Of a stretch of DNA of 64,000 nucleotides, positions 1 through 64,000 are shown piece by piece. Position numbers and translations under genes: made by a program. The notes under the pieces were generated by a model. The model did no database searches. It worked only from the letters and a program-made list of their open reading frames with translations, and was not told where the DNA came from. Each line of letters starts with the position of its first letter. The first letter of the stretch is position 1. Source of the stretch: a virus. Lineage: Duplodnaviria > Caudoviricetes. Location of the stretch: IMG/VR virus record IMGVR_UViG_3300005512_002353; one strand, 5' to 3'.

Positions 1-2
1 AA

Positions 3-293
3 CCTGTTCAACAACAGAAGTTTCTAGATGAATATCGTTTATATTACAATGATGATGGAACTCCTCGTGAATATGCAAGGCAGGAAAAAGAAGGCAACTA
101 CATTGTCATAAGCAAACAGGTGTTTGATGAAAAGAGATACGATGTTTATGTTAAAGATAGAAAACTAATCAATCCTAATCGCATCACACAGTATCGTAAA
201 CTTGTGCCCAGTGACGAAGGAACAGAAACATTAGCAGATGACATTACTATTATAGGTCAAGGACAACGTTGGAAAGTAAAATATTATGACTGA
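3..293 (+). CDS. hypothetical protein, 3' part (runs off window start)
   Basis: Open frame PVQQQKFLDEYRLYY...WKVKYYD* translated by hand; its end overlaps the ATG at 286. Confidence 0.7.
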   Translation, partial: PVQQQKFLDEYRLYYNDDGTPREYARQEKEGNYIVISKQVFDEKRYDVYVKDRKLINPNRITQYRKLVPSDEGTETLADDITIIGQGQRWKVKYYD

Positions 294-1194
294 GATTGAT
301 GTAGCAGATTTAGACTGTGTATACCTAAGTTATGATGAACCTCAAAAGGAAGAGTTTTGGGTTCAGATTAAAAATATGATTCCATGGGCAACTCGTGTTG
401 ACGGTGTCAAAGGGTCAGATGCCGCACACAAAGCCGCGGCCGATGCTAGTAATACAGATAGATTTATCTTAATCGACGGTGACAACATGCCTAGTCCGGA
501 CTTCTTTGATCTAACACTAAAACTCAAAGATGAAGACTATGAACGTGCAACATTCCGTTGGAGAGCTCGTAATCACGTTAATGGTTTAATGTATGGCAAC
601 GGTGGACTTAGTTCATGGACCAAAGACTTTGTTTATAATATGAAGACACATGAAAACTCACAAGGTGATGATGAAACTAATGTAGAGTTCTGCTTTGATC
701 CATTGTATTGGGCCATGCACGATTGTTATTCAACTACATATCCTAATGCCACACCCTTCCAGGCATGGCGAGCAGGATTCCGTGAAGGTGTCAAGATGTG
801 TTTAGATCGAGGACACAAACCAACTATAAATGAATTTAAAGATAGAGCCCATAAACGCAACTTAGATAATCTCAACATATGGCACACAGTAGGTCGTGAT
901 GTTGAGAATGGTATATGGGCCATGGCAGGTGCTAGACAGGGAACACTAATGACCATGTTAACAGATTGGGATCACACTGAAGTCCAATGGTTTGATAACT
1001 TGGAACGGCTATGGAAAGACATGGAATCACAGGATCCAGACGACATAGCAAGAGAGAACGCTAAAGAACTTGGTAGACTAGATCTAGATGTTGTAGAACT
1101 AGACCAGGAACAGAGTAAATTTTTTAAACGACACTATAGATCAAATTGGCGCAACCAAGGACCCATGGTGAGAGAGATAGACATACTAAAATGA
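286..1194 (+). CDS. glycosyltransferase-like protein (GT-A-like)
   Basis: YLSYDEP...RVDGVKG..AHKAAA..FILIDGD (DxD); paralogous to the C-terminal half of 16600..17916 (RVSNVKG..AYQAAA, AWR.AFRE..K). Confidence 0.55.
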   Translation: MTEIDVADLDCVYLSYDEPQKEEFWVQIKNMIPWATRVDGVKGSDAAHKAAADASNTDRFILIDGDNMPSPDFFDLTLKLKDEDYERATFRWRARNHVNGLMYGNGGLSSWTKDFVYNMKTHENSQGDDETNVEFCFDPLYWAMHDCYSTTYPNATPFQAWRAGFREGVKMCLDRGHKPTINEFKDRAHKRNLDNLNIWHTVGRDVENGIWAMAGARQGTLMTMLTDWDHTEVQWFDNLERLWKDMESQDPDDIARENAKELGRLDLDVVELDQEQSKFFKRHYRSNWRNQGPMVREIDILK

Positions 1195-2261
1195 TTGATG
1201 TCAGTAAGTTAGAAGAAAAATATATTTACAAATTAAAGAGCCTGGTAAGAGGTTCGGATATTAGTAATCAAATTCCTTTTTCTTGTAATGCTCCTTGGAA
1301 GAACGTGATAATTGATACTGATTCAAATTGTTTTATCTGTAGATGTGATGGGTGGTTGCCGATACCAGTTGGACAAGTTCAAGATTTTGACTCAATGGAT
1401 GATGTGATTAACAGTCCTGTGGCAAAAGAATTACAGCAAGACATATCGGATAAAAAATTTACACACTGTGCTGTTGACACGTGTGGAATTACGAGCGGTG
1501 ATTTAAATTGGGAGACGATGTGGCTACAAATAAGTTTGGATGAGAGTTGTAACCTTGCATGTCCAAGTTGTAGGCGAGATACCATCACACTTAGCCAAGG
1601 TCCTGAATTTGACAAGAAATCCAAGGACATGGAGAAAATACTACAATGGATGGAAAGATATGAAGAGCCCTTACATGTTACGCTGTCGAGCAACGGTGAT
1701 CCATTGGCCAGCAGAATCATACGTCCGTTGGTTAAAAATTATATACCTAAGGATAATCAGACCTTTGAATTCAAGACCAATGGACTGCTAATGAAGAAAC
1801 ATCTCGCTGATAGCCCTTTATTCGACAACATCACTGTCTTTTCTATCAGTGTGGACGCAGGTTCTAAAGAGGTGTATGAGGATGTTCGTCGCCCAGGCAA
1901 ATGGGAAGCACTAATAGATAATTTAGAATTTTTAAAAAAACACGGTAAGAATAAATTAATCTGGATACAATTTGTAATTCAACAAAAAAACTATAATGAT
2001 CTAGATAATCTAGTAAGTTTGGTCGAGCAATTTGATTGTATGGCTACGATATTCGAGCTCCAAGATTGGGGGACATGGAATTATGAAGATGTTAAATATC
2101 CTGACACCTGGACCATTGCCAATGGAACTTATCTAGAACAAGACGTTTTGAGAAAACAACATCCTAATTATCTTGATGCTATTCAGAATTTAAGAAAAAT
2201 AGCTAACAATAAAAGAATAAGTTTTTCTCCTATAATAAAGAATTTAATAAATGCAAAATAA
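1191..2261 (+). CDS. radical SAM protein with N-terminal twitch-like Cys cluster (#1)
   Basis: CNAPW..CFICRC..CAVDTC, then CNLACPSC; SNGDP replaces GGEP; start moved to ATG 1191, which overlaps the upstream stop. Confidence 0.85.
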   Translation: MIDVSKLEEKYIYKLKSLVRGSDISNQIPFSCNAPWKNVIIDTDSNCFICRCDGWLPIPVGQVQDFDSMDDVINSPVAKELQQDISDKKFTHCAVDTCGITSGDLNWETMWLQISLDESCNLACPSCRRDTITLSQGPEFDKKSKDMEKILQWMERYEEPLHVTLSSNGDPLASRIIRPLVKNYIPKDNQTFEFKTNGLLMKKHLADSPLFDNITVFSISVDAGSKEVYEDVRRPGKWEALIDNLEFLKKHGKNKLIWIQFVIQQKNYNDLDNLVSLVEQFDCMATIFELQDWGTWNYEDVKYPDTWTIANGTYLEQDVLRKQHPNYLDAIQNLRKIANNKRISFSPIIKNLINAK

Positions 2262-3675
2262 AGGCGATGAAGTAAACAAGGACTTTAAGTCAAAGTTCTT
2301 AAGTGATGCAGAAGTCATGAAAGAACAATTAGACACAGTAAGTCCTAGCATGTGTTTGGCTAAATGGAAACAGGTTAGCCTACACCTCACCACGGGCATG
2401 ACTAACTCATGCTACCATCCACCTTTACACCAAATAGATGTTAAACCATTGGAGTTCCATCCCAGTGCCCTACATAACACAGCACAAAAGAAAACTGCAC
2501 GTAAGCAGATGTTAGAAGGGCAACGTCCTGAAGAATGTAGTTACTGTTGGACCATGGAAGACAATGGTAAACTCAGTGACAGACATTATCGCTCAGGTGA
2601 ACCTTGGGCCGCAGAATCATTTAAAGAAATAGTAGATGCATCTTGGGACCAAGATGTTACACCAAGTTATGTAGAAGTTAATTTTAATCACAACTGTAAT
2701 TTAAGATGCTCTTACTGCTCACCACAATACTCTACGGCGTGGGAGAAAGAGTCAAACGAATTGGGTGCGTGGCCAACATCAACGCCACACAATGACCCTA
2801 AATATTTTCAGGGTAGGAGAAAGCCTATACCCTTCCGAGAACACAATCCATACCTAACTGCGTTCTGGGAATGGTGGCCTGATCTTTACCCTGAACTTAA
2901 ACATTTCCGCATGACAGGCGGAGAACCCTTGATGGATAAGAATACCTACAAGGTATTTGATTACGTCCTAGCAAATCCTAAACCAGATCTACACTTAAAT
3001 GTGACTTCAAACTTTTCAGTAGATGAAAAACTATGGACAAAGTATTTAGATTATGTTAAGAAGATATGTGCGGACGACAATGTGGAACATTTCATGCAAT
3101 ATGTGTCAGTGGACGGGTTTGGTGAACAAGCAGAATACATCAGGAATGGCCTGGACTTTAAATTGTTATGGGAACGAGTCAATCAGTTCCTGTTTGAGGT
3201 GCCAGAGCGTTCAAGCATAACATTCATCATAACAATGAACAATTTAAATGTTACATCAGTTGAGAATCTGTTCGCAGGCATACACGGACTTAGGCAAGTG
3301 CATTCAAACACATATCAGCGTGTGTGGTTTGACACACCCATACTGAGAACACCTGAGTGGATGCGTATGGACTTACTACCAGAACCATATGTTGACAAAC
3401 TAGAAAGACTATGGGCTTGGATGGTTAAGTGGCACGAAACAGAAGAGACCCGTTTCAAAGGATTCAAGGACTACGAAATAAAGAGACTTGATAGAGATAT
3501 TGCCTGGATGAGGTCAGGGCAACAATTAGATGTCGAATATAAGAATAAACAGAAAGCAGATTTCTATAGATACTTTAGTGAACATGATCGTAGGAGAGGC
3601 ACTGACTTCTTAAAGACATTTCCAGAGATGTCTGCATGGTGGAAGGAGTGTGAGCAACATGCGAGAACTCAATAA
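2251..3675 (+). CDS. N-twitch radical SAM protein (#2)
   Basis: CLAKW..SCYHP..CSYCW; CNLRCSYC; TGGEP. Confidence 0.9.
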   Translation: MQNKGDEVNKDFKSKFLSDAEVMKEQLDTVSPSMCLAKWKQVSLHLTTGMTNSCYHPPLHQIDVKPLEFHPSALHNTAQKKTARKQMLEGQRPEECSYCWTMEDNGKLSDRHYRSGEPWAAESFKEIVDASWDQDVTPSYVEVNFNHNCNLRCSYCSPQYSTAWEKESNELGAWPTSTPHNDPKYFQGRRKPIPFREHNPYLTAFWEWWPDLYPELKHFRMTGGEPLMDKNTYKVFDYVLANPKPDLHLNVTSNFSVDEKLWTKYLDYVKKICADDNVEHFMQYVSVDGFGEQAEYIRNGLDFKLLWERVNQFLFEVPERSSITFIITMNNLNVTSVENLFAGIHGLRQVHSNTYQRVWFDTPILRTPEWMRMDLLPEPYVDKLERLWAWMVKWHETEETRFKGFKDYEIKRLDRDIAWMRSGQQLDVEYKNKQKADFYRYFSEHDRRRGTDFLKTFPEMSAWWKECEQHARTQ

Positions 3676-4807
3676 ACGATTTTGCATAGCGCCATGGACG
3701 TCAGTAGTCCTAAAGACCACCGGACAGCTAGGTCCTTGCTGTGCTTATCCCACACAGAACAAGATTATTGACATGTCGATCAAGGAATATTACAACAGCG
3801 ATTTTAACAAAGAATTAAAACAAAAGATGTTAAATGGCGAGAAGATCGCTGGCTGTCAAGATTGCTACAGGTCCGACGAGTTATATGGCAGTAGTTTAAG
3901 AACGAAGACCAATGATTTGGCACAAGGAACCATGCAAGATTATGAGAACTTAGATTTTCCGCTTGACCTCGAATTGCAGATCAGCAATATATGTAATATA
4001 AAATGTCTCACATGTCGTCCTGAGGACAGTAGTTCTTTCTTGACGGAAAATAAGATATTGAAGATCAGTGATCATTCAAACGGAGATTTCCAGTTAGGTA
4101 ATGAGAGATTAGATCAGCTGTTTGAACAAATCGGAGAAAACAGTATTAATATGCTAGATCTCCGGGGCGGGGAAAGCATGTTGGTTCCGAACATTAAACA
4201 ACGTTTGAGAGCATTGTCGGATGTCAACGACATCGAGCTACGCATACAGACAAACGGAACCATCTGGGATGATGAATGGGTTGGCATATTTCAAAAGTTT
4301 AGAGAGGTAAATGTAATGATCAGTATTGATGCTTATGGCACAGATAATCATTATGTGAGATTTCCAGCAGTCTGGTCAGATATAGAGAACACGGTTGATA
4401 AGATGAGAGAGGTCACTAATCTGAGGCTTAGTGGAAACTGCACGGTCAGCAATCTGAACCTTCCGGTCCTTCCACGGCTGTTAGATTGGATCATTGAGAA
4501 GGACATAGAGTTTGGTTTTACGGGGTTATCATATCCTAACTACTTTGAAATGACCAATCTACCATTGTCCATCATTGATGATACCAAACAAAAACTTAAC
4601 AAATATCGTAATAGGTTTAATCATGGGTATACAAATGATCAATTTGAATCTATAATATTGAGATTAGAGTCATTATCTGAGTTTAATAAGGAAACATGGA
4701 AGATATTTTGTAGAGTCATATCAATGAGAGATCAACATAGAAAGAACTCCGTATTTGACATCCAGCCAGAATTAAGGGAATATTGGACAAGTGCCGATGA
4801 AACATAA
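3659..4807 (+). CDS. N-twitch radical SAM protein (#3)
   Basis: CIAPW..PCC..CQDC; CNIKCLTC; RGGES; ATG 3659 preferred over GTG 3650. Confidence 0.9.
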   Translation: MRELNKRFCIAPWTSVVLKTTGQLGPCCAYPTQNKIIDMSIKEYYNSDFNKELKQKMLNGEKIAGCQDCYRSDELYGSSLRTKTNDLAQGTMQDYENLDFPLDLELQISNICNIKCLTCRPEDSSSFLTENKILKISDHSNGDFQLGNERLDQLFEQIGENSINMLDLRGGESMLVPNIKQRLRALSDVNDIELRIQTNGTIWDDEWVGIFQKFREVNVMISIDAYGTDNHYVRFPAVWSDIENTVDKMREVTNLRLSGNCTVSNLNLPVLPRLLDWIIEKDIEFGFTGLSYPNYFEMTNLPLSIIDDTKQKLNKYRNRFNHGYTNDQFESIILRLESLSEFNKETWKIFCRVISMRDQHRKNSVFDIQPELREYWTSADET

Positions 4808-6275
4808 GATACTTTGCATAGGTAACAACACACAAGACACTGACGCCAGATGTCAACAAGTTGCTGAGCGATATGATGTGCCGTATCGTGGATTGATCGA
4901 TTCAGCGCCAGAGTCTATCAGACCAGGATGTTATCACTCAAGTTATTATGATCTAGATTATTATGATCTAGAGAATCTTACATGCAGTATGGATCTCGTG
5001 ATATTATTGGATCAAGACATATCCACTTACCCTGATGAGCATGGCTTCCATAAGTCGTTAGATCTGGTCAAGTCACTCTCTGTTGACACGATCATTGAGA
5101 ACACTAACTTGGCCAAACCCCTCGTCTCTGATCTGGTCAACACCAATCCAAGTTTTTGCATTTATCCATTTATACAGAAGATGACCTTTGATGAGAGACT
5201 ACCATGTTGTTTCAGTGTGGGCCACTTGGATTCAAAGACTAGAAACTTCCCCTCGCTGGACCAGTTGAGAGAACAAATGTTGCGTGGGGAAAAGAACGCT
5301 ACTGTGTGTTCCTATTGTTACGAGCAAGAGGAAATGGGTTATGTTAGTGAGCGTATGATCGGCACCAAGGATTGGTCCTTAAAATATAAGATATACACTA
5401 TTGAGGATCTAGAAAGAGCGACAGAGAATTATCCGATGATGTATTCAGCTGAGATCGGAAATACCTGTAACTTAATGTGTAGGACATGCTCGCCAGAAAT
5501 CAGCTCATTGATAGAGAAAGAGAATCGAACAATTAAACTATACGACTACGATCCTAGATTTATACCACCCAATGGACTAAATCAAATTGACATCAATAAG
5601 GCAAGACGGGTCTACATCAGCGGAGGTGAACCAATGGCTGTTGACGACACTGTTGAGTTCTTGGAGAAGCTGGTCAACAACGGCAAGACAGATATCGAAC
5701 TACACTTCAACACGAATGCCACGATACTCACGGAAAGATTTAAGAAATTGATCAAGAACTTCAAGGACGTTAAGTTCACTGTGAGCATAGATTCTTTTGA
5801 TCAAAAGAACACATATATCAGATGGCCCAGCAGTTGGACCAAGATCGTTAAGAATCTAGAATATCTGCTAGAGCAAGGTTATTTCGTCATGGTTAACACT
5901 GTGATGTCGGTGTATAACATATCCGATCTATCAGAACTGTTTATCTGGCTGGATCAATATAAAAACATAGCACTGGACGTCTCTGACGCTAAACCCAGAG
6001 ACGGGATACTGAGTGCATTTATACGACCCGACGCAGAAGTAATCTTGGAAGATCTTACTAAGATAACTAAGTTAGGGCTCTATAATAACAACAAGGACAT
6101 ACGCAGTGCCATAGATGGATACATCGAATATTTCCGAAATCCTAGATCTGATTTGGAAAGACTGCAGGAATTTTTTAATTACAACGATCAACTTGACAAA
6201 GCGAGGGGATCTAAATTAGGGGACTACTTCCCTAAATTGGAACAATGCCGAAAAAGACTAACGAAACAGATTTAG
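4797..6275 (+). CDS. N-twitch radical SAM protein with extra N-terminal domain (#4)
   Basis: KILCIGNN domain; CIYPF..PCC..CSYC; CNLMCRTC; SGGEP. Confidence 0.9.
   Translation: MKHKILCIGNNTQDTDARCQQVAERYDVPYRGLIDSAPESIRPGCYHSSYYDLDYYDLENLTCSMDLVILLDQDISTYPDEHGFHKSLDLVKSLSVDTIIENTNLAKPLVSDLVNTNPSFCIYPFIQKMTFDERLPCCFSVGHLDSKTRNFPSLDQLREQMLRGEKNATVCSYCYEQEEMGYVSERMIGTKDWSLKYKIYTIEDLERATENYPMMYSAEIGNTCNLMCRTCSPEISSLIEKENRTIKLYDYDPRFIPPNGLNQIDINKARRVYISGGEPMAVDDTVEFLEKLVNNGKTDIELHFNTNATILTERFKKLIKNFKDVKFTVSIDSFDQKNTYIRWPSSWTKIVKNLEYLLEQGYFVMVNTVMSVYNISDLSELFIWLDQYKNIALDVSDAKPRDGILSAFIRPDAEVILEDLTKITKLGLYNNNKDIRSAIDGYIEYFRNPRSDLERLQEFFNYNDQLDKARGSKLGDYFPKLEQCRKRLTKQI
4943..4972 (+). repeat. perfect 15-bp tandem duplication (TTATTATGATCTAGA x2), in frame
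   Basis: Read directly; encodes YYDLD-YYDLE. Confidence 0.9.
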
Positions 6276-7591
6276 AATACAAACGCAGAGTGATTGACAT
6301 CAAGAGTGACTCATTCTGTGCGGCCAAATGGTATAACGCTACCATATGGTTGGGGTCAGGCATGACCACAAGTTGCCATCATCCTTTACCACACAAGATC
6401 ACTACCACGGAAGTGGAACGTAATCCCAAGGCACTACACAATACAGAACAAAAGAAAAAAGAACGTGCCATGATGCAGGCAGGTGAGAGACCTAAAGGGT
6501 GTGAATACTGCTGGAAGATCGAGGACATGGGCAAGGATGCCATATCAGATAGGGTTTATAAGACAGTCATATATGAGGACAAGGAGTTAGACGATGCCTA
6601 CAATACTAAATGGACACAAGATGTTGAACTTAGAACTTTGGAAATTGCTTTTGATAGGACTTGCCAGTTGGCTTGTAGTTATTGCAATCCCGCTTTTAGC
6701 AGTAGTTGGGTTAGGGACATTAAGTTTAAAGGCAGTTATACCAACTTGGTTAGTGACGGCCGCAATCATTTTACTCATACTCACGACAGCAGTCAGTTGT
6801 ATACTTATGGTCAGCATAATCCTTACATTGAGGCCTTCTTCAAGTGGTGGGAATCCGATCTACACAAGACACTCCAAGAACTAAGGATAACCGGAGGTGA
6901 GCCACTGATGTCGGGCTACACCTGGCAACTGTTAGAATGGTTCCAGAAGAATAGAGGACAGAGTCAAACACGTCTCGCCATCAATTCAAACTTATCATTT
7001 GACAAGGAAAAGATAGATAGACTGATAGAAGGAGCTAAGGAAGTTGAGCTTGATCTATATACCAGTAATGAGGCATGTAGCACGAAGGCAGAATATATCA
7101 GAGATGGGTTAGATTACCAAGTATGGCAAAACAATGTGGAATACTTGTTAGACAGTCGCAGACTTAGGGGACTACATGTAATGTGCACCATTAATGCACT
7201 ATGTTTAACTACGTTGGATAAGTTTTTGAAACAGATAATGAAATGGAAAGCAGAGTATGGCAAGGACAGCATTAACTTTACCTTAAACATCCTACGCTTT
7301 CCTAGTTTCCAATCACCGTTAGTGTTACCAAAAGACATAAGACTTGGTTATGCCAATAGATTAAAATTATTCCAGGTTGGATATAAGGAATCAATGCACG
7401 AGTTTGAGAACAATCAATTAACCAGACTGATAGAATACCTGGATGTGGTGGAAGTTCCACACTCAGAAGCATTCGAGATGCCCAAGTTATTAAATGATTT
7501 TAAACAATTTTATACACAGTATGATGAACGCAGAGGAAAAGACTTTATAAAAACATTTCCGGATTTAAAGGATTGGTATAATGGCCTATAA
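6245..7591 (+). CDS. N-twitch radical SAM protein (#5)
   Basis: CAAKW..SCHHP..CEYCW; CQLACSYC; TGGEP. Confidence 0.9.
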   Translation: MPKKTNETDLEYKRRVIDIKSDSFCAAKWYNATIWLGSGMTTSCHHPLPHKITTTEVERNPKALHNTEQKKKERAMMQAGERPKGCEYCWKIEDMGKDAISDRVYKTVIYEDKELDDAYNTKWTQDVELRTLEIAFDRTCQLACSYCNPAFSSSWVRDIKFKGSYTNLVSDGRNHFTHTHDSSQLYTYGQHNPYIEAFFKWWESDLHKTLQELRITGGEPLMSGYTWQLLEWFQKNRGQSQTRLAINSNLSFDKEKIDRLIEGAKEVELDLYTSNEACSTKAEYIRDGLDYQVWQNNVEYLLDSRRLRGLHVMCTINALCLTTLDKFLKQIMKWKAEYGKDSINFTLNILRFPSFQSPLVLPKDIRLGYANRLKLFQVGYKESMHEFENNQLTRLIEYLDVVEVPHSEAFEMPKLLNDFKQFYTQYDERRGKDFIKTFPDLKDWYNGL

Positions 7592-8846
7592 TTATAATTC
7601 ATCAGAACCTGTAAAAATAAGTTTGGATCAATTAACTGAACGTGAAAAGTTTTTGTTAACAGAGTCTAAAACGTTTTGCATGTATCCCTGGATACATCTG
7701 CACAGTTATCCAACAGGTGATGCTTATCCTTGTTGTCATGCCGAGATGCCTGAGAAACTAGGCAATTGTCAACAGCAAAGTATGAAAGAGATATGGTCTA
7801 ATGATAAGACTATTAAGTTACGTGATGACATGTTAAACGAAAGAGAAAATCCTGCCTGCACTAGATGCTATGAACAAGAGAAGTCAGGATTCTTTTCAGG
7901 TCGTAAGTCAGCCAATAAACATCACGGACATCATATTAAAAAAGGTGTAGAACTAGATCCTCCTTTTGAAATGTCATATTGGGACATACGTTTTAGTAAT
8001 CTATGTAATCTAAGTTGTCGCAGTTGTGGTCATATCTTTAGTAGTTCGTGGTATCAGGATCAAGTTAAACTTGCTGGCGAAGGTTGGGGTAAAAGTAATA
8101 AGCCTCTCTTCTGGGCAGGCCGTCATGAAACAGATATGCTAGAACAACTAATGGAACACCTTGACTATGTAGAGCAAATATACTTTGCAGGTGGCGAACC
8201 ATTAATGATGGATGAACACTATGCTATCTTAGAAGAACTAGAAAAGCGTAAGAAGTTTGATGTTAGGCTGATCTACAACACAAACTTTACTAAAACAAAA
8301 CTAAAAGATCGTTATGTGTTTGACTACTGGCGCAAATTTGATTCAGTGGCAGTGGGTGCTAGTTTAGATGCTATGGGACCACGTGCTGAATATATTAGAG
8401 CAGGAACAGACTGGGCAGAGGTAGAACAGAATAGACAGTTAATGATGGAACAATGTCCTCGTGTTGACTTTTATATTAGTCCTACGCTGTCAATACAAAA
8501 CGCCCTGCACTTGCCAGACTTCCATCGTGATTGGGTGGAGAAAGGTTACATACGACCACAGGACTTAAACGTTAACATATTACAAGACCCTGCGTGGTTA
8601 CGCATAGATATCGCACCTGAATCGTATAAAGAAAAGATACGTAGTAAGTATCAACAACATTTAGAATGGTTACGTCCACTAGACAAATTAAACAGAGCAA
8701 CAGTGGGATTTGAAAGTGCATTAAACTTTTTAGAAACAGATAACACTAAGTTACTTCCTAAGTTCTGGGAGCGTATGACAGAATTAGATCGCATTAGAAA
8801 CGAAAATATATTAATAGCAATACCTGAATTAAATGAAATTGCCTAA
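7581..8846 (+). CDS. N-twitch radical SAM protein (#6)
   Basis: CMYPW..PCC..CTRC; CNLSCRSC; AGGEP. Confidence 0.9.
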   Translation: MAYNYNSSEPVKISLDQLTEREKFLLTESKTFCMYPWIHLHSYPTGDAYPCCHAEMPEKLGNCQQQSMKEIWSNDKTIKLRDDMLNERENPACTRCYEQEKSGFFSGRKSANKHHGHHIKKGVELDPPFEMSYWDIRFSNLCNLSCRSCGHIFSSSWYQDQVKLAGEGWGKSNKPLFWAGRHETDMLEQLMEHLDYVEQIYFAGGEPLMMDEHYAILEELEKRKKFDVRLIYNTNFTKTKLKDRYVFDYWRKFDSVAVGASLDAMGPRAEYIRAGTDWAEVEQNRQLMMEQCPRVDFYISPTLSIQNALHLPDFHRDWVEKGYIRPQDLNVNILQDPAWLRIDIAPESYKEKIRSKYQQHLEWLRPLDKLNRATVGFESALNFLETDNTKLLPKFWERMTELDRIRNENILIAIPELNEIA

Positions 8847-10038
8847 CAAGACATTTTGCGTGTTACCCTGGGTCAGTGTTGAGACAAGTCCCATTGGCAC
8901 CATGCGACCATGTTGCCTGGCGGAAGATGAGCTGATCAATGATCAGGGTGAGAAATTACGCATAGGTATAGACACTGTGGAACAAGCACAGGAATCCATG
9001 CGTGGTCTGCGTAGTCAGTTTCTAAACGGAGAAAAGCCAGAGACCTGTAAGAAGTGTTGGGCAGTTGAAGCATCAGGTGGCAAATCAAAACGAGAATATA
9101 CCTTAGAACGTTTAGAGTCAATGATTGATGATACTGAATGGACACAAGATGCAAAACCATTGATGTTTATAGACTTTAAACTGGGCAATATCTGTAACTT
9201 AAAATGTCGTATATGTGGTAGTTGGAGTTCTAGCAGTTATGCCACAGAAGAACTACAAGAGTTTCCAAAGGAACAACAAAAGTCTAGTTTCCCTTATAAG
9301 ATGATTGAACAAGGCCGTTGGCCAAGGGAAGCAGATAGTTTTTGGCAGGAGATGTCAGACAACGTGGACAACATACGTTACCTAGAGTTCACTGGTGGCG
9401 AACCTTTCATGATCAAAGAACACTTTGACTTCCTAAAAACACTAGTGGACAAAGGTGTTGCTAAGAATATCGAAATACATTATAATACCAACGGCACACA
9501 GTATCCAGAGAAGAACTTGGCAGTATGGCAGGAATTTAAGTTAGTTGAGATAGCATTTTCAATAGATGACGTTAGTGAACGTTTTGAATATCAACGTAAG
9601 AATGCGTCATGGAAAGAAGTAAATGAGAACATACAGAAATTTAAACAACTCAAACAGGAATTTGGCAACATAGTCCTACAGTGTTGTTCCACTGTAAATG
9701 TTTTTAATGTAATGTATCTAGAAAAACTAAGTTACTGGATTGATCAACAGGATTTTGATTTTGTCTACTGGAATATCTTGCATGAGATATGGTATAATTC
9801 TGTTGCTAATCTACATCCGTTTGCTAAACTCAAAGCACAGGCAAGACTAAGTTTTGTGCATAACAATAATAGACATTACAACGATTTCCAGCGTATAATA
9901 AAGTTTATGGAACAGGGCCAGGGAAACGGCACAGAAGAACTAATCAAACAAGTCACAAGATTCGATCGACTGCGTGGGGAATCATTATGGTCCCATCATC
10001 CAGAACTAGCAGAGGCAATAGGTTATGAACGAACCTAA
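8833..10038 (+). CDS. N-twitch radical SAM protein (#7)
   Basis: CVLPW..PCC..CKKC; CNLKCRIC; TGGEP. Confidence 0.9.
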   Translation: MKLPNKTFCVLPWVSVETSPIGTMRPCCLAEDELINDQGEKLRIGIDTVEQAQESMRGLRSQFLNGEKPETCKKCWAVEASGGKSKREYTLERLESMIDDTEWTQDAKPLMFIDFKLGNICNLKCRICGSWSSSSYATEELQEFPKEQQKSSFPYKMIEQGRWPREADSFWQEMSDNVDNIRYLEFTGGEPFMIKEHFDFLKTLVDKGVAKNIEIHYNTNGTQYPEKNLAVWQEFKLVEIAFSIDDVSERFEYQRKNASWKEVNENIQKFKQLKQEFGNIVLQCCSTVNVFNVMYLEKLSYWIDQQDFDFVYWNILHEIWYNSVANLHPFAKLKAQARLSFVHNNNRHYNDFQRIIKFMEQGQGNGTEELIKQVTRFDRLRGESLWSHHPELAEAIGYERT

Positions 10039-11332
10039 CAACAGACCTGCTACCTTGTGTATGGCTCCCTGGACTCATACTTACCTAAGCCCACAGACTG
10101 AGCGTAGGATGTGCTGTGCATCAAGAGAACCTGCACAGAACTTTGAACAGTATATAGATACCAAGGCAGGCACAGGCAAGTATATCCCCCTCACACTAGA
10201 TGAGCATTGGAACAGTGAGCACATGAAGTCAGTGCGTCGACGCATGATGGCGGGCGAAACCCTGCCGGAATGTGACGTGTGTAATAGCAAGTTATTGAAT
10301 ACTGACGTTTACCGAACATATTTTGATCACCTATTCTCCAGTAAATACTATAGTAAGATTTGGGACACAACGGACGAGACAGGTTACACCACAATGAAGC
10401 CTGTTAGTTGGGATTACAGGTTCACCAATTTATGTAATTTCAAATGCCGTATGTGTGGGGATATGTTATCCAGTGCTTGGGAATCAGAACAACGTAAGCA
10501 TGGGATGATAGATTTTAAAAATCCCAAAAATAATTGGATGGTGCCTGCAGTGCGTGATGAAATATCTAAGTTTCAAGACACGCAAATAGAGCAGGAGTTC
10601 GCAGACGCAGTCGAAGACCATAGAGTCGAAGAGATATACTGGGTAGGCGGAGAACCGTTGATGTATGAGCAACACTGGCGATACATGCAACGCATCATTG
10701 AATTAGGAGATGGACCAAATGTTTATGCTCGATACAATACCAACCTCAGCCGTGTTGATTATAGAGGCTGTAATCTTTATACTGATATCCTTAGCAACCT
10801 ACGCGATTGGCAGATATGTGCGTCAATCGACGGAACAGGAGCGATTGGAGAATATATTAGGACGGGTCTCAACTACAATTCTTGGCTTGAGAATCTCGAT
10901 CAGGGAATTGAGAACGCAGTTCATAGAAGACAGATTCGACTGGACTTCACGCTCACACTCCCTGGATTATTCGAAGTTGAAAATATCCAAGAACTTGCGA
11001 GAGAAAAAGGAGTAGACATCCTGGCCAAAGTGGTGTTTGGGTTTACCCCAGACATCATCATGAGCCCACTCGCACTTCCAAGATCCATATTACATCCATG
11101 GCTCGATGAACTAATACCTCGCAGTCAAGGAGCCATGCGTGATATATTACTGCAACTAAAAACAAGACCTACATTTGAAGAACAGTTTCCTGACACATGG
11201 CAACAGGCTCTGATTGACGGTAAGAATCGTATGCTACAGTTAGAGGTCATAAGAAAAGATACATATACCATGCGTGACATATTAAGTAATAGAACAGACG
11301 CATTAGAATGGTGGGATGACATTGGAAGTTAA
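10025..11332 (+). CDS. N-twitch radical SAM protein (#8)
   Basis: CMAPW..MCC..CDVC; CNFKCRMC; VGGEP. Confidence 0.9.
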   Translation: MNEPNNRPATLCMAPWTHTYLSPQTERRMCCASREPAQNFEQYIDTKAGTGKYIPLTLDEHWNSEHMKSVRRRMMAGETLPECDVCNSKLLNTDVYRTYFDHLFSSKYYSKIWDTTDETGYTTMKPVSWDYRFTNLCNFKCRMCGDMLSSAWESEQRKHGMIDFKNPKNNWMVPAVRDEISKFQDTQIEQEFADAVEDHRVEEIYWVGGEPLMYEQHWRYMQRIIELGDGPNVYARYNTNLSRVDYRGCNLYTDILSNLRDWQICASIDGTGAIGEYIRTGLNYNSWLENLDQGIENAVHRRQIRLDFTLTLPGLFEVENIQELAREKGVDILAKVVFGFTPDIIMSPLALPRSILHPWLDELIPRSQGAMRDILLQLKTRPTFEEQFPDTWQQALIDGKNRMLQLEVIRKDTYTMRDILSNRTDALEWWDDIGS

Positions 11333-12419
11333 AGTTACTCTACGTGATCCATTGGATAAACAAGATACTTTAGATTACTATATAGTTTCTAACGACACAC
11401 AGTTAGCCAAGGACTGGATTCAGGCATTAAAAGAAATACTATCAAGTAATTTAACTTTACAAAAAGATTTTTGCTTTTTAGGTTTTCCTAATTCAGCAAG
11501 AACAATAGAATATATTTGTAACGAATTAAATCATGCTGTAAAAACTATTAACAGTTATGACTTTACTCAGCACGGGTTAAATCCTTATATCATTGAAGAA
11601 TATTTTACACCCGATTCGGTAAGATTTAGTGAAGACTTATATCCAGTAGGTCCCACTGGCAACGATGCAGTTGATAGTCCAAATGATCTTGGATTAAGAA
11701 TAAAACATTCTATAATGAATCAACTACACAATCATTTTGAGGTATTAGAAGGCACAGTAGAACACCCAAGCCCATACGGACAGAATGCACCTGCTGATGT
11801 TAGACGAGCAATTGGACAATTGAACTATAACTGTCATGAATTAGAAAGTCTGATACTAAGCCAACGAAAATACAAAGTAACACCAGAGTGGGTTAGGCCA
11901 AGTCAGATAACAACGTTTGAATCTTGTAAACGATATGATTTAACAGATGAACATAGACAAGGGTTTATTGATAATAATTATGATAGACAGTTTGGCCATG
12001 TCTACATGCACTGGACACAGATAGGCAAAACTTTATTTGAAGTGTTCCGTGATGAAGGCGCACCAGACTTAGATGAAGCAACCTGTGAAGCAATAACACA
12101 TCTTAGATATTACTCTGGCGAATTTGATGTGGAATGGGCAAAGTCTGTTACCAAAGACAGTAATTATAGTTGGCACAACGATGAGCAGTTGCGTTTTGAA
12201 AATTGGTTATTGAAACATGGATTGGATCCTCGAGACCCTAAACTTAGTTTAGGCTATCTACACTTGGGTAAAGTAGACCTATTACGTAGTTTTGGCACAG
12301 AGGATATGTTTGAAGTTTGGAATCAGGTAGGATCACACTTAGATATATACAGTATCGAAGTTGATGGTATTAAACAAGTATTTGATTATTGTTGGAGTGA
12401 TAAAAATGAAATGGATTAA
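11316..12419 (+). CDS. hypothetical protein (367 aa, His-containing helices)
   Basis: Long ORF overlapping both neighbours; NQLHNHFE and NYNCHELE motifs; no family recognised. Confidence 0.75.
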   Translation: MTLEVKVTLRDPLDKQDTLDYYIVSNDTQLAKDWIQALKEILSSNLTLQKDFCFLGFPNSARTIEYICNELNHAVKTINSYDFTQHGLNPYIIEEYFTPDSVRFSEDLYPVGPTGNDAVDSPNDLGLRIKHSIMNQLHNHFEVLEGTVEHPSPYGQNAPADVRRAIGQLNYNCHELESLILSQRKYKVTPEWVRPSQITTFESCKRYDLTDEHRQGFIDNNYDRQFGHVYMHWTQIGKTLFEVFRDEGAPDLDEATCEAITHLRYYSGEFDVEWAKSVTKDSNYSWHNDEQLRFENWLLKHGLDPRDPKLSLGYLHLGKVDLLRSFGTEDMFEVWNQVGSHLDIYSIEVDGIKQVFDYCWSDKNEMD

Positions 12420-12507
12420 AAATTTAATTAATAAGATTAAATTAGAGATACGGTATCGAAAAAAATTAAAAGAACTCAAAAAGCGTGATCCGTTTATATA
12501 TAAATGA
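12406..12507 (+). CDS. small basic protein (33 aa) MKWIKNLINKIKLEIRYRKKLKELKKRDPFIYK
   Basis: Not in ORF track; fills the gap exactly, with ATGA overlap to the next gene. Confidence 0.7.
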   Translation: MKWIKNLINKIKLEIRYRKKLKELKKRDPFIYK

Positions 12508-12686
12508 GTAACAATATAGAAAGTCCTTGTATAGGAGTTTGCTCAGTAAATCCCAACACAGGGTATTGTCATGGGTGTTCACGGACACAAGAAGAAATGG
12601 ACAGTTGGTCGACAATGTCTGATAAAGAAAAAATAAAATTAATTAACGAATTAGAAAAAAGACAAGATGAGTTATTTGGGGATTAG
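12504..12686 (+). CDS. DUF1289-family small Cys-rich (putative Fe-S) protein
   Basis: SPCIGVC...CHGCSRT..E...W pattern. Confidence 0.8.
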   Translation: MSNNIESPCIGVCSVNPNTGYCHGCSRTQEEMDSWSTMSDKEKIKLINELEKRQDELFGD

Positions 12687-14160
12687 TGCAGGCTTCCATG
12701 ACGCTAGTATAAGTGTTGTAGACTACGACGGTTCGATTAAATTTGCTGGACATGCAGAACGTTATTCAAAACAAAAGAATGATCGTAGCCTAAACACTGA
12801 TATATTTTATGATGCCTACAACTACACGAATAAGATTACTCATATTGCCTACTACGAAAAACCTCTACTAAAACAGTTACGTAATTGGCGTTCAGGTATG
12901 AAGTTTGATTGGCGCCGTGTAACAACAATGCAGGCCATTGATCGAGAAATTCCTCCACGTGCTAGAAGACTAATAGGCACAGGCATACCTTTTTCAAGTT
13001 ATCATCATCACAAAAGTCATGCGGCCGCTGGCTTTCAAACATCACCATATGATGATGCTACAGTTGTAGTCGTTGATGCTATAGGTGAGTTTGATACTAT
13101 ATCAATTTGGTCAGCACACTATGACCGCAAAGGCTGTGCCCAATATACGAAACTATGGAGTCAAAAATATCCACACTCGGTAGGATTGTTTTATTCAGCA
13201 ATGACTCAACGTGCAGGACTTAAACCAAATGAGGATGAATATATCTTAATGGGCATGGCCGCATACGCAAGACCAGACTACAACATGTATGCTGAATTTC
13301 TTAGAGATAGAGACGACATAGAATTCTACGATAATCTACACGTGGGCTGTGAAGACTACAGACCAGAAATGACAGAGTTTCAAATTGCGGCTTCGGCTCA
13401 ATACACCGTAGAACAATGTGTTTATAGGATAATGGAGAAAGCACGTAAACTTGGACAGAGTAAAAATTTAGTTTACATGGGGGGAGTTGCCCTCAACTGC
13501 TCAGCAAACGAGCAACTAGGTAACTATTTTGAAAATATCTGGATCATGCCCAATCCAGGTGATGCAGGTTCAAGTCTAGGAGCCGCGGCGTTAGCATACG
13601 GTAAACAAGTAGAATGGTCACATCCATACTTAGGCACTAACATAGAAGGATCATATCCTGTTAATCAGCTACTAGATGAATTGCTTGGTAATAAGATAGT
13701 TGGAGTGGCCAGTGGACGTGCAGAGTTTGGACCTAGAGCCTTAGGCAATAGATCATTACTAGCAGATCCTAGAGGGCCTGAGATAAAGGACAAAGTAAAC
13801 GAAATCAAACGTAGGCAGAAGTTCCGTCCATTTGCTCCTGTAATAATGGAGGAGTATGTTGATCAATATTTTATGATGCCAAAAGGATTTCCAACATCAC
13901 CATATATGCAGACTACTGCTACTTGTAAGAAACCAAGTGAATTTCCTGCAGTCATACATCAAGATGGGACCAGCCGTGTGCAGACTGTGAGTAAGGATTG
14001 TGGTAGCGGCATTAGACAACTATTAGAAAAATGGTTTGTGTTAACAGGCTGTCCTATGTTATTAAATACTAGCCTTAATATCAAAGGTGAGCCGATGGTT
14101 AATGATAGAGTAGATGCTGATCGTTTTGAAAAATATTATGGCGTTAAAGTAATATCATGA
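12667..14160 (+). CDS. carbamoyltransferase (NodU/CmcH/TobZ family)
   Basis: GFHDAS, ERYSK.K, HHKSHAA, DAIGE, GGVALN, GDAGSSLGAA, EFGPRALGNRS, FRPFAP, DGTSRVQT, LLNTSLN. Confidence 0.95.
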   Translation: MSYLGISAGFHDASISVVDYDGSIKFAGHAERYSKQKNDRSLNTDIFYDAYNYTNKITHIAYYEKPLLKQLRNWRSGMKFDWRRVTTMQAIDREIPPRARRLIGTGIPFSSYHHHKSHAAAGFQTSPYDDATVVVVDAIGEFDTISIWSAHYDRKGCAQYTKLWSQKYPHSVGLFYSAMTQRAGLKPNEDEYILMGMAAYARPDYNMYAEFLRDRDDIEFYDNLHVGCEDYRPEMTEFQIAASAQYTVEQCVYRIMEKARKLGQSKNLVYMGGVALNCSANEQLGNYFENIWIMPNPGDAGSSLGAAALAYGKQVEWSHPYLGTNIEGSYPVNQLLDELLGNKIVGVASGRAEFGPRALGNRSLLADPRGPEIKDKVNEIKRRQKFRPFAPVIMEEYVDQYFMMPKGFPTSPYMQTTATCKKPSEFPAVIHQDGTSRVQTVSKDCGSGIRQLLEKWFVLTGCPMLLNTSLNIKGEPMVNDRVDADRFEKYYGVKVIS

Positions 14161-14834
14161 AAAATATAGTCATCGCCGGCGATAGTTATTGTGCTAGTAT
14201 AGGTTGGCCAGAACTTCTCGCAGATAAGCTCGGACTAAATTTATCTAAACACGGATTTGGGGGTGCCAGTTGGTGGATCACGAGACTATCCCTCATGGAT
14301 CTTCCAAATGAGACAGTCGACAATACCAACGTGTTAGTTTTGTGCCATACCAGTGCAGAACGCATTCCGGTGACTGACCCAGAAATATTACAAACAGATT
14401 GGCAAAACATAGATCCTAATAATCCCAAACAACTGGCAGTAAAATTATATTGGTCTGAATTGTTTAGTCCAGAATTTAGCCAGTTCTTCTACTGGGCGAG
14501 AGACCTTTGGATCAAAGAAATATCTGAAAAATTTAAACACTGCAAGATCATACATCTGCATTGTTTTCCGTGGTCATTGGGTTCAACTGAAGATGTTAAT
14601 GGTTTAACGGTGACTCCAAATCTTACATCAATATCATTAAATGAGATAAATGCCAAAAAAGAAATTGACCATGTGATATGCGATAGACCTAATCACCTTA
14701 ACGAGCATAATAATCAAGCATTAGCTGATGAGATAGAACGGCTCATTAAAAATTATCACGATGGCACTGCTGAACTAGATCTATCAAAGTTTGATTTAAA
14801 AACCAACAAGTGGGATAGGTGGGGACTTGACTAA
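14157..14834 (+). CDS. SGNH/GDSL hydrolase-like protein
   Basis: N-terminal AGDSY block; C-terminal PNHLN. Confidence 0.6.
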   Translation: MKNIVIAGDSYCASIGWPELLADKLGLNLSKHGFGGASWWITRLSLMDLPNETVDNTNVLVLCHTSAERIPVTDPEILQTDWQNIDPNNPKQLAVKLYWSELFSPEFSQFFYWARDLWIKEISEKFKHCKIIHLHCFPWSLGSTEDVNGLTVTPNLTSISLNEINAKKEIDHVICDRPNHLNEHNNQALADEIERLIKNYHDGTAELDLSKFDLKTNKWDRWGLD

Positions 14835-14843
14835 GGTGGCATC

Positions 14844-15479
14844 ATGAAACTCATAGCGTCTGGCTGTTCAGTCACACATGGTGCAGAGTTAGAGCACCCA
14901 TTCATGAGCCAAGAGAATGCTCAACAGAGTTATCCGGCACTGCTGGCTAAGAAGTTAAATCTTGAATGTGTTAATGTGGCTCTCAGTGGTGCCAGTAATG
15001 ATCACATATTTCATTTAGCAGTTGAAGAACTTGAAAAACACAACGATATATCAGTGCTATTGGTTTGTTGGACACACTCGCCTAGACTCACATGGCGTGC
15101 TTTTGATAGGACATATATCATACACCCTACATTCGCTACAGCACTAAAAGATGTTTATCAAGACCCAAGGCATAGGAAAGACGTTGGCAGAATCCATATT
15201 TCCAGTGATGCTAACATTCTGAATGAGCTCGAACAGGGAGTTAAGTTTGCGGTTACCCACATGATTGATTGTGATGAACTAGATCGTAAGCGTGATAATC
15301 ATAGCCTTGCTCTAAGAGCGATATGTGAGCAAAGACAAATACAATTCATTGAATTAGATGTTATGGATTTTAAAAATGTTGGAAAGTATGACGAAGAGGA
15401 AAGACATCCTAATCATGTCGAACATGCTTTAATAGCAGATCATTTAATGTCCACTTATTTTCTCAATGGCCTTAATTAG
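14844..15479 (+). CDS. SGNH/GDSL hydrolase-like protein
   Basis: SGCSVTHG, NVALSGASN, RHPN. Confidence 0.6.
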   Translation: MKLIASGCSVTHGAELEHPFMSQENAQQSYPALLAKKLNLECVNVALSGASNDHIFHLAVEELEKHNDISVLLVCWTHSPRLTWRAFDRTYIIHPTFATALKDVYQDPRHRKDVGRIHISSDANILNELEQGVKFAVTHMIDCDELDRKRDNHSLALRAICEQRQIQFIELDVMDFKNVGKYDEEERHPNHVEHALIADHLMSTYFLNGLN

Positions 15480-16616
15480 TTCTTCTCGTTTATTTCTTTT
15501 AAACCAAGCCTGATTGTGTAAAATGATCGAAGTCATTTCTATATGCTGTTTATGTAGATCTTCTAAACTTGTGTCTGCTATTCGTTTAACGGTATCCCAA
15601 ATAGCTAGCCAACGAAAACGAATATCCTGTTCCTGATCATAACTTTCATCTATCCAGGGACTAAATGTTTTATATCCTTGTTCTTGGAGGTATTGTAAAC
15701 TATTTGTTGTGCCCAGTATAACAAAGGGTTGGCCATATTTGATTGGCTTAAATGTTTTTTCCGTAAGGAACACGCCGCCGGTAGCATCAAGATAAGTTTC
15801 CATAACTACGTTCCAGTAACTATCAGTGAACAAATAATCCACACTCAGAGAATGATCATTGTGGTTGTCTGTGTTAAGGTTATCTGCACTCAGAGGTAGC
15901 ACAGATTCAAACTTAGGTTGAACGAAATCCATGTTTCTTTTATATCCCAGACACCATAAAAATTTACCATTGGTAACATTATAATCTTCTCTAGTGTCCT
16001 TATTAATAACATTACCATAACTCACATAAGCATCTTTTGTTAAATCGTTGCGCCATAGATTGTAAACAAATTCTTTCCTATACTGTTTGTGAACTCTATT
16101 TAAACAAGTGTATTTTTTAGTCTTGCGTTCAAATATACTTGGTTCGGGTATAACCGTGTTTTGTATTTCAAACAAGTATTCGCTTTCGCAGACATAGGCC
16201 ATGCCATCTATTTCATTAGCTTTGGTGTTACCACTGACGAAAAATATTGATTCTCTGTCTATATCGTGTGCTTCACATAGGTCACGTAGTCTCTCGTCTA
16301 TGGCGAAAGGATCGTCGGGTTCACCATAGGTAAACAATAAACGTAATTGTTTGTGTCGAATTTTGTCAAGCACCCTGGGATTCAAGTAAGTAAAGTAGTC
16401 ACAGTTGAAATCAAAGAAGTATAAGTTGACGTTATACCAAGCTGAATGATCAGCATCCTCGATATCAACTATGTCATAATTGATACCGTGATTATCTAAG
16501 AACTTGTGTAGAGTCATGGGCATCACATAGGGAGCACCATATGCTTGACTTTCGTGTTCTTTTAAGTTAAAATAATTATTATTTTCTATACAAAATTTAA
16601 TGTTTGACATATTCAT
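15444..16616 (-). CDS. putative glycosyltransferase (GT10/fucosyltransferase-like C-terminus)
   Basis: CLNR..K.YR, VVMET..FLTEKTFKPI..GQPFVILG resembles the GT10 TEK motif; start probably 16616 or 16610. Confidence 0.5.
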   Translation of the reverse strand: MNMSNIKFCIENNNYFNLKEHESQAYGAPYVMPMTLHKFLDNHGINYDIVDIEDADHSAWYNVNLYFFDFNCDYFTYLNPRVLDKIRHKQLRLLFTYGEPDDPFAIDERLRDLCEAHDIDRESIFFVSGNTKANEIDGMAYVCESEYLFEIQNTVIPEPSIFERKTKKYTCLNRVHKQYRKEFVYNLWRNDLTKDAYVSYGNVINKDTREDYNVTNGKFLWCLGYKRNMDFVQPKFESVLPLSADNLNTDNHNDHSLSVDYLFTDSYWNVVMETYLDATGGVFLTEKTFKPIKYGQPFVILGTTNSLQYLQEQGYKTFSPWIDESYDQEQDIRFRWLAIWDTVKRIADTSLEDLHKQHIEMTSIILHNQAWFKRNKREELIKAIEKISGH

Positions 16617-17916
16617 AATGGACATGGGTGGCCATAACGGTAACCTACAGTATTTAATAAAACGCTTTCCGCATGCCAAGGTTTTGCGTTGGACTACGCA
16701 TCTTAATTGTATGCGTAAGGCCGCAAAACAATCAAGGACTAGATCATTTTGGTTAATTGCTAGTTGCTGTGTCTATGATGATTTTGATTTCTTGTGGGAG
16801 CCAGTTCCATGGGAACAATATCAAATACACTGTTGGGCCAGTAAAGATCAAAAACTAGGTGATACATTCTTAGTGCCTACTAGTAAGTTTTTGGAACAAG
16901 ATCCAGAACGCATAGACCTATATCAGGATGTAAATTGGCACGCGGATGGTGTTATTAGAGTGGATCCAGAAGTCGTAAGATACGACGGAGATGACATAAT
17001 AGAGGCATCTAAGACGCACATAAACACGCCTTACGCCGTAGTTTGTAAACATTGGACACACGATTACCAAGAACCTCAATTATGGCAAGATCCTTGCATA
17101 GTTAACTTAAATGCTAGTAAATCAGCATCAATAGTGCCTAGGACTGCTACTAGTTATATAGATCAACAGATGTATGACTATCCACATCTATCATCAGACA
17201 TTATATTACCTGATGAACCTTTGGATGTGGTGTTTATTGAAAATGGTGAGGTGAATGCAGAAGAAAACTTTGAACATTTACAGCAATTATTACAAGAAAA
17301 ACCCAATAATTTGCACCGTGTAAGCAACGTAAAGGGTCGTGTCGCCGCTTATCAGGCCGCGGCTAAGGTCAGTAGCACCCCGTGGTTCTTTTCAGTGTTT
17401 GCTAAGTTAAAAATAGATGAGAATTTTGATTTTTCATGGCAACCAGATTACTGGCAAGGACCAAAACATTACATATTCCATGCCCGTAATCCCATAAATG
17501 ATCTAGAATATGGACACATGGCCATGATAGCATACAATAAGAATTTGGTATTGTTAAACACTGCTCGAGGATTAGACTTTACCCTTGATCAAGCACACGA
17601 AGTGGTGCCAATATTGAGTGGTGTTGCTAACTATGCAGATGATCCACAAATGGCTTGGCGTAGTGCTTTCCGTGAAGTGTTAAAACTTAAATGGATGTTG
17701 GAACAACGTGCTGACGTTGAAGCAGAATATAGACTCAAGATGTGGCTAATGAAAGGTGAGGGTGAAAAGGGTCAGTGGTCAATGCAAGGTGCTGTTGATG
17801 CTGTTGAGTATTATGAAGAAACCAACGGTGACTTTGATAAGTTGAAACTGAGTTATGACTGGGCGTGGCTTAATGATTACTACAACGACCGGTATGTAGT
17901 ATCACATAGTCACTGA
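16600..17916 (+). CDS. two-domain glycosyltransferase-like protein
   Basis: Internally repeated halves (DFDFLWEP / NFDFSWQP); C-terminal half paralogous to 286..1194. Confidence 0.55.
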   Translation: MFDIFIMDMGGHNGNLQYLIKRFPHAKVLRWTTHLNCMRKAAKQSRTRSFWLIASCCVYDDFDFLWEPVPWEQYQIHCWASKDQKLGDTFLVPTSKFLEQDPERIDLYQDVNWHADGVIRVDPEVVRYDGDDIIEASKTHINTPYAVVCKHWTHDYQEPQLWQDPCIVNLNASKSASIVPRTATSYIDQQMYDYPHLSSDIILPDEPLDVVFIENGEVNAEENFEHLQQLLQEKPNNLHRVSNVKGRVAAYQAAAKVSSTPWFFSVFAKLKIDENFDFSWQPDYWQGPKHYIFHARNPINDLEYGHMAMIAYNKNLVLLNTARGLDFTLDQAHEVVPILSGVANYADDPQMAWRSAFREVLKLKWMLEQRADVEAEYRLKMWLMKGEGEKGQWSMQGAVDAVEYYEETNGDFDKLKLSYDWAWLNDYYNDRYVVSHSH

Positions 17917-18976
17917 TATATTCAACTTCTGTGTCAGTCAGTTCAGGATAGAAAGGTAAACTCAGAACTCTCCTACTTAGGCTACTGGCCACACTGAGCA
18001 ATCCAGGATTCTCATAGTGTTGATATGGTTCCATTTCGTGTAGAGCTCTCTCATAATGTATCTTACATTCAATGCCGTCGTTGTATAGTTTTTCTTTTAC
18101 GGTGTTCCTGCCGTTGATGTCGATCACAAACTTTTGGAATGCGTGATAATTAAAATACTCTTTCCTGATCACTGGACGTATTTCTTCTACGTGTTCAAAT
18201 GTGTCCATCCACCAAGCGGCGATCTTACGCCTGCGATCCTGCCATTCGTCAATGTATTTTAGTTTGACCAACAGTTGGGCGGCATCTGCTTCACTCATGC
18301 GTGAGTTTGTTCCAACTATGGCCCAATCAGGTTTACCGTTGTCTCTATACTTGCGGAACCAATTGGCGGCGTCTGGGTCATGAGTAACAATAGCACCACC
18401 ATTGCCATAGTTGCCTAGATTCTTCATTGGATCAAATGATATCGCTTTCATGACAGGGTTGCTACCGAATGGTTCACTTAGCCAATGCTGGGCGGCATCC
18501 TCTACCAGTATCTTCCAATGTGTCTTGCTACCATTGTCCTTGAACAGTTCTTCCCACACAGGTGAACCATACAGCCCAACGGTGCAGATAGCATGATAAC
18601 TGTCGTAGTCGGGCAGTTTCTCCATGTCCATAACACCATAACTGTCAGTGTCAACTATGATGGGTTCCCATCCTGCCTTGACCCAACTGTTGATGGTCGC
18701 AGGATATGTCATCGCAGGCAAACAAACACGTGGAGTCACATCCTCGCCAATACCAAAACTATATCTATGATACTCAGCGATCATCTGCAGGGCCTGTGTG
18801 CCTGAGTGGACGCATATGACGTGTTCCATGCCTATGCGTTTGGCCACTTGTTCTTCCAATGCTTGAGTGTAGGGACCGTTCATGTGTATGCCTGAACGAT
18901 ATACCATGTCGGTGGCGTCCAGGATCTCATCTCTGATTGAGTCGTATTGTTTTCTAAGATTTATAAACGGTATCAT
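17870..18976 (-). CDS. DegT/DnrJ/EryC1/StrS PLP-dependent sugar aminotransferase
   Basis: MIPFINL, SGTQAL, EDAAQ, SFDPMKNLGNYGNGG, LSLPFYP. Confidence 0.93.
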   Translation of the reverse strand: MIPFINLRKQYDSIRDEILDATDMVYRSGIHMNGPYTQALEEQVAKRIGMEHVICVHSGTQALQMIAEYHRYSFGIGEDVTPRVCLPAMTYPATINSWVKAGWEPIIVDTDSYGVMDMEKLPDYDSYHAICTVGLYGSPVWEELFKDNGSKTHWKILVEDAAQHWLSEPFGSNPVMKAISFDPMKNLGNYGNGGAIVTHDPDAANWFRKYRDNGKPDWAIVGTNSRMSEADAAQLLVKLKYIDEWQDRRRKIAAWWMDTFEHVEEIRPVIRKEYFNYHAFQKFVIDINGRNTVKEKLYNDGIECKIHYERALHEMEPYQHYENPGLLSVASSLSRRVLSLPFYPELTDTEVEYISDYVILHTGRCSNH

Positions 18977-19910
18977 ATACTGACTTCATCCATTCAACAT
19001 ACAGTTGACATCCTTCTGCAAAGTCCACTCCGGGATTGTAATCTAGATCGTTACGAGCTCTAGCAATATCTAACCTGCCTCGACTAGGAAAGTTCTCATC
19101 TCTGTCCACTAGCTCTATATCCCCCTTGCCCAATAGTTCAACTACCTGTTCAGCGGCAAATTTAAGTGTTACGGGACTGTCCTGGCAACGTGTGATGTTA
19201 TAGATATCATGTTTACAAGTTTTGGTAGCGGCCAATGCTATTCCCTGTGCCGTGTCTGTGACGAAGGTAAAGTCCAATATCTCATTGGCACCTCTAACTT
19301 CTATGGTCTTACCTCTGAGTGCGTTTAGAACAAACTTTGACAATACTCTGTCCTCAACATCACGAGGACCATATACAGCACTGGGACGTATGATGGTATA
19401 ATCAAAATACTTCTTGTAGTCTTCTACAAATTTCTCGCCCATGTATTTCATTATAGCATACTGTCCTCTTGGTTGGCATTCCTGTGTTTCAGGAACACGA
19501 TCCTTGAAGTCACCATAGACCATGCTTGATGAGATGTAGACAAACTTGTCAGCGATACCCTTACTTGCTTCTAGTAGGTTAATTAATCCTGTAGACATAA
19601 CTTCACTTGCTATGCTAGGATTTTCCTGAACCACTTTCTGTCTAGGAAAACTTGCTAGGTGTATGACTACCTCTGGTTGGAAGTCCATTAAACATTTTTG
19701 GACAGTTGAACGATCTCTAATATCTATTCTTCTGGTAGGAACTTGGTTGCGTAGATCACCCTGGCGCATTTGGAACAACTTCATCATTTGGTCCAATGGT
19801 ATGAAGTCATAGTTAGTCATGGAGTCAATGACCATGATGTCATGTCCCTGTAGTTGTCGAACAACCTCGTGTCCGATAAAACCTAATCCACCGCTAACCA
19901 GTATTCGCAT
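18954..19910 (-). CDS. NAD-dependent nucleotide-sugar epimerase/dehydratase
   Basis: GGLGFIG, HLAS, SSSMVYG, YAIMK (YxxxK), RPSAVYGP. Confidence 0.93.
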   Translation of the reverse strand: MRILVSGGLGFIGHEVVRQLQGHDIMVIDSMTNYDFIPLDQMMKLFQMRQGDLRNQVPTRRIDIRDRSTVQKCLMDFQPEVVIHLASFPRQKVVQENPSIASEVMSTGLINLLEASKGIADKFVYISSSMVYGDFKDRVPETQECQPRGQYAIMKYMGEKFVEDYKKYFDYTIIRPSAVYGPRDVEDRVLSKFVLNALRGKTIEVRGANEILDFTFVTDTAQGIALAATKTCKHDIYNITRCQDSPVTLKFAAEQVVELLGKGDIELVDRDENFPSRGRLDIARARNDLDYNPGVDFAEGCQLYVEWMKSVYDTVYKS

Positions 19911-20169
19911 TCTTAACTAACTTCCAATAAGTCTCTTGTTTGTCTGTCATGTTACAATAAAGATGAGCAACAAACCCCATCTGATATTCGTTGTCAATGC
20001 CAACGGTATACCACATGAGCTCTCCATCTCCGCCACATTCTTCGTATACCCACTTGCCTGCAGGAGTATCTAAGTATTCTGCAATAGCACCTGAGGCATA
20101 TAAGTCTGGATCCTCACAGTCTCCTAGGTGTGCCTCAAACACACAGACCCTATTTCCATTCTTCTTCAA
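19894..20169 (-). CDS. hypothetical protein
   Basis: ORF track; overlaps neighbours in the operon. Confidence 0.6.
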   Translation of the reverse strand: MKKNGNRVCVFEAHLGDCEDPDLYASGAIAEYLDTPAGKWVYEECGGDGELMWYTVGIDNEYQMGFVAHLYCNMTDKQETYWKLVKNANTG

Positions 20170-20431
20170 ACTTAAAAAACCTCAGAGCGTATTCAGTGTA
20201 TTGTTTCTCATCTAGGTCTCCGTAGATGATATATTGTTTACCATACCCAACATAGACTTCATCTTCATGCCATTGTAGTTCTATGTCATTGTTTTCTACC
20301 CAACTGTATTGGGGAGTTTCCTTAAACAGTTCAGCAACGTCCCAAAACTGCTTTTGTTTTGACTTTGTTACAATGTTAGAATAGTCGTTTTCTTGATGTG
20401 TAAAGAATCTAACTCTGTGTTTTACTTTCAA
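20150..20431 (-). CDS. hypothetical protein
   Basis: ORF track; overlaps neighbours. Confidence 0.6.
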   Translation of the reverse strand: MKVKHRVRFFTHQENDYSNIVTKSKQKQFWDVAELFKETPQYSWVENNDIELQWHEDEVYVGYGKQYIIYGDLDEKQYTEYALRFFKFEEEWK

Positions 20432-20865
20432 GGGGTTATCCTTCCTGTAATAGATATTCTAATATTGTTAACATCGGTAACTTCATGCGACACTGACGTT
20501 TTTAAAATATACCATTCGTTTGTTTTAAGAATTTTATTTTCTATTTCTTGTCCATCGTCATCATAAAAGTGTGTCACAGCATCGCCGCCTGCTATTATAT
20601 AATTAAATTTTGATTCTGTGCCAACATCTTTATGCTTTGGTAAATCTTTATTAATAACCTGTATGGCCCAATACACATCCTCACTGATGTTTTCTTTACA
20701 CCAATTTTGTATTTTATCATTAGCTGGAATCCATTCATAGATATCTTTAAGACTTTCAATACCAGGAAATTCTGTTCCTTTATTTTCTTTTATACTGGCA
20801 TGAACTTCTGCTACAAGATGTTCAGGTAGTTTTGGTAATCCTTTAATGTGTTTAGCATTGGTCAT
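20428..20865 (-). CDS. cupin/2OG-Fe(II) oxygenase-like protein
   Basis: PKHKD (HxD) ... SHEV (H) ... RISIT; AT-rich. Confidence 0.55.
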   Translation of the reverse strand: MTNAKHIKGLPKLPEHLVAEVHASIKENKGTEFPGIESLKDIYEWIPANDKIQNWCKENISEDVYWAIQVINKDLPKHKDVGTESKFNYIIAGGDAVTHFYDDDGQEIENKILKTNEWYILKTSVSHEVTDVNNIRISITGRITP

Positions 20866-20873
20866 AGACTGTA

Positions 20874-20902
20874 ATTATATAGTCTAAAAACTTCAGTGTC
20901 AA
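20874..20902 (-). promoter_or_regulatory. sigma70-type promoter TTGACA-N17-TATAAT
   Basis: Perfect consensus; ATG 8 nt after the -10 box. Confidence 0.85.
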
Positions 20903-21559
20903 CTAGATAGATTCCATTAACGGAAAGATTTCTGCAATAACTTTAGCACAGGCCTGGGCGATCTCCATGTGTTCTTTCTGTGTGCCATTTGCAGAGCGTA
21001 GATCGATATAATGAACCCACGAACGTAGTGTTCCGTTCATATATAATCTGGTTTTGGTATTACCTTCAGGTAGAACTGCACGAGCTTGTTCTTTGGCAAT
21101 ACCATTATCAATAGCCCATTCATATGTTTCTTTGGCTAAGTTGATAACCTGTTGTTGTCTGTCAGTCCATTCATTATGTAGTATTTCATCATCTACATCA
21201 ATTGAGTTTTGTCTGTTTTGTGTGTCTTGTAGTCTTGCTTCACGCAGGACAAATTGATTACCAAACTCTGCTGGATCAGCATAACGTTGGCTAAACTCTT
21301 GGAAACTAAATGAGCGATGTCTCACTATTTGATGTGCTATGTCTCGAGTGGTATTGATCTCTAAACAAGCATTAACCATTTCCAAAGGTGACCAGTGTTT
21401 GTGTTTAATCAAATATTTGATCAGTTTGTCACTGGTCTCTTTGTTCATCTGATTACTAGGATTTGATACTCTAGCACAGAAAGCGATTAGTTCTTGGCAG
21501 TCATCTAACCCTGTGCCTTCTGGTGCTGTTGAGTAAGATATCAATTTGACCTGTGTCAT
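20903..21559 (-). CDS. thyX: FAD-dependent thymidylate synthase
   Basis: HWSPLE, RHRSFSFQEFSQRY, KEQARAVLP, LRSANGTQKEH. Confidence 0.96.
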   Translation of the reverse strand: MTQVKLISYSTAPEGTGLDDCQELIAFCARVSNPSNQMNKETSDKLIKYLIKHKHWSPLEMVNACLEINTTRDIAHQIVRHRSFSFQEFSQRYADPAEFGNQFVLREARLQDTQNRQNSIDVDDEILHNEWTDRQQQVINLAKETYEWAIDNGIAKEQARAVLPEGNTKTRLYMNGTLRSWVHYIDLRSANGTQKEHMEIAQACAKVIAEIFPLMESI

Positions 21560-21861
21560 AGATTTCCCAGTATAGTATCAGTTTCTTTTTGAACTAGTTC
21601 TGCAACTGCTTCAACATCAACAAAGAAGTCAATGTTTTCGATCATACCATCATATTCTGACAGTTTGTCGTTTAGAACCTGTTCAAGTTCTTCAGGATAA
21701 TATCCCTTCTTGCGTAGTGTGGCGATGTTTAAATATCTGCGTTTACCGTCTGTGAGTTTGATCACTAATCTCTTGATACACTCTACCGGAACATCAGTTT
21801 TTTCAACGTTGTCAACCAAGTCTTCCCACTTTGCGAGGAAGTCGTCGCTGAATCTCGCCAT
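21556..21861 (-). CDS. hypothetical protein
   Basis: ORF track; in operon. Confidence 0.7.
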   Translation of the reverse strand: MARFSDDFLAKWEDLVDNVEKTDVPVECIKRLVIKLTDGKRRYLNIATLRKKGYYPEELEQVLNDKLSEYDGMIENIDFFVDVEAVAELVQKETDTILGNL

Positions 21862-21864
21862 GTC

Positions 21865-22377
21865 TTACGCCGTTTCTTTCTTTGGGCGGCCTCTCTTTTT
21901 AGGGGCTTCACTGGGTGCAACATCTTCAGCAACTGCTGGTGCTGGTCTTAGGCTTGGATCAAGTCTGTATGCTTCTTCAAGCATCTTGTTAGCTCTGCTA
22001 ATTAAATCCTGAGCCTGATCCTTAATACCAGTTGTTGACATCTCGCCTAACATCTTGTTAAGCTCATCAAGCCTAACTCCTGACTTTTTATTGGCTTCTA
22101 CAACAACATGACGTGTTTCAACTTTGGTTAGATATCCGTCTGCATGTAGCGCCTGTAGGATGTTCCTACCATCAGCAGTGGTATGTTTATCTAATTCTTC
22201 TGCCAGTTCATTAGCCGCCTGTCCGTTCTTGGATTCTAAAACACTCATCAATCCATCGTGTAAGAAACTTGGTAATGTGTCTGAATATACTACCAATGCG
22301 TGATTAGTGTCATTTGGCAACGTTTTAAATACGATCGCTACCTTCTGTTCATTGTGTCTTCCGACGTGTTTAATCAT
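21865..22377 (-). CDS. hypothetical protein with C-terminal AT-hook-like KKRGRPKK
   Basis: ORF track; KRGRP motif. Confidence 0.7.
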   Translation of the reverse strand: MIKHVGRHNEQKVAIVFKTLPNDTNHALVVYSDTLPSFLHDGLMSVLESKNGQAANELAEELDKHTTADGRNILQALHADGYLTKVETRHVVVEANKKSGVRLDELNKMLGEMSTTGIKDQAQDLISRANKMLEEAYRLDPSLRPAPAVAEDVAPSEAPKKRGRPKKETA

Positions 22378-22381
22378 ATGA

Positions 22382-22645
22382 TTATTCTCCTTTTTCCGCA
22401 GGTGCGTCCACCTTTGGTTCTTCTTTTGGTAACAGGCTTGCTACGAAAAGACTGAGTCTTTCATAGACTGTGCCAACTGCTGTTAACTCGTTAGCTCGCC
22501 ATGCACCTCTCTGTGAGCCAAGTTCGATAGCACTCTTTAACGTAATTAGGTCTTGCACCGTTAAAGGCTGTGCCTGTTGCTCTTGGGCTTGTTCAGGTTG
22601 TGATTCCTGTTTTACTTCTTCTGTTTTCTTATTATCTTTGGCCAT
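22382..22645 (-). CDS. hypothetical protein
   Basis: AAGGAG RBS; SQRGAWRANEL core. Confidence 0.75.
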   Translation of the reverse strand: MAKDNKKTEEVKQESQPEQAQEQQAQPLTVQDLITLKSAIELGSQRGAWRANELTAVGTVYERLSLFVASLLPKEEPKVDAPAEKGE

Positions 22646-22676
22646 GTAATATTCTCCTTGCTAATATTTAACGGCC
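22640..22676 (-). promoter_or_regulatory. candidate late promoter (TTAAATA) within a start-codon-sequestering hairpin
   Basis: GGCCGT..AATATT-AGCAAGGAG-AATATT..ATGGCC inverted repeat. Confidence 0.5.
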
Positions 22677-22698
22677 CTACGATGGTGGGTCCAAATTT

Positions 22699-24006
22699 TT
22701 AGGACTTGTTTTCCTCGTATAAGGCCCAGGTTCCAAATGGTGGGTTAGGATTGTCGTCACCGTGTATGATCCACACTGTGTCACAGTAGTTTGGATCTCC
22801 CCATGTGCCAAATGGCCAACCGTCTGTGAATACAACAAACCTTGCTGGATTGATGTCATGTTCTTTCATGTAGTTGAACATACAAGCGAAATCAGTTCCG
22901 CCACCGCCCTCAGGTTCATAATCCAGTATATCATCTAAGTTCTCACTTGTAAAGTCTTTTGGATTATAAACTTCAGTGTCAAAACTGAATATGTGAATCT
23001 TATAGTTGTTGAATTCTTCCGTGATGCCCTTGAGCTCACTTAGGAAGTCTCTGGCCTGACTGTCTGATATACTACCTGACATATCAAGTGCTACCACAAT
23101 GTCAATCATTTCCTCATGATCTGTGCCTGGTAATATAGCATCCATGTGCCATGCACGTCTACTAGGACGTTGCCATGTGTAGTCTGACTTCTGTGTAGAC
23201 TCTAACTGCTGACGTAGTAGTTCACGCCAGTTCATTTTAGGATCAGTGATCTCTTGTATAATACGTTTTACGTTGTTAGGTAAATTACCAGCACCTGTTT
23301 GTTTTGCGGCATTGACCACTGCTTCTTTAAGTTCGTCTTTTATCTCCTGAAGCTCTTCTTTCGAAAGTTTGGGTTTGCCCTTACCGTCCTTTTCATTACC
23401 GTCACCGTCTTTGCTTTCTGGTCCGTCTGATGTTGTTGAATCTTCGTTCTCCAGATGCTCATCAAGAAGTTGTTTAACCAAGTCATCAACGTCAATTTTT
23501 TCTGCGTTTTCATATAAATCCTCATATACCTTTTCATAGTTCCAGCCATAGTATTTTGTTTCGTGTAAACAAGGAACAGTTGTAATCATTTCGCCTATCT
23601 TGTGTTGAACTAGGTCACCATTGACACAGTAGTCAGCGGCGATGTTTGAAAGTTGTGCCTGATGATCGTTGTCTACTCTACGACCAATATGTTCATAGAC
23701 ACAGTGTAGCACTTCATGTCCAAACAAGAACTCTACCTCTTTTTCGTTTTTCAACATCATGATAAAACGTGAATTGTAATAAAACTTACGACCGTCTGTG
23801 GCGGCAGTTGGGCACCATTCGTCTGCATTAGTAAGTTGTAAACGAGTTGCTAGGTTGCCAAAGAAAGGCTGTTTAAGTAGTAGACCAATTCTAGCAGTTA
23901 CTAAGCGTTCTCTTGCTTCTGCATCAACTCTAGGATCTGTAGGACCTAGTATGTCTTTGAATTGATCTTTTACGTCTTTTGTGTTTGCTGTGGTCGCTGT
24001 AGTCAT
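22699..24006 (-). CDS. HEXXH metallopeptidase-like + VWA domain protein (DUF2201-like, MoxR partner)
   Basis: TAATDG, HEVLH, NIAAD..VN; VWA MIDAS DMSGS..GGGGT..FTDG. Confidence 0.9.
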   Translation of the reverse strand: MTTATTANTKDVKDQFKDILGPTDPRVDAEARERLVTARIGLLLKQPFFGNLATRLQLTNADEWCPTAATDGRKFYYNSRFIMMLKNEKEVEFLFGHEVLHCVYEHIGRRVDNDHQAQLSNIAADYCVNGDLVQHKIGEMITTVPCLHETKYYGWNYEKVYEDLYENAEKIDVDDLVKQLLDEHLENEDSTTSDGPESKDGDGNEKDGKGKPKLSKEELQEIKDELKEAVVNAAKQTGAGNLPNNVKRIIQEITDPKMNWRELLRQQLESTQKSDYTWQRPSRRAWHMDAILPGTDHEEMIDIVVALDMSGSISDSQARDFLSELKGITEEFNNYKIHIFSFDTEVYNPKDFTSENLDDILDYEPEGGGGTDFACMFNYMKEHDINPARFVVFTDGWPFGTWGDPNYCDTVWIIHGDDNPNPPFGTWALYEENKS

Positions 24007-24012
24007 ATTAGT

Positions 24013-24041
24013 ATTATATGATCAAGTGAATTATTTGTCAA
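24013..24041 (-). promoter_or_regulatory. sigma70-type promoter TTGACA-N17-TATAAT with GATC next to -10
   Basis: ttgaca aataattcacttGATCa tataat actaat ATG. Confidence 0.88.
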
Positions 24042-24044
24042 GTA

Positions 24045-24701
24045 TTACTTGATATATGTTTCTAAGTGTTTAGCCCATAGATCGTGTGCATCTTGTCCAT
24101 AGTGCATTCGGTGATCAGCATAATTACAACCATGTTCCATACTATATCTACTAAAACTTTCAGCAGTCCAATCCGGCTTAACATAAGGATCATGCACCCA
24201 GCAATCTCCCCAGTCAAACTTGAATGCCATCTCTTGTTCTGGTTCACGGTCAAAGAAGTGTGTTAAGCATCCTTGATAGAATAAGTGTTTGAATCCTTGT
24301 TGTTCTAATAGTTTGTGAAACACATAGATCTGATTATGTTGTTCGGCGTGTTTGTCAAAATTTCTACCATCTACAAACGCTTCAACACGCTCCCGCCTTA
24401 CGTTATCAAGTTCAGGATCAACCTTGTATTCAAAGTCTCCACAGATCTGATGCCATTGATCTTTGTAGTAATATTCTGTCCTCTCAAAACTAGACCAACC
24501 TATTATGATCAGTGTATCTTTTGGATCTAGGTCAGGGAGTCTTTCCTGTGTGGTTCTTATGATGCGTTGATTGCTACCGCCGGGTAGTGCTATGTTCTCA
24601 TAATCCCACCCAAACTTTTTGGCTAACTGTTCTGTAGCAGTTATACCACCACTGGGATAGACTTGTGCTGTATGGCTGTCACCGTTTACAAATAATTTCA
24701 T
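24045..24701 (-). CDS. SGNH/GDSL hydrolase-like protein
   Basis: NGDSHT, NIALPGGSNQRI, IGWS..ER, MHYGQDAH. Confidence 0.65.
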   Translation of the reverse strand: MKLFVNGDSHTAQVYPSGGITATEQLAKKFGWDYENIALPGGSNQRIIRTTQERLPDLDPKDTLIIIGWSSFERTEYYYKDQWHQICGDFEYKVDPELDNVRRERVEAFVDGRNFDKHAEQHNQIYVFHKLLEQQGFKHLFYQGCLTHFFDREPEQEMAFKFDWGDCWVHDPYVKPDWTAESFSRYSMEHGCNYADHRMHYGQDAHDLWAKHLETYIK

Positions 24702-24988
24702 AATCCAAATTTTAACCTACACATTGTTACACATCGAGGATCTTTAAATCTAAGAACCATGCCGTCTGTATGCACATCTGCTGACCAATCATGACCAGGT
24801 AATCCAAACTCCTCTGTTACCCAGGCCATGTATTCATTCCACATCACTATAGTGTCGCCTCGTTTCCATTCAACTAGTATTTCGTATACTGCGTCTTCAA
24901 CTACAGGGTATGACATTAGATGTCTATCCATCGCTTTCTCCAAACACCAGAACAAAATATTCTGCTTCACGTTCTGTGTTAAAAACAA
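24698..24988 (-). CDS. hypothetical protein (real start probably ATG 24931)
   Basis: ORF track; ends LRFKDP..MCRLKF. Confidence 0.6.
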   Translation of the reverse strand: MFLTQNVKQNILFWCLEKAMDRHLMSYPVVEDAVYEILVEWKRGDTIVMWNEYMAWVTEEFGLPGHDWSADVHTDGMVLRFKDPRCVTMCRLKFGL

Positions 24989-25151
24989 AGTAGAGATGCT
25001 TTCTACCTCTGATGACTGCTCCGTATTGTTCTGCTAGCCACAGTGCCATCTCATTGGACACATTCTCTGACTCCATAGCCCATTGATCTCTTCTTTTCAT
25101 AAACGTGGTTTGAACCTGCGTCCAATATGGATCAATTGGTAGTTTTATCAT
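24924..25151 (-). CDS. hypothetical protein
   Basis: ORF track. Confidence 0.6.
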   Translation of the reverse strand: MIKLPIDPYWTQVQTTFMKRRDQWAMESENVSNEMALWLAEQYGAVIRGRKHLYFVFNTEREAEYFVLVFGESDG

Positions 25152-25683
25152 CGCTTAAAAATGTCAGTATAGCATACTGATTGTTTTTTGTCACTGGTTG
25201 ACTCTCAAATTGGTAAGAAAAGTCACTAGGAAAAACAATCATCATACCTGGTTTAAATTTGATGTAGACGTTTTGTGTGGGGAAGATTAGTTCTAGTCCA
25301 CCGTTGATACTCAATAGTGCAGTCAATGCTTGATTGCGATTATAGCCTCTTGGTAGACTCTGATCTTTTTTGAACCTAAGCAATTGATAGGGACTATTGC
25401 TCTGCATATCTTCTGCTATATTGTATCTAGGAATATACTCTCTTACCGTTTCGGCAAGTATGTCACGGAAGTCTTCATAAATTTTATGTATAATTGGATT
25501 AGGTGATTTTCTCACAGTCCGTGATAAGTTGAGTGCATCACAGTAACCTGCAGACTCCCAATTGACCAGGTCTCTTTCTGGATCTTGACACTGACTTTCT
25601 AATAGCTCAATGGTATTCTTAGGATACTCCCAACAGTCCTCAAATACGTCTATGGCTCCGCCCAATGTCTTGATGTGCTTCAT
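25132..25683 (-). CDS. prolyl-4-hydroxylase-like 2OG-Fe(II) fold protein, metal ligands apparently lost
   Basis: YQLLRF..GGLELIF..KPGMMIVFPS.F.Y...PVT...Y scaffold without HxD...H. Confidence 0.55.
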   Translation of the reverse strand: MKHIKTLGGAIDVFEDCWEYPKNTIELLESQCQDPERDLVNWESAGYCDALNLSRTVRKSPNPIIHKIYEDFRDILAETVREYIPRYNIAEDMQSNSPYQLLRFKKDQSLPRGYNRNQALTALLSINGGLELIFPTQNVYIKFKPGMMIVFPSDFSYQFESQPVTKNNQYAILTFLSDDKTTN

Positions 25684-25925
25684 TATGATCGTTCGTTGTC
25701 GTGGTCTAATACAAATCTAAGACATAGATCTCGTGCCCTGTCTTTGTCCTGCTCAGTGTATATATGCCACGTGGAGATGCCATCCGCAGAACTTGGATTG
25801 TATGATAGGCTGGCTACTTCTGGAAAATAATTAAGAAATTCCTCGCCATATCTGGCCTTAGGATTGACTAGAACCTGTGCTGTGAACCAGCGATCAAATT
25901 CGTCAAAGTCTTCCCTGTTTATCAT
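25683..25925 (-). CDS. hypothetical protein
   Basis: ORF track. Confidence 0.6.
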   Translation of the reverse strand: MINREDFDEFDRWFTAQVLVNPKARYGEEFLNYFPEVASLSYNPSSADGISTWHIYTEQDKDRARDLCLRFVLDHDNERS

Positions 25926-26160
25926 CTACAAACCTTAAGTGGTAATACGTTAACCATCTGTTTAATTCATGTTCGCTGGTCCATAACCACTTTCCGTATG
26001 CTTTCTTTTGGACGAAAGGAAGGTCTGCTAATTCACCGTCAACAAGTTGGACATGATCATTCCACTCAATTATGTCCTCTGTGTTATACAAAGGTTCTTT
26101 TAATTTAAGTTTCATCAATGTCTTGTTCTGAAACTTTTCTATGTCAAATGTTAGTTCCAT
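25903..26160 (-). CDS. hypothetical protein
   Basis: ORF track. Confidence 0.6.
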   Translation of the reverse strand: MELTFDIEKFQNKTLMKLKLKEPLYNTEDIIEWNDHVQLVDGELADLPFVQKKAYGKWLWTSEHELNRWLTYYHLRFVDDKQGRL

Positions 26161-26453
26161 CTCAATAAAAAAGCATCCACTTCACGACTTGTTGCCAGAT
26201 AAATCCTATTAGCATGGACAGAAGTTTGATTCTCCCAGCACCATACTGTATTTACGTCTGTAGATTTCATTAGGGCTTTCCAACTCTGTAGGTCAATGCT
26301 GGCGCCAAGATTTTCCCAGCACCAGGTCATTGCCGTATTAAAATCCTCTACTGCCTGTTGATAACTGATACGATCAAACTCAATGCAGTAGAGGAAGTGG
26401 GGGTTTGCGTTCCATTGGACTGAGGTCTTCTTGACCTTAAAGGACCGCCTCAT
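26151..26453 (-). CDS. hypothetical protein
   Basis: ORF track. Confidence 0.65.
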   Translation of the reverse strand: MRRSFKVKKTSVQWNANPHFLYCIEFDRISYQQAVEDFNTAMTWCWENLGASIDLQSWKALMKSTDVNTVWCWENQTSVHANRIYLATSREVDAFLLRWN

Positions 26454-27538
26454 TACTGAGCGGCCTTCAAGATGTATTTGCCATACTTGTCGTGGAACTT
26501 GTCAAACGATTTAAGTTTAGTAGGACTAAATTTTAAATCATATGTGGTAAGTGCTGTTCTAGCACCCATGACCGTGATCTCTGTCTCAAAGTTCTTCATC
26601 ATGTAGTCAAAGAAGTTGTCTAGTGATTTATACCATTCTTTCTCTTCGACCTTCTTCTCTTGCCTGTCCGCCAGTTCATAGCACATGGATACCACCAATG
26701 AATACATAGCTGAAATATCTTTGATCTCAAGATCTTTAACTTTCCCATCTAAGATATCTGTTGGATTAGGCATTTGACTGGCCACTTTTCTATGTGCCAT
26801 GAACTTGACAGCAAGTCCTTCTCCAACTGCCCCCGCTATAAGGTTGAGTAGGGCATTCTTGTCGGTGTCGTTATCTTCTAATAGCTCTGATACAAACGAC
26901 CACGAACGGGGGGTAGCGAAAGCCCTACTCGAACTCTTGGGATCGAAATCGTATAAGTCTTGTTTTGAATAAGCAAGATAACCAATCACGTCCTTGTGTA
27001 TTTTATTTTTAACTGCCCACTGCTCCCATGACTCAAAGTCCACACGCATCTCTTGGTGTATGAATCTATTGGCCAATGGAGTAGGCATTCTGTATACAAC
27101 ACCCTTGTCTGACTCTCTGTTACCAGCGGCCACCATAACAACGTTATCAGGAAGTTTATACTTGCCCACACGTCTGTTAAGGATTAATTGATATGCCGCG
27201 GCCTGCACAGCAGGTGCTGATGAATTCATTTCGTCTAAGAATAATACCACTACTGGATAGTCTTTGGCAGTGGCCTCGTCAGGTAAATCAATTGGAGGAG
27301 CCCAATCCATTAAGCCTGAGTCTTTATTGTAAAAAGGAATACCACGAATGTCTGTAGGATCCATTTGACCTAGACGTAGATCAATCATAAGACCCTTCAT
27401 ATCGTTGGTAATGTCTGCTACTAGTTCTGATTTACCAATGCCTGGAGGACCCCAAAGGAACACTGGTCTTTGTTTTTCAAAGCACTTCTTCAGCGTGACT
27501 CTTGCTTCTTGTGCTGTTATCGTTCTATTTTCTGACAT
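26453..27538 (-). CDS. MoxR-like AAA+ ATPase
   Basis: Walker A GPPGIGKS, Walker B LFLDE, AAGNR, PLANRF, TPRSW. Confidence 0.92.
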   Translation of the reverse strand: MSENRTITAQEARVTLKKCFEKQRPVFLWGPPGIGKSELVADITNDMKGLMIDLRLGQMDPTDIRGIPFYNKDSGLMDWAPPIDLPDEATAKDYPVVVLFLDEMNSSAPAVQAAAYQLILNRRVGKYKLPDNVVMVAAGNRESDKGVVYRMPTPLANRFIHQEMRVDFESWEQWAVKNKIHKDVIGYLAYSKQDLYDFDPKSSSRAFATPRSWSFVSELLEDNDTDKNALLNLIAGAVGEGLAVKFMAHRKVASQMPNPTDILDGKVKDLEIKDISAMYSLVVSMCYELADRQEKKVEEKEWYKSLDNFFDYMMKNFETEITVMGARTALTTYDLKFSPTKLKSFDKFHDKYGKYILKAAQ

Positions 27539-27570
27539 CTAAAACCCCCGTTTCATTTAATAACAATACT

Positions 27571-27599
27571 AGTATATGATCATTCTATTTCTGTGTCAA
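27571..27599 (-). promoter_or_regulatory. sigma70-type promoter TTGACA-N17-TATACT with GATC next to -10
   Basis: ttgaca cagaaatagaatGATCa tatact. Confidence 0.82.
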
Positions 27600-27870
27600 G
27601 CTCTTTTTCTGATTCTTCACCGTGCTTGTGTAACTCGTATGGACCTAAGAATCTACGCACACCGTCCTCATCAGGTGCTGGCTGTATACTACTTTCCCAA
27701 TCTCTCAGTCCTTGGAACTCCAGACTGCCGTCGTGCTGTTTTGGTTTTTCTTCTGGTTTAAGATTTAAAGGATTTAACCAACGTAGATATTCTATGTATG
27801 CCATGATCGGAATACAAACGATTATCGTGACGTAGAATATACATCTATATAGATCCGCTCTGTTTATCAT
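27580..27870 (-). CDS. hypothetical membrane protein
   Basis: Single N-terminal hydrophobic helix. Confidence 0.55.
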   Translation of the reverse strand: MINRADLYRCIFYVTIIVCIPIMAYIEYLRWLNPLNLKPEEKPKQHDGSLEFQGLRDWESSIQPAPDEDGVRRFLGPYELHKHGEESEKELDTEIE

Positions 27871-28021
27871 CTTGTTTATATTTTGCTTTTAAAAACCATT
27901 TCCATTTATTAAAATAGTCTTGTGGACTACCTGTAACTTGTCTTCTCTCCCATTGTTCAACTTCGTCTTTATATTCATACCACTTTTCATAACAGTAAGT
28001 TCTAAAGGGAGAACGATTCAT
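27845..28021 (-). CDS. hypothetical protein
   Basis: MNRSPFRTY...; ATG 28021 overlaps the upstream TGA. Confidence 0.6.
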   Translation of the reverse strand: MNRSPFRTYCYEKWYEYKDEVEQWERRQVTGSPQDYFNKWKWFLKAKYKQDDKQSGSI

Positions 28022-28155
28022 AGTTTCTTGGCCTTCCATAGTTTAATTTTTAATTGGATGTTCTGTATAAAATATTCAGCAACGCCTGTCTTCCATGCCC
28101 ACAGCAGATCCATTACGATCGCACCTGCCAGCATTCCTAATAAAAAGTTAAGCAT
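28018..28155 (-). CDS. small membrane protein (45 aa)
   Basis: Not in track; MLNFLLGMLAGAIVMDLLWAWK..., AAGGAG RBS. Confidence 0.6.
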   Translation of the reverse strand: MLNFLLGMLAGAIVMDLLWAWKTGVAEYFIQNIQLKIKLWKAKKL

Positions 28156-28164
28156 ATTTACTCC

Positions 28165-28515
28165 TTACCACCATGAATTGTAATAAACTTTGCGACCGCC
28201 AGCAATATCACCTCTGGCTTCCTCAACAAAGGCCAAGTCTTGATCTCTGTAGTATTCATCTGCAGGACCTCCAAAAAAGAAGCCCTGTGTTTCTGGAAGA
28301 TCTCTCATTAGTATAACATTTTCTAATACGTTAAGATCTTCAAGTGTTAGTTCAACTTCAACACAATTAAACTGATCTTCTGTGTTACCAGTTTTATCTC
28401 TCCATAACTTTTCCATGAAGCCATGTAAGTTAGGATGTTTTCTCCAGGCACTAAGCTCTCTGGTGTTTTTACTAGTTGCTCTTGCCTTGCTGTATGCCAT
28501 CATGTCTAAACCCAT
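28165..28515 (-). CDS. conserved phage protein (MGLD...WRKHPNLHG...YYNSWW type)
   Basis: Recognisable phage-hypothetical motif pattern. Confidence 0.75.
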   Translation of the reverse strand: MGLDMMAYSKARATSKNTRELSAWRKHPNLHGFMEKLWRDKTGNTEDQFNCVEVELTLEDLNVLENVILMRDLPETQGFFFGGPADEYYRDQDLAFVEEARGDIAGGRKVYYNSWW

Positions 28516-28548
28516 AATTTCTACCCCTAAAAATTAACTAACAATAAT

Positions 28549-28577
28549 ATTATATAACTTTTGGATTTTTTGGTCAA
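28549..28577 (-). promoter_or_regulatory. sigma70-type promoter TTGACC-N17-TATAAT
   Basis: Near-consensus, 17-nt spacer. Confidence 0.75.
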
Positions 28578-28798
28578 CCAATAAATTGAGTAACCAATAA
28601 GTATGCCATTAGGAACATGATGGCAGTAAATGTTACAATCCTGATAGAGTCAGTGAATCGTGCCAGTTCCTCTGCCTGTCTGTTAACATTGTCAATCTTA
28701 ACGGCCAACACATCAACCTTACCTCTAAGTTTAGACATATCACTGCCTAACTCTTTCCATTGTCTGTTTGTTCCAAAATCTTTTGCTTCTACTTTCAT
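28574..28798 (-). CDS. coiled-coil protein with C-terminal TM helix
   Basis: ORF track, AAGGAG RBS. Confidence 0.6.
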   Translation of the reverse strand: MKVEAKDFGTNRQWKELGSDMSKLRGKVDVLAVKIDNVNRQAEELARFTDSIRIVTFTAIMFLMAYLLVTQFIG

Positions 28799-28808
28799 AT
28801 ATTTCTCC

Positions 28809-28883
28809 TTATTGATGTTTGAATAGTTTCTTGATGCGCCACACTATGTAGGCCCACCACTCTGATCTAGGTATCTTACGCAT
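28809..28883 (-). CDS. small peptide (24 aa) MRKIPRSEWWAYIVWRIKKLFKHQ
   Basis: Not in track; AAGGAG RBS, directly behind a consensus promoter. Confidence 0.5.
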   Translation of the reverse strand: MRKIPRSEWWAYIVWRIKKLFKHQ

Positions 28884-28915
28884 GATTTCTCCTTGATTCC
28901 TAATTTATAGCCATA

Positions 28916-28944
28916 ATTATACACTATATTGTATATTGTGTCAA
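28916..28944 (-). promoter_or_regulatory. sigma70-type promoter TTGACA-N17-TATAAT
   Basis: Perfect consensus. Confidence 0.88.
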
Positions 28945-28971
28945 CCCCAACATACTAGATATTGTGGTAGG

Positions 28972-29032
28972 TTGTATATTTTACAATTTTTTAGGTAAAT
29001 TTAGGTGGAAATATTGTATATTTTACAATATT
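28972..29032. repeat. two copies of the interrupted palindrome TTGTA-TATTT-TACAA, 42 bp apart
   Basis: 28972-28986 and 29014-29028; the second extends to AATATTGTA-N5-TACAATATT. Confidence 0.8.
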
Positions 29033-29301
29033 GCTATCAATCCGTAGGTATCAATGGCTGTTAGTAGTAGATAATTGGCCAACATACCAAATGATCCTCG
29101 GGTAAAACTGGCCCAAGCATACAGTGAACAGCCCACGACCCATAATATATAGATCAATAGCAAGGGTGGGGTAGGCACTGTCAAGGCCATGATGGCACTG
29201 GCCGCGATGCTTAGTGTCCAAGCAATGACTTCTATGCCGAATCGTATGGGATTGCTTTTAAAGTCGGTGAGAATAAATTTAAGAACAGGACAGTTTTTCA
29301 T
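29023..29301 (-). CDS. small membrane protein (3 TM), paralog of 59126..59410
   Basis: DFKSNPIRFGIE vs SYKSDPTAFGFE; hydrophobic. Confidence 0.65.
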   Translation of the reverse strand: MKNCPVLKFILTDFKSNPIRFGIEVIAWTLSIAASAIMALTVPTPPLLLIYILWVVGCSLYAWASFTRGSFGMLANYLLLTAIDTYGLIAIL

Positions 29302-29873
29302 TAGTCCTCGATCTTTTTAAATAAATGATCTGCTAGTCCTAGTTCAACAGCCTGTTGTGCTGTGAACCATTGGTCAGTCGGGTTTAACAAGTTCTTCTTG
29401 ACCCATTTGGCATCCTGTCCTGTTGCCTTGACCAAGATATCTAACATGCGTTCAGCACAGTAGTCTGACTCTGCTAGGCTTGCACGTATGTCATGATGCT
29501 TGCCGTAGATCTCTTCTGAGAACTCATGACACATCACACCCGTGTTTGGTGCTAGGAACCTATGGCCCTTCTCACCGTTGACGAATATCATGAACGCTGA
29601 CGACATGATTGAACCCATGCCCACAGTGTAGATTGGAGTGTGGCTGGCATTCATGGCATCTATTAACGCAAAGGCATCATATAGGTTACCACCAGGCGAA
29701 TTGATGTATAAGGTAAGATGTTTCTTGTTACCTTCAAGGTTTTCAAATGTTAACCAACGCAGGATGTTATCAACCTTGTCAGCATCTATCTCTCCATGTA
29801 GGAAATTAACACCGTGATTGAATAGTCCTGATCTTATTAGTTCTTTTACGTCACCCTGTGGTTGTAGTTTCAT
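29301..29873 (-). CDS. clpP: ClpP-like serine protease (S14)
   Basis: LYINSPGG, IMSSA (Ser), MCHE (His), DQWFTAQQAVELGLAD. Confidence 0.9.
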   Translation of the reverse strand: MKLQPQGDVKELIRSGLFNHGVNFLHGEIDADKVDNILRWLTFENLEGNKKHLTLYINSPGGNLYDAFALIDAMNASHTPIYTVGMGSIMSSAFMIFVNGEKGHRFLAPNTGVMCHEFSEEIYGKHHDIRASLAESDYCAERMLDILVKATGQDAKWVKKNLLNPTDQWFTAQQAVELGLADHLFKKIED

Positions 29874-30121
29874 CGTCTCCCCTTGGTTATTTCCTCATGT
29901 TCCTGACAATATGTGCAGAGCTGGACACCCGGTATGGCCTTTTGACGGGCTTCTGGTATGTCATCACCGCATTCCACGCACTCCGTGGCACTTGGTTGTT
30001 CTGCCATCTTGGCCAGTTTCTTTTGAACGTCACTGACTGCATTCATGTTGATATGCAATGAATGCAATTGAGCCATTTCATCTTCGGCTTCGTTGTTATA
30101 TTGAAAGTCGTCATTACTCAT
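29870..30121 (-). CDS. TraR/DksA C4 zinc-finger protein
   Basis: ECVECGDDIPEARQKAIPGVQLCTYCQ; acidic N-terminal helix; start set to ATG 30121. Confidence 0.9.
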   Translation of the reverse strand: MSNDDFQYNNEAEDEMAQLHSLHINMNAVSDVQKKLAKMAEQPSATECVECGDDIPEARQKAIPGVQLCTYCQEHEEITKGRR

Positions 30122-30380
30122 TTTCTGTCTCTTCTTCCTCTTCGACATGTGGATCAACGAAGTCAGTTGGATAATTATGAGTTATCAATCCCGCCTCGAT
30201 CTCCTTTAATGCTATCGTTGGATACTTGTGTCCCTCGATGTCATCAATAAGGGGTTTCATTCCCTTCTGCAGATCATGTGCCCTACGTGCGGCCACAATG
30301 ATTAGATTGTATTTACCACCCGGATAATTGCTTTGAACGTTTGGATCTACGATATGTGTTGTTATTTTGGAATAGGCCAT
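30114..30380 (-). CDS. rpoZ: RNA polymerase omega subunit homolog
   Basis: KYNLIIVAARRAHDL..G..PLI....K.PTIALKEIEAGLI. Confidence 0.85.
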   Translation of the reverse strand: MAYSKITTHIVDPNVQSNYPGGKYNLIIVAARRAHDLQKGMKPLIDDIEGHKYPTIALKEIEAGLITHNYPTDFVDPHVEEEEETENE

Positions 30381-30408
30381 ACTGTCTCCTTTTGTTTACT
30401 ATGGATGT

Positions 30409-30437
30409 ATTATATGATCTTACGAGACGGTTGTCAA
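30409..30437 (-). promoter_or_regulatory. sigma70-type promoter TTGACA-N17-TATAAT with GATC next to -10
   Basis: ttgaca accgtctcgtaaGATCa tataat. Confidence 0.88.
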
Positions 30438-31942
30438 CCTAAAAGTTTACGACATTCTTCTAGTTCGGGAATATAATCCACCAACCTGATTCCTCTGGTT
30501 TGATCAAGTTGATCATTATACTCAAAAAATTGTTTTAGTAGTTTAAGATCGCATTTAGGATTGTTACTGTAGTGTGCTAACAAACTGTCAACAGTTGATC
30601 TACAACTACGTCCATCACTTAGATATGTATTTGTTTGTTGACAACGTTTCATTGACTCCATAACCAGATCTGGTCTAGGATGATTATATGCTGACTGCCA
30701 CTCGTTATGATTTACTTGAACATACAATCCTGGATTAGGCCATTCACGATCAAAGTATTCAAATAGTAAATGCAAGTTAGTTACATTATACATGCCCGGA
30801 ACCACTAAAAATGTAACGTTATGGCCTTTTGATTTTAATAGTTTGGCATTGTTCATCATTTGATCAAAGTCGCTGAGCCAACGTTGGTAATCATTTATCT
30901 TACTATAACCGTCAACGCTGACACTGAAATTCATATTGGTAAAATGGTCTATCAACTTTAGGAACTTGGGAGTATAGCTGACGGCATTGGTGCCGATGGT
31001 AAAATCAAAATCAGTGTTACCGGCTTCAATACATTTCTCCATGAAGTCATAGAACTCAGGCATCACACTGGGCTCTCCACCTGTCAGATAGATCCTGGAC
31101 TTATCGTTCAACTTTGTTATGTCAACATGCTCAAAACTTGAATACTTGAATGTTTGTTCTTGCGGAAAGATTATATTGTTTGAGGTGTATTCCTTATCGA
31201 TCAGATGGCTATGCTCCGGCTTACATGATCGACACATGATGTTACATTTATTGCTTAATCTGATTTCATAATAGTAGGGTTGTTCTATGGTCTGGAGATC
31301 CTCTATGGAACGTAGACCTAACTTACTGATCCATTCTAACGTCTCAAACTGTCGTGAGCTCTCAACGCCTCTCTCCTCATAAGCATAGCAACCATCCTGG
31401 CAATACTCAGGGATCTTTTCACCATTGATCATCTTCTCCCTAATTTCCTTGTATTCAGGTGCTGATTTCCAATCAATGATGTCAACGGCTCTGTCTGCAA
31501 CCTTGGCCTTTGATCTTGCACACAGTGTCACATGACCATGTTCTTCTATCAATTCAATGAAGGGATATATACAAAAGCTCTTGTTTGTCTGGACCAGATT
31601 CTGGAAGAACTCTATCCCCCTTACGCTTTCCTCGTTGTCGATCCTGACATCTATTAGTTTGTCCAGTTCTTTAATGAGCTTATATGTTGATAGGAATAAT
31701 TTCCAATGGGTCCATTCTTGTATTGGTTGGTCTAGCAGTCGAACTTGATCAAAATGTTTAGCCAGCTTGACTATCTGTCCGCTAGTTAAGTCAACTATGG
31801 TTGTATGATAGTATCCGTCTTGTGTTGGAACAAAAGAGGGATCCTCAATCAGCCCATGGTTCGTGGTTGAACTTTGTTTGGCTAGGTCTGACACCAAGAG
31901 GTCGGTATTTCTGCTGTTATTTCCTAAACAAAGTATCTTCAT
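30434..31942 (-). CDS. N-twitch radical SAM protein with extra N-terminal domain (#9), paralog of 4797..6275
   Basis: KILCLGNN; SFCIYPF; CQDGC; CNIMCRSC; TGGEP. Confidence 0.9.
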   Translation of the reverse strand: MKILCLGNNSRNTDLLVSDLAKQSSTTNHGLIEDPSFVPTQDGYYHTTIVDLTSGQIVKLAKHFDQVRLLDQPIQEWTHWKLFLSTYKLIKELDKLIDVRIDNEESVRGIEFFQNLVQTNKSFCIYPFIELIEEHGHVTLCARSKAKVADRAVDIIDWKSAPEYKEIREKMINGEKIPEYCQDGCYAYEERGVESSRQFETLEWISKLGLRSIEDLQTIEQPYYYEIRLSNKCNIMCRSCKPEHSHLIDKEYTSNNIIFPQEQTFKYSSFEHVDITKLNDKSRIYLTGGEPSVMPEFYDFMEKCIEAGNTDFDFTIGTNAVSYTPKFLKLIDHFTNMNFSVSVDGYSKINDYQRWLSDFDQMMNNAKLLKSKGHNVTFLVVPGMYNVTNLHLLFEYFDREWPNPGLYVQVNHNEWQSAYNHPRPDLVMESMKRCQQTNTYLSDGRSCRSTVDSLLAHYSNNPKCDLKLLKQFFEYNDQLDQTRGIRLVDYIPELEECRKLLG

Positions 31943-31946
31943 AAAT

Positions 31947-32022
31947 TGGCACTCCCAACCGGATTCGAACCGGTGTTGCCGCCGTGAAAGGGCAGTGTCC
32001 TAGGCCTCTAGACGATGGGAGC
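31947..32022 (-). tRNA. tRNA-Glu (anticodon TTC), CCA encoded
   Basis: 76-nt cloverleaf: GCTCCCA/TGGGAGT acceptor, loop CTTTCAC, GGTTCGAATCC. Confidence 0.95.
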
Positions 32023-32097
32023 CCGGTAAAAAGTTATTATATAAGTAATTATCTTGTCAAGACTCAATGCGATAAATATTTGCTCAAAGGAGACCTA

Positions 32098-32919
32098 ATG
32101 TTTAAATTATCATCAGATACTAAAGTAAAAATTCTACAAGCCACAGTGTATGCCACACTAATAGCAACGCTGTTCTTGTCATTTAATGGAGCTCTGCTAT
32201 TAGCTGGTTTAGCCATGGGGTGGTTTTGGTGGTTAGTAGGCATCAATGCTGGCCTGCATAAGTATTCAAGCCACAGAACATTTGAACCAAAGAATAAATT
32301 TGTGAAATCATTTATACTATTTGTTAGTAGCCTTTGCAGTCTAGGGTCAAATATCAGTTGGGCCTGCACACACCGGAAACACCACAAGTTCTCAGACAAC
32401 GAGGGTGACCCGCACAGCCCTAATCTAAACGGAGGCGGCTTTTGGAGAGGTCTAAGATTGTGGTTTTATTATTTTCCAACATACCATATCAGTCCAAGAA
32501 CGGTGAAAGATCTAACGATTGATCCCTTGCACAAATGGTTCCATCAAAACTATTACAAAGTAATAGGTGCTTATGTGTTAGTGTTAGCACTCATTGACAT
32601 TCGACTAGTGGGATACCTCTGGGCATTACCTGCTGTGTATGTTTTTACTGGTATTAGTTATATCACGGTTCTGGCACATAAACCCTGGTTAGGTCGATTA
32701 ATTGGGTATCGTCTATACGAGACAACAGATAAAACATTTGACAGCAAGATCATGAGTTTGTTGTTGCCAGGAGAAGGAAATCATAACACACATCACGCAT
32801 TACCTGGATTAGCACGTAATGCCACACAGGATGGCGATTGGGATTTAGGCTTTTGGTTTATCAAGTTAGTGGGAAATGTTCCTGCTGAACAAGAAACTAA
32901 GCAGACTTATCACACTTAA
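32098..32919 (+). CDS. membrane fatty-acid desaturase (delta-9-like)
   Basis: His boxes HKYSSH, HRKHH, HNTHH; DPHSP; AAGGAG RBS before ATG 32098. Confidence 0.92.
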   Translation: MFKLSSDTKVKILQATVYATLIATLFLSFNGALLLAGLAMGWFWWLVGINAGLHKYSSHRTFEPKNKFVKSFILFVSSLCSLGSNISWACTHRKHHKFSDNEGDPHSPNLNGGGFWRGLRLWFYYFPTYHISPRTVKDLTIDPLHKWFHQNYYKVIGAYVLVLALIDIRLVGYLWALPAVYVFTGISYITVLAHKPWLGRLIGYRLYETTDKTFDSKIMSLLLPGEGNHNTHHALPGLARNATQDGDWDLGFWFIKLVGNVPAEQETKQTYHT

Positions 32920-33676
32920 TGTAATCAATTATTCTTCCTGACGGATCAAAGTCTCCCGGAAAGTGTTCGTAGTTTGAATCTCCCGGTCTGGCATGATGAT
33001 TGTTATGTAGTCCTTCACCTGCTAGAATAAAACTAAACAACTGTGAGTTCCAACTATTATCTTTCGTTGGTTGTTTGCGACTGGAAAAGTTAGGCAAATG
33101 TGCTATTACAGTAACATATCCCATACCTAATAAAACATATAGAACAGGCATAGCATAAAAGTATCCAACTAATATAGGATCTACTAAAGCAAGTAATAAA
33201 GGATACACCAGAGTAATCTTCCAATAATGTCGATTAAAGAAACTGTGATCTTTATCTCTGATTAGATCTTTAATTACCATTGGATTAATTTTATATTCAG
33301 GAAACCAATAAAAAAATAATTTAATCTTATGTCCGATGCCTTGATCTAAATAGTAAGGATCTTTTTCTGTATCTGAATGAACATGATGTTGTCTATGACC
33401 AGCGGCAAATGCTATGCTACTGCCCATGGTCACTTGATTACCTGCCCACAACAAAAACAATTTAATGAATCTATTTTTGGGTTCAAATGTTCTGTGGCTT
33501 GAATACTTGTGTAAAGATATCGCTAGACCAAAACAATAGAACATCCAGCTTACAATTAGACCAGACAATAGTAAGGTCCAGCTAAACGCATGGATCACAC
33601 TTAATAAAAAAATTATTAAACTGACCAGATGTGCTAGTTTAACTCGATCGTAATTTGACAACGGAAATATCTTCAT
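32897..33676 (-). CDS. membrane fatty-acid desaturase (delta-9-like)
   Basis: HKYSSH, HRQHH, GEGLHNNHH. Confidence 0.92.
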   Translation of the reverse strand: MKIFPLSNYDRVKLAHLVSLIIFLLSVIHAFSWTLLLSGLIVSWMFYCFGLAISLHKYSSHRTFEPKNRFIKLFLLWAGNQVTMGSSIAFAAGHRQHHVHSDTEKDPYYLDQGIGHKIKLFFYWFPEYKINPMVIKDLIRDKDHSFFNRHYWKITLVYPLLLALVDPILVGYFYAMPVLYVLLGMGYVTVIAHLPNFSSRKQPTKDNSWNSQLFSFILAGEGLHNNHHARPGDSNYEHFPGDFDPSGRIIDYIKCDKSA

Positions 33677-33725
33677 GCTATAATATTCAAATAATTAATT
33701 ATAATGTATTTAACAAGGTAAGTCC

Positions 33726-34436
33726 ATGGCAACAAAAGAACCATTGGTATTAATTGGTTGTAGAGCAGAAATGAGTTTTTTCACTGATACTGCCAAACAA
33801 CTAGGAATAGAAGTATTGGGTATCATTGATCAATATTACTATGGTAATACTAAAACAGTAGACGACGTTCCCGTTATTGGCAGTGAGCTTGATCTGTTAG
33901 ATAACCCAACACTATACAATGATGCTAAGTTTATGTTGGCTAATACCTGGGACGGTAATACTAGGTTTGGCAACTTAGAACACGATGGTTATCATTTACG
34001 TCAACAACGATTAGAGTTAATTAATAAACTCAACTTACCTTTACATACCCTAATAGACCCAAGGTCTATTGTTGGAGAAACTGTTGAAGTAGGCCCTGGT
34101 TCGTATATTGGTCCAATGGTTAACATACGTTCTAAAACTAAAATAGGCAGTAATGTTTTTATACATGATAATGTTATGTTAGCACACGACATAGAAATAG
34201 GTGATGGCAGTGTTTTGGCACCTGATTGCACAGTGTTGGGAGGTGTTAAAATTGGAACTAATGTTTATGTTGGTGCCTGTGCTTGTTTAGTAAATGGACA
34301 TAGCACTAAACAGCCTTTTATTACCATTGGTGATAATTCAAAAATACATGCTAGGGCGTTGGTTCAGAAAGACTTACCTGCTAATTCGATAGCAACATTC
34401 AATGGACGTGTTATGAAACGTTCTGATTTAAAATAA
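33726..34436 (+). CDS. NeuD/PglD-like hexapeptide-repeat acetyltransferase
   Basis: N-terminal Rossmann-like part, TLIDP, left-handed beta-helix repeats, AHD motif. Confidence 0.85.
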   Translation: MATKEPLVLIGCRAEMSFFTDTAKQLGIEVLGIIDQYYYGNTKTVDDVPVIGSELDLLDNPTLYNDAKFMLANTWDGNTRFGNLEHDGYHLRQQRLELINKLNLPLHTLIDPRSIVGETVEVGPGSYIGPMVNIRSKTKIGSNVFIHDNVMLAHDIEIGDGSVLAPDCTVLGGVKIGTNVYVGACACLVNGHSTKQPFITIGDNSKIHARALVQKDLPANSIATFNGRVMKRSDLK

Positions 34437-34512
<76 letters not shown>

Positions 34513-34519
34513 ATATTAA

Positions 34520-34699
34520 CTACTTTGATCTACGAGCTAACTCGCGTTCATACTTAGCACGGTCTCTACCACGCTGACTATTTTCTATCAATGCTTTGAG
34601 TTGATTAACACTCTGCACTCTTAGTCTTGGTTTTCCGTTTTTAGTAAGTATAGGGTTTGCCTTACGTCTACCTGGGTGTATTCTTGCCGGTCCTGCCAT
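34520..34699 (-). CDS. small basic protein (59 aa)
   Basis: Not in track; MAGPARIHPGRRKANPILTKNGKPRL... Confidence 0.7.
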   Translation of the reverse strand: MAGPARIHPGRRKANPILTKNGKPRLRVQSVNQLKALIENSQRGRDRAKYERELARRSK

Positions 34700-34705
34700 A
34701 TAATA

Positions 34706-35497
34706 TTATCCTTCCAAAATTTTTATTAATTTAGCCACTCGATTAAACTCATCGCTGTTAGGTTTTATGTCTTTAAGTTTTAAATATTGTAGTAACGAAT
34801 ACTTATCTACACCATTATGCGTAAGATGATTTCTTATGTTCTCTTCTGTAGATGATAAACTAGACATTTTCGTAATCAGCTCAGTTTGTTTTTGATCTGG
34901 ACAAGTGCTGAATATCAGATGAAGTCTAGGCAGTAATCGACTAAAGTTCCGAGCAGTGTGTGTTTTTGGTGTTATCAAATGATATACTTTTCCATATTGC
35001 ATATTTGTTAACGTTCCACTGTGAATAATATATGCTAAATCATTTGTAAAAATTGGAATGTGTATTCTCATTGGTTCAGTATCTGCATGAATAGGATAAC
35101 CTGAATCAGATTGAAGCCATCCTAGTCTAACTCTACCAATGGGCATACCTATTAATTTTTCAATATCTGTTGCTAATGATTTTAGATAACTATTTTTTAA
35201 ATCTGGATGCCATTCTGTATAACTGTTATTTTCTAATTTATTTGCTGGTTTGATTCCAACATCGGCAGTAGCAAATGGACCAACTGCTCCACTTTCAAGT
35301 ATTTCGTTAATGTCAATCCAATTTAGATTATCTTTTGGCATACGTAAAGAAACTACTTTTGTGCCATAGTTATTTTTTACAATTAGAGAAAATATTTCTT
35401 TTCTTAAAGTTTCTATGTCAACATCAAAATCTAACTGCTGAACAAAGTCAGTGACTTCGTAGTTAGTTTTATCATTGTATAAATTAAAAATATTCAT
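34706..35497 (-). CDS. Asp/Asn beta-hydroxylase-like 2OG-Fe(II) oxygenase
   Basis: RVRL..L....YPIHAD..RIHIPIFTN...HTARN....RLHLI. Confidence 0.75.
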   Translation of the reverse strand: MNIFNLYNDKTNYEVTDFVQQLDFDVDIETLRKEIFSLIVKNNYGTKVVSLRMPKDNLNWIDINEILESGAVGPFATADVGIKPANKLENNSYTEWHPDLKNSYLKSLATDIEKLIGMPIGRVRLGWLQSDSGYPIHADTEPMRIHIPIFTNDLAYIIHSGTLTNMQYGKVYHLITPKTHTARNFSRLLPRLHLIFSTCPDQKQTELITKMSSLSSTEENIRNHLTHNGVDKYSLLQYLKLKDIKPNSDEFNRVAKLIKILEG

Positions 35498-35865
35498 CCT
35501 AGTGTATTCTCTACAAATCTCGTTAGGTCACCACATAAATTAATTAGCACGGCATCACGCTCACCAAACAAAAATATCTTGCCCAGGGCCCTCTTGCCTT
35601 TTGGTTGTTTGATATAGTATGGAAATTCCATCTTGCGATCCATGGCCAACATTACACGACTAGATAGAGATTTATTATTTGGGTAGTCCCAATCATAATA
35701 TTTCAGATCAAGTTCTTTAGTGAATACTCTGAATCCTTCTTCAGTTAATCCCATGCCTCCTGTGTCTCGAATGTTTGCCCACCAGGTCAGCATAGCAACT
35801 TCTTGGGTCGGAGGGTGCTCGAGTGTTTCTAAAATTTGCTTAGTTAGACTTAGTTTTCTTCCCAT
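35494..35865 (-). CDS. hypothetical protein
   Basis: ORF track. Confidence 0.7.
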   Translation of the reverse strand: MGRKLSLTKQILETLEHPPTQEVAMLTWWANIRDTGGMGLTEEGFRVFTKELDLKYYDWDYPNNKSLSSRVMLAMDRKMEFPYYIKQPKGKRALGKIFLFGERDAVLINLCGDLTRFVENTLG

Positions 35866-36154
35866 TTTCAGGGTAGATGACCTTGCCCCTGTCTAGCAAT
35901 ACAACAGAGAATTTGTCAGTTTGGAATTGTTCGTTAAGTTTTTTAGCCAAGTTGATAGCGTGACCAGGATTTGAAAATGATACTTTCTTATACTTAGGTC
36001 CTGGGTAGGAAACAAGATAGTTTGACGTCTTTAGGTTAATAGGACGGTCTTCGTAATACACAGCCCAGATTCCCTCTGATGCCAATACTTGCTCTGTTTT
36101 GTATGTTTCTTTGTTGGTTATCTCAACAAGAACATTTGGTTTAGGTCTACTCAC
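35840..36154 (-). CDS. conserved phage protein (MSRPKP...YPGPKYKKVSFSNPGHA)
   Basis: ORF track; GTG start; CTAAATA upstream. Confidence 0.75.
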   Translation of the reverse strand: MSRPKPNVLVEITNKETYKTEQVLASEGIWAVYYEDRPINLKTSNYLVSYPGPKYKKVSFSNPGHAINLAKKLNEQFQTDKFSVVLLDRGKVIYPENGKKTKSN

Positions 36155-36211
36155 TTCTAATTTACCTTAGTTATATACTGCTATTATTTAGCGTAAAAAA
36201 CTGCGTAGTTA

Positions 36212-36403
36212 TTAGAATGAGCCTCCTTTTACCTCAATATCAGTAATTTCATTAGAGGGTGTTTGTGTATTGCGTATGTCTATAAGCGTTTTTGTGATGT
36301 CACTGTGCAGACTTCTTGCCTCGTGCATACTCATGGTGAAGTCTTTAGCACCTGAGGCTTGTAGGTCGTTTAAACGATCGATGAAACGTTTTATAGCACT
36401 CAT
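36212..36403 (-). CDS. hypothetical protein
   Basis: ORF track. Confidence 0.65.
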   Translation of the reverse strand: MSAIKRFIDRLNDLQASGAKDFTMSMHEARSLHSDITKTLIDIRNTQTPSNEITDIEVKGGSF

Positions 36404-36855
36404 GCTTTTACCTTGAGTAGTTCTTCAGATGTTTTGTAAGGGCCTTTATGATCGTATCTCTCAATAGTAATTAACTTTGGACAAAACTCTTCTCTCCAGT
36501 TACGTCCCTTTTTAATCAAATACCAACCTGCACAGAACCAGGACTTTGAGTTTTTCTCTTTGGTAAAGATAGGTGCTCGGTGTTTGAGGTCCCACACACC
36601 ACCAAACGGTTCTGAGTCTGTTGGATAGTCATGCACTTGATCTCTCTTTGTTTTAATACGTTTAGGAACATCAACCCAGTCAAAGTCTAGTTCACGTTTC
36701 ATCTGTGCCATATTTGGTTCTATTGATTTTTGTCCGTGAAACGTAACTGTGTATCCTCGACCTACGCCGTTAGACTTAATTTCGCCTATACGTTTATTGT
36801 CTTCGGTTAATACCCAATATTCGTTCTTAACTATACCTTTTGCTTTCACTGTCAT
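36400..36855 (-). CDS. hypothetical protein
   Basis: ORF track, RBS. Confidence 0.7.
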   Translation of the reverse strand: MTVKAKGIVKNEYWVLTEDNKRIGEIKSNGVGRGYTVTFHGQKSIEPNMAQMKRELDFDWVDVPKRIKTKRDQVHDYPTDSEPFGGVWDLKHRAPIFTKEKNSKSWFCAGWYLIKKGRNWREEFCPKLITIERYDHKGPYKTSEELLKVKA

Positions 36856-36865
36856 GGTCTTCTCC

Positions 36866-37855
36866 TTAATCTGGATAACTTGCGTTCAAACATTCTGCTA
36901 TCTTGTCAGCGTTGTCTGATAATCTGTTTAATTCATACTTGCCACAAAACTTTAAGAACTTGGCACCTACCATGGGTATCTGTTTCTTAACTGAGTTTTC
37001 AGCAATAGTTTCCGCTATAATCTTTTTAATATCATCTGGCTGTGCTGTTAGATCAACTAACACTCTATTACGCTCATAGTCATCCAACACACGATGTTCC
37101 ACTTCATTGTGATCTACCCAACGCTGTAACATAAGATTATTCCATGAGTAACCTTTCTTGGCCTTGTCCTCAAATGCTTCTTGTAGGCCAACTTTGTTAC
37201 GAGTGCCTTTGGTCCTCACACCTGGATATGCTGAAAAGATGTTGTCTGTGGGATCACCACGCATACATTTTTCAAACAATATCCATTCTGGATTTGGTAT
37301 TACTTTAGGCTCTTTTGTTTTCTTGTCAATAACACGCTCACCTTTTTTATCAAATATACCTTCAACAGTGTGTAGTTCATCTGAAATACCATTGTATTGA
37401 TTTACATTTTCTGCTAACAGTTGATAGAAGTCTGTGTCACTAGATACAATAGTATGATGATCATCTGGATGACTCTGTATCCAACCTGCTATCAAATCAT
37501 CTGCTTCTAGTTGTTGATGTTGTAAGACAGTGCAGTTTGTTTTGTCTTTGATAAAGTCTTTAAGATCATCAAAGGCTTCCCAAAACATCTTATCTTCTTT
37601 TGCTTCTTTCTCAGTTAGTGCCTGACGTGCTACCTGTCTGTTTTTCTTATACGGCTCGTAATAGTCTTTGCGCCATGAACGTCCTTCTAGACAAAAGATA
37701 ACATGATCTGCTTTTTGCTCTCGCCATGCTTTGTTGATACTTGCTAGAGTAACGTGTATAGCAAAGCCTAGTCGTTCCCATTCATCTGCACCTCTGTATG
37801 CTGAGTGCCTAGCTCTAAAAAATGTATTTGCTGTGTCTATTAAAAGATATCTCAT
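36866..37855 (-). CDS. rnh: T4 RNase H-like 5'-3' exonuclease
   Basis: LLIDTAN, SWRK.YY.PYK.NR, EADDLIA, SSDTDFYQL, GDPTDNI. Confidence 0.9.
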   Translation of the reverse strand: MRYLLIDTANTFFRARHSAYRGADEWERLGFAIHVTLASINKAWREQKADHVIFCLEGRSWRKDYYEPYKKNRQVARQALTEKEAKEDKMFWEAFDDLKDFIKDKTNCTVLQHQQLEADDLIAGWIQSHPDDHHTIVSSDTDFYQLLAENVNQYNGISDELHTVEGIFDKKGERVIDKKTKEPKVIPNPEWILFEKCMRGDPTDNIFSAYPGVRTKGTRNKVGLQEAFEDKAKKGYSWNNLMLQRWVDHNEVEHRVLDDYERNRVLVDLTAQPDDIKKIIAETIAENSVKKQIPMVGAKFLKFCGKYELNRLSDNADKIAECLNASYPD

Positions 37856-37861
37856 ACTAAT

Positions 37862-37890
37862 ATTATAAGATCAAATTAATTTATTGTCAA
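37862..37890 (-). promoter_or_regulatory. sigma70-type promoter TTGACA-N17-TATAAT with GATC next to -10
   Basis: ttgaca ataaattaatttGATCt tataat attagt ATG. Confidence 0.88.
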
Positions 37891-38563
37891 GTATGTGCTT
37901 CATTACCCTCTTAGCCCAAGCACCATGTGCTCGTTCATCATAATGATAACTGTCCGGGCTAACAGTTTGGTAACCATTTTCCTGTAGCCACGAGTGATAT
38001 GATCCTGTATATGGGTCTATATATTGTGAACCAAAATCATACTGTTCTTTGATTTTTGAAAAGTCTGTGTTACCATTAAAAAACAAGTGTGGTATGTTTT
38101 GTTCAGTTAAATGTTCATGATATTTGATGATACGCTTGTGCCAATTATTAGTTGAACGTGTCCAATCAACATTGGCCACAAACTCTTTGTATTTTTGTTG
38201 ATGGCTTTCAGGAACATGATCAACACCTGACGCATTGACTTGGAAGTATTTGCCGTCTATGTTCCATTCTTCTCTTTCCCAGGTTGACCACTGTATGATG
38301 ACAAACACATCCTGTGATTGATGCTCTGCTAACCATTGGTTAGTAGTTCTTAGGATACGATCATTTGAACTAGCAGATTCTGCCAGAACATGTGTTGCGA
38401 CATTGAGCATGTTGCCTAACTTCTTGCCCCAACTTACTCGTAGATTATCAGGATGTGGGACCCTGCCCATGTAGACATATTTACGATCATCTTCTGCAAA
38501 TGCGTGACTGTTGACTGCCTCTGCACCTGCTGTGTGACTGTCACCGTTGATCAGTAACTTCAT
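37871..38563 (-). CDS. SGNH/GDSL hydrolase-like protein
   Basis: NGDSHTAG, SASSNDRI, IQWSTWER, YHYDERAH; paralog of 24045..24701. Confidence 0.65.
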   Translation of the reverse strand: MKLLINGDSHTAGAEAVNSHAFAEDDRKYVYMGRVPHPDNLRVSWGKKLGNMLNVATHVLAESASSNDRILRTTNQWLAEHQSQDVFVIIQWSTWEREEWNIDGKYFQVNASGVDHVPESHQQKYKEFVANVDWTRSTNNWHKRIIKYHEHLTEQNIPHLFFNGNTDFSKIKEQYDFGSQYIDPYTGSYHSWLQENGYQTVSPDSYHYDERAHGAWAKRVMKHILDNKLI

Positions 38564-38904
38564 TAATACTTCTGTTTCTCAGGAATAACACCTCTTACAC
38601 CACCTCTAGGATCTGCACAATCGCCCTGTGTGCGTGGAATAAGATGAATATGAGGATACATAACAGTCTGTCCTGCTGTCTCGCCTATGTTTTGTCCAAT
38701 ATTAAACCCATCACAGTAGCCTTTGCGAAACAGATCTTCTCCCCAATCATAGGCCGCTTCGTAACAGGCTTTTCTATGTAATGGATCATCTTTCTTGGGG
38801 ACAAACAATAAGTGTCCTTTGGTCACGGGATACTTGTCCTCAAACACCAAATATAAAGGTGTGTCGATCAGGGGATTCTTCCAGGGTGTGTCCTTAAGTT
38901 CCAT
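38563..38904 (-). CDS. HIT-family nucleotide hydrolase
   Basis: DKYPVTKGHLLFVPK, AGQTVMYPHIHLIPR. Confidence 0.9.
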   Translation of the reverse strand: MELKDTPWKNPLIDTPLYLVFEDKYPVTKGHLLFVPKKDDPLHRKACYEAAYDWGEDLFRKGYCDGFNIGQNIGETAGQTVMYPHIHLIPRTQGDCADPRGGVRGVIPEKQKY

Positions 38905-39281
38905 TATGATATCTCCGATTTGCCACCGCCTAGATCACGCTTGTTGGTCTTCATGCCTGGATTCATAGCCTGTTCCTGTTCCCATGTCTCCATGACAACG
39001 TTGCGACAGATATTTTGGAACCAACGATCAACTATATCTGAGTCCTTGTCATCTGGCTTGCCCTGATATCCTGCCTTGATCAGCCTAGCAACAAATATGT
39101 CATTCCACTCTAGTTCAAAGGCACCATCACTGATGTTCTCGGGATTAACATCCATCCTGACTATGTTAACGTAAGGTTCACCTCGTTCAGTTGCCTGGTC
39201 TGCCAGCGACTTCTTCTTAGTTGTTGTTTTCTTAGGTTCTTCTTTCTTAAACTTCTTTTTTATGTTATCAAATAATCCCAT
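38904..39281 (-). CDS. conserved phage hypothetical protein
   Basis: MGLFDNIKKK..ATERGEPYV..GAFELEWN; start moved to ATG 39281. Confidence 0.7.
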   Translation of the reverse strand: MGLFDNIKKKFKKEEPKKTTTKKKSLADQATERGEPYVNIVRMDVNPENISDGAFELEWNDIFVARLIKAGYQGKPDDKDSDIVDRWFQNICRNVVMETWEQEQAMNPGMKTNKRDLGGGKSEIS

Positions 39282-39282
39282 A

Positions 39283-40149
39283 TCACTTGCCCCAACTGTT
39301 CCCCCAAAGATCAACATGTAATCTTGGACTGTAATTATAACCACGTAGCATGGCCTCGTCTGCTACACTAAACTTATTACCATCATATACTTTAACAACA
39401 CCACCCACTGGCATGATGTATACAACTCCTTCAAACCCTGCTTCACGATATGCCTTGACAGCACGATCTACTTCATCAAAGTCACTGGGATTCTCTACCA
39501 CAAACTTGAGATAGGTTGTGCCATAACGTTCATATTCTGTAACAATCTCAGGCTTAATAGCATCTTCCCAACTCTCACCACTTGCTGATAATTTAGCACT
39601 GACACTAAATGTTATGTCACACTTAAAGTCTCCGCCTCTATCAAATGCCCATGCTAACAAGTAGGCTTTGAAATCCTCATGTAGTTCTTGTGTGCCGTTA
39701 GTTTCAAATGTAATATTTCTCAAGTCCTGCATACGAGGATTGTCTAACAAGTCTTTGTAACTACGTTGCCAACCTAGTAGAGGCTCTCCACCCGTTATGA
39801 CTAAATGCACATCATTACCATTGTCTTGCACCCACTTGTTGTTAGGTGTTAGTTCCAACAGTCTATCTACTACTGCTTCGTTTTCTAACATGGGTGATAA
39901 ATGTTTAAATCTTGGATCCCAGGATGCGTAACTGTCACATCCTGTATCAACTAAAGGCAAGTCCTCATAACGATTGTATAGTTCTACTTTAACATCATCA
40001 CGTTCTTCTGACATCTCACCTCTGGGCATACCAAAACCACCACAGGTAAAGTTACACCCAAATGTTCTTAAGAATACACTAGGAACGCCCACGAATCTGC
40101 CTTCACCTTGTGCCGAATAAAATATTTCACTGATCTTAAGTTTAGCCAT
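39283..40149 (-). CDS. queE: 7-carboxy-7-deazaguanine synthase (radical SAM)
   Basis: EIFYSAQGEG..VGVPSVFLR..GCNFTC...CDS, TGGEPLL, ETNGT, SPRLH. Confidence 0.9.
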   Translation of the reverse strand: MAKLKISEIFYSAQGEGRFVGVPSVFLRTFGCNFTCGGFGMPRGEMSEERDDVKVELYNRYEDLPLVDTGCDSYASWDPRFKHLSPMLENEAVVDRLLELTPNNKWVQDNGNDVHLVITGGEPLLGWQRSYKDLLDNPRMQDLRNITFETNGTQELHEDFKAYLLAWAFDRGGDFKCDITFSVSAKLSASGESWEDAIKPEIVTEYERYGTTYLKFVVENPSDFDEVDRAVKAYREAGFEGVVYIMPVGGVVKVYDGNKFSVADEAMLRGYNYSPRLHVDLWGNSWGK

Positions 40150-40923
40150 TTATACCTTTCTTGCCTTTACTAATAAGTGCCAACCCAAATACTCTCGAAC
40201 TGCTTCACGCATGAGTTCTGGCATGGCCTCAAACCAAGGTTCCAATTTAAACTTACCTTGCTTATACTTCTCTACATTATACATGAAACAGTGTGCTTGA
40301 CGCAACCTTTCTACAGTAAATTTTTTACCTAAAAGTTCATGTATCTCATCTGCTGTAAACGCTTCTGCGTATGGACAATCTGATTGTGCTTCAAACTGAT
40401 CTAGTCCTTTACGGATCATAGCATACTTCCATGAGTTCTTGGCATAGACCATAAACTTAAATTCACCATTGGTATTTAGAATACTGTGAACGTTGTCTAT
40501 AATTTTTTCTATGTTTGGAAAGTGATGTATAACACCGTAACTGTAAACTAGGTCAAACTTACCTAGTTTTTCGAGTGCTTCTAGATCTGTCATGTCTACA
40601 TTATGAAACTCGCCTTCTAGTTCAAACACTTCAAAGCGTTTTCTACTAAGTTCTAAACTTTCTGTTGATAAGTCAATGCCAACATAGTGGGCACCATTTT
40701 GTGCAAACTGTTGAGCATCTGTGCCAATACCACAACCAATTTCTAACACACGCTTACCTCTGTATTGATGAAACTGTGGAAAGTCTAGGTTATGTGGTTC
40801 TGCCTTGTAGCGTTTAGCAGTTACTTCTTCAAAGAACTCCTTTGTGCCCACAGGACTAGTTCCATGTTTGACATTACAAGGTTGTCTATTCCAGTAGTCT
40901 TTAATTTCTTGTTCTATGCTCAT
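40150..40923 (-). CDS. class I SAM-dependent methyltransferase
   Basis: VLEIGCGIG, GIDLS, FDLVYSYGVIHH. Confidence 0.9.
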   Translation of the reverse strand: MSIEQEIKDYWNRQPCNVKHGTSPVGTKEFFEEVTAKRYKAEPHNLDFPQFHQYRGKRVLEIGCGIGTDAQQFAQNGAHYVGIDLSTESLELSRKRFEVFELEGEFHNVDMTDLEALEKLGKFDLVYSYGVIHHFPNIEKIIDNVHSILNTNGEFKFMVYAKNSWKYAMIRKGLDQFEAQSDCPYAEAFTADEIHELLGKKFTVERLRQAHCFMYNVEKYKQGKFKLEPWFEAMPELMREAVREYLGWHLLVKARKV

Positions 40924-41810
40924 TCTTTTATCTTTTCGTTAGTTCCTGGAGCAAGCCTTGCAGTCTGTCCGTTTGGATCATTGGCCTTGAGATATTTCCA
41001 TGTATCTTCCTTGCCAGTGATAGCCTTTTCAAAATGATCATTATAGTCATCTATGGTTTTGAGATACCACATGATCCTAGCCGCATCTTGATATCTACGG
41101 TTGGTCATCTCTGGTGAGTTTAAGTCTCTTGGATCACTTGGATTGCCCTCAAACTGTGGTCTGTTGTTAAATGTCTCGTCATTGTTGTTGCCTGTTAGAT
41201 CAAATCGGTCATGTGTTACCTTAGCGGGAATGTTGACCATGATGTTACAGAGATATGCTATCTGACTTACCCAAGCATCTGTCATCTGTTGTGGACTAAG
41301 ATCTCCCAACAGGACCTTCCACTCATGTGGCACTATTGGAAATATCGAGTAAGGATGCTCACTTTGATCTGGCATACGTAAGACACGGAACTTGCCCGTG
41401 TGTTTTTCAATCTCGAGATCCCAATCCTTTGATTCCATGATGGCATCATCGTTCCAGAACATTATCCAACGACCCGATGCCTGTTGTCCTAGATAGTTGA
41501 TATAGGTGTTGAGCTGTGCGTATCCCCATCTTGGAACGACATGAACTTGATATTCAATTCCATTTTCCTTCATGTAAGGTATTGCCGTTGACTCGTAGTA
41601 ATCAATGCTTGTCTGATCGTCATCGTCTAGTGCTATGAGATATTCTATGTCAGTCTTGTCGCTGACAGTGTCCCATAGTGTTTTCAATGATTTGAAACTG
41701 AGCTCAGCACGTCCACGTGTTGGTAATAACACTGATATTCTCTTGTTAGGACCGAGCACTGCCTTTCGGCACACTTGCTCTAGAGTTGACATTTTCATGT
41801 TACCTGCCAT
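40920..41810 (-). CDS. GT2-family glycosyltransferase
   Basis: ISVLLPTRGR, LDDDD, FWNDD. Confidence 0.8.
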   Translation of the reverse strand: MAGNMKMSTLEQVCRKAVLGPNKRISVLLPTRGRAELSFKSLKTLWDTVSDKTDIEYLIALDDDDQTSIDYYESTAIPYMKENGIEYQVHVVPRWGYAQLNTYINYLGQQASGRWIMFWNDDAIMESKDWDLEIEKHTGKFRVLRMPDQSEHPYSIFPIVPHEWKVLLGDLSPQQMTDAWVSQIAYLCNIMVNIPAKVTHDRFDLTGNNNDETFNNRPQFEGNPSDPRDLNSPEMTNRRYQDAARIMWYLKTIDDYNDHFEKAITGKEDTWKYLKANDPNGQTARLAPGTNEKIKE

Positions 41811-42245
41811 TTATTTCCACCAATCCTCCCATGGAAACACGATCCAGACATCATCTTCCATTTTGTTAATATTGATACTAGAGTAATCAACATCAGCATC
41901 ACTGGCTTCGTTGTTGATTAGAACAGCATAGGTCAAGTTACCTATCCAGTGTTCTTTTATGTAATTAATTGTAGCACCTGTGTCGTTGATGTCATCTATA
42001 ACTAACACTCGTTGACCACTTAGTTTGTCTAACACTTTTAGACTTTCTTTTTCTTGATGATCTCTAAGACTTACCTTTAAGGTGTGCATAGGTATGTCTA
42101 GGTATTGTGAAACCAGCACAGCGGGTGTTAAACCACCCCTTGTGAGCCCAACTACTGCATCAAACTTCTCATCTCTAATCTGACGTAGTATGTCCTGCGT
42201 CATGCCCTCAACCTGCGACCATGTATAATATGCTTTCTTAGTCAT
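41811..42245 (-). CDS. purine phosphoribosyltransferase (xanthine-guanine PRT-like)
   Basis: GLTRGGL, VLVIDDINDTGAT (PRPP loop), WIVFPWE. Confidence 0.9.
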   Translation of the reverse strand: MTKKAYYTWSQVEGMTQDILRQIRDEKFDAVVGLTRGGLTPAVLVSQYLDIPMHTLKVSLRDHQEKESLKVLDKLSGQRVLVIDDINDTGATINYIKEHWIGNLTYAVLINNEASDADVDYSSININKMEDDVWIVFPWEDWWK

Positions 42246-42247
42246 TG

Positions 42248-42697
42248 TTAGCCCTCGTAGATTGCTGAGTTAGCACCGTGCTCAGCACACTCTACTGAAT
42301 GCACCCAACAACGATTGTTTGATTGTTCTCTGATTAGTTTGTCTGCAAAGTTAAATGCGTGTTCGGCAAACTTCTCTGCACCAACACCATCCAGGACTAC
42401 AACCTCTAATAAATCTAATTCTTGCAATTCCATGAACTTGTCCAAGTGTGGGTCTGCTTTATCAATAGCAGTCTTATGATCAAAGTGATCTTCTAACCAT
42501 TTCTTAATTTGTTTAAGCCCGCCAAAGTCTACTGCCCAGTTCTTGTTGTCTAAGTGATCACATGCAAATGTAAACTTAAACTGTAGACTGTAACCATGTA
42601 GTAAATGACAGTGTGAATGATCAGCATTAGGTTGTCTAAAACATGCTGATAGCCCAATGTTATGACCATATGTTTTTGTTGAATAAAATTTAGCCAT
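42248..42697 (-). CDS. queD: 6-carboxy-5,6,7,8-tetrahydropterin synthase (QueD/PTPS family)
   Basis: HSHCHLLHGY, VDFGGLK, FDHK, AEKFAE, EHGANSA. Confidence 0.85.
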   Translation of the reverse strand: MAKFYSTKTYGHNIGLSACFRQPNADHSHCHLLHGYSLQFKFTFACDHLDNKNWAVDFGGLKQIKKWLEDHFDHKTAIDKADPHLDKFMELQELDLLEVVVLDGVGAEKFAEHAFNFADKLIREQSNNRCWVHSVECAEHGANSAIYEG

Positions 42698-42785
42698 CTC
42701 TTGCCTCCTAAAAGTAAGTGTGATGACAGGCAGAATATTTTAAGACGGATGACTGTCTCGAGACGTCTTTGAGTATTCTATTTAG
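42693..42785 (-). promoter_or_regulatory. structured 5' leader of queD (candidate cis-regulatory RNA) behind CTAAATA
   Basis: AAGACG/CGTCTT stem, A-rich tail, anti-SD TGCCT and anti-AUG GTCATC segments. Confidence 0.5.
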
Positions 42786-42930
42786 CATCGTCTGAACGTT
42801 GCCTGCGATAATTTGCATTTCTAGTTTGTTCCTCAATGGCCTTCTTCATAAGTTTTAAAAATAACTTATCACCATTGGCTAATACTTTTAACTCTTTTTT
42901 AATCAGTGTTGCTTTTGGATCGTATCCCAT
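42778..42930 (-). CDS. small protein (50 aa)
   Basis: Not in track; MGYDPKATLIKKELK...; AGGAG RBS. Confidence 0.55.
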   Translation of the reverse strand: MGYDPKATLIKKELKVLANGDKLFLKLMKKAIEEQTRNANYRRQRSDDAK

Positions 42931-43106
42931 TTCATCTCCTCTATATAACATTCATCCATCATCTGTAGCATCATCTTGGTAGTCATGCGTCCAGCAAGAT
43001 ATTCATCAAGTTGGCTCCTGCAATAGTCACTGACTTCTACACCCTCCAATTTCAGTGATGCTATTGCTTGATCAACTGCCTGTTGTCTATCAATCTTTTT
43101 GGCCAC
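42903..43106 (-). CDS. VbhA-like antitoxin (Fic inhibitor)
   Basis: R..AV..AIASLKLEG (S/TxxxEG inhibitory motif) ...Y.AG.MT. Confidence 0.75.
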   Translation of the reverse strand: MAKKIDRQQAVDQAIASLKLEGVEVSDYCRSQLDEYLAGRMTTKMMLQMMDECYIEEMKWDTIQKQH

Positions 43107-43557
43107 GTTCTGCCTCTGCTACTCGTTTGCGTAATGAACTTGAACTAAATGAATGATCACGACCATTAAACACTAGTTCAATTCCTCTCTTCTTGCAGAT
43201 ATCTCGACCAGTGAACTCCTTGTCTTGATACTCCACTCCTAATATTCTAACATCAATCGGCAGTGTGAGCAAGATATCTTCCAAATCTTTTTCCGTTTGA
43301 TATACCACAATCTCATCAACGAAACGATTACAGGCTAACTGTATTTGTCTTTCAACTATTGATTGAACTGGAGGGTTCTTTGAATCTGGTCTATCTATGG
43401 TAGGATCTGTTTGTAGGCCAGCAATAAGATAATCACAATGATTCTTTGCCTCTGCTAACATAGCAACGTGACCTGCATGAAGCAGGTCGAACGTTGAGAA
43501 TGTTATGCCTATCTTAAGGCCTTGGTCTTTGAGCTCTCTGACTTTGTTGAATATCAT
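43090..43557 (-). CDS. cytidylyltransferase (TagD-like)
   Basis: TFDLLHAGH, ER..QL, VDEI, RDHSFSSSSL. Confidence 0.88.
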   Translation of the reverse strand: MIFNKVRELKDQGLKIGITFSTFDLLHAGHVAMLAEAKNHCDYLIAGLQTDPTIDRPDSKNPPVQSIVERQIQLACNRFVDEIVVYQTEKDLEDILLTLPIDVRILGVEYQDKEFTGRDICKKRGIELVFNGRDHSFSSSSLRKRVAEAERGQKD

Positions 43558-46031
43558 TAGAACTCCATTGACCAGTATGCACCTACTCTTGAATCACCAA
43601 ACTCGTCAACAACACCATTCATTCTCACTGAGTGTTCGTTGTTAAACTTGTCCTTGTGATTGACCAAGTTGTATTGAGCACCAACATACTTGACCACATC
43701 ACCTTTAAGACTTGCCTTGGCTGATGTGTAGTGCATGTTACCTGATGCGTCAACTGTTGTTGGAATCTGCATGTGAACGTTACCACTGATCACGGTTGGT
43801 TTGAAACCTACATACAAGTTCCAGTTGTCGTTGGCCCAACCAGCCATACCATACATACTTGTGATTGGATCTACCTCTCTAACCAAACCTTGTTCAAACT
43901 GTGTCGTGGTATACATCACACCAAGTTGTCCATAGAAGTTGTTAGGCTTATACATCTGTGAAAACTCAAATGTCTGTGAACTTCTAGTCTGACCCCACAT
44001 GCCACTGAACGCCATGAACGGTGAACCATAGCTCTGTGTGAATGTAAACTTACTGGTCCAGTCACTTGGATTTTCAACAGCACCTGTGTATGGATTACGT
44101 TTCATGAACACTGAATCATCAAAACCTACAGTAAAGTTCTGGACTGATTCTCTGTCCATGGTGTATGGAGTTTCGTATGCGTTGAAATACATACCCTTAT
44201 ACTCCTGTGCACCACCAACGAACTTACTTGACCATGAACTACCAACTGAGTGATCTAATTGATAGATTGGAATCATGGAGTTCATAGTAGTGGCCGCCGG
44301 CTTCAAATTGATAGTATAGTGTCTATCAATTGAGTCAACGACTGAGACAGAACTCAATGATGCCAATGCACCTTCATCCACACCTGCGATAGCAATACCA
44401 CCTGATAGAGGAACAGTAGTGCCTGTCCTGCCTGTGTATGAAATACCAACATCACCCAATGGCTGTGTCGCCTTGTCTAAGTCTAATAGACCACTACCGT
44501 GTGTGTCTTCGTCATAGCCTGTGATGGTCTTGTCAGCAGTTGTTGTCAACACCTTAACAATGTTATCACCTGTCATGTATGGCCACATCTGATGAACAAC
44601 AGCAACAGCACCTGCAACCACTGGAGCCGCCTGTGATGAACCTGAGAACTCTCTATATCCACCATCGATGTTTGCACCTTCGATGCCCATACCTGGAGCC
44701 AATATATAAAAGTCTTTGGTTCTGTATAAGTCATTACATTGTGCACCATCCCAACTCTTACACATGTGACCTGATGTCTGTCCCTCAACTGTCTGTGTGC
44801 TTACGTTCCAGTTACCTGCGATCAACATACGACCATCTAACACCAATGAACCATCTGCATTGGTAGCAGTGGCAAATGTGGCAGGATTTGAAACATAACC
44901 TTCACCTAGGTTACCAGCAGAAACAACTAAAACTGATTCAGTGCCTTCAAGTTTATTGTTAAACCAACTTGCGGGATTTTCTAAGTTATAGTAATTCTCA
45001 CCACCGTAGTAGTGATGATCACTGGTGTATATACCGTTGCCCTGATATGTCACAGACTCTCTATAATCACCTGAATAGTTTGTGTTTGAACTTAAACTAA
45101 ACACTGTGATATCTAACCCTTGATCTCTGGCATCTTTCATTGATCTCTTAGCAAGAGATGTTGATGAATTCCAGTTGTCCGTAATTTTATAGATAGCCAA
45201 GTTAGCATCTGGAGCAATACCAGTGATGCCTGAACCATCTAACTCACCGGCCGCAATCGACGCAACGTGTGAACCATGTCCAACATTGTCCTGCATGCCA
45301 GTTCCTGTCCAGTCCTTGGTATAAACAATCTTGCCCTCTGAATCAAATTCTTGGTGATCTAGATCAATACCACTGTCCATGATAGCAATAGTAGAACCCT
45401 TACCAGTCCAGCCTCTGGCCAGTGCGGCATCTTGGTTAACTATGCCGTTTAGATTATCAGCAAACTCATCTAGGCCAACATAGTAAGATGATTCGTTACT
45501 GATCATCTCAGTCCTGGTTCCCAAGAACTGGGCGTTTGCTCCAAAGTCCTGATTAACTGCTACATTGGTTGACTTGTCTGTTGAAACGACCTTTGTAGGC
45601 TCTTCTTTCTTAGCATACTCAATGATCTTTTCGGTAACCTGTGTATCAGCAAGTGTCCTAGTCTCACCCGAAGATTCTCTTATAGTTTCTCTATAAGTTC
45701 TTCCTTTGTGAGTTTTTTGTTTGAGTATACCACGTCTGTTGACTTTCTCCATCTTGAACACTTGACGTTTTTGAACTACCTTCTCAACTACGTCTGCTGT
45801 GATCTCATAAGTTTTGACGATGGTCTTCTCAACAGTATTACCATCTGCGTCCTTATACTGCTCTGTTGAAGTTTCCGTCGTTGTTGAGACATTACCTGGT
45901 AATGCCTTGCTTGAAAAAGTTTTAACGGTCTCAACGTATGTGTCCACGACCTGCCATGGTATCACGGCCAGTGCCGTGGTTGATACTGAAACCATTAAGA
46001 CCAATCCAAGGGCCTTAAGTTTGTTAAACAT
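43557..46031 (-). CDS. secreted S8 subtilisin-like protease with beta-rich C-terminal domain
   Basis: Signal peptide; MDSG (Asp), HGSHVA (His), SAGN, GSSQAAP (Ser); ends YWSMEF. Confidence 0.88.
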   Translation of the reverse strand: MFNKLKALGLVLMVSVSTTALAVIPWQVVDTYVETVKTFSSKALPGNVSTTTETSTEQYKDADGNTVEKTIVKTYEITADVVEKVVQKRQVFKMEKVNRRGILKQKTHKGRTYRETIRESSGETRTLADTQVTEKIIEYAKKEEPTKVVSTDKSTNVAVNQDFGANAQFLGTRTEMISNESSYYVGLDEFADNLNGIVNQDAALARGWTGKGSTIAIMDSGIDLDHQEFDSEGKIVYTKDWTGTGMQDNVGHGSHVASIAAGELDGSGITGIAPDANLAIYKITDNWNSSTSLAKRSMKDARDQGLDITVFSLSSNTNYSGDYRESVTYQGNGIYTSDHHYYGGENYYNLENPASWFNNKLEGTESVLVVSAGNLGEGYVSNPATFATATNADGSLVLDGRMLIAGNWNVSTQTVEGQTSGHMCKSWDGAQCNDLYRTKDFYILAPGMGIEGANIDGGYREFSGSSQAAPVVAGAVAVVHQMWPYMTGDNIVKVLTTTADKTITGYDEDTHGSGLLDLDKATQPLGDVGISYTGRTGTTVPLSGGIAIAGVDEGALASLSSVSVVDSIDRHYTINLKPAATTMNSMIPIYQLDHSVGSSWSSKFVGGAQEYKGMYFNAYETPYTMDRESVQNFTVGFDDSVFMKRNPYTGAVENPSDWTSKFTFTQSYGSPFMAFSGMWGQTRSSQTFEFSQMYKPNNFYGQLGVMYTTTQFEQGLVREVDPITSMYGMAGWANDNWNLYVGFKPTVISGNVHMQIPTTVDASGNMHYTSAKASLKGDVVKYVGAQYNLVNHKDKFNNEHSVRMNGVVDEFGDSRVGAYWSMEF

Positions 46032-46064
46032 AACATTTCCTTTCTTTGATTAGAATGCTATGTT

Positions 46065-46093
46065 AGTATATGATCTTATGATTATTTTGTCAA
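46065..46093 (-). promoter_or_regulatory. sigma70-type promoter TTGACA-N17-TATACT with GATC next to -10
   Basis: ttgaca aaataatcataaGATCa tatact. Confidence 0.82.
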
Positions 46094-46354
46094 GAATTTT
46101 TTGGCTTTTAGAAGTGCCGGAACTAGTGCGAGAGCGACCAAACAACCTATTAGGCTACCAAAAGCCAGAGGATAGTTAAGTGAAGCCATGCCACCTGCCC
46201 AGTCTGATATAGCATTACCAAACCCAGCACCGTAGACAGCACCTAGTCCTACTTGAAATTTTTTGGGGAATAGTTTTTCTAAGTGTAGTCCGTAGAGGGC
46301 ACCAAGTAGCATGATGCCGTTGTCTACAAAACCAAATATTAAGAAGTCGGTCAT
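46082..46354 (-). CDS. small membrane protein, TMEM65-like
   Basis: FGFVDNGIM...GFGNAISD motifs. Confidence 0.6.
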   Translation of the reverse strand: MTDFLIFGFVDNGIMLLGALYGLHLEKLFPKKFQVGLGAVYGAGFGNAISDWAGGMASLNYPLAFGSLIGCLVALALVPALLKAKKFLTK

Positions 46355-47088
46355 TAGCAGGCGAACTCCTGTTGTAGTTTGATATTATCCATAAACTCTT
46401 TCTTAGTTGCTGGATCATCATTGAAAGCACCTTTTAACACTGTGGTCTGTGTAAGACTTGAATGTGCCATGATGCCTCTGTTCTCACAACAACCGTGTGT
46501 TGCTTGGATGTAAACGCCTATGTTGTGTGACCCAGTGGCCGCTTCAATCTCTCTAGCAATATCATTACATAGTTCTTCTTGTAAGGTTCCACGTCTGGCA
46601 CACCATTGAGCAATACGTGTATATTTGGATAAGCCAATTAGTTTCTGTCCAGCAATGATACCAATGTAGGCTACACCTGTAACTGGTTGATGATGATGGC
46701 TACACATAGATCTAAGTTCTGATCTTACCACTAACATGCCCTCATATCTATCTGCTGAATCATTTGGGAAAGCAGTTGCGTTAGGATTGGGCTCATATCT
46801 ACCAACCATGATCTCATTGATATACATCTTAGCAAGACGTCTTGCTGTGCCCTTTGAATTAGGATCATTGTGTCTATCAATGATTAGGCTATCTAACACG
46901 CCTTCAAACTTTTCAGTGATCTCATCAATCAATGGTTCCTTCTCACTGGGGCCAATGTATTTTGCGATATTATCGCCTGCCCAATACCTAGCACCATCTT
47001 GTTTAATTCTGCTTACAATTCTTTCACTGATTGAGTCTGTGCTTAGTGCGTCTTGTTCTTCCCAATCTATCTTGCTTTCTACTGACAT
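46354..47088 (-). CDS. folE: GTP cyclohydrolase I
   Basis: SMCSHH, IGLSK, LQEE, HGCCENRG, TKKEF. Confidence 0.95.
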   Translation of the reverse strand: MSVESKIDWEEQDALSTDSISERIVSRIKQDGARYWAGDNIAKYIGPSEKEPLIDEITEKFEGVLDSLIIDRHNDPNSKGTARRLAKMYINEIMVGRYEPNPNATAFPNDSADRYEGMLVVRSELRSMCSHHHQPVTGVAYIGIIAGQKLIGLSKYTRIAQWCARRGTLQEELCNDIAREIEAATGSHNIGVYIQATHGCCENRGIMAHSSLTQTTVLKGAFNDDPATKKEFMDNIKLQQEFAC

Positions 47089-47103
47089 ATTTTATCTCCG
47101 AGT

Positions 47104-47703
47104 TTATGACGTGGATGTCTTAATTGTTAATTTACGTAAGTCTGGATACTCATGGTATTTAGGCAGTGAATCATGTGCGCCTAATAATTTTAAACCCTGC
47201 TCAGCTTCTTCTGGCCTGGGTTTATAATGGTATCCTAACTCAAATTCTTTCTGTTCTTGCCAAGGTGTTATTGATAGGTCTCTTCCATCATAACACATTC
47301 TTTTAAGTTTTTCGTATCTGTCCTTGTCATCTAACAGTATAGCACCACCACGGCCTAATGTCAAAGGTTTATTATGTCCAAAACTTAGACACTGTAGTTG
47401 TCCTGATTTATACATGTTTGGATACAATGCACGGGCACTGTCCCATATACCTGTGCCTGAGAAATAATACTGTCCTGTCCAGGCTTCTTGATGATTGTAT
47501 CTGAACTTGATGCCAAGTTTCATCAGCATCATTGGTATTGAGATATATGTCCTGGGCGTGAATTCTGTGTAGGTCACAGGTGCGATACGAAAGCATAGTT
47601 CAAGTGCATGGGTGCAACAGTCAGTCATCACGGCATACTTGGCACCCGTGTATTCTGCCAATGCTTGTTCAAACTCAGTTATTAGATCAAATGGATTACC
47701 CAA
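47104..47703 (-). CDS. short DegT-like PLP aminotransferase
   Basis: FE..LAEY.GAKYAV, THAL, WDSA, LSFGHNK, GRGGAIL; 199 aa, lacks C-terminal domain. Confidence 0.8.
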   Translation of the reverse strand: MGNPFDLITEFEQALAEYTGAKYAVMTDCCTHALELCFRIAPVTYTEFTPRTYISIPMMLMKLGIKFRYNHQEAWTGQYYFSGTGIWDSARALYPNMYKSGQLQCLSFGHNKPLTLGRGGAILLDDKDRYEKLKRMCYDGRDLSITPWQEQKEFELGYHYKPRPEEAEQGLKLLGAHDSLPKYHEYPDLRKLTIKTSTS

Positions 47704-48787
47704 GGTTATCTAATAAACCTTTCGCTGAGAAGAATTCCTCAGATAGTTTTTTAGTCTGTTTCCTTACGGCTGGAATGTATGTGTCATAATGTTTCATATA
47801 GTTGTTGATGCGTTTGATCAACTCGTCCTTGTTCTGCTCATATGCCTCAAATGATTCCGTCCATTCACTTGGATACTTGAACTCTGGTAGAGCCATTTCT
47901 GAATAACTTAGTCTATCCGGAACCATTGGTATGGCATCAACCATTGCTCCCTCATACCAACTAATACCTAGTGTTTCTTGTAGGTTTGCTGAAAACACAA
48001 TCTTAGCCTCACCTAGTAAGTTATGGTATTCGTTCTTGGTCAACTGCTTGTCCTGGCATACTACGAACTCGTAGTTGTTTAGATGTTTCTTGAGATCAAG
48101 GAATATGTCCAACTGCTTCTCAGGTGCTATCCTGTGTGGGAACAGGATCATATCCTTCTTGTCCATGTTCTTGTATAGGTTCAGTGTTGAGTCCATATAT
48201 TCAAAGGGCCAACCCGTTCTGACTATCTTCTTCTGGTGTTTCCAGAACGCTATCATCTGTGCGTGTGACTTGTTTTCTAAGTCCAATGCTAATAGGTTCT
48301 CACAGAACATGTCAATATGGAAGTCAGTGGCAAAGTAGTTGTGATCAACTGCCTCAAAGAATGCCACCTCTGAGTGTCTCACCCATGGCGCATTACCTAT
48401 CAATCTGCCTAAGAAGTCCGCTGGATCATATGAACCTGCGTGCCACAGTGCGTGGATAACTACTTTGATGCCAAGTAGCTCACTCATATATTTTAAGTTG
48501 ATTATACCAGGATGCCACGCATCAGTGAAAATAAAATGATCACCACTGTTAACGCTACCATTGGTGAACAGCCTACTAAACTCCTCAACCTGTCTGGACT
48601 TGTATATATTAGTTCCACCAAAATTAAGAAAAGCCCCAGGAGTAGTAGCGGTAGGAATATCAGTAGGTCCTTCAATAACTTTAACATTGTGTCCCTGCTC
48701 CTTTAATAGTTTGGGTATGTGCGTCTTCCACTGTCCAGTGTAACGGGTTTCAACTGCTTCTAGATCAACTAAAAATACGTTAGACAT
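47696..48787 (-). CDS. GT-B glycosyltransferase
   Basis: FPHRIAPEKQ, SANLQETLGISWYEG..PMVPDRLSYSE (GT4-like EX7E). Confidence 0.8.
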   Translation of the reverse strand: MSNVFLVDLEAVETRYTGQWKTHIPKLLKEQGHNVKVIEGPTDIPTATTPGAFLNFGGTNIYKSRQVEEFSRLFTNGSVNSGDHFIFTDAWHPGIINLKYMSELLGIKVVIHALWHAGSYDPADFLGRLIGNAPWVRHSEVAFFEAVDHNYFATDFHIDMFCENLLALDLENKSHAQMIAFWKHQKKIVRTGWPFEYMDSTLNLYKNMDKKDMILFPHRIAPEKQLDIFLDLKKHLNNYEFVVCQDKQLTKNEYHNLLGEAKIVFSANLQETLGISWYEGAMVDAIPMVPDRLSYSEMALPEFKYPSEWTESFEAYEQNKDELIKRINNYMKHYDTYIPAVRKQTKKLSEEFFSAKGLLDNLG

Positions 48788-49091
48788 TCCACTCGGTTCC
48801 TTTTCTTATGCAATCACTTGCTATCTGTATATATTCCTTGTCCTCATCCTCTAGTGCTGACCAGAACTTTGACACTGACTCAACGACATCAAGCACATAC
48901 TCTGGACGCTTAAGATGATTATTGCCTTCCATTAACTGCTGTAGATGATCCATGCGTGATTTGATCTTGTCTTTCACTGATGGTTCTTTCTCTTCCTTCT
49001 TACCAAAGATACGATCCCAACCATCTTCATATGCAGATGACGTTGCTTTTGATTTTATCTCATCGCCAGTGATGTCATTCTTTGCCGCCAC
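48780..49091 (-). CDS. hypothetical protein
   Basis: Start moved to GTG 49091 (MAAKNDITGD..YEDGWDRIF). Confidence 0.65.
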   Translation of the reverse strand: MAAKNDITGDEIKSKATSSAYEDGWDRIFGKKEEKEPSVKDKIKSRMDHLQQLMEGNNHLKRPEYVLDVVESVSKFWSALEDEDKEYIQIASDCIRKGTEWNV

Positions 49092-49249
49092 TAGACTAAT
49101 TCCTCGGCAATACCAATTGCTTCTGCTACAATTAAACAAATGCCACAATACCATAGGCTACCAAACAACAAGGCACCGCCTGCTAGTATTCTAACACCTG
49201 ACTTGACTAAACTTAATTGTAAATGTAATTTTGGATCTGGATGTTTCAT
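49091..49249 (-). CDS. small membrane protein (52 aa)
   Basis: Not in track; MKHPDPKLHLQLSLVKSGVRI...AEAIGIAEELV. Confidence 0.7.
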   Translation of the reverse strand: MKHPDPKLHLQLSLVKSGVRILAGGALLFGSLWYCGICLIVAEAIGIAEELV

Positions 49250-49623
49250 TTCTCTGTTCCTTTTAGTTTATTGAACACACGTTCCTTTTCCCACTTCTTC
49301 TCTTCTTCTTCATTGATAACGTTGAGTGAATTGTATATATCTTCTATCATACACTTCATCTCATAAATTTGTTTCTTATAGTGTAAGGCAGTGAAGCCAT
49401 CATTGTATGCTGAGTTGCACTGTATCTGTAGTTCTCTAATGTGATCTGCTAGTTGTTCGTTGGGTGAGCGAGTATCTTCATCCATCCATGACCATTCGTT
49501 GTTCTCGTCATCTATGGTCATGCCCATCCAATTGTATTGAGGTTTAGGTTCAAAGCCAATCTTGTCGACTAGCTCGTCAAATTCTAGGTCTAATTTGTTG
49601 TTAGTTGTAAGATCGTCTCCCAT
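49246..49623 (-). CDS. hypothetical protein
   Basis: ORF track. Confidence 0.6.
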   Translation of the reverse strand: MGDDLTTNNKLDLEFDELVDKIGFEPKPQYNWMGMTIDDENNEWSWMDEDTRSPNEQLADHIRELQIQCNSAYNDGFTALHYKKQIYEMKCMIEDIYNSLNVINEEEEKKWEKERVFNKLKGTEK

Positions 49624-49831
49624 ACATACGCGACAACTGGTCTAGCCAATTGTTCGTTGGCTCCTTTCCACGTTGTTGTTTCTGATACTGTTGCCAGACA
49701 TATGACTTGATGTTCCAACAGTCTGCTGGATCATACCTGAAACCCTGTTCTCTGCAGAACTCTTCAAAGATCTCAAGTTGGTCAAATATCTGTCTGTTTG
49801 ATAACCTTCTCGGGTTAACTCTTTCAGCCAT
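49601..49831 (-). CDS. hypothetical protein
   Basis: Start moved to ATG 49831 (AAGGA RBS). Confidence 0.65.
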   Translation of the reverse strand: MAERVNPRRLSNRQIFDQLEIFEEFCREQGFRYDPADCWNIKSYVWQQYQKQQRGKEPTNNWLDQLSRMYGRRSYN

Positions 49832-49850
49832 GTATGGTTCCTTGCTACGT

Positions 49851-50306
49851 TTATAAAGCAATCCATTGTGCTGGCTCCTGGGTATTGTATTCGATTGAGC
49901 AACCATTTTCACCATCTTCCGATACGTCTATGATTACCTTTCTTTCTGGATAGCGTGTTGCTATTTGTTCATACAGATCATCTGCGATCATCTCGCACGA
50001 TTTGTAGTCCAACTCCAGTGTTGACTTCTCGTATAGCCCCCCAAGCCACCGCTTGAATTGGATGAACTCAATATCCCTGTCATTGTGGAACACTTCTATT
50101 GCCACTCTAAAGTGGAACATGTGTCTGTGTGGGTGTGCCAAGAATGACACATCGTATTCATCATCAGTATTTAGCTTAGGATCCGTAGATGCGGCAGGGT
50201 AGCAGTGTATTCCCTCACGCTGAAAAGTCACCCAAATCAAGCGGTTAGCACGATCTTTTATAGTCTTCCTAGTGTCTGCTAATGCTTGATCTCTTTGTTC
50301 ACTCAT
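49851..50306 (-). CDS. T-fold QueD paralog, DpdL-like (putative CDG decarboxylase)
   Basis: EGIH, LAHPHRHMF (LxxxHRHxF), DRDIEF, SCEMIA, VSEDGENG. Confidence 0.7.
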   Translation of the reverse strand: MSEQRDQALADTRKTIKDRANRLIWVTFQREGIHCYPAASTDPKLNTDDEYDVSFLAHPHRHMFHFRVAIEVFHNDRDIEFIQFKRWLGGLYEKSTLELDYKSCEMIADDLYEQIATRYPERKVIIDVSEDGENGCSIEYNTQEPAQWIAL

Positions 50307-50818
50307 CGTATTATCTCATCCTTAGTGTATTGTGCCCAATCAGTAAATGTTTCTTGTGTTTTCAATGTATCTAAACTATGACACCAAACTCCGTCATTGG
50401 TAGCACGGAAGTCAATGTCATCAATCTTAATTGTAGCATTATTGTTATATTTTGTCAAGTTAGGTATCTTCACGCTGATCTGTGGAATGAAGTTATCAAA
50501 TTCACTCAGTGGTGCTAGCCAATTGCGTAGTGTATAGCAATACCAACTATCAAAGTCAAGTGTGACTTTTATGCCTAGTCCAAGCAGTCCTCTGATCATT
50601 TGATCCCAGTCATTGATGTCCTTGCCATCAAATGATTGGTTGGCCCCGAGGTATACGTGATCGCATTTGCGTTGTGTGACGATATCAGTAATTTCCTCGA
50701 GGGGCCGAACTCCTACAACAAACAGGGTCTGCATACCATAGGCAGGAGTCTTCTCTATCTCAACTCCTGTAAAATATGTCACTGCCTCTGCTGTTCCTGT
50801 TGCGTAATCTCTTTCCAC
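50303..50818 (-). CDS. conserved hypothetical protein of the deazaguanine locus
   Basis: GVEIEKTPAYGMQTLFVVG, KIDDIDFRATNDGVWCH; coupled to the DpdL-like gene. Confidence 0.7.
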   Translation of the reverse strand: MERDYATGTAEAVTYFTGVEIEKTPAYGMQTLFVVGVRPLEEITDIVTQRKCDHVYLGANQSFDGKDINDWDQMIRGLLGLGIKVTLDFDSWYCYTLRNWLAPLSEFDNFIPQISVKIPNLTKYNNNATIKIDDIDFRATNDGVWCHSLDTLKTQETFTDWAQYTKDEIIR

Positions 50819-50994
50819 TATGCTACCTTTTGTTTAAGTTTTTCTATTCGATCTTTGATCATTAATTTTTCTTGTTTCATTTTGTGTAAACTTGCGTCAT
50901 CTAAGTAGTCAGTATAACCCTCTTTGATTTTCTTGTCAAGTTCTCTGTGTCTCAATTCTAACTCTTCCAAATGTGATAATTCGCCATTGCCCAT
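50818..50994 (-). CDS. DUF465/YdcH-like coiled-coil protein (58 aa)
   Basis: Not in track; LELRHRELDKKI...MKQEKLMIKDRI. Confidence 0.75.
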   Translation of the reverse strand: MGNGELSHLEELELRHRELDKKIKEGYTDYLDDASLHKMKQEKLMIKDRIEKLKQKVA

Positions 50995-52254
50995 TTAAGC
51001 CTCCTCCGCTTTAAGATGTTTGTTAATAAGATTAACCAGTTTTGGATATACTGATCGCCAATCAGTATTTCTTCTTTCGTCCATCTTATCTAAAAATATA
51101 CACAAATTTTTAATTTCTGTCAAGTTGGGTTCTTTGCTTTTGGCTTGATTCCTTATACCCGTTAAGTATGCTTTTGCTGAACGATGCTCTGGTTCTCTGT
51201 CAGGCATGAGTGCTATTGCACGATCAAACTCCTCTGTGAACGCATCACCGAACATATCAATGAACATGTGTTTAACATTGTTAACGCTATTACCATACCA
51301 CCAAACGTCTCTAATTTCGTTCCATTTCTTTATCTTTTCAAACAATTGATCTAATGTCCATACAGTTAATGGAGTGATTGTAGATCCGATTACCAAAGTA
51401 ATCCATTCTTGTTTAAGTAGATATTCAAAATTCTTTTCCCAACGTTTTAGATTAAGTGGAAAACGAGCAAACTCTTGCTCTGCTCCCCAACAATCTAAAC
51501 TGGCTGTTATCTCTAATTTTTTAATATGTTTTCTGTCAATCAGAGACTTAATACGATCTATTTTATCTGTTAATTTGTTTTCTGCCACTGCTAAATTGCT
51601 AAAAAATGTTAGTGTTAGCTTAGGAGCAGGATGTTCTTCTAATACATTCAGCAGTTGATCAAACTCAACTTGATATAATGGTTCTCCACCTAACACATTT
51701 AACTGATATAACTGCTGACTATTTTTTTGAATCCACTCAAAGCACCTCTTTTTATTTTGTTCAAAGTTTGGGTCTGCTAAAAATATTTTTCCTCCAATTT
51801 GTCCGTCAAATCTGATATTTTCATCTTCCCAAAGACTACTAAAATAAGGACCGCAATAAGTGCATTTTAGATTACAAGTGTTATTAAAATATATTTCAAG
51901 TATTCTTGGAGTTACTTCAACAGCAGTTAAGTCTGTCTCTAGTTCTATAGGACCTTCAAAAGGCCACATGTCCAAGTTCGAAATTCGATCACTTTGGCCT
52001 CCAGCTTCTTCAATATCACGACAATATTCACATCCGTGTCCAGGCCATTGGCCTTTTAACATTTTTTCTCTTGCTTTAATCTTTCCCGGAGTATTATGGA
52101 AGTTAAAATCTTCTGAGATTTTCTCAAAGTCAACTCGATGGCAACTAGCTGTAGTTCCTTCTTTAAGGTATATAGTAGACCAAGACCATTTAAGTTGACA
52201 GGCTGTTGCTGTCTTTATTGGAAATACTTTAGTCTGTTTGTAGTTCGAGTTCAT
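50995..52254 (-). CDS. N-twitch radical SAM protein (#10)
   Basis: CQLKW..SCHR..CEYC; CNLKCTYC; LGGEP; AT-rich. Confidence 0.9.
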   Translation of the reverse strand: MNSNYKQTKVFPIKTATACQLKWSWSTIYLKEGTTASCHRVDFEKISEDFNFHNTPGKIKAREKMLKGQWPGHGCEYCRDIEEAGGQSDRISNLDMWPFEGPIELETDLTAVEVTPRILEIYFNNTCNLKCTYCGPYFSSLWEDENIRFDGQIGGKIFLADPNFEQNKKRCFEWIQKNSQQLYQLNVLGGEPLYQVEFDQLLNVLEEHPAPKLTLTFFSNLAVAENKLTDKIDRIKSLIDRKHIKKLEITASLDCWGAEQEFARFPLNLKRWEKNFEYLLKQEWITLVIGSTITPLTVWTLDQLFEKIKKWNEIRDVWWYGNSVNNVKHMFIDMFGDAFTEEFDRAIALMPDREPEHRSAKAYLTGIRNQAKSKEPNLTEIKNLCIFLDKMDERRNTDWRSVYPKLVNLINKHLKAEEA

Positions 52255-53782
52255 CTAATTTTGCGTCATCTAGTCCACTGTCGTCTTGATGATGATTGTC
52301 TGCTTCGTCTGTTTCTTCTTCAAACAAGTTATTAAACATAGTAGATGCGTTAACAGTTTTCTTACCTGTTGCACCTCGTGTGCCAATAATTGACATCCAA
52401 AATCTTGAATACTCCTCAACCACTGCCAGTGCCGTTGCCCTGTCAGGAGCACCAAAGATAGCGTCGACTATATCTTTAAATGTATAACGATCAAATGTTT
52501 CCTGTATCAACATAGCAGGATAACGTCCTTGATCATACTGTCTGTTGGCTTCCTGCACTGCGTTGATGTGTTGCCATACATTGTGTCCCATCATCAGTGT
52601 GTAACTAAAACTATCCCATGATGTCTTGCCTTCCTTGCCATTCTTATTTAGGTCGCCTGGATTATAGATACAGATATCTTTCATTAGTAAGTTGCGTGAT
52701 ATTGGGCTATCCTTGAATGATGTGTGATAGCCATCTGCTAGGACACCTTGGCTGAACTGTCTAGTGTCTGTAGCATACTTCTTGTCATCAGCAGTAGGTT
52801 GCATCCTGTATACCCATTTCTTACGATCTTCCGTTTCCACATCTGTGTAGATCTGACCATTTGCTGTTGCTAGGAACGGTGAAGCACAGTCAAATGATAT
52901 AGTGAAGTTGGGGTTATGATACTTACGAACTGCTCTCTGTATGTCTGTTAACAGTGTAGCCCACTCTAGTTTACTAGTGCCTAGGAAGTGCATCCAATCT
53001 TGTTTGCCCTGTTCAAGTAGGCCATCATGTATGATGTTAACCAGTCTGTGTAGGACCAAGTGTATGTCACACATGTTCTGTCCGCCCATTGACCATCCAT
53101 TAAAGTGATTAGTTGGATACTGCTTGGGATCGCAGTATTTCTTCATGCGTTGATACCAGTCCTCTGCTTCTGCGTGATTTTCTCCCTGTAGGACATTTAA
53201 GAACTTACAACGTCCTGTCCTGTTCTGTATGAAGTAGTCATTGTTGATGTAGGTTGCCTCAACAGCTTCCATGTATGAGTTAATACCAGTTGCTTCACGG
53301 CCTCTGGGTGAGCGACATACCCAAGCAGGTATATCCAATATCATGCCATAGTCCATGTAGGCATCCATCCATGCTAGAACTTCCTTACGCTTCTTGGACG
53401 CCTTGGGACAGTTAGGATTCTTCCAGTCACCTTCCCAAACACCCTTACCAATCTGGAAGCCACCTGAGTCACCCAGTAGCCATGATCCCTCCTCACGCTC
53501 ACGGACCATGAGTTCTTTGGGGCTGTCTCTGTTGACATCCAAATCAGCATGTCCTGCTGAATATAGTGACCACTTGTAAGTGAACACGCCCTCTTTTGAG
53601 TTCAACCAGTTGATGTGTTCCATCTCTGGTAAGTTCTTAGGCATGCGATTGGGATCAACATAGTTGCCCATTGCCCTCTGCTTTCCCACAAAGGTTGCGT
53701 AGAATGAACTCAGTGCTGGAAGGAATATAGCATAGTCATTCTGTTTTGCTGTTAAGTCGTCGTGTTCTACTCTTTTAGTCAT
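52229..53782 (-). CDS. TGT-fold guanine transglycosylase (DpdA-like)
   Basis: GDSGGFQ, MILDIP, NVLQG, SMGG, HFLG, SFDCASP, GHN. Confidence 0.8.
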   Translation of the reverse strand: MTKRVEHDDLTAKQNDYAIFLPALSSFYATFVGKQRAMGNYVDPNRMPKNLPEMEHINWLNSKEGVFTYKWSLYSAGHADLDVNRDSPKELMVREREEGSWLLGDSGGFQIGKGVWEGDWKNPNCPKASKKRKEVLAWMDAYMDYGMILDIPAWVCRSPRGREATGINSYMEAVEATYINNDYFIQNRTGRCKFLNVLQGENHAEAEDWYQRMKKYCDPKQYPTNHFNGWSMGGQNMCDIHLVLHRLVNIIHDGLLEQGKQDWMHFLGTSKLEWATLLTDIQRAVRKYHNPNFTISFDCASPFLATANGQIYTDVETEDRKKWVYRMQPTADDKKYATDTRQFSQGVLADGYHTSFKDSPISRNLLMKDICIYNPGDLNKNGKEGKTSWDSFSYTLMMGHNVWQHINAVQEANRQYDQGRYPAMLIQETFDRYTFKDIVDAIFGAPDRATALAVVEEYSRFWMSIIGTRGATGKKTVNASTMFNNLFEEETDEADNHHQDDSGLDDAKLDELELQTD

Positions 53783-54513
53783 TATTTGCTCTGTGCTGGT
53801 AAGATGTAATTGTAAACTGCTAGTCCTGAATCAACTGTGATCTGTGCCGCACCTTGATCTGAGATGTTGATAGTCTTGTCACCTGTAAGATCTAAGATAC
53901 TAATAAACTGTTTAACTGGCCAAGCCCACGCTCTACCCAGTTTGCCATTTACTTCTGGTTGGAATACAAAACTACCTGCGTGTGTTGAATGATCACCAAA
54001 CTCTAGTTTAAGATCACCATCTTCTGTTTTAGCATTGAATGTTAGTTCTTCTGCGTTGGCCAATGCCTGATACTTTAATCTCTGCACACCAGCGATTGTG
54101 GGTTCAAATGTAATGTTCCAATCAACACCCTTGAACTTAACAACCTTAAGTTTCTCTTCAATGATTTCACTTGTCATAAATCTATAATCATTCTTAAAGT
54201 CACCTGCTGAGTTCTTAAAGTGTAAGCCTACTGGAACTTCTGCACCATTTCTCTCTTGATGTTTGATTGAAATGTCAGCGTTCTCTCTGTATGGCTCTAG
54301 TCCTAATAACACCTTAAGTTTTGATAAGTTAGGCATACCAAATGTGCCCTTAAACTCTGCTACTGGTTGTTTAAATGCCGCTTGAACAACAACTGATCTG
54401 TCCTCTGCCAAGCCATCTATGATAGTTTCTGTGTCGGTTCCACTGATCTTTACCAAATCAATGCAACCGAGATCATAGGTGTGTTCAACTAAATCTAATA
54501 AGTGATCTCTCAT
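53782..54513 (-). CDS. probable DNA sliding clamp (gp45/PCNA-like)
   Basis: 243 aa, two beta-rich repeats, FGMPNLSKL, C-terminal YNYILPA; near polB. Confidence 0.6.
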   Translation of the reverse strand: MRDHLLDLVEHTYDLGCIDLVKISGTDTETIIDGLAEDRSVVVQAAFKQPVAEFKGTFGMPNLSKLKVLLGLEPYRENADISIKHQERNGAEVPVGLHFKNSAGDFKNDYRFMTSEIIEEKLKVVKFKGVDWNITFEPTIAGVQRLKYQALANAEELTFNAKTEDGDLKLEFGDHSTHAGSFVFQPEVNGKLGRAWAWPVKQFISILDLTGDKTINISDQGAAQITVDSGLAVYNYILPAQSK

Positions 54514-54550
54514 ATTCCGTTCCTTGTGTTAAATTAATATTTGATAATAC

Positions 54551-54579
54551 ATTATACATTCTATTTAGACCGCTATCAA
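54551..54579 (-). promoter_or_regulatory. sigma70-type promoter TTGATA-N17-TATAAT (also contains CTAAATA)
   Basis: ttgata gcggtctaaatagaatg tataat. Confidence 0.7.
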
Positions 54580-55757
54580 CTATCTTTGGAATTTTGTTTA
54601 CCAATATCATTGATTAGTTTTCTTTCTTCTTGAATAGCTTGTTTTCTACGTTTGATCAATAGTTCTAACTTGCCTATTGAAATAGATCCTCCACGAATCT
54701 TTTCTTCCTTGTCGATGCCCAATGCTATAGCTTCATTGATAATAGTGTCTTGTTCCTCTCGAGTATATGATTTTTTATCAGTTACGACAGCATCCTTGGC
54801 GTGTATCACTCGACCTAAACTTTGTCCGCCACGTATAGTTTCTAATTCTCCTGGTTTCTTAAGTTCCATCCATCCATGTATGGTCTCTGTCCTAAATCTC
54901 ATTGTATAGCCTAGTTTCTCAATCATAGGCACTAGTATACTGCCTGGAGTAAACTGTCGGAAATTATTCTCAAAGTTTCTTACATTATGTGCGTTGTCAC
55001 AGTCGTTGTATGTAAACAACAATGTGCCTCCAGGACGCAGTAAAGCAAATACTTGTGTCAGGACCTGCTCACACATGCTGAGTGGTAGATTGTTTAGTGT
55101 GTTCCATAACACTATCAGACCAAATTGATCGTTAGGAAGATCCCCAAAGTATTTTTTGCGTGGAATGAACCTATCAATGACATAGGGTCTTACCCTATGC
55201 TTATACACATCATTCATCTTTCCTCTTATGTCATCCAAGGTTGACTCATTCATGTCAACTAGATACAAAGGATCACTTGATGCCATCTCGTCAATTATCT
55301 TCTGTTCCTGAGGATGTATGATCATGCCAGGATAACGCCAGTTGCTGAGCTGGGTGATTCGATCAAAGAATTTATCTGTGTTCTCGTCATCCATAGATAA
55401 TGTTCTTTCTTTGGCAGATAGTCTAGCATCTGGTAGTTCATCACTGATATATGAATTCTCAGATCGTTTGATATACACTTGCTGTTGTTCTTGTATGATG
55501 TCATCCAGCTGTTTCTTGTAGTATTCAAAGTTCTCACCTAACTCTGATATAGACTCTTCCAATCTCAACAGATCTCTATCCATCTCGTCCTGATAGACAC
55601 CAGCACCAAATTTAATCTGTTGATTGGTTTCAGTATCGACCTTGTTGTCAACGTGTGCCTTGGCCTCTAGTATGGTCTTTATCAACAGACGAGAGTCTCT
55701 ATGGAAATCAAACTGGTCCAAGGCTGATCTATAGGCTACTAGTTCACTAAGTTTCAT
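54576..55757 (-). CDS. coiled-coil + methyltransferase-like domain protein
   Basis: QFGLIV..N..N, LLRPGGTLLFTYN; motif I degenerate. Confidence 0.55.
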   Translation of the reverse strand: MKLSELVAYRSALDQFDFHRDSRLLIKTILEAKAHVDNKVDTETNQQIKFGAGVYQDEMDRDLLRLEESISELGENFEYYKKQLDDIIQEQQQVYIKRSENSYISDELPDARLSAKERTLSMDDENTDKFFDRITQLSNWRYPGMIIHPQEQKIIDEMASSDPLYLVDMNESTLDDIRGKMNDVYKHRVRPYVIDRFIPRKKYFGDLPNDQFGLIVLWNTLNNLPLSMCEQVLTQVFALLRPGGTLLFTYNDCDNAHNVRNFENNFRQFTPGSILVPMIEKLGYTMRFRTETIHGWMELKKPGELETIRGGQSLGRVIHAKDAVVTDKKSYTREEQDTIINEAIALGIDKEEKIRGGSISIGKLELLIKRRKQAIQEERKLINDIGKQNSKDS

Positions 55758-58414
55758 TAGAATTCAAACAAGTTATTAAAGGTGTTGGCAGTCTGTGTTG
55801 CTCCCGCCAAGTTCCAATCCAACACTGACAACAGGTTGTCCACTTTCTGGTCAACGATCGTTGCCTCCATTTCCGCATCATCAAAGGGTAGTTCCTTGAA
55901 CCATCCTGGTATGTGTAGTTCATCTGTGGGGTAAGCAATACTTGTCCAACCCATTGGATTTGATTTTAGTTTGCACACGATCACTTTCATGCCATCAATA
56001 ATCTGGAGACTGTATTTGTCATCGTTCATGCGTTTCATCGTGTTCCAGTTCATGCCTGCCCTAACGTGTCCTGGCATGTTGGCCTTACCTAGTCGTTTCT
56101 CCTCCTTGGTATACTTGGTCAAGTTATTAACACGTTTAGGTGTGCCCTTCTCCCAACCTGGACGCTCTCTAAACTCATGTTTGAACTGTAGGATCTGTTC
56201 TACGATATCCTCACGCTCACTGCCCATTAGCACATTGTGTAATACATCACTTAGAAAGTTCTGTATCACAGGCGGAGTATCTGAACGTTTCAAATCTAAG
56301 CCCATGGCCTTGATCTTACCTGGCTTGCCCTCAACGTCTAGACGTTTGCCTTCACTGTCATATACCATGATGGCATAACGTTTCTTAGTGATAAACAGTC
56401 CTCTTGATGCTACTGATTCCCTACCACCTCGGATGATCTCTCCCATGTGCTGTGGAACATGGAATGCCCGTTCCATAAATCCTGGAAAACTTTCGTTAAC
56501 TGATTCTGCTATGTTATCGTATAACTGTATGGCGGTTTCTTTTGACCATTCCATCTGCCCTGCTTCAACATCATCTTTGACCATTGGCCAAGCACTAAAG
56601 TAACAGGAATCAGTATCACCATAAATGATTGACTTACCCACGTGATCATATTCTCCCGTGATCAACTCATTGATGTGTGCGTCCATGTGTTTGGCAATAG
56701 CACGACCTGTCAGTGTAGTTGACTGTCCAATGCGTTTGTCAAAGAAACGACATCCTGGATTGAGGATGGCACCATACAATGAGTTCAAGTTAATCTTCTT
56801 AACTAACTGTCTCTTGTCCCAGAACTCTATCTCTTCTTTGGTAGTTGCTGATCTAAGTTTGGCCTGCATTTCCTTACGTTCTGCATACCAGCGTTTAAGC
56901 AGTCCTGGCACGACTGCTTCAGTTTCATATGTGAATATGGTTCCATTAGCACTCAGTATCCAGGGATTGTTTGAATCAAATATCATCTTCCATACCTGAG
57001 CCGCGGAATATGTATCTTCTCCACCTTGATTCCAATCAATGGTAACTTCAGTGCCCACATCCTGTTTCATCACTGCTTCATATTCTAAACTACCAAACAG
57101 ACCTTCCCAGGCTGATGCAAATGAGTTGCCCTTGTTCATCTTTTCACGGATGTAACGATCAGTCATTACGGGACGTAGTTGTCCCACTATGGCCTCGTTA
57201 CCCATGTTCAAAGCACGAATCGCTGAAGGATACAGTGAGTTGATGTCAACTGAGCCAATCCAATCGTGTAAGCCCTTGCGTGGATATGCCACATAAGCAC
57301 CTGCGGCCTGTGTGTCCTCGTCTGTTAAACGCTCACGTCTGTTAGGAACAACAAGTCCACGTTCGTGTGCTTCATTGATGATGGCCTGTTCAGTAACAGC
57401 AACAGCACCCATTGTTGTCTGTAGTAGCACAGTGTTCGCATGTGCAAGTTCGTTGGCTAGATCAATGAACTTGAGCTTGTCGTCCATCTTCTTGAGCAGA
57501 TGTGTGTCCTGTCTGTTATACTCAATGAACGTTTCAAAGTTATCATTGTATAGTTGATCCAATGTGCCTTCATAGTCTGTCTTGCGTTCACCTAGCTCAT
57601 GCTCACCAATGGCATCCAAACTATATGAATGACGCTCCTCATAGGTATACTTTCTATAGAGTTGCATGTAGTCCAAATGCACACGACCTATGATGTCAAA
57701 TGTGATGTTCTCTGCACCAAAGCGTTCAAACGTTCTCTTCTTGGGCAGTTGTTCCCACAAACAGAAACGGCGTGTGTCGTCTTTACTAAGCACCCTAGTA
57801 ACACGATTGACGGTGTAGGGTATATCATAGCCCTCGGAGTTCCAACCACTCAATATATCAGCATCTTCTATTAGATCTAAGAACGTTCCTAATAGATCTT
57901 CCTCACGATCAAATAAGTAAGTGTCCTCAAACTTGGCCACCGTGGCCTCTGCTTCTGCCCAGGATATCTTCTTAGGTGGTAACACCAATGTCACTAACTT
58001 GTCCATCCAATCTAGGTAAACAGATATTGCCGTGATAGCATTAAACGGATCCGCTGGTGATGAGTATCCTCTCTCGGGATCAAAGTCTACCTCAATATCG
58101 AAAAACGCTGTATGTAGTTTTGGTGCGTCAATGTTTTGATAATTGTCTGCTAGACAGCGGAACACAGGATTGATATCACTTTCATACAAGCGTTTCTGTC
58201 CCTGTATCTTGACTTCCTTGTGGAACTCTTTTGCTGAACGTGTAGAAAATCTAGTTACGGGTGTGCCATAGATTGATCTATGTTTGCCTTTGGGATCCTC
58301 GTAGTAAAACACATAACTGGCAGGGAACTCTTTGAACTCTCTCTGTCCATCTACCCTCTCAACTATGTGTATGCGATCACCTGAGCGATCAAATAGTGCG
58401 TCTATGTAGCTCAA
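55757..58414 (-). CDS. family B DNA polymerase
   Basis: Exo FFDIE, GWNSEGYD, YNRQD; pol DINSLYPS, K..LNSLYG, YGDTDS, KKRY; TTG start. Confidence 0.97.
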   Translation of the reverse strand: MSYIDALFDRSGDRIHIVERVDGQREFKEFPASYVFYYEDPKGKHRSIYGTPVTRFSTRSAKEFHKEVKIQGQKRLYESDINPVFRCLADNYQNIDAPKLHTAFFDIEVDFDPERGYSSPADPFNAITAISVYLDWMDKLVTLVLPPKKISWAEAEATVAKFEDTYLFDREEDLLGTFLDLIEDADILSGWNSEGYDIPYTVNRVTRVLSKDDTRRFCLWEQLPKKRTFERFGAENITFDIIGRVHLDYMQLYRKYTYEERHSYSLDAIGEHELGERKTDYEGTLDQLYNDNFETFIEYNRQDTHLLKKMDDKLKFIDLANELAHANTVLLQTTMGAVAVTEQAIINEAHERGLVVPNRRERLTDEDTQAAGAYVAYPRKGLHDWIGSVDINSLYPSAIRALNMGNEAIVGQLRPVMTDRYIREKMNKGNSFASAWEGLFGSLEYEAVMKQDVGTEVTIDWNQGGEDTYSAAQVWKMIFDSNNPWILSANGTIFTYETEAVVPGLLKRWYAERKEMQAKLRSATTKEEIEFWDKRQLVKKINLNSLYGAILNPGCRFFDKRIGQSTTLTGRAIAKHMDAHINELITGEYDHVGKSIIYGDTDSCYFSAWPMVKDDVEAGQMEWSKETAIQLYDNIAESVNESFPGFMERAFHVPQHMGEIIRGGRESVASRGLFITKKRYAIMVYDSEGKRLDVEGKPGKIKAMGLDLKRSDTPPVIQNFLSDVLHNVLMGSEREDIVEQILQFKHEFRERPGWEKGTPKRVNNLTKYTKEEKRLGKANMPGHVRAGMNWNTMKRMNDDKYSLQIIDGMKVIVCKLKSNPMGWTSIAYPTDELHIPGWFKELPFDDAEMEATIVDQKVDNLLSVLDWNLAGATQTANTFNNLFEF

Positions 58415-59082
58415 TCTTTATCCTCTCTAATATAGTATTTTACACTATTGTATAGTTCCGTGTCAAGTTCGTAATGTTTTTCTAATCTAGTAAATCTGCC
58501 AATGTTTGTTTGGAACCATTGTTTGATCTTGGCCTTGGCTGATGTGGTGGCATACATTGATTCTATGCCCTGTAGTTCGTTTTCTACTCCCAAAACTCTG
58601 CGAACATAGTCAGCGACGTTTTGATTTAGATCTGATTCTACCTTAAACCAGGTGGTCTTGTCCGTGTCTAATCCTTCTAGGAAAGTAACTTGTTCTACAG
58701 TGTGTTCGTCAAATGCTATAGTGGTGTTAATTATCTCACCAGCAAGTCTCTGTTTTTCTAGTTGTAGAATAAATGTTTTTGTGTTATAACCATATCTACT
58801 GATGTATTCAGCCATACCTGAACACCAACGATCTAGGGGATCTCTCAGGAATACAATGGCCTCATATCCTTGTTTTAATAATTTCTCGTCGTGATAGTTA
58901 GTTTCACGCCACTCTAAATTTTCATCAAAGGCAGTCTTGCCCCAATTGGTAGCGTTCTTAGGAATGTTTACGTAGAATTTTTTGAGTTCGTCGTTGGCAA
59001 AGCACATACCATATGGATGGTTCTTGTGACGTTTCCAATACTCTTGCCAAGTCTTTTCTATCTTCAATTTTTCTCCGATCAT
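58411..59082 (-). CDS. sulfotransferase-family protein
   Basis: 5'-PSB IPKNAT, 3'-PB RDPLDRWCS; start may be TTG 59067. Confidence 0.7.
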   Translation of the reverse strand: MIGEKLKIEKTWQEYWKRHKNHPYGMCFANDELKKFYVNIPKNATNWGKTAFDENLEWRETNYHDEKLLKQGYEAIVFLRDPLDRWCSGMAEYISRYGYNTKTFILQLEKQRLAGEIINTTIAFDEHTVEQVTFLEGLDTDKTTWFKVESDLNQNVADYVRRVLGVENELQGIESMYATTSAKAKIKQWFQTNIGRFTRLEKHYELDTELYNSVKYYIREDKD

Positions 59083-59125
59083 TTATGGCTGATCAACCTC
59101 TACATGCTCTTAGGGAGCGACTCCG

Positions 59126-59410
59126 TTACCACCAATGGATGGCAACACCAAATCCAAATATATTTACCACCGCAAAGTAACTAGTTAACACCAACGGCCA
59201 AGCAAGTCCTCTGCGTAGGTATGCGTAGGCACCGGTTATGGCACCTACCATAAATCCTGGATACACATAACGCATATCAGGTGCATCCGCTGTCATGGCC
59301 AAGTATAAACTGGCCGCAACAGTAAAAACGAAACTGGTTAGTTCAAACCCAAATGCTGTTGGGTCTGACTTGTAACTCTTAGACCAAAAGTCTGTTATCT
59401 TTTGCTTCAA
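59126..59410 (-). CDS. small membrane protein (3 TM)
   Basis: Hydrophobic; paralog of 29023..29301. Confidence 0.65.
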   Translation of the reverse strand: MKQKITDFWSKSYKSDPTAFGFELTSFVFTVAASLYLAMTADAPDMRYVYPGFMVGAITGAYAYLRRGLAWPLVLTSYFAVVNIFGFGVAIHWW

Positions 59411-59412
59411 AA

Positions 59413-59670
59413 CTAGGCAGTTCTGCCCACGGTCTGTAGAATAGTCTCTAACATTTCATGATCAGCACTGACAGATTGGAATTCTGCTTTGTATGCTACA
59501 CGTAGAGCTTTTGATAGCACTGATGGTTTAACCTGTAGTTCTTCTGCCACGGCTTTAACCGTGTCCTTGAGGCCTTCTTGTAGAGTTTCTACTTCTTGCA
59601 TAACACCAATGCCTTCACGCATTAGGTTATCTAGTTTTGCTTTTTGATCTGCATTGAATACTGTTGTCAT
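59413..59670 (-). CDS. T4 DsbA-like dsDNA-binding protein / transcription regulator
   Basis: 85-aa helical E..LKD.VK.VAEEL.VKP..L.K pattern. Confidence 0.55.
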   Translation of the reverse strand: MTTVFNADQKAKLDNLMREGIGVMQEVETLQEGLKDTVKAVAEELQVKPSVLSKALRVAYKAEFQSVSADHEMLETILQTVGRTA

Positions 59671-59690
59671 ATCTGTCTCCTTGTTTAGTA

Positions 59691-59718
59691 ATTATAACAG
59701 AAAAACTAACAGTGTAAA
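59691..59718 (-). promoter_or_regulatory. sigma70-type promoter TTTACA-N16-TATAAT
   Basis: Near-consensus. Confidence 0.6.
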
Positions 59719-60267
59719 TTATTTTGGTAGAACGCCGTGTGTGATAAAACGGTAGTCGTCTGCGTAGTAGTCTACGACACGTTGCTTGAGCTCGTCATCC
59801 ATAACTTCATCTATGCGACGTTGTATGAATACTTTTTGATCTCTGTATTTGGCCATGTTGCGTTTTGGTAACACATCTAGGTCCAGCAGTTCAGCAAGTT
59901 GTGGATCTCCCATCTCAAATCTTAGGAAATTTTCACTTGGATCAAAGCCTCGAACATAGTCAACTTGTCGATCACTATGATGATCTAACCTAACATCCAT
60001 TAATGCTTCCTTGGTGATCTCTTCTAGATCATGACCATACCAGTATTGGCACATGGCTGAGTTCCAACGTTCCCAAGGATCTCTAACAATACAGAACACC
60101 GTGAGGCGTTCCATGAGATCATCAAACACAGGGTTTTTGATAAAGTTGGTTAACTGCCATTGCTTTTCGGTCATGATGCTACGCATGGTGGCAGTCATGT
60201 TCTTGTGCATTGGAACATACAGAAGCCTATCCTGTATGCTAAGATAACATTGTCCGTAGTCTAACAT
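59719..60267 (-). CDS. sulfotransferase-family protein
   Basis: PMHKNMT, VRDPWERWNS, H...Q, YYADDY. Confidence 0.7.
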   Translation of the reverse strand: MLDYGQCYLSIQDRLLYVPMHKNMTATMRSIMTEKQWQLTNFIKNPVFDDLMERLTVFCIVRDPWERWNSAMCQYWYGHDLEEITKEALMDVRLDHHSDRQVDYVRGFDPSENFLRFEMGDPQLAELLDLDVLPKRNMAKYRDQKVFIQRRIDEVMDDELKQRVVDYYADDYRFITHGVLPK

Positions 60268-60275
60268 AGTGTTAC

Positions 60276-61421
60276 TTATTTTTTGAGGATGGAGTCGAGC
60301 ATTTTTTTAAGTTGCTCTAGTTCCTGTGTGTGATACTTGTCAACTAGATCCTGTGCGGCGATGTCTGCTTCTTCTTTATCGTTTTCTTTATCCAAACGTT
60401 TGACATCTTTCTCAAGATCAACGGCCAATGCGGCCACTGGATCTCCCTTGGTGATGCCAGCAGTCTTCATTTGTGCTTTCTTAAGTGCTACCTTGGTCTT
60501 TGGGTCTAGTTTCTTAGTGATGTCGTCGTCTTCTTTCTTTGCTTCTTCTACTGACTCATTTGCGTTCATATAATGCCATTTGATAGCATCGTAGTATGCT
60601 TTCCAGTTACCACCTTTTGCCATTAGGTCACGACGACCTAGTTCACTAGTGTGATATAAGTATGCTTGTTCTTCAAATTCACTTCCGTCTGGATCTAAGC
60701 CTGGTTTGATTTTACCAGCAATTACTTTTGTCATATAGTCACGTGTAGCAGGCGGAACATCACTGTCTTCTTGTGTCAATCTTGCCTTGGTGCCTAGTTT
60801 GGTCTTCATCATTGATTCCAGATCCTCTGAGCTCAACGGACCTACTGAATCCACATCCTTGCGTGTTGGCATGTCCAAGTCAATCCAGGTTTTGAATTCC
60901 TCATCTGACATGTAGTTGTATGGTGACCAATCGATGCTTACTTCCTTGCCGTCTTTCTTTGCTGTGTGGCTGATCTTTCTGTTGTCATCGTAGTCGATGA
61001 TGTCTGTTTCATACTCCCAACCCTTGTAAGCCTCTTCAGCCATGCGTTTCTTATTATGTCTCTCGTCGTTGTGGTCAACATTTATTTCCTCCAAGTCCAG
61101 GACCTTGTCCTTTTGGACGTCTTTCATGCGTTCGATATCAAATTTGTTTAATCTATCTGGTGACATAGTAGCATCACGCTTCTCTAACTTACCAATGACC
61201 CAGTTTGGATCACCAAAGTATTTGGCCACACCATCACCTAGATGTCTGTTTGCCTTAAAGAAACTTAATAAGTATCTTGCTTCAGGATATGTGATAGGTG
61301 TCATTTCAGGACCAACTTTAAGATCTATGTCCTTGCCGTCCTTGACAGCGTGTAGTAGTTGTTTGATCGTTTCAACACCTGCCGCGGCACCGTATGATTC
61401 AAATAAATGATTTAATAACAT
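60276..61421 (-). CDS. hypothetical acidic/charged protein, possible virion internal protein
   Basis: MLLNHLFE N-terminus; modular, with hydrophobic-x-E linkers. Confidence 0.6.
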   Translation of the reverse strand: MLLNHLFESYGAAAGVETIKQLLHAVKDGKDIDLKVGPEMTPITYPEARYLLSFFKANRHLGDGVAKYFGDPNWVIGKLEKRDATMSPDRLNKFDIERMKDVQKDKVLDLEEINVDHNDERHNKKRMAEEAYKGWEYETDIIDYDDNRKISHTAKKDGKEVSIDWSPYNYMSDEEFKTWIDLDMPTRKDVDSVGPLSSEDLESMMKTKLGTKARLTQEDSDVPPATRDYMTKVIAGKIKPGLDPDGSEFEEQAYLYHTSELGRRDLMAKGGNWKAYYDAIKWHYMNANESVEEAKKEDDDITKKLDPKTKVALKKAQMKTAGITKGDPVAALAVDLEKDVKRLDKENDKEEADIAAQDLVDKYHTQELEQLKKMLDSILKK

Positions 61422-61422
61422 C

Positions 61423-61860
61423 TTAATCCCTAGCCTTTAAAAAACTACGTAGCATCCAAGCGTGTTTGGCAAAAGCATCAATACGTCCTGCGATAAAGTC
61501 TGCTATGCCTTCCTGTTTTTCTTCCACTGCTACATCAAATACTCTTTTAGTAAGATCCAACATCTTGTTGGTGTCTTCTAATAATTCTTCTAGCATTAAC
61601 TTTGCTCTTGGCACCTTAGTTTGGCTGTCAACGATACTTAATGATCTAAAGCGATCAAATGAGCCTGGAGCATACTCATCCAACTGTCTGATAACTTCTG
61701 CGGCCGTGTCTATACTAGCAAACACTTCTTGATATATGCCACCAAAGAAGTCGTGTAACTGTGAGAAGTCTGAACCTTCCACGTTCCAATGGAAGTAGTG
61801 AGCCTTTAATTGATAACTGTATGAACTTGCTAAAATAACTTTTAAATCTTCTGCTAACAT
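61423..61860 (-). CDS. dps: Dps (DNA-protecting ferritin-like) protein
   Basis: HYFHWNVEG..F..LH.FF..IY, D..AE, KHAWML. Confidence 0.92.
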   Translation of the reverse strand: MLAEDLKVILASSYSYQLKAHYFHWNVEGSDFSQLHDFFGGIYQEVFASIDTAAEVIRQLDEYAPGSFDRFRSLSIVDSQTKVPRAKLMLEELLEDTNKMLDLTKRVFDVAVEEKQEGIADFIAGRIDAFAKHAWMLRSFLKARD

Positions 61861-62228
61861 TATTGATCCTTCGCAACCGCTTTAGCGATCTTGTGTGCCT
61901 TCTTGATAGTTGATTTCTTTAATGGTGGTTTATCGCCAGTTGACTTCATGGCCTGTGCCATGCCAACTGCATACGGACTGTCAACAGCATCAGAGATGAC
62001 ACCATCATCCATGGCATCATATGTCAATGATCTGTGTGCTGAATTGATGTAGTCCTGTGCTTTTGTGATCTTACTTGCTACCCAACCTGGAATGCCACGT
62101 TCTTCTGAAGCATATTGGTTCAATAGTTTGATAAGTTCCATAGAGTTCTTGGCAAGTTCGATCAATTCGCTCTTGGCCATGCGAACTTCATGGTCTAAAT
62201 GGTCTTCATTAAAGTCTTGTAAATTCAT
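61860..62228 (-). CDS. hypothetical protein, possible virion internal protein
   Basis: DHEVRMAKSEL..GWVASKITKA.DY; PYAVGMA. Confidence 0.65.
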   Translation of the reverse strand: MNLQDFNEDHLDHEVRMAKSELIELAKNSMELIKLLNQYASEERGIPGWVASKITKAQDYINSAHRSLTYDAMDDGVISDAVDSPYAVGMAQAMKSTGDKPPLKKSTIKKAHKIAKAVAKDQ

Positions 62229-62233
62229 AACTA

Positions 62234-62271
62234 TCCGCTCTTTTATCCTTAGTAGTATTTATCAGAGCGGA
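62234..62271 (-). promoter_or_regulatory. late-type promoter (ATAAATA) in the loop of an 8-bp RBS-sequestering hairpin
   Basis: TCCGCTCT-N22-AGAGCGGA, ending 5 nt before the ATG. Confidence 0.6.
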
Positions 62272-62277
62272 GAGTTT

Positions 62278-62526
62278 TTAGATTCTTTTGAGTGGACCAC
62301 CAAAGATACTAGTTCCCTTCATATCTAAGGCATTGTCTGTTGGTTTTTGTTTTTTAGGTTTGGGTGGGCGAGGTGCTTTAGTGCCAGATACGCCAGGTGT
62401 GCCAGTGTATGACTTCTTAAATCTGTCTGGTCCTATAGCAACGTGTGGATTAGCCACTGATGCAAAGTTACCTGCTGATGTTGAGCCTGCTGTTGCTGTC
62501 TCTTGTATGATTTCATTAATTTTCAT
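62278..62526 (-). CDS. hypothetical protein
   Basis: MKINEIIQE-TATAGSTSAG N-terminus. Confidence 0.65.
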   Translation of the reverse strand: MKINEIIQETATAGSTSAGNFASVANPHVAIGPDRFKKSYTGTPGVSGTKAPRPPKPKKQKPTDNALDMKGTSIFGGPLKRI

Positions 62527-62527
62527 A

Positions 62528-62812
62528 TTAGTATATCTCTATAGTATCATCTACTATACGAGCATCTCCTAGTTCAACTCGCATGTTTTCCATTTTAAAT
62601 ACTGTCTTTGTTGACCTGGCCTTTTCTATCCTCACTGAATACTTACCTGGTTGTGCTTTTATTTGAAGCAGTTCAATTAAGTAGTCTCCAGGCTTCCAAC
62701 GCCATGTCCTCTCATTCATTAGTTCATCATTGACATATATGCGATATCTAGCATCAGGCATGATACGTTCTGCTTTTAGATCAAAGAGAACTCTAACAAA
62801 TTTTTCTTCCAT
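62528..62812 (-). CDS. hypothetical beta-rich protein
   Basis: YRIYVNDELMNERTW. Confidence 0.65.
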   Translation of the reverse strand: MEEKFVRVLFDLKAERIMPDARYRIYVNDELMNERTWRWKPGDYLIELLQIKAQPGKYSVRIEKARSTKTVFKMENMRVELGDARIVDDTIEIY

Positions 62813-62820
62813 GCAACTAT

Positions 62821-63450
62821 TTATCGTTGATGTAGAGTAGCCTGTAAGGTTTGGACTCCTAGATATTCTGATAGATAGCAGACGATATTAGGATCTTTGG
62901 GGATAAGCCTACTGGGATTATGTGCCCGGTGAGTCCAGAATGTTTGACTAAATCCTTTAAGGAATACGCGATAGTCTGACTTCATTATGGTTTCCTCTAT
63001 GGCTCGTTGGACCTCGGGTCGTTGGCTGTCATCTATCGCTATGATACCATCTATGCTGATGTTGCGTAGAGCATACTCAATATCACTCTTAACGAACTCA
63101 TAGTCATGATTACCGTCAACATGTATAAAGTTATAAGGTTCCTTGACATCTAGTAGGTATCTAGAATCTTTGGTTATAAATTTAAGATCTCTAGTGATTA
63201 GTTCTTCTTTATATAGATCAACAAACTCTTTGAGAGCAGAACCATGTTCTATGTCCACAGTGGTTAAGTGTGCAGGTCCGTCAAGTGATTCAAGAATAAG
63301 GCCTAGAGAATACCCCTTCTTGAATCCTATCTCCAATATGTTTATCGGTTGGAGAGCTCCGCATATTAGATGTATCAAGATAGAGTCGAGAATAGATTGC
63401 ATTGGAACTCCGTCTCCCAGGAGTTCCCTATATGCTTTTGTTTGGATCAA
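62821..63450 (-). CDS. class I SAM methyltransferase (Methyltransf_24-like)
   Basis: LEIGFKKGYS, TVDI, FIHVDGNHDYE, IAIDD. Confidence 0.85.
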   Translation of the reverse strand: MIQTKAYRELLGDGVPMQSILDSILIHLICGALQPINILEIGFKKGYSLGLILESLDGPAHLTTVDIEHGSALKEFVDLYKEELITRDLKFITKDSRYLLDVKEPYNFIHVDGNHDYEFVKSDIEYALRNISIDGIIAIDDSQRPEVQRAIEETIMKSDYRVFLKGFSQTFWTHRAHNPSRLIPKDPNIVCYLSEYLGVQTLQATLHQR

Positions 63451-63458
63451 TTGTTAGA

Positions 63459-63791
63459 TTATTTGCTTTTGCTCATGTATGCAGTTGCACCAAAGAACAT
63501 ACCAATCACTGAAGCCTGTGATAAGAATAACATATCACTAAGGCTGGCTAGTGTGGCCAATCTTGCTTCTGGAACAAACGGCATAAGTGGTAGTATAGCG
63601 TAAACGCACATTGAGATCATTGCTACCCAAGCCATCTTACGTTGAGCGTCTGACTTCTCTTCACGTAATTCTAACTCAAGCATCTCCTTACCACGTGCGA
63701 TTTCCTCGTCAGTGATGGTGCCGTCTCCGTCTGTGTCAAAGCGATCCCAGAGTGAACCTGGTGCTAATCTTTTACCTTCTTCTTTTGCCAT
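63459..63791 (-). CDS. EF-hand membrane protein
   Basis: DTDGDGTITDEE loop; two TM helices. Confidence 0.7.
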   Translation of the reverse strand: MAKEEGKRLAPGSLWDRFDTDGDGTITDEEIARGKEMLELELREEKSDAQRKMAWVAMISMCVYAILPLMPFVPEARLATLASLSDMLFLSQASVIGMFFGATAYMSKSK

Positions 63792-63829
63792 TTCCTTAAC
63801 CCCCTAAGGTTGTTGTATTATAGTAGTAT

Positions 63830-64000
63830 TTATTTTTTAATACCAAATTTGATATGCTTATACCATACACGCTCATGTAGATAATATAGGATAAATTTGA
63901 TTATGAGATCTGCTAGGAATACTGCACCTATTATTTTAGGTGGTAGGCCAAATGACCATGCTATCAAGGCCGTTGTTATACTTGCTATGACTCGCCAGGT
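63830..64000 (-). CDS. DUF2061-like membrane protein, 3' part
   Basis: Hand translation TWRVIASITT...KFILYYLHERVW..IKFG*. Confidence 0.75.
   Translation of the reverse strand, partial: TWRVIASITTALIAWSFGLPPKIIGAVFLADLIIKFILYYLHERVWYKHIKFGIKK

Follow-up and report, generated by a model that had tools for sequence, protein, structure and literature searches.

Tandem N-twitch radical SAM genes in a large uncultured phage: a conserved operon module with a possible role in tailoring a virion glycan

Why would a phage carry eight consecutive genes for radical SAM (rSAM) enzymes? In a 64,000-nucleotide stretch of viral DNA (Caudoviricetes; hereafter, the window), the genes r1 to r8 occupy positions 1191-11332 of the + strand. 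Each overlaps the next by 11-31 nt, and the ATG of r1 at 1191 shares the sequence ATGA with the stop codon of the upstream gene (Table 1). The initial annotation had described these eight overlapping genes and two more copies at 30434 and 50995 (r9 and r10, dispersed on the - strand), about 13 kb of genes for Fe-S enzymes in all. Open reading frames, motifs and HMM searches confirm this: a search with an HMM built from the ten proteins finds exactly ten copies in the window, and their coding lengths sum to ~13 kb. The phage context also holds, as the window encodes a T4-type DNA polymerase that is 52% identical to that of the Sinorhizobium jumbo phage Phosso and 46% identical to that of Atu_ph07. 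Our answer is tentative, and we rate it a little below an even chance: the eight tandem genes may be an expanded version of a conserved operon module of phages, one that carries out radical tailoring of a virion glycan.

Table 1. Radical SAM genes and neighboring genes in the window, in order of position.
Feature	Position	Strand	Evidence
ORF0, GT-A-like protein, IDGDN (DxD) motif, first core gene	286..1194	+	in 75/83 loci
r1, divergent accessory radical SAM, N-terminal Cys cluster	1191..2261 (ORF from 1146)	+	PF04055 51 bits; weak SPASM aa 47-113
r2, core N-twitch rSAM, subtype A (SC(H/Y)HP motif)	2251..3675	+	NF033640 324 bits
r3, N-twitch rSAM	3650..4807	+	NF033640 273 bits
r4, N-twitch rSAM, extra N-terminal domain of ~115 aa	4791..6275	+	NF033640 236 bits, aa 120-485
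r5, core N-twitch rSAM, subtype A	6245..7591	+	NF033640 298 bits
r6, core N-twitch rSAM, best family-model match	7581..8846	+	NF033640 386 bits; SPASM 46 bits
r7, core N-twitch rSAM	8833..10038	+	NF033640 335 bits
r8, core N-twitch rSAM	10025..11332	+	NF033640 282 bits
X367, orphan protein, last core gene, always after r8	11316..12419	+	in 65 loci
33-aa basic micro-protein ending ...RKRDPFIYK	12406..12507	+	tail near-invariant in >50 loci
Small four-Cys DUF1289 protein	12504..12686	+	PF06945, 66.5 bits
NodU/CmcH-type O-carbamoyltransferase	12667..14160	+	Carbam_trans_N and Carbam_trans_C; phrog_1601 4.8e-96; 49 loci
u438, C-terminal part distantly paralogous to the GT-A-like domain of ORF0	16600..17916	+	hmmsearch E 9e-10; hhalign probability 99.6%
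DegT/DnrJ/EryC1-type sugar aminotransferase	17870..18976	-	PF01041, 188 bits; PseC-like and DesI-like NCBIfam matches, all sub-cutoff
NDP-sugar 4,6-dehydratase/epimerase (SDR)	18954..19910	-	PF01370 and PF16363; TIGR01181 2.3e-33, sub-cutoff
r9, dispersed N-twitch rSAM, r4-type N-terminal extension	30434..31942	-	NF033640 221 bits, aa 120-496
r10, dispersed N-twitch rSAM, subtype A	50995..52254	-	NF033640 226 bits

In an alignment of the ten proteins, all three cysteines of CxxxCxxC are invariant, and a GG(E/D)P-like motif is present in every copy, degenerate only in r1 (NGDP) and r3 (GGES). Four N-terminal Cys positions, FC...(C)C...CxxC, lie upstream of CxxxCxxC in all ten (two are invariant and two are occupied in at least 90% of copies), and the Cys cluster reported ahead of the SAM domain is thus common to the whole set. 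Nine of the proteins (r2-r10) pass the curated cutoff of 170 bits for the NCBIfam model NF033640 (N_Twi_rSAM; 398 positions), with 221-386 bits and nearly the whole model covered. The match of r1 is 55.6 bits and limited to the C-terminal part; judged by its sequence, r1 is a divergent relative below the threshold. PF04055 matches all of r1-r8, several of them (r2, r5 and r6) just below the gathering score. Matches to the SPASM model PF13186 fall N-terminally, at aa 12-113 (r6, 46 bits; r3, 22; r8, 21; r1, 19).

A twitch domain holds a single auxiliary [4Fe-4S] cluster on four cysteines, and a full SPASM domain holds two clusters on seven to eight. The N-terminal module here is twitch-like, with only four conserved Cys positions (r6 has five Cys), and it aligns to the twitch region of BtrN (residues 184-258; E 0.013). 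The second Cys block of a full SPASM domain (CxxCxxxxxCxxxC) is in none of the ten copies, and we therefore rejected a full SPASM domain with two auxiliary clusters. The AF2 model of r6 (pLDDT 95.2) has the partial TIM-barrel core fold of the radical SAM superfamily, with a hairpin (47-49/61-62) and, after it, helices (68-85). Structure comparison found no solved structure close to the N-twitch rSAMs. Assignments to the viperin-like, QueE, MoaA and BlsE equivalogs were rejected because the matches are 15-45 bits against cutoffs of 180-450.

The family itself is very large. Among 8000 scored candidates, 7692 are related to r6 at E<=0.001, over 1,200 clusters (50% identity) reach E<=1e-30, and metagenomes contain thousands of close relatives. 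Viruses account for nearly all close relatives of r6, and cellular homologs are spread over many phyla. As the initial annotation stated, the family has no assigned function: the NCBIfam name of NF033640 carries none, and full-text literature searches found no characterization of the family or its architecture.

How the array came about can be judged from 83 related viral loci that we fetched for comparison. All of them (83/83) have three to eight rSAM copies, and the loci share a fixed core of a GT-A-like protein (ORF0), r2, r5, r6, r7, r8 and an orphan protein of 367 aa (X367). Orthologs of r2, r5 and r6 are each present in 83/83 loci, those of r7 in 78/83 and those of r8 in 72/83 (median identity 70% in the 72 loci). 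These five rSAMs are separate orthogroups, and their order is fixed across the 83 loci. The array is not a recent duplication; its paralogs are old and have been retained one-to-one throughout an extensive clade of big, uncultured phages. The five core rSAMs are under strong purifying selection (dN/dS 0.04-0.10, with 0.05-0.06 for r2 and 0.08-0.09 for r5), and dN/dS for r1 is 0.18. None of these values is near 1, and the proteins do not fall in a characterized housekeeping family. Among natural proteins there are also r6-r7 fusions, with r7 placed behind r6-type domains. Because the paralogs are old and one-to-one, are under purifying selection, overlap in a chain and include a pair that can be fused, we conclude that they have several non-redundant jobs. 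They probably act partly as a complex.

The remaining copies have a different history. To the core array this phage adds r1, r3 and r4, with r9 and r10 elsewhere in the window. Orthologs of r1 are in 16 of the 83 loci. No ortholog of r3 was found in the 83 loci (the best match, in one locus only, is 27% identical), and r3 is on a long orphan branch of the tree. There is likewise no r4 ortholog in the loci fetched; r4 and r9 form a sister clade (SH-aLRT 99), and their N-terminal extensions are 34% identical. Orthologs of r10 (53-54% identity) sit between r6 and r7 within the array of other phages (L008-L010, L027, L033 and L073). Because of this, the location of r10 here looks like a rearrangement, and r10 looks like an accessory array member that was displaced in this genome. 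The claim that ten paralogs imply one multi-step pathway therefore survives in part: five orthogroups, a fixed order and the r6-r7 fusions argue for several non-redundant steps, whereas with r3 and r4 lacking orthologs in these loci, r9 being the sister of r4 and r10 displaced, all ten may or may not share a single pathway.

The neighboring genes hint at a substrate. Over its N-terminal ~130 residues, ORF0 resembles GT-A glycosyltransferases and nucleotidyltransferases (E 1e-3 to 4e-2, with low TM), and the DGD of its IDGDN motif is invariant or nearly so. For its AF2 model (pLDDT 81.5), Foldseek against PDB ranks the PBCV-1 capsid glycosyltransferase A64R first (E 1e-3; probability 0.99-1.0), and the other top matches, of lower probability, are GT-A glycosyltransferases or nucleotidyltransferases; no Pfam or PDB match was found by sequence. 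X367 has 3843 homologous clusters, none with a Pfam domain or a name, and no match in PDB, Pfam, NCBIfam, PHROG or Atlas. Tail-fibre-like genes lie just upstream of the array.

We favor tailoring of a virion glycan because these neighbors include two GT-A-like proteins, a carbamoyltransferase, a 4,6-dehydratase and an aminotransferase in addition to the upstream tail-fibre-like genes. The module would comprise the GT-A-like transferase, the five N-twitch rSAMs (r2, r5, r6, r7 and r8) and X367. Motifs and fold suggest that each enzyme cleaves SAM with a [4Fe-4S] cluster bound at CxxxCxxC and holds a single auxiliary [4Fe-4S] cluster in its twitch domain, which is N-terminal and circularly permuted. 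The neighbors suggest that hydrogen abstraction by the 5'-deoxyadenosyl radical would serve tailoring steps on a sugar or glycoconjugate, and oxidation, epimerization, deoxygenation and C-C bond formation are candidate steps. The sugar could be built by the adjoining GT-A-like proteins, NDP-sugar dehydratase, aminotransferase and carbamoyltransferase. Display would most likely be on the tail-fibre (host-recognition) apparatus, whose genes directly precede the array in the same orientation. The extra copies r1, r3, r4, r9 and r10 would be accessory cassettes that diversify the product.

Alternatively, the enzymes might modify a virion protein directly (tail fibres or another structural protein), with each paralog responsible for its own site or residue type and the GT-A-like proteins acting separately; anSME (formylglycine), sactisynthases and radical peptide epimerases offer parallels. 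Several of the nearest structures and sequence profiles are maturases of proteins or peptides (anSME, SkfB, CteB, SuiB and TigE). Family members from cells carry TPR and Sel1 repeats as fusions, and such repeats usually bind proteins; a TPR protein is near the Hoeflea homolog. The module comes after tail-fibre-like genes in this phage and after tail and baseplate genes in the Ralstonia phage RsoM2USA, and the rSAM core is kept where the sugar-nucleotide genes and carbamoyltransferase are absent. The likeness to anSME, SkfB and CteB extends only to TM 0.36-0.41, and the SPASM domains of anSME and CteB and the twitch of SkfB are C-terminal whereas the twitch of the array is N-terminal. Neither a substrate peptide nor a recognition element turned up at the array, and domain searches of the array found no RRE-type domain. 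We rate direct protein modification as less likely than glycan tailoring and as its serious competitor.

The module could instead remodel a host surface polysaccharide (LPS or capsule) in the course of infection, for superinfection exclusion or release, as auxiliary metabolic genes without a virion function. Phages carry such sugar-nucleotide and carbamoyltransferase genes as 'LPS' or moron genes, phrog_1601 is filed under moron/AMG, and cellular homologs occur in many phyla. This seems improbable: in two distant phage lineages the module is linked to tail-fibre and tail genes on the same strand, searches of the cluster turned up no flippase, polymerase, lipid-carrier or membrane protein, and r6 has close relatives almost exclusively in viruses. 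Modification of nucleic acid (phage DNA bases or tRNA) or of nucleotides, as by viperin or QueE, is very improbable: the viperin, QueE and NrdG profile matches are far under the family cutoffs and cover the generic core only, and although r10 in this genome has the DNA polymerase gene and a set of 7-deazaguanine genes beside it, its orthologs are within the array in other phages and the conserved core neighbors include no nucleic-acid enzyme. We give hardly any credence to an operon that turns the 33-aa ...DPFIYK peptide into a small molecule or cofactor, as in the case of PQQ or mycofactocin. That peptide is near-invariant, has a C-terminal aromatic motif and shares an operon with rSAMs, a glycosyltransferase-like protein and a small Fe-S protein, but it comes and goes with the carbamoyltransferase, and the rSAM core persists without either; at least ten loci lack the peptide and have a complete rSAM core plus X367. 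The micro-protein, the only conserved one, pairs with the carbamoyltransferase rather than with the rSAM core.

Returning to virion-glycan tailoring, a bolder form of it is rather unlikely. The GT-A-like/five-rSAM/X367 module might be a maturation machine for the host-recognition apparatus, in which a multi-enzyme complex, including an r6-r7 heteromer, puts distinct radical modifications on a tail-fibre glycoprotein or glycan. The accessory cassettes r1, r3, r4, r9 and r10 would in turn add variety to the surface chemistry, and through it to host range or resistance to host enzymes. If this is true, virion post-assembly chemistry would gain a new class, and NF033640 its first reactions. More generally, the array is a five-enzyme set of fixed composition that is under strong purifying selection, beside host-recognition genes, in hundreds of large uncultured phages. 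The family is very large and has no known reaction; solving one reaction would annotate thousands of genes and might also uncover radical chemistry on phage surface glycans or proteins.

Some of this was known already. The N-twitch family is catalogued as NF033640, and multi-copy radical SAM genes have been noted in large uncultured marine T4-like myophages (Nishimura 2017, PMC5332604; Zaragoza-Solas 2020, PMC7029224), so the novelty claimed initially was overstated, although the absence of an assigned function stands. In pelagimyophages the radical SAM genes are variable cassettes in a host-recognition cluster next to tail fibres; the two papers define no family, five-gene core or function for them, and we liken these cassettes to the array as radical SAM genes, not as NF033640 members. 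The ten proteins correspond well to NF033640 itself: nine match end to end, with the same N-terminal twitch followed by the radical SAM core, the exceptions being r1, which is under the cutoff, and the extra domain of ~115 aa in r4 and r9. In the bacterial loci fetched, members are mostly single-copy, in contrast to five to eight genes in the array here.

BtrN and the twitch rSAMs of aminoglycoside pathways are like the array in their C...C...CxxC module, predicted in the array to hold one auxiliary cluster, and in similar sugar-gene surroundings. They differ in that their twitch is C-terminal rather than N-terminal (permuted), full-length similarity is not significant, and BtrN is absent from the top structural matches. 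BlsE (cytosylglucuronate decarboxylase) is only 16% identical and tied with protein maturases within ~1 Z unit, and its NCBIfam model matches r7 far below the cutoff. Distant relatives are also found in cultured Vibrio jumbo phages. In the cultured phage RsoM2USA there is one rSAM in place of the five to eight, and a search for homologs of X367 and the carbamoyltransferase found none; the genes gp348-gp350 are all annotated as hypothetical. Nevertheless, gp350 is an ORF0 ortholog (41%) and gp349 an r2 ortholog (35%), the pair lies behind tail genes, a second GT-A-like paralog follows (gp350-gp349-gp348), and colinearity extends upstream to gp353 and gp352. This ortholog pair, together with the Vibrio jumbo phage relatives, offers a handle on the module in cultured phages at the bench.

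Eight tandem radical SAM genes (r1 to r8) and two further copies (r9 and r10) are present in the window, as the initial annotation had described. The eight belong to an unbroken chain of genes in which start and stop codons overlap in nearly every case. In an alignment of the ten copies, the cysteines of CxxxCxxC are invariant, a GG(E/D)P-like motif lies C-terminal of them, and four cysteine positions (FC ... (C)C ... CxxC) lie N-terminal of the core. Nine of the ten score 221-386 bits against NF033640 (NCBIfam N_Twi_rSAM, "twitch domain-containing radical SAM protein"; curated cutoff 170 bits), and r1 is a divergent relative at 55.6 bits. An HMM built from the ten copies found no additional copy in the window.

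The N-terminal domain aligns weakly to the twitch region of BtrN. The cysteine spacing of BtrN is C-x18-C-x43-CxxC, and the spacing here resembles it. r4 and r9 have in common an N-terminal extension of about 115 aa (KILCxGNN...LLDQ, 34% identity) that has no family match; a flavodoxin-like reading of it found no support in Pfam. An extension of another, unrelated kind, about 130-145 aa long (...DISNFF...), is present in many r6 orthologs of other phages. A fatty-acid-desaturase-family gene (PF00487, 67 bits) adjoins r9 in divergent orientation.

Conservation of the array was assessed in 80 loci from an IMG/VR scan with r6 (contigs up to 347 kb) and three obtained by protein look-ups. In each of them, a stretch reaching 10 kb to both sides of the r6-type gene contains 3-8 members of the family. 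By best-hit mapping the core order is fixed: the GT-A-like protein ORF0, then r2, r5, r6, r7, r8 and the orphan protein X367, usually followed by a 33-aa micro-protein and a carbamoyltransferase, or else by u438, an aminotransferase and a dehydratase. Orthologs of r2, r5 and r6 occur in 83 of 83 loci, of r7 in 78, of r8 in 72 (median identities 53-70%) and of r1 in 16; r3 and r4 have none among the loci fetched. In other phages, orthologs of r10 (53-54%) are flanked by r6 and r7, and r10 itself is 40 kb away in the window genome. In a quick maximum likelihood tree (IQ-TREE, support by SH-aLRT only), r2, r5, r6, r7 and r8 are each a separate orthogroup (SH-aLRT 99-100), an SC(H/Y)HP-type motif marks a subtype made up of r2, r5 and r10, r4 is sister to r9, and r3 is an orphan. 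The initial annotation held that dN/dS near 1 in most copies would refute its reading. In comparisons with their closest relatives, the core radical SAM genes, ORF0 and the carbamoyltransferase have dN/dS values of 0.04-0.10, X367 has 0.08-0.18 and r1 has 0.18, and that objection therefore fails. The radical SAM proteins are intact and under selection and belong to a catalogued family, with a permuted twitch domain and a radical SAM core, and five non-redundant paralogs are held in fixed order with the GT-A-like protein and X367. The array is a conserved module and not a recent duplication. One 148-kb contig binned as a Haliscomenobacter MAG (L084) has a complete phage-type module (ORF0, five radical SAM genes, X367 and the micro-protein; r6 67% identity); either a phage contig was binned wrongly here or the assignment hints at the host lineage.

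The window is phage DNA. Its T4-type polymerase shares 52% identity with the enzyme of jumbo phage Phosso and 46% with that of Atu_ph07, and the window also encodes an exonuclease, a protease, ThyX and ClpP. Promoter and terminator scans of the window gave background levels, and the T4-type late-promoter word TATAAATA is absent from positions 1-64000 (0 found, 4.5 expected). Of the DegT-type aminotransferase profile, a 199-aa ORF adjoining GTP cyclohydrolase I covers just the central part (162-221 of 360), and this ORF may be truncated or one piece of a split gene. No GenBank phage matched the array by megablast. With r6, r2, ORF0 and X367 as queries, tblastn found matches only in Ralstonia phage RsoM2USA and in the Vibrio K566/6E35 group, with none for X367. 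Vibrio phages of the K566/6E35.1a group carry three or four very distant relatives. RsoM2USA carries gp353, gp352, gp350, gp349 and gp348 as a colinear block, in which gp350 is the ORF0 ortholog (41%), gp349 the r2 ortholog (35%, full length) and gp348 a second GT-A-like paralog. The block is on the same strand as, and a few genes after, genes for the baseplate wedge, a 2,541-aa structural protein, the tail sheath and a protein confirmed in the virion by mass spectrometry (PMC8504454). In the closest relative of the window, L032 (ORF0 and r2 proteins 93-96% identical), the region 5' of ORF0, beyond the window, contains four conserved genes and one for a tail-fibre-like protein of 450 aa that has a Peptidase_G2 intramolecular-chaperone domain. 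Two of the four, which encode adjacent orphans of about 260 aa upstream of ORF0, are mutual paralogs (hhalign 98.7%) and are kept in 71-72 loci and in RsoM2USA (gp353 and gp352), so the conserved block reaches upstream of the window. In two distant lineages of jumbo phages, the module is physically linked to genes for tails and tail fibres.

Coordinates of features in the window and in related loci
Feature	Locus	Coordinates	Strand	Description
Gene chain	window	286-15479	+	contains r1-r8
ORF0	window	286-1194	+	GT-A-like, 302 aa
r1-r8	window	1191-11332	+	radical SAM
r4 extension	window	4791-5150	+	N-terminal
X367	window	11316-12419	+	orphan, 367 aa
Micro-protein	window	12406-12507	+	unlisted ORF
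DUF1289 protein	window	12504-12686	+	four Cys, 60 aa; PF06945, 66 bits
Carbamoyltransferase	window	12667-14160	+	NodU/CmcH-type
SGNH-like protein	window			weak match
u438	window	16600-17916	+
Aminotransferase	window	17870-18976	-	DegT-type
Dehydratase/epimerase	window	18954-19910	-	NDP-sugar 4,6-
r9	window	30434-31942	-	radical SAM
r9 extension	window	31583-31942	-	N-terminal
Desaturase-family gene	window	31984-32919	+
GTP cyclohydrolase I	window	46354-47088
199-aa ORF	window	47104-47703	-
r10	window	50995-52254	-	radical SAM
Orphan pair	L032	4133-4903, 4890-5681		~260 aa each
Orphan pair (gp353, gp352)	L165 (RsoM2USA)	3776-4645, 4642-5490
N-twitch gene cluster	L110 (Paenibacillus sp.)	9551-17775

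The basic micro-protein has the C-terminus ...RKRDPFIYK and is almost invariant over its last ~21 residues in more than 50 loci, and the enzymes adjoining it are only 35-70% identical there. Its presence or absence tracks the carbamoyltransferase, and at least 10 loci have a complete radical SAM core and X367 with neither, and the micro-protein is therefore a partner of the carbamoyltransferase. On the same co-variation, this DPFIYK peptide was rejected as a radical SAM precursor substrate. A DUF5989/SxtK link gave no Pfam match at E<=5. The DUF1289 protein between micro-protein and carbamoyltransferase was found by motif scan in only a few related loci. Clusters homologous to X367 are abundant (3,843) and none has a name; this orphan gave nothing credible in a profile search against PDB sequences and nothing in the Atlas.

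The family is large. Relatives of r6 number 10,147 at E<=0.001 and 1,273 at E<=1e-30 (50%-identity representatives), and 7,692 of 8,000 candidates scored reach E<=0.001 (90%-identity clusters). The nearest Atlas clusters are 93-100% viral. Cellular relatives (30-40% identity), mostly single-copy, occur in Bacteroidota, Bdellovibrionota, Elusimicrobia, Alphaproteobacteria, Planctomycetota and Bacillota, and the contexts seen in Reichenbachiella, Hoeflea and Paenibacillus are heterogeneous, with no partner in common. In a Paenibacillus sp., an N-twitch gene lies amid an ACP-like protein, an SDR, two ketosynthases, an AMP-ligase and a GT2; unlike the phage context, this cluster looks like acyl or glycolipid synthesis. 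Some natural proteins join two family domains in one chain. In at least five separate clusters an r6-type domain comes first and an r7-type domain second, each half with its own CxxxCxxC, in an order that mirrors the adjacent genes of the window; the metagenomic proteins P0123, P0127, P0135, P0145 and P0260 are of this kind.

We tentatively postulate that each enzyme would bind two [4Fe-4S] clusters and act by H-abstraction, and that the target may be a virion glycan or glycoconjugate, most likely on the host-recognition apparatus. ORF0 has no sequence-family match and nothing credible in a profile search against PDB sequences. Its fold is confident (pLDDT 81.5), a DGD (DxD-type) motif is conserved, and the matches to its N-terminal half are GT-A glycosyltransferases and nucleotidyltransferases, the best being the PBCV-1 capsid glycosyltransferase A64R. 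u438 includes a distant paralog of this domain, and downstream of the array come the carbamoyltransferase, the weak SGNH-like protein, the aminotransferase and the NDP-sugar 4,6-dehydratase/epimerase. The main rival, that these enzymes modify proteins directly, is a serious but less likely alternative. It is favored by relatives fused to TPR or Sel1 repeats, by protein-maturase structural neighbors, and by the core being independent of the variable sugar genes. Structural matches of the r6 model (Foldseek, VIA) reach TM 0.3-0.4, with no solved structure close, and their ranking did not separate sugar-acting from protein-acting relatives. Remodelling of the host surface, modification of nucleic acid, and synthesis of a peptide-derived product are less likely still.

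The array bears on radical SAM enzymology and on the biology of phage surfaces; its chemistry is now testable, and RsoM2USA offers a cultured handle on the ORF0/r2 pair. The statement that the N-twitch family has no assigned function agrees with its NCBIfam name, which gives none, and with full-text literature searches for the family and its architecture, which found no characterization. The initial annotation also took ten paralogs to imply a multi-step, uncharacterized pathway; five non-redundant core paralogs in fixed order speak for several separate steps, and this interpretation is supported in part. The array is not categorically new. Genomes of marine T4-like phages with many radical SAM genes appear in two genomic surveys (PMC5332604, PMC7029224), one of which reports 12 in a single phage genome (PMC5332604). 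Neither survey defined the family or its role, and the genes noted there are candidate members of NF033640. Compared with what is catalogued, the array is a new, enlarged member of a family already named.

Follow-up and report, generated by a model that had tools for sequence, protein, structure and literature searches.

In sigma70/sigmaA promoters the extended -10 (TGn; TRTG or '-16 region'), which is recognised through sigma region 3.0, occupies the spacer stretch from -17 to -13, directly upstream of the -10 hexamer, and its canonical contact requires a G at -14. The early promoters of phage T4, which are served by the host polymerase and stand in dense arrays, are 'uber' UP/-35/TGn/-10 promoters with near-perfect hexamers and further consensus positions (PMC2988021). 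The spacer near -18 is also sensed by sigma70 (PMC3130263). In M. tuberculosis the target of the methyltransferase MamA overlaps the 3' end of the -10 hexamer at one fixed position in front of several unrelated genes, and an effect of its methylation has been shown experimentally (PMC3701705). Dam-affected promoters in Proteobacteria and their elements, namely IS10 transposase pIN, dnaA P2 and glnS (summarised in PMC3701705), have GATC in the part of a sigma70 promoter that is contacted by RNA polymerase, at locus-specific positions that overlap the -10 or -35 hexamers. T4-type phages, finally, carry promoter-early stem-loop (PeSL) cassettes, which are repeated between small genes and are possible substrates of recombination (PMC2839356).

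Five promoters of the window, by which is meant the whole 64-kb stretch of DNA analysed here, have the tetramer GATC in the same part of the spacer that is used by the extended -10. A T at -15 is common to both elements, but the GATC promoters have C in place of the defining G at -14 and need G at -17 and A at -16 in addition. GATC and TG are mutually exclusive in the same phages, and the TG type of this clade is GGTG, unlike the classical TRTG. With the T4 early promoters the GATC promoters share the host polymerase, the near-perfect hexamers, the extra conserved positions and the dense early arrays, whereas T4 uses TGn with no GATC element reported, and the extra element found here is clade-specific and replaces TG in a part of the promoters. 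In contrast to the MamA target, the site lies upstream of the -10 hexamer, and its slot is also filled by variants that cannot be methylated. In contrast to the Dam-affected promoters, one spacer register is common to many promoters; in contrast to PeSL cassettes, the conserved part is 4-6 bp rather than a long repeat, and a terminator-type scan found no stem-loop beside the promoters of the window.

The window belongs to an uncultured, T4-like jumbo phage. The PolB encoded in it is nearest to those of Phosso, Atu_ph07 and the 121Q/GAP32 group, a DNA similarity search against cultured phages gave tRNA matches only, and three contigs (G001, G002 and G005) are relatives syntenic with it. The scans covered the 64-kb window and related contigs, which are incomplete. 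One exact promoter sequence, when scanned against IMG/VR, had no match there; the 29-nt pattern pulls members of one clade of uncultured jumbo phages out of the same database, and the element is a practical signature for that clade. Contigs with the MoxR gene were found in three Bacteroidetes metagenome bins. Strong Shine-Dalgarno sites together with TTGACA/TATAAT promoters, as this phage has them, are a poor fit to Bacteroidota, and a Bacteroidetes host was rejected for this reason.

In all five GATC promoters a spacer of 17 bp separates an exact TTGACA from TATAAT or TATACT, and they are thus of sigma70 type (Table 1). A minus-strand ORF starts 6 to 35 nt downstream of each, a layout that is kept in the relatives. 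The sequence-only reading had named the GATC positions and the downstream genes correctly: Pfam matches identify DUF2201/VWA, a MoxR-like AAA ATPase, omega (Rpb6), TraR/DksA, ClpP, a 5'-3' exonuclease and an S8 subtilase. The spacers are otherwise unrelated, as it had also stated, and so are the flanks. At the VWA promoter the ATG comes 6 nt after the -10 hexamer, and the mRNA is therefore probably leaderless. The same distance separates hexamer and ATG at the rnh promoter, and the leader of the S8 gene is of Shine-Dalgarno type.

Table 1. Perfect promoters of the window with their GATC, -10 region, downstream genes and upstream ORF ends.
Promoter	Position	Strand	GATC	-35, spacer and -10 region	Gene behind, or location	Upstream ORF end
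GATC class, VWA	24013..24041	-	24020-24023	perfect -35, 17-bp spacer, TATAAT	DUF2201/VWA (22699-24006)	
GATC class, MoxR	27571..27599	-	27578-27581	TATACT	MoxR-like AAA ATPase (26453-27538)	TGA at -18..-16, stop of ORF 27580-27870
GATC class, omega-TraR-ClpP	30409..30437	-	30416-30419	TATAAT	omega (30114-30380), TraR/DksA (29870-30157), ClpP (29301-29873)	TGA inside -35 hexamer, stop of radical-SAM gene
GATC class, rnh	37862..37890	-	37869-37872	TATAAT	rnh/5'-3' exonuclease (36866-37855)	TGA at -18..-16, stop of ORF 37871-38563
GATC class, S8	46065..46093	-	46072-46075	TATACT	S8 subtilase (43557-46031)	
Perfect, without GATC	20874..20902	-		GACT at -17..-14, two changes from GATC		
Perfect, TG (extended -10) type	28916..28944	-		GTG before TATAAT		
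Perfect, TG type	33655..33684	+		18-bp spacer; TGC before TATAAT	hexapeptide acyltransferase (33726-34436)	
Perfect hexamers, TG type	47336..47364	-		GGTGC before TATACT	within ORF 47104-47703	
Perfect hexamers, neither GATC nor TG element	50911..50939	-				

The pattern TTGACA-N16-18-TATAMT, for which 0.19 sites are expected, has ten perfect sites in the window, and five of these lack GATC, in agreement with the earlier count of five further sigma70-type promoters. The narrower pattern TTGACA-N12-GATC-W-TATAMT is matched exactly five times, always on the minus strand, against 0.00 in shuffles. One tetramer in one register is shared by five of the nine perfect promoters with a 17-bp spacer. 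Such sharing recurred in 0 of 20,000 trials when the spacers were shuffled and in 0 of 20,000 when random genomic 17-mers took their place, and the binomial probability at the GATC frequency of the window (400 sites in 64 kb) is 1.2e-9. Since every other GATC-N-TANNNT site of the window has at least two mismatches at the -35 position, the GATC promoters form a discrete class.

The distinct class with a positionally fixed GATC, as first proposed from the letters of the window, stands, and it extends to related uncultured jumbo phages. In the syntenic relatives the column consensus from -18 to -13, at the 3' end of the spacer, is T-G-A-T-C-A. When the window and its relatives are taken together, 78 perfect promoters with a 17-bp spacer have G at -17 in 56%, A at -16 in 67%, T at -15 in 55% and C at -14 in 41% of cases. 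GATC itself occurs 16 times among the 78, where independent columns predict 6.6 (about 2.4 times fewer), and most of the other common words differ from GATC by a single change (GACC, GAGC, TATC). This excess, and the five exact words among the five promoters of the window, mean that the exact word may be favoured by something. The enrichment is confined to one register, with GATC in 134 of 353 promoters; elsewhere in the spacer its frequency is that of the background (17 observed, 17.2 expected), and the idea that these promoters are rich in GATC in general was rejected on this ground. Among the matches listed for control phages, 421 consensus promoters contain 0 GATC and 0 GAnC and use TRTG at this place, the background promoters being loci from a scan with the control tetramer CATG, which itself contains the canonical TG.

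Conservation is not the same at all distances. T at -15 and C at -14 are conserved in close relatives, G at -17 and A at -16 in the wider clade, and the element can for this reason not be reduced to one simple matrix. Words one change from GATC number 5 for -17, 3 for -16, 27 for -15 and 26 for -14, that is 8 in the left half against 53 in the right, and transversions (GAGC, GATG) outnumber transitions among them. Such asymmetry fits a directional reader and would not result if a palindromic site were decaying. In close relatives the slot holds TATC, ACTC, AGTC, TGTC, GACC or GGCT at the VWA, MoxR and omega promoters, GGTG is also found among the words that replace GATC at orthologous promoters, and one orthologous promoter differs from the spacer in the window by a single G-to-T change. 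At rnh, TTTGATC is kept in five orthologous promoters (protein identity 80-97%), and exact GATC is retained in an otherwise randomised spacer there and, as another example, at a promoter that precedes a conserved leader in L008, L039, L081 and L112; such retention would also fit a site-specific reader. Relatives of the S8 protease are only about 42% identical, and their promoters are uninformative.

Consider now how the GATC type is related to the TG type. None of the five GATC promoters has an extended -10 (TGn), as T at -15 is followed by C at -14. When G at -17 and T at -15 are held fixed, GATC occurs 24 times (after removal of the 118 matches by which the promoters had been ascertained), GATG 19, GGTC 3 and GGTG 36 times, so that the bases at -16 and -14 are coupled with an odds ratio of 15 (P = 4e-6). 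GATC is followed at -13 by A, T or G and never by C, TG mostly by C or T. In the arrays of L058 and L066 the two flavours stand side by side.

These observations are best accounted for, with a probability of about one half, by an element peculiar to this clade that stands in for the TGn extended -10 and would make an extra contact with RNA polymerase. The five sites would be sigma70-type early or middle promoters of a T4-like jumbo phage, used by the host enzyme, with a fourth, clade-specific recognition element (T-G-A-T-C-A at -18 to -13) besides their perfect hexamers. This element would sit where TGn/TRTG extended -10 motifs, sigma region 3.0 and the beta-prime zipper meet the spacer, and the position of GATC fits the footprint of host sigma region 3.0. 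The likely reader would be the RNA polymerase holoenzyme itself, possibly after modification by phage proteins; the contact would add binding or isomerisation energy, and thereby promoter strength, or mark a sub-class of promoters, and the spelling of the core as a Dam site would be incidental. We know of no description of GATC or GAnC at -17 to -14 as an RNA polymerase contact. Direct reading by the polymerase would make the element an alternative to the TGn extended -10 that has not been described before, and would show that in some host-phage systems a second recognition word can stand between -17 and -13; both the prediction of promoters in metagenomic phages and work on sigma region 3.0 specificity would benefit. 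An overlapping second promoter, with TTGAnC at -19 to -14 as its -35, was rejected because inspection revealed no -10-like hexamer 17 bp downstream.

The sequence-only reading, which also allowed for a specific activator or sigma factor, had placed control mainly in the modification state of GATC, either of Dam type or by deazaguanine, for which the comparative data give no support and several counter-indications. A promoter class sensitive to Dam-type (m6A) or other base modification is unlikely. In such a class the methyl groups at -16 (top strand) and -15 (bottom strand) would lie in the major groove under sigma region 3.0, and parental and newly replicated DNA would differ in activity, which could time or shut off early genes. 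The strictly positional occurrence of the exact word, its excess over independent columns, its persistence at some orthologous promoters with diverged spacers and the precedent of a fixed-position -10 methylation site that modulates M. tuberculosis promoters (MamA, PMC3701705) argue for modification, and GATC lies within the polymerase-contacted region, at -17 to -14, in five of five cases. Yet the exact palindrome was not found to be maintained by selection: the VWA, MoxR and omega orthologues of close relatives carry other words, with the palindrome kept at rnh, and none of the 61 one-off variants that fill the slot with a position-specific bias is a possible Dam site. GATC is not counter-selected in the genomes of the window phage and its relatives. 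Among jumbo-phage relatives that grow on Dam-positive enterobacteria, coliphage 121Q and Yersinia phage fHe-Yen9-03 have GATC in 0 of 31 promoters. Neither a DPPY-type ORF nor a Dam-type methyltransferase was found in the window, PF02086, PF05869 and PF01555 have no match in G001, G002, G003, G005 and G006-G010 (incomplete contigs), and the remote G004 is the only one of ten related contigs with a PF05869 Dam. For the variant in which 7-deazaguanine replaces G in GA contexts there are FolE, QueD-like and QueE-like genes, and phage DpdA enzymes are known that target a GA motif (PMC10484667); FolE is clear in the window, and the other two score below curated cut-offs. Against it, no DpdA was found: searches of the neighbouring ORFs against PHROGs, NCBIfam and PDB sequences were negative, the search for TGT-family proteins in the relatives gave no match, and the neighbour of folE (ORF 47696-48787, 363 aa) has a GT-B glycosyltransferase fold and not a TGT fold. 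It is distinctly improbable that the uncultured T4-like jumbo phages of this clade use a GATC fixed under sigma region 3.0 to sense the modification state of their DNA. The modification would be m6A, made by the host or by a phage Dam that escaped detection, or a replaced guanine at GA; early promoters would be active on injected DNA, which would be fully modified, and inactive once the DNA is freshly replicated. If modification is sensed, this would be the first phage-wide epigenetic promoter class with a fixed register, and such a sensor would explain mechanistically how early transcription is shut off in phages, for which an explanation is still lacking.

It is rather unlikely that the element is the core of the site bound by a regulator that the phage encodes, whether an activator or a repressor for shut-off. 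Such a regulator would recognise GATC with the adjacent -10 and set a temporal sub-class apart from the promoters of TG type in front of replication genes. This accords with two discrete flavours within one phage and even one promoter array, with the clade-specificity expected when the reader is encoded by the phage, and with the division by which GATC promoters drive VWA, MoxR, omega-TraR-ClpP, rnh and S8 while TG-type promoters precede genes of the polB region (54551, 58437, 59691). However, conservation beyond the hexamers amounts to no more than 4-6 bp, with no consistent longer palindrome or second half-site, the genes that carry GATC differ between close relatives, as would hardly be expected of a regulon, and no candidate regulator was identified; a search of the relatives for a sigma70-type gene found none. 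A very improbable reading is that promoter cassettes similar to the T4-type stem-loop cassettes (PMC2839356) were inherited from a common ancestor or spread by recombination, with TGA at -18 to -16 retained as a stop codon that the cassette supplies to the upstream gene. The early regions of relatives do consist of promoter cassettes in arrays, nearly identical and with one to each small gene. Long upstream ORFs end at a TGA in the -35 (39 cases), at the TGA at -18 to -16 (33) or 6 nt before the -35 (22), and two of the five window promoters show such fixed-position ends. But the unrelated spacers and flanks in the window and the lack of a hairpin in the terminator-type scan do not suggest a cassette, descent leaves the position-specific spectrum of variants unexplained, and comparison of the VWA promoters suggests that GATC arose independently at non-homologous promoters. 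The stop-codon role was rejected as an explanation of the motif, because only 32 of 103 TGA triplets at -18 to -16 serve as stops and some 69% do not.

The function of the hexamers at 50911 is uncertain, and this site, like that at 47336, may lie within coding sequence. The 47336 site is either an internal promoter towards folE or non-functional. At the promoter with GACT (20874..20902) the ATG follows 8 nt after the -10 hexamer.

The pattern TTGACA-N12-GATC-W-TATAMT, with GATC at positions -17 to -14, has exactly five matches in the 64-kb window, all on the minus strand, and the shorter GATC-W-TATAMT occurs at the same five places only. The full 29-nt pattern had 0 matches in 100 shuffles of the window. 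Perfect TTGACA-N16-18-TATAMT sites number 10, where 0.19 are expected, and five of these 10 are without GATC. Five promoters with GATC in one register and five further ones lacking it are also what the sequence-only reading had described, and the downstream genes it had named (VWA, MoxR, omega-TraR-ClpP, rnh and the S8 protease) agree with Pfam. One tetramer in one register is common to five of the nine promoters with a 17-bp spacer. The shuffled-spacer null that the same reading had proposed gives such sharing in 0 of 20,000 sets, 17-mers taken at random from the genome give it in 0 of another 20,000, and the binomial P for five of nine is 1.2e-9 at the window's own GATC frequency. There are 400 GATC sites in the window against 239 in dinucleotide shuffles, mostly in codon phase 0 (GAT-C), and the observed/expected ratio is only 1.2 against a third-order expectation. 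All remaining GATC-N-TANNNT sites have a poor -35 position, from which it follows that the GATC promoters form a discrete class. The fixed GATC is real and statistically secure.

Promoters of the GATC class in the window, located by pattern search
Feature	Coordinates	Strand	Downstream
GATC-class promoter	24013-24041	(-)	DUF2201/VWA
GATC-class promoter	27571-27599	(-)	MoxR-like AAA ATPase
GATC-class promoter	30409-30437	(-)	omega + TraR/DksA + ClpP
GATC-class promoter	37862-37890	(-)	5'-3' exonuclease (rnh)
GATC-class promoter	46065-46093	(-)	S8 subtilase

When IMG/VR is scanned with the 29-nt pattern, at least 118 loci are found, several with two to four copies; about 40 of the 118, among the matches listed and each only a few kb long, have proteins in common with the window. 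Relatives were also found in three contigs fetched via the VWA protein (L001-L003) and in the larger contigs G001 (275 kb), G002 (262 kb) and G005 (111 kb), which are syntenic with the window (28-50 ORFs in common, mean identity 41-49%). In the 78 perfect promoters with a 17-bp spacer from the window, G001, G002, G003, G005 and L001-L003, the tetramer at -17 to -14 is GATC in 16, and most of the other common words differ from it by a single base (GACC 4, GAGC 3, TATC 3). The column frequencies of this set are T-18 47%, G-17 56%, A-16 67%, T-15 55%, C-14 41% and A-13 38%, and the 16 exact GATC words exceed the 6.6 expected if the columns were independent. Among 353 unique promoters, 134 have GATC in the fixed register, most of them ascertained by the pattern itself. 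At all other registers of the spacer GATC occurs 17 times against 17.2 expected, and the positional strictness is not an ascertainment artefact.

Two control sets delimit the class. In the polymerase relatives coliphage 121Q and Yersinia phage fHe-Yen9-03, whose hosts are Dam-positive, 0 of 31 perfect promoters have GATC and there is no obvious preference for G-17 or A-16. The other set, at least 116 IMG/VR loci fetched with a TG-type pattern, contributes 421 unique consensus promoters among the matches listed; these include 0 GATC and 0 GAnC, and about 80% of them are TG-type (T-15 G-14), with TGTG and TATG, the classical TRTG, dominating. Since the GATC class is absent from both sets, it is lineage-specific, a trait of the clade.

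Within the clade GGTG and GATC are the most frequent words at -17 to -14, GATG, GAGC, GACC and GAAC come next, and GGTC is rare. With the 118 ascertaining matches excluded, the bases at -16 (A or G) and -14 (C or G) combine as GATC 24, GATG 19, GGTC 3 and GGTG 36 (odds ratio 15, P = 4e-6). The base at -13 is A, T or G after GATC, never C, and mostly C or T after TG. To take two early-gene loci, promoters of the forms TGTG-C-TATAGT and GATC-A-TATACT alternate within one array of L058, and in L066 exact GATC is found in 7 of 10 promoters, the remaining three having CATC, GGTC or GACC. The GATC element stands in for the TG-type extended -10 and would work likewise, but the defining G at -14 is missing. 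The arrays themselves (L058 1549-9905, L066 458-5302) have one perfect promoter per 300-900 bp; in L058 the two flavours are discrete, and a conserved leader lies downstream of all.

The genes that carry exact GATC differ from one relative to another. TTTGATC is kept at the rnh promoter of five relatives with 80-97% protein identity, where variation falls on -13 and on the spacer's 5' half; at about 60-65% identity GATC is lost. The VWA promoter has GATCA in the window, TATCA in L002 with an otherwise identical spacer, ACTCA in L001 and AGTCA in L003; the MoxR promoter has GATCA in the window, TGTCA in four relatives and TATTA in one; and the omega-region promoters have GACC and GGCT in L001 and L003. 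From these mixed orthologous promoters it follows that the gene set with exact GATC is not conserved. The stable part of the element in close relatives is T-15, C-14 and A-13, and the conserved half of the word differs between close and distant relatives.

Sigma region 3.0 reads the TGn element at -17 to -13. The best-supported reading is that promoters of the clade carry a fourth recognition element within this footprint, which comes as GGTG-C or, interchangeably, as GATC-A, and that the strongest promoters of this phage would lie at the exact consensus of the element, as they do with their hexamers. Its reader is most likely the host holoenzyme, perhaps modified by phage proteins, since a search of the relatives turned up no sigma70-type gene; nothing was seen to connect the phage-encoded omega and TraR/DksA-like proteins with the element. 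Residue R451 of sigma70 senses the spacer near -18 (PMC3130263), and T4 early promoters have consensus positions beyond the host elements (PMC2988021).

The sequence-only reading had proposed control by the modification state of GATC, by Dam-type m6A or a deazaguanine, with a specific activator or sigma factor as the other option. A palindromic methylation site would decay symmetrically and mostly by transitions. The one-off variants, 5 at -17, 3 at -16, 27 at -15 and 26 at -14, are asymmetric, and transversions (GAGC 12, GATG 19) are commoner than transitions (GGTC 3, AATC 0, GATT 4); the spectrum is unlike such decay and resembles the outcome of selection by a reader that works in one direction. 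The Dam families PF02086 and PF05869, as well as PF01555, gave nothing in the incomplete contigs G001, G002, G003 and G005, nor did PF02086 and PF05869 in the incomplete contigs richest in GATC promoters (G006-G010); a PF05869 gene occurs only in the remote G004 among the contigs searched, and the window's ORFs are all free of a DPPY-type motif. The window and all relatives have slightly more GATC than expected (1.08-1.20). Selection against GATC tends to be seen in phages whose hosts have Dam and MutH, and if this tendency holds, its absence here argues mildly against such a host. On the deazaguanine variant bear a clear FolE, encoded in the window along with ThyX, and QueD-like and QueE-like genes with scores below curated cut-offs. 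No DpdA was confirmed: the relatives lack a TGT-family match, and the ORFs near folE had no hits in PHROGs, NCBIfam or PDB sequences. DpdA enzymes that target GA have been described in phages (PMC10484667); any such enzyme acting here would have as substrates the guanine of GATC and also that of TTGACA. Room for a modification-sensing role, or for a phage-encoded binding protein, is left by the excess of exact GATC over its column expectation, by G-17, which is clade-specific even in the TG flavour, and by the different word halves conserved in close and distant relatives. A distinct promoter class, clade-wide and in one register, stands, and the epigenetic mechanism proposed for it is possible but not favoured.

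Adjoining folE is a conserved ORF of 363 aa (47696-48787) with no family match. Foldseek matches its model (pLDDT 66) with glycogen synthase and GT4 enzymes (E 1e-7), and the ORF was rejected as TGT/DpdA because the modelled fold is GT-B; it is a putative GT-B glycosyltransferase and may serve the modification locus as its sugar transferase. Between the QueE-like and QueD-like genes lie a xanthine/hypoxanthine phosphoribosyltransferase-like gene and a class-I SAM methyltransferase (41811-42245 and 40150-40923). Radical-SAM paralogues are many, a plus-strand tandem run and two dispersed copies (1191-11332, 30434-31942, 50995-52254), and carbamoyltransferase and DegT aminotransferase genes follow radical-SAM genes. 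The omega subunit (Rpb6 family) of RNA polymerase, the TraR/DksA zinc-finger protein and ClpP form one operon (29301-30380) behind a GATC-class promoter.

No DNA-level relatives were found among cultured phages; the family-B DNA polymerase has 43-52% identity to those of the jumbo myoviruses Phosso, Atu_ph07, fHe-Yen9, XaC1, GAP32 and 121Q. In 185,579 species genomes the MoxR-like gene has its sole matches on three short contigs (L172, L173, L174) in Bacteroidetes MAGs, one of them Sediminibacterium. A Bacteroidetes host was rejected because Shine-Dalgarno sites as strong as those of this phage do not fit it, and neither do TTGACA/TATAAT promoters; mis-binning of the three contigs is likely. 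GTAC is missing from the window (1-64000; 0 sites against about 156 expected), where GCGC, CGCG, AGCT and TGCA are scarce as well (O/E 0.29-0.54); in the syntenic G001, G002 and G005 its O/E is about 0.8, and in G003 AGCT is nearly missing (19 sites, O/E 0.04). That these losses differ by lineage points to lineage-specific restriction avoidance.

The GATC element would be classed among the spacer elements that are conserved in strong phage promoters. With the MamA sites of M. tuberculosis promoters (PMC3701705) it shares the fixed-register geometry, and only that; with PeSL cassettes (PMC2839356) the arrayed layout of early promoters is in common. In 358 promoters of related loci, upstream genes stop at fixed promoter positions: at TGA within the -35 TTGACA in 39, at TGA at -18 to -16 in 33 and 6 nt before the -35 in 22. 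Two of the 33 are in the window (27580-27582, 37871-37873), as is one stop within a -35 (30434-30436). In effect, the promoter cassette would offer a stop in every reading frame. A stop-codon role was rejected as the cause of TGA at -18 to -16: only about a third of these triplets are used as stops, which makes this use a by-product. At the other end, the ATG of VWA (24006) and of rnh (37855) lies exactly 6 nt past the -10, and 8 nt past it at 20865, so that the mRNA would start at or next to the AUG and all three mRNAs should be leaderless. This short layout is kept in L001-L003 and in the related locus L006, and more distant relatives have Shine-Dalgarno leaders.

Follow-up and report, generated by a model that had tools for sequence, protein, structure and literature searches.

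A conserved pseudoknot in the leaders of phage queD genes is a candidate translational ON switch

Here, we identify a structured RNA in the leader of a queD-like gene within a 64,000-nt stretch of phage DNA (hereafter, the window) and describe its relatives before queD genes of other phages. We give a probability of roughly 0.6 to the reading that the queD leader is an H-type pseudoknot aptamer of ∼45 nt, belonging to an uncatalogued family and followed by a translational expression platform. Comparison of homologous leaders makes it nearly certain that the element is a real cis-regulatory structured RNA, and we think it probable that this RNA is a metabolite-binding riboswitch.

The queD leader and its conserved fold

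All genes around the queD leader lie on the minus strand of the window. The leader occupies a gap of 80 nt, from the stop codon of a 57-aa ORF at 42778 to the queD start at 42697. All other junctions between 37871 and 46031 are overlaps or spacings of at most 2 nt, which bears out the remark in an earlier, sequence-only reading of this DNA that a gap of ∼80 nt is exceptional in this operon. The RNA of the gap reads AAUACUC-AAGACG-UCUCGA-GACAG-UCA-UC-CGUCUU-AAAAUAUUC-UGC-CUGUC-AUCACACUUACUUUU-AGGAGG-CAAGAG-AUG, and its segment 42769-42725 fits an H-type pseudoknot in which AAGACG pairs with CGUCUU to form P1, and GACAG-UCA pairs with UGC-CUGUC to form P2 (Table 1). Because the upstream ORF ends so close to P1, the element is intercistronic in the window phage and not the 5' end of the mRNA. 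This ORF is kept in the relatives L001, L002, L006, and L007. It is overlapped by a 67-aa ORF (42903-43106, minus strand) with a match to VbhA antitoxins (PF18495, 1.7e-9); among the annotated neighbors of this VbhA-like ORF, none was of the Fic family.

Table 1. Features of the queD leader and its flanking genes in the window
Feature	Position	Strand	Basis or remark
Upstream 57-aa ORF	42778..42951	-	Stop 8 nt 5' of P1
P1 5' strand, AAGACG	42764..42769	-	Covaries: AU/UA, GC/AU, AU/CG/UA, GC/CG
L1, UCUCGA	42758..42763	-	Invariant columns and parse
P2 5' strand, GACAG and conserved UCA	42750..42757	-	Variable pairs covary
L2, UC	42748..42749	-	C42748 invariant, unpaired, at P1/P2 junction
P1 3' strand, CGUCUU	42742..42747	-	Covaries
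L3, A-rich tail, AAAAUAUUC	42733..42741	-	A42736, U42734, and C42733 invariant
P2 3' strand, UGC and CUGUC	42725..42732	-	G42731 and C42730 invariant
Anti-start helix, 5' strand, GUCAUC	42722..42727	-	GUC common to P2 3' strand
Shine-Dalgarno, AGGAGG	42704..42709	-	Read from sequence
Anti-start helix, 3' strand, GAUGGC	42693..42698	-	Contains queD start codon, 42697-42695
QueD-like PTPS-family gene, 149 aa, CHLLHGY motif	42248..42697	-	PF01242; phrog_2389, 1e-41

An IMG/VR search with the QueD protein returned ∼600 relatives, and the best 80 of these (80 to 97% identity) were taken as loci L001 to L080. The pseudoknot motif is present in 53 of these best 80 loci and, together with the window, they provide 35 distinct sequences that fit one architecture in a rule-based parse. 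P1 has 3 to 7 bp, usually 5, and a G:C top pair; it is followed by L1, usually ACUU, by a variable P2 5' strand and then UC(A/G), and by an L2 of 2 to 3 nt whose last base is an invariant unpaired C. Next come the P1 3' strand, an A-rich L3 ending in (A/U)YUC, and (U/C)GC with the variable P2 3' strand. In window numbering, the P1 top pair G42764:C42747 is invariant across relatives; in L1, which is ACUU in most relatives and UCUC in the clade of the window, C42762 is invariant and U42761 is kept in >90% of sequences. P2 is a helix of 6 to 10 bp with a conserved internal U.C mismatch, which in the window places C42730 opposite U42752. In its 5' strand, the GACAG portion is variable while U42752 and C42751 are invariant, and the final base, A or G, covaries with U or C at 42732. 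The closing pair of P2 thereby alternates between A:U and G:C with both sides changing together (UCA...UGC vs UCG...CGC). The length of L3 follows that of P1, 3 to 4 bp occurring with 7 to 8 nt and 5 to 6 bp with 9 to 10 nt. Altogether, ∼12 loop and junction nucleotides are invariant.

Two alignments support this fold. First, in a MAFFT alignment (A2), which was trimmed using our own structural parse, 90.7% of cells are paired and 10 of 12 pairs have double changes; the covariation score is 0.584 compared to 0.05 to 0.12 with partners slid (at most 0.14 for any slid control), and none of 500 shuffles scores as high. Second, in an alignment of 58 distinct rows from a separate pattern scan described below (A3), 93.8% of cells are paired and the score is 0.597, slid controls reaching 0.14 at most. 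The model to which A3 was aligned contains P2, which favors the P2 counts; P1 was absent from that model, and its covariation in A3 is unbiased. Slid controls pair in 33 to 55% of cells compared to 91 to 94% in the two alignments. These comparative data show, to the extent that covariation in alignments can, that P1 and P2 exist. Two features generally found in riboswitches are present here: a covarying structure with conserved unpaired nucleotides, and a consistent 5' leader position before functionally related genes.

Taken by itself, the leader of the window has neither a significant fold nor a significant anti-start pairing, and the support is comparative. The fold of the leader has a z-score of −0.99, with 37 of 200 shuffles folding equally well or better; the P1 hairpin has a z-score of −0.55, and the duplex over the ribosome-binding site (RBS) has z = 0.06 compared to composition-matched shuffles. 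The outer pairing AGAAUAC/AUAUUCU of the minimum-energy structure was rejected as it is not conserved in L006.

The strings on which the sequence-only reading relied are all present on the minus strand, and the covariation that it proposed to look for among homologous queD leaders is strong in both alignments. It had recognized P1, as an AAGACG-N16-CGTCTT stem that indeed covaries in relatives, and the A-rich tail, its AAAATA being the conserved L3, while it missed the core helix P2. The inner palindrome GTCTCGAGAC that it saw in the stem is not conserved, L005 and L006 having GTCTCCAGAC instead; the 3' half of the palindrome, GACAG, is the P2 5' strand. Similarly, the suggested pairing of TGCCT with AGGCA does not hold across relatives, for L005 lacks GGCA, and the TGC belongs to P2. 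Of the two GTCATC copies proposed to pair with GATGGC, the second (42727-42722) lies in a covarying anti-start register, and the first is aptamer core (G-UCA-UC). CTAAATA is present as quoted and is merely the end of the upstream ORF.

Distribution and gene context

The element is essentially confined to the leaders of QueD-family genes in uncultured, mostly jumbo, phages. Each motif-bearing locus has exactly one copy, always directly 5' of queD, and so does the window. A degenerate sequence-pattern scan of viral contigs, in which QueD was not used, provided a second sample of 80 loci. A covariance model built from A2 accepts 75 of these, and in 71 of the 75 the motif lies 12 to 102 nt upstream of a QueD homologue (32 to 85% identity). 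Of the four others, two are truncated where the contig ends, a third is followed by a divergent canonical QueD that had escaped tblastn, and the last lies 400 nt upstream of queD. The motif is also found directly 5' of queD in 10 of 80 further loci that encode a second, divergent QueD subfamily with CxxxHGH.

A looser pattern applied to prokaryotic genome contigs gave 80 listed matches, none of which is accepted by the covariance model, and we therefore regard the matches listed as chance matches. A model search of ∼300 bacterial genomes gave no true match, these being two samples of 151 that do not prove absence. The sole bacterial match, at 27.6 bits, was rejected; it lies inside a peptidase-T-like coding region, whose identity was read from the ORF translation. 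Among cultured phages, no QueD exceeded 55% identity, blastn matched nothing to the leader, and no laboratory phage with the motif was found. A full-text literature search found no description of the motif, and riboswitches are nowhere mentioned in the main papers on 7-deazaguanine in phages.

The loci L001 to L004 encode QueD proteins 95 to 97% identical to that of the window and yet lack the pseudoknot. Thus, the element is dispensable, and these four loci are natural deletion variants that represent minus-switch controls. In L001 and L002, the same 57-aa ORF is followed by ∼16 nt to the start codon (queD is at 3001 or 1100 in L001 to L004). Many of the loci L008 to L080 have a near-consensus TTGACA-17-TATAAT promoter ending ∼7 nt 5' of P1, so that the aptamer would be the very 5' end of the mRNA in those relatives; the clade of the window has the upstream ORF in place of this promoter.

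All 80 QueD-like proteins of L001 to L080 have CHLLHGY where canonical QueD has CxxxHGH, i.e., a tyrosine in place of the third zinc-ligand histidine, and the subfamily is below the NCBIfam cut-off for QueD (39.7 vs 89 bits). The true reaction of the enzyme may differ from CPH4 synthesis. In the window, 38563-42697 and 46354-47088 (minus strand) encode FolE, the QueD-like protein, a xanthine/guanine-type phosphoribosyltransferase, a glycosyltransferase-like protein, a SAM methyltransferase, a QueE-like radical-SAM protein, and a HIT protein; the genes for the phosphoribosyltransferase, the glycosyltransferase-like protein, the methyltransferase, and QueE come after queD. Among these genes only queD carries the motif, which is lacking from folE (46354-47088) and the queE-like gene (39283-40149). 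Likewise, in the 96%-complete 356-kb phage G001, a relative, FolE and QueE are present elsewhere without the motif, and QueC and TGT/DpdA were not detected in this genome. Such a gene set, with QueC and TGT/DpdA apparently absent, points to a route at the level of nucleotides, like that of toyocamycin synthesis, and not to transglycosylation of DNA.

In many relatives (L013, L016, L024, L053, L047, and L063), no que genes lie downstream of queD; found there are genes for GT8-like glycosyltransferases, a phosphomannomutase, an enzyme of the KDO8P/DAHP-synthase family, a JmjC-like protein, or a UvdE endonuclease. Because the genes downstream of queD vary, the regulated unit appears to be queD itself and not a fixed operon. 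In the window, a subtilase of 824 aa (Peptidase_S8) and a cytidylyltransferase-like protein are encoded at 43557-46031 (minus strand), between folE and queD in one run of genes. Additional radical-SAM proteins are encoded at 2251-3675, 30434-31942, and 50995-52254, a Nol-like carbamoyltransferase at 12667-14160, and a family-B DNA polymerase at 55757-58414; this gene content is in keeping with a large phage that has many auxiliary metabolism genes. Two tRNA genes (31950-32022 and 34440-34512, minus strand) are the only Rfam matches in the window.

Expression platform and direction of switching

A scan for promoters and terminators found no terminator and no strong promoter in the 80-nt gap, and we therefore reject transcription attenuation for the window phage. 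Because there is no terminator and 27 nt separate the knot from the AUG, control should be translational. As proposed in the sequence-only reading, the leader has the architecture of a translational switch; its structure is conserved, covaries, and is tied to queD, and no terminator lies nearby.

Several lines of evidence bear on how such a switch would operate. First, the P2 3' strand doubles as the 5' strand of a helix that covaries and lies over the start codon or, in other clades, over the Shine-Dalgarno sequence. In 41 of 70 distinct platforms, a CAU located 8 to 9 nt past the start of UCYGC, at the 3' edge of P2, pairs with the AUG, and the pairs to either side of it covary with codon 2 and with the bases 5' of the AUG (GCCAU/AUGGC, CCCAU/AUGGG, AAGUCAUC/GAUGACUU, and UGUCAUUGUU/AACAAUGGCA). 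The GUCAUC/GAUGGC pairing of the window has its CAU at offset 9, in the register of the family. The other 29 platforms lack the CAU helix and have weaker CUCC/GGAG or CCUAUG/CAUAGG pairings, which in other clades cover the Shine-Dalgarno sequence. Second, the anti-start helix and the P2 3' strand have 2 to 7 nt in common and are, therefore, mutually exclusive; mutually exclusive expression-platform structures are found for the family as a whole. Third, when the P2 3' strand is blocked, the minimum-energy structure of the platform is destabilized in 34 of 35 sequences, the mean going from −7.1 to −1.9 kcal/mol, and the platform hairpin of the window goes from −8.4 to −1.9 kcal/mol. The P2 duplex energy, with a mean of −4.6 kcal/mol, is comparable to the platform stability lost on blocking, and the predicted accessibility of the ribosome site increases from 0.48 to 0.64 on aptamer folding. 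The advantage of the anti-RBS duplex over composition-matched shuffles is, however, modest across the family (mean z of −0.94, 6 of 35 sequences below −1.64) and absent in the window itself.

Because P2 and the sequestering helix exclude each other and are of roughly equal strength, the arrangement has the design of an ON switch, in which, according to these folding models, formation of the pseudoknot should free the ribosome site. The sequence-only reading did not say which way the element would switch; its wiring speaks for ON and, provided that the element is a switch at all, ON is probably its direction.

The same pseudoknot could instead be an OFF switch for feedback repression by a deazaguanine product (CDG, preQ0, or preQ1), either because the ligand-stabilized knot, which lies 5 to 27 nt 5' of the Shine-Dalgarno sequence, blocks 30S standby binding or because a conserved CUCU/CUCC docks on the Shine-Dalgarno sequence. 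Repression by the end product is the rule among the known preQ1 classes, and in the queD leaders L3 ends in CUCU or CUCC, which is complementary to GGAG, and the knot ends only ∼7 nt 5' of the Shine-Dalgarno sequence in L012 and L070. However, the covarying anti-start helix competes for the very nucleotides of the P2 3' strand, the modeled accessibility goes up and not down with the aptamer formed, and the Shine-Dalgarno sequence never lies within P2. Given this wiring, we consider an OFF switch unlikely.

Ligand, alternative explanations, and known RNA families

C42748, which stays unpaired where P1 meets P2, is invariant and is, therefore, a candidate ligand-pairing base, with a role that we presume to be like that of C15/C17 in preQ1-I riboswitches. 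A junction C between a P1 capped by G:C and a conserved P2 end mirrors the preQ1-I pocket and, by this analogy, suggests a guanine-faced heterocycle as ligand. In the mechanism that we propose, a guanine-faced small molecule would bind at the P1/P2 junction against C42748. Candidate ligands are 7-deazaguanines such as preQ0, preQ1, or CDG; pterins such as H2NTP or CPH4, respectively the substrate and the product of QueD; and guanine itself. Binding would stabilize P2, and the stabilized P2 would withdraw GUC (42727-42725) from the GUCAUC/GAUGGC hairpin. Opening of this hairpin would then expose AGGAGG and the AUG, turning translation of queD on. A substrate-like signal, such as H2NTP, another pterin, or a guanine nucleotide, fits ON logic better than an end product would, with a deazaguanine as a further, less favored candidate. 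ON logic on a biosynthetic gene is, to our knowledge, unlike every known preQ1 riboswitch. We put at about even the chances of the fuller proposal, in which a new, apparently phage-restricted riboswitch class with a preQ1-I-like pocket senses a guanine-faced metabolite of the route GTP to H2NTP to CPH4 to CDG and turns queD on; its ligand is possibly a pterin or a deazapurine for which no riboswitch is known.

A protein rather than a metabolite could shift the same equilibrium if the leader were a translational operator bound by QueD itself, as autoregulation, or by an RNA-binding protein of phage or host. Phage pseudoknot operators exist, e.g., that of T4 gene 32, and such an operator would be in keeping with an element that accompanies queD through very different gene neighborhoods and with the unusual conservation of the main QueD subfamily (80 to 97% identity, fixed CHLLHGY). 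However, the same RNA precedes the second QueD subfamily, which is only ∼35% identical and has the canonical CxxxHGH, and the small size of the element together with invariant unpaired bases clustered at a helix junction is typical of a metabolite pocket. Moreover, we know of no RNA binding by PTPS-family enzymes. On this evidence, we regard a protein-binding operator as quite improbable.

We give still less credence to a ligand-independent structured leader, i.e., a 5' knot that stabilizes the mRNA, an enhancer or brake of translation, or an RNA thermometer, with the alternative hairpin merely tuning basal expression. In keeping with it, the transcript would begin right behind the promoter in many relatives, and the close relatives L001 to L004 do without the element. 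By contrast, the dozen unpaired nucleotides that are invariant, together with the conserved U.C mismatch, exceed what stability needs; the exclusive tie to a single family of enzymes points to a specific signal; and the element is not 5'-terminal in the window.

Metabolite binding by the pseudoknot, the reading that we prefer, invites comparison with catalogued riboswitches, and no catalogued RNA family appears, from covariance-model searches, to match the queD-leader pseudoknot. The Infernal/Rfam scan proposed in the sequence-only reading was run; at gathering scores, Rfam 15, preQ1-I, -II, and -III included, gave no relevant match in the window and 20 loci, and at E≤10 it gave no match on window 42500-43000 or on 12 motif-bearing loci. 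In the phage G001, RF00522, with a gathering threshold of 39 bits, gave weak matches of ≤16 bits, none of them at the motif. That reading had already seen a topology like that of preQ1-I without a sequence match, in agreement with the outcome for the covariance model.

The queD leader resembles preQ1-I (RF00522; Bacillus subtilis queC, T. tengcongensis) in being a small H-type pseudoknot with a P1 of 4 to 6 bp capped by G:C, in the unpaired conserved C immediately 5' of the P1 3' strand, in an A-rich L3 expected to lie in the P1 groove, and in its place in the leader of a 7-deazaguanine pathway gene under translational control. The association of preQ1-I with queuosine/7-deazaguanine genes is found here as well, with FolE and a QueE-like gene in the same window. 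It differs in several respects. P2 has 6 to 10 bp and the U.C mismatch, whereas that of preQ1-I has 3 to 4 bp. L1 reads ACUU or UCUC and the end of L3 is (A/U)YUC-YGC, whereas preQ1-I has AAAAAACUA. The Shine-Dalgarno sequence lies not in P2 but 7 to 40 nt downstream of it, and there is no terminator. A separate covarying helix over the start codon or Shine-Dalgarno sequence competes with P2, implying ON, whereas preQ1-I is OFF. Finally, the queD-leader motif was found on contigs of uncultured phages, whereas the ∼300 bacterial genomes sampled gave no true match. Because a covariance match, a short P2 with the Shine-Dalgarno sequence, and OFF wiring are all lacking, we describe the leader as having a preQ1-I-like fold and not as a member of that family. 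That it is an ordinary preQ1-I riboswitch overlooked by the model, despite the same element order (P1, L1, P2, L2, P1', A-rich L3, P2'), the conserved C, and the link to a queuosine-pathway gene, is highly improbable in view of the absence of RF00522 matches, the long P2 separate from the Shine-Dalgarno sequence, the different L1 and L3 consensus, and the opposite wiring.

The leader also resembles preQ1-II (RF01054) and preQ1-III (RF02680), which are pseudoknotted leaders of queuosine-related genes and of which preQ1-III similarly has its ribosome site apart from the ligand pocket; both are OFF switches of ∼80 to 100 nt with HLout-type folds and extra hairpins, and neither model matched the queD leader. 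SAM-II, SAM-V, fluoride, and guanidine-III riboswitches are likewise compact two-helix pseudoknots with the ligand at or along the junction, and often act on translation; however, their conserved nucleotides are unrelated, they have other gene associations, and there was no Rfam match. The adenine riboswitch add of Vibrio vulnificus is a translational ON switch with a shared-strand platform. As in the queD leader, one strand is either part of the aptamer or part of a helix that sequesters the ribosome site and the start codon; its aptamer is a three-way junction, and the likeness is one of mechanism only and not of ancestry.

Phage-borne riboswitches are rare, and the known preQ1 classes are all bacterial OFF switches. 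If our reading is correct, an aptamer of ∼45 nt with the opposite logic adds a riboswitch class, probably with a new ligand or specificity. Owing to its small size and its clear alternative pairing, the element is easy to test and appealing for use as a synthetic ON switch. It would also open a direct way to study the timing of the 7-deazapurine pathway in large aquatic phages; jumbo phages would meter entry into this pathway, apparently without QueC and the DpdA transglycosylase.
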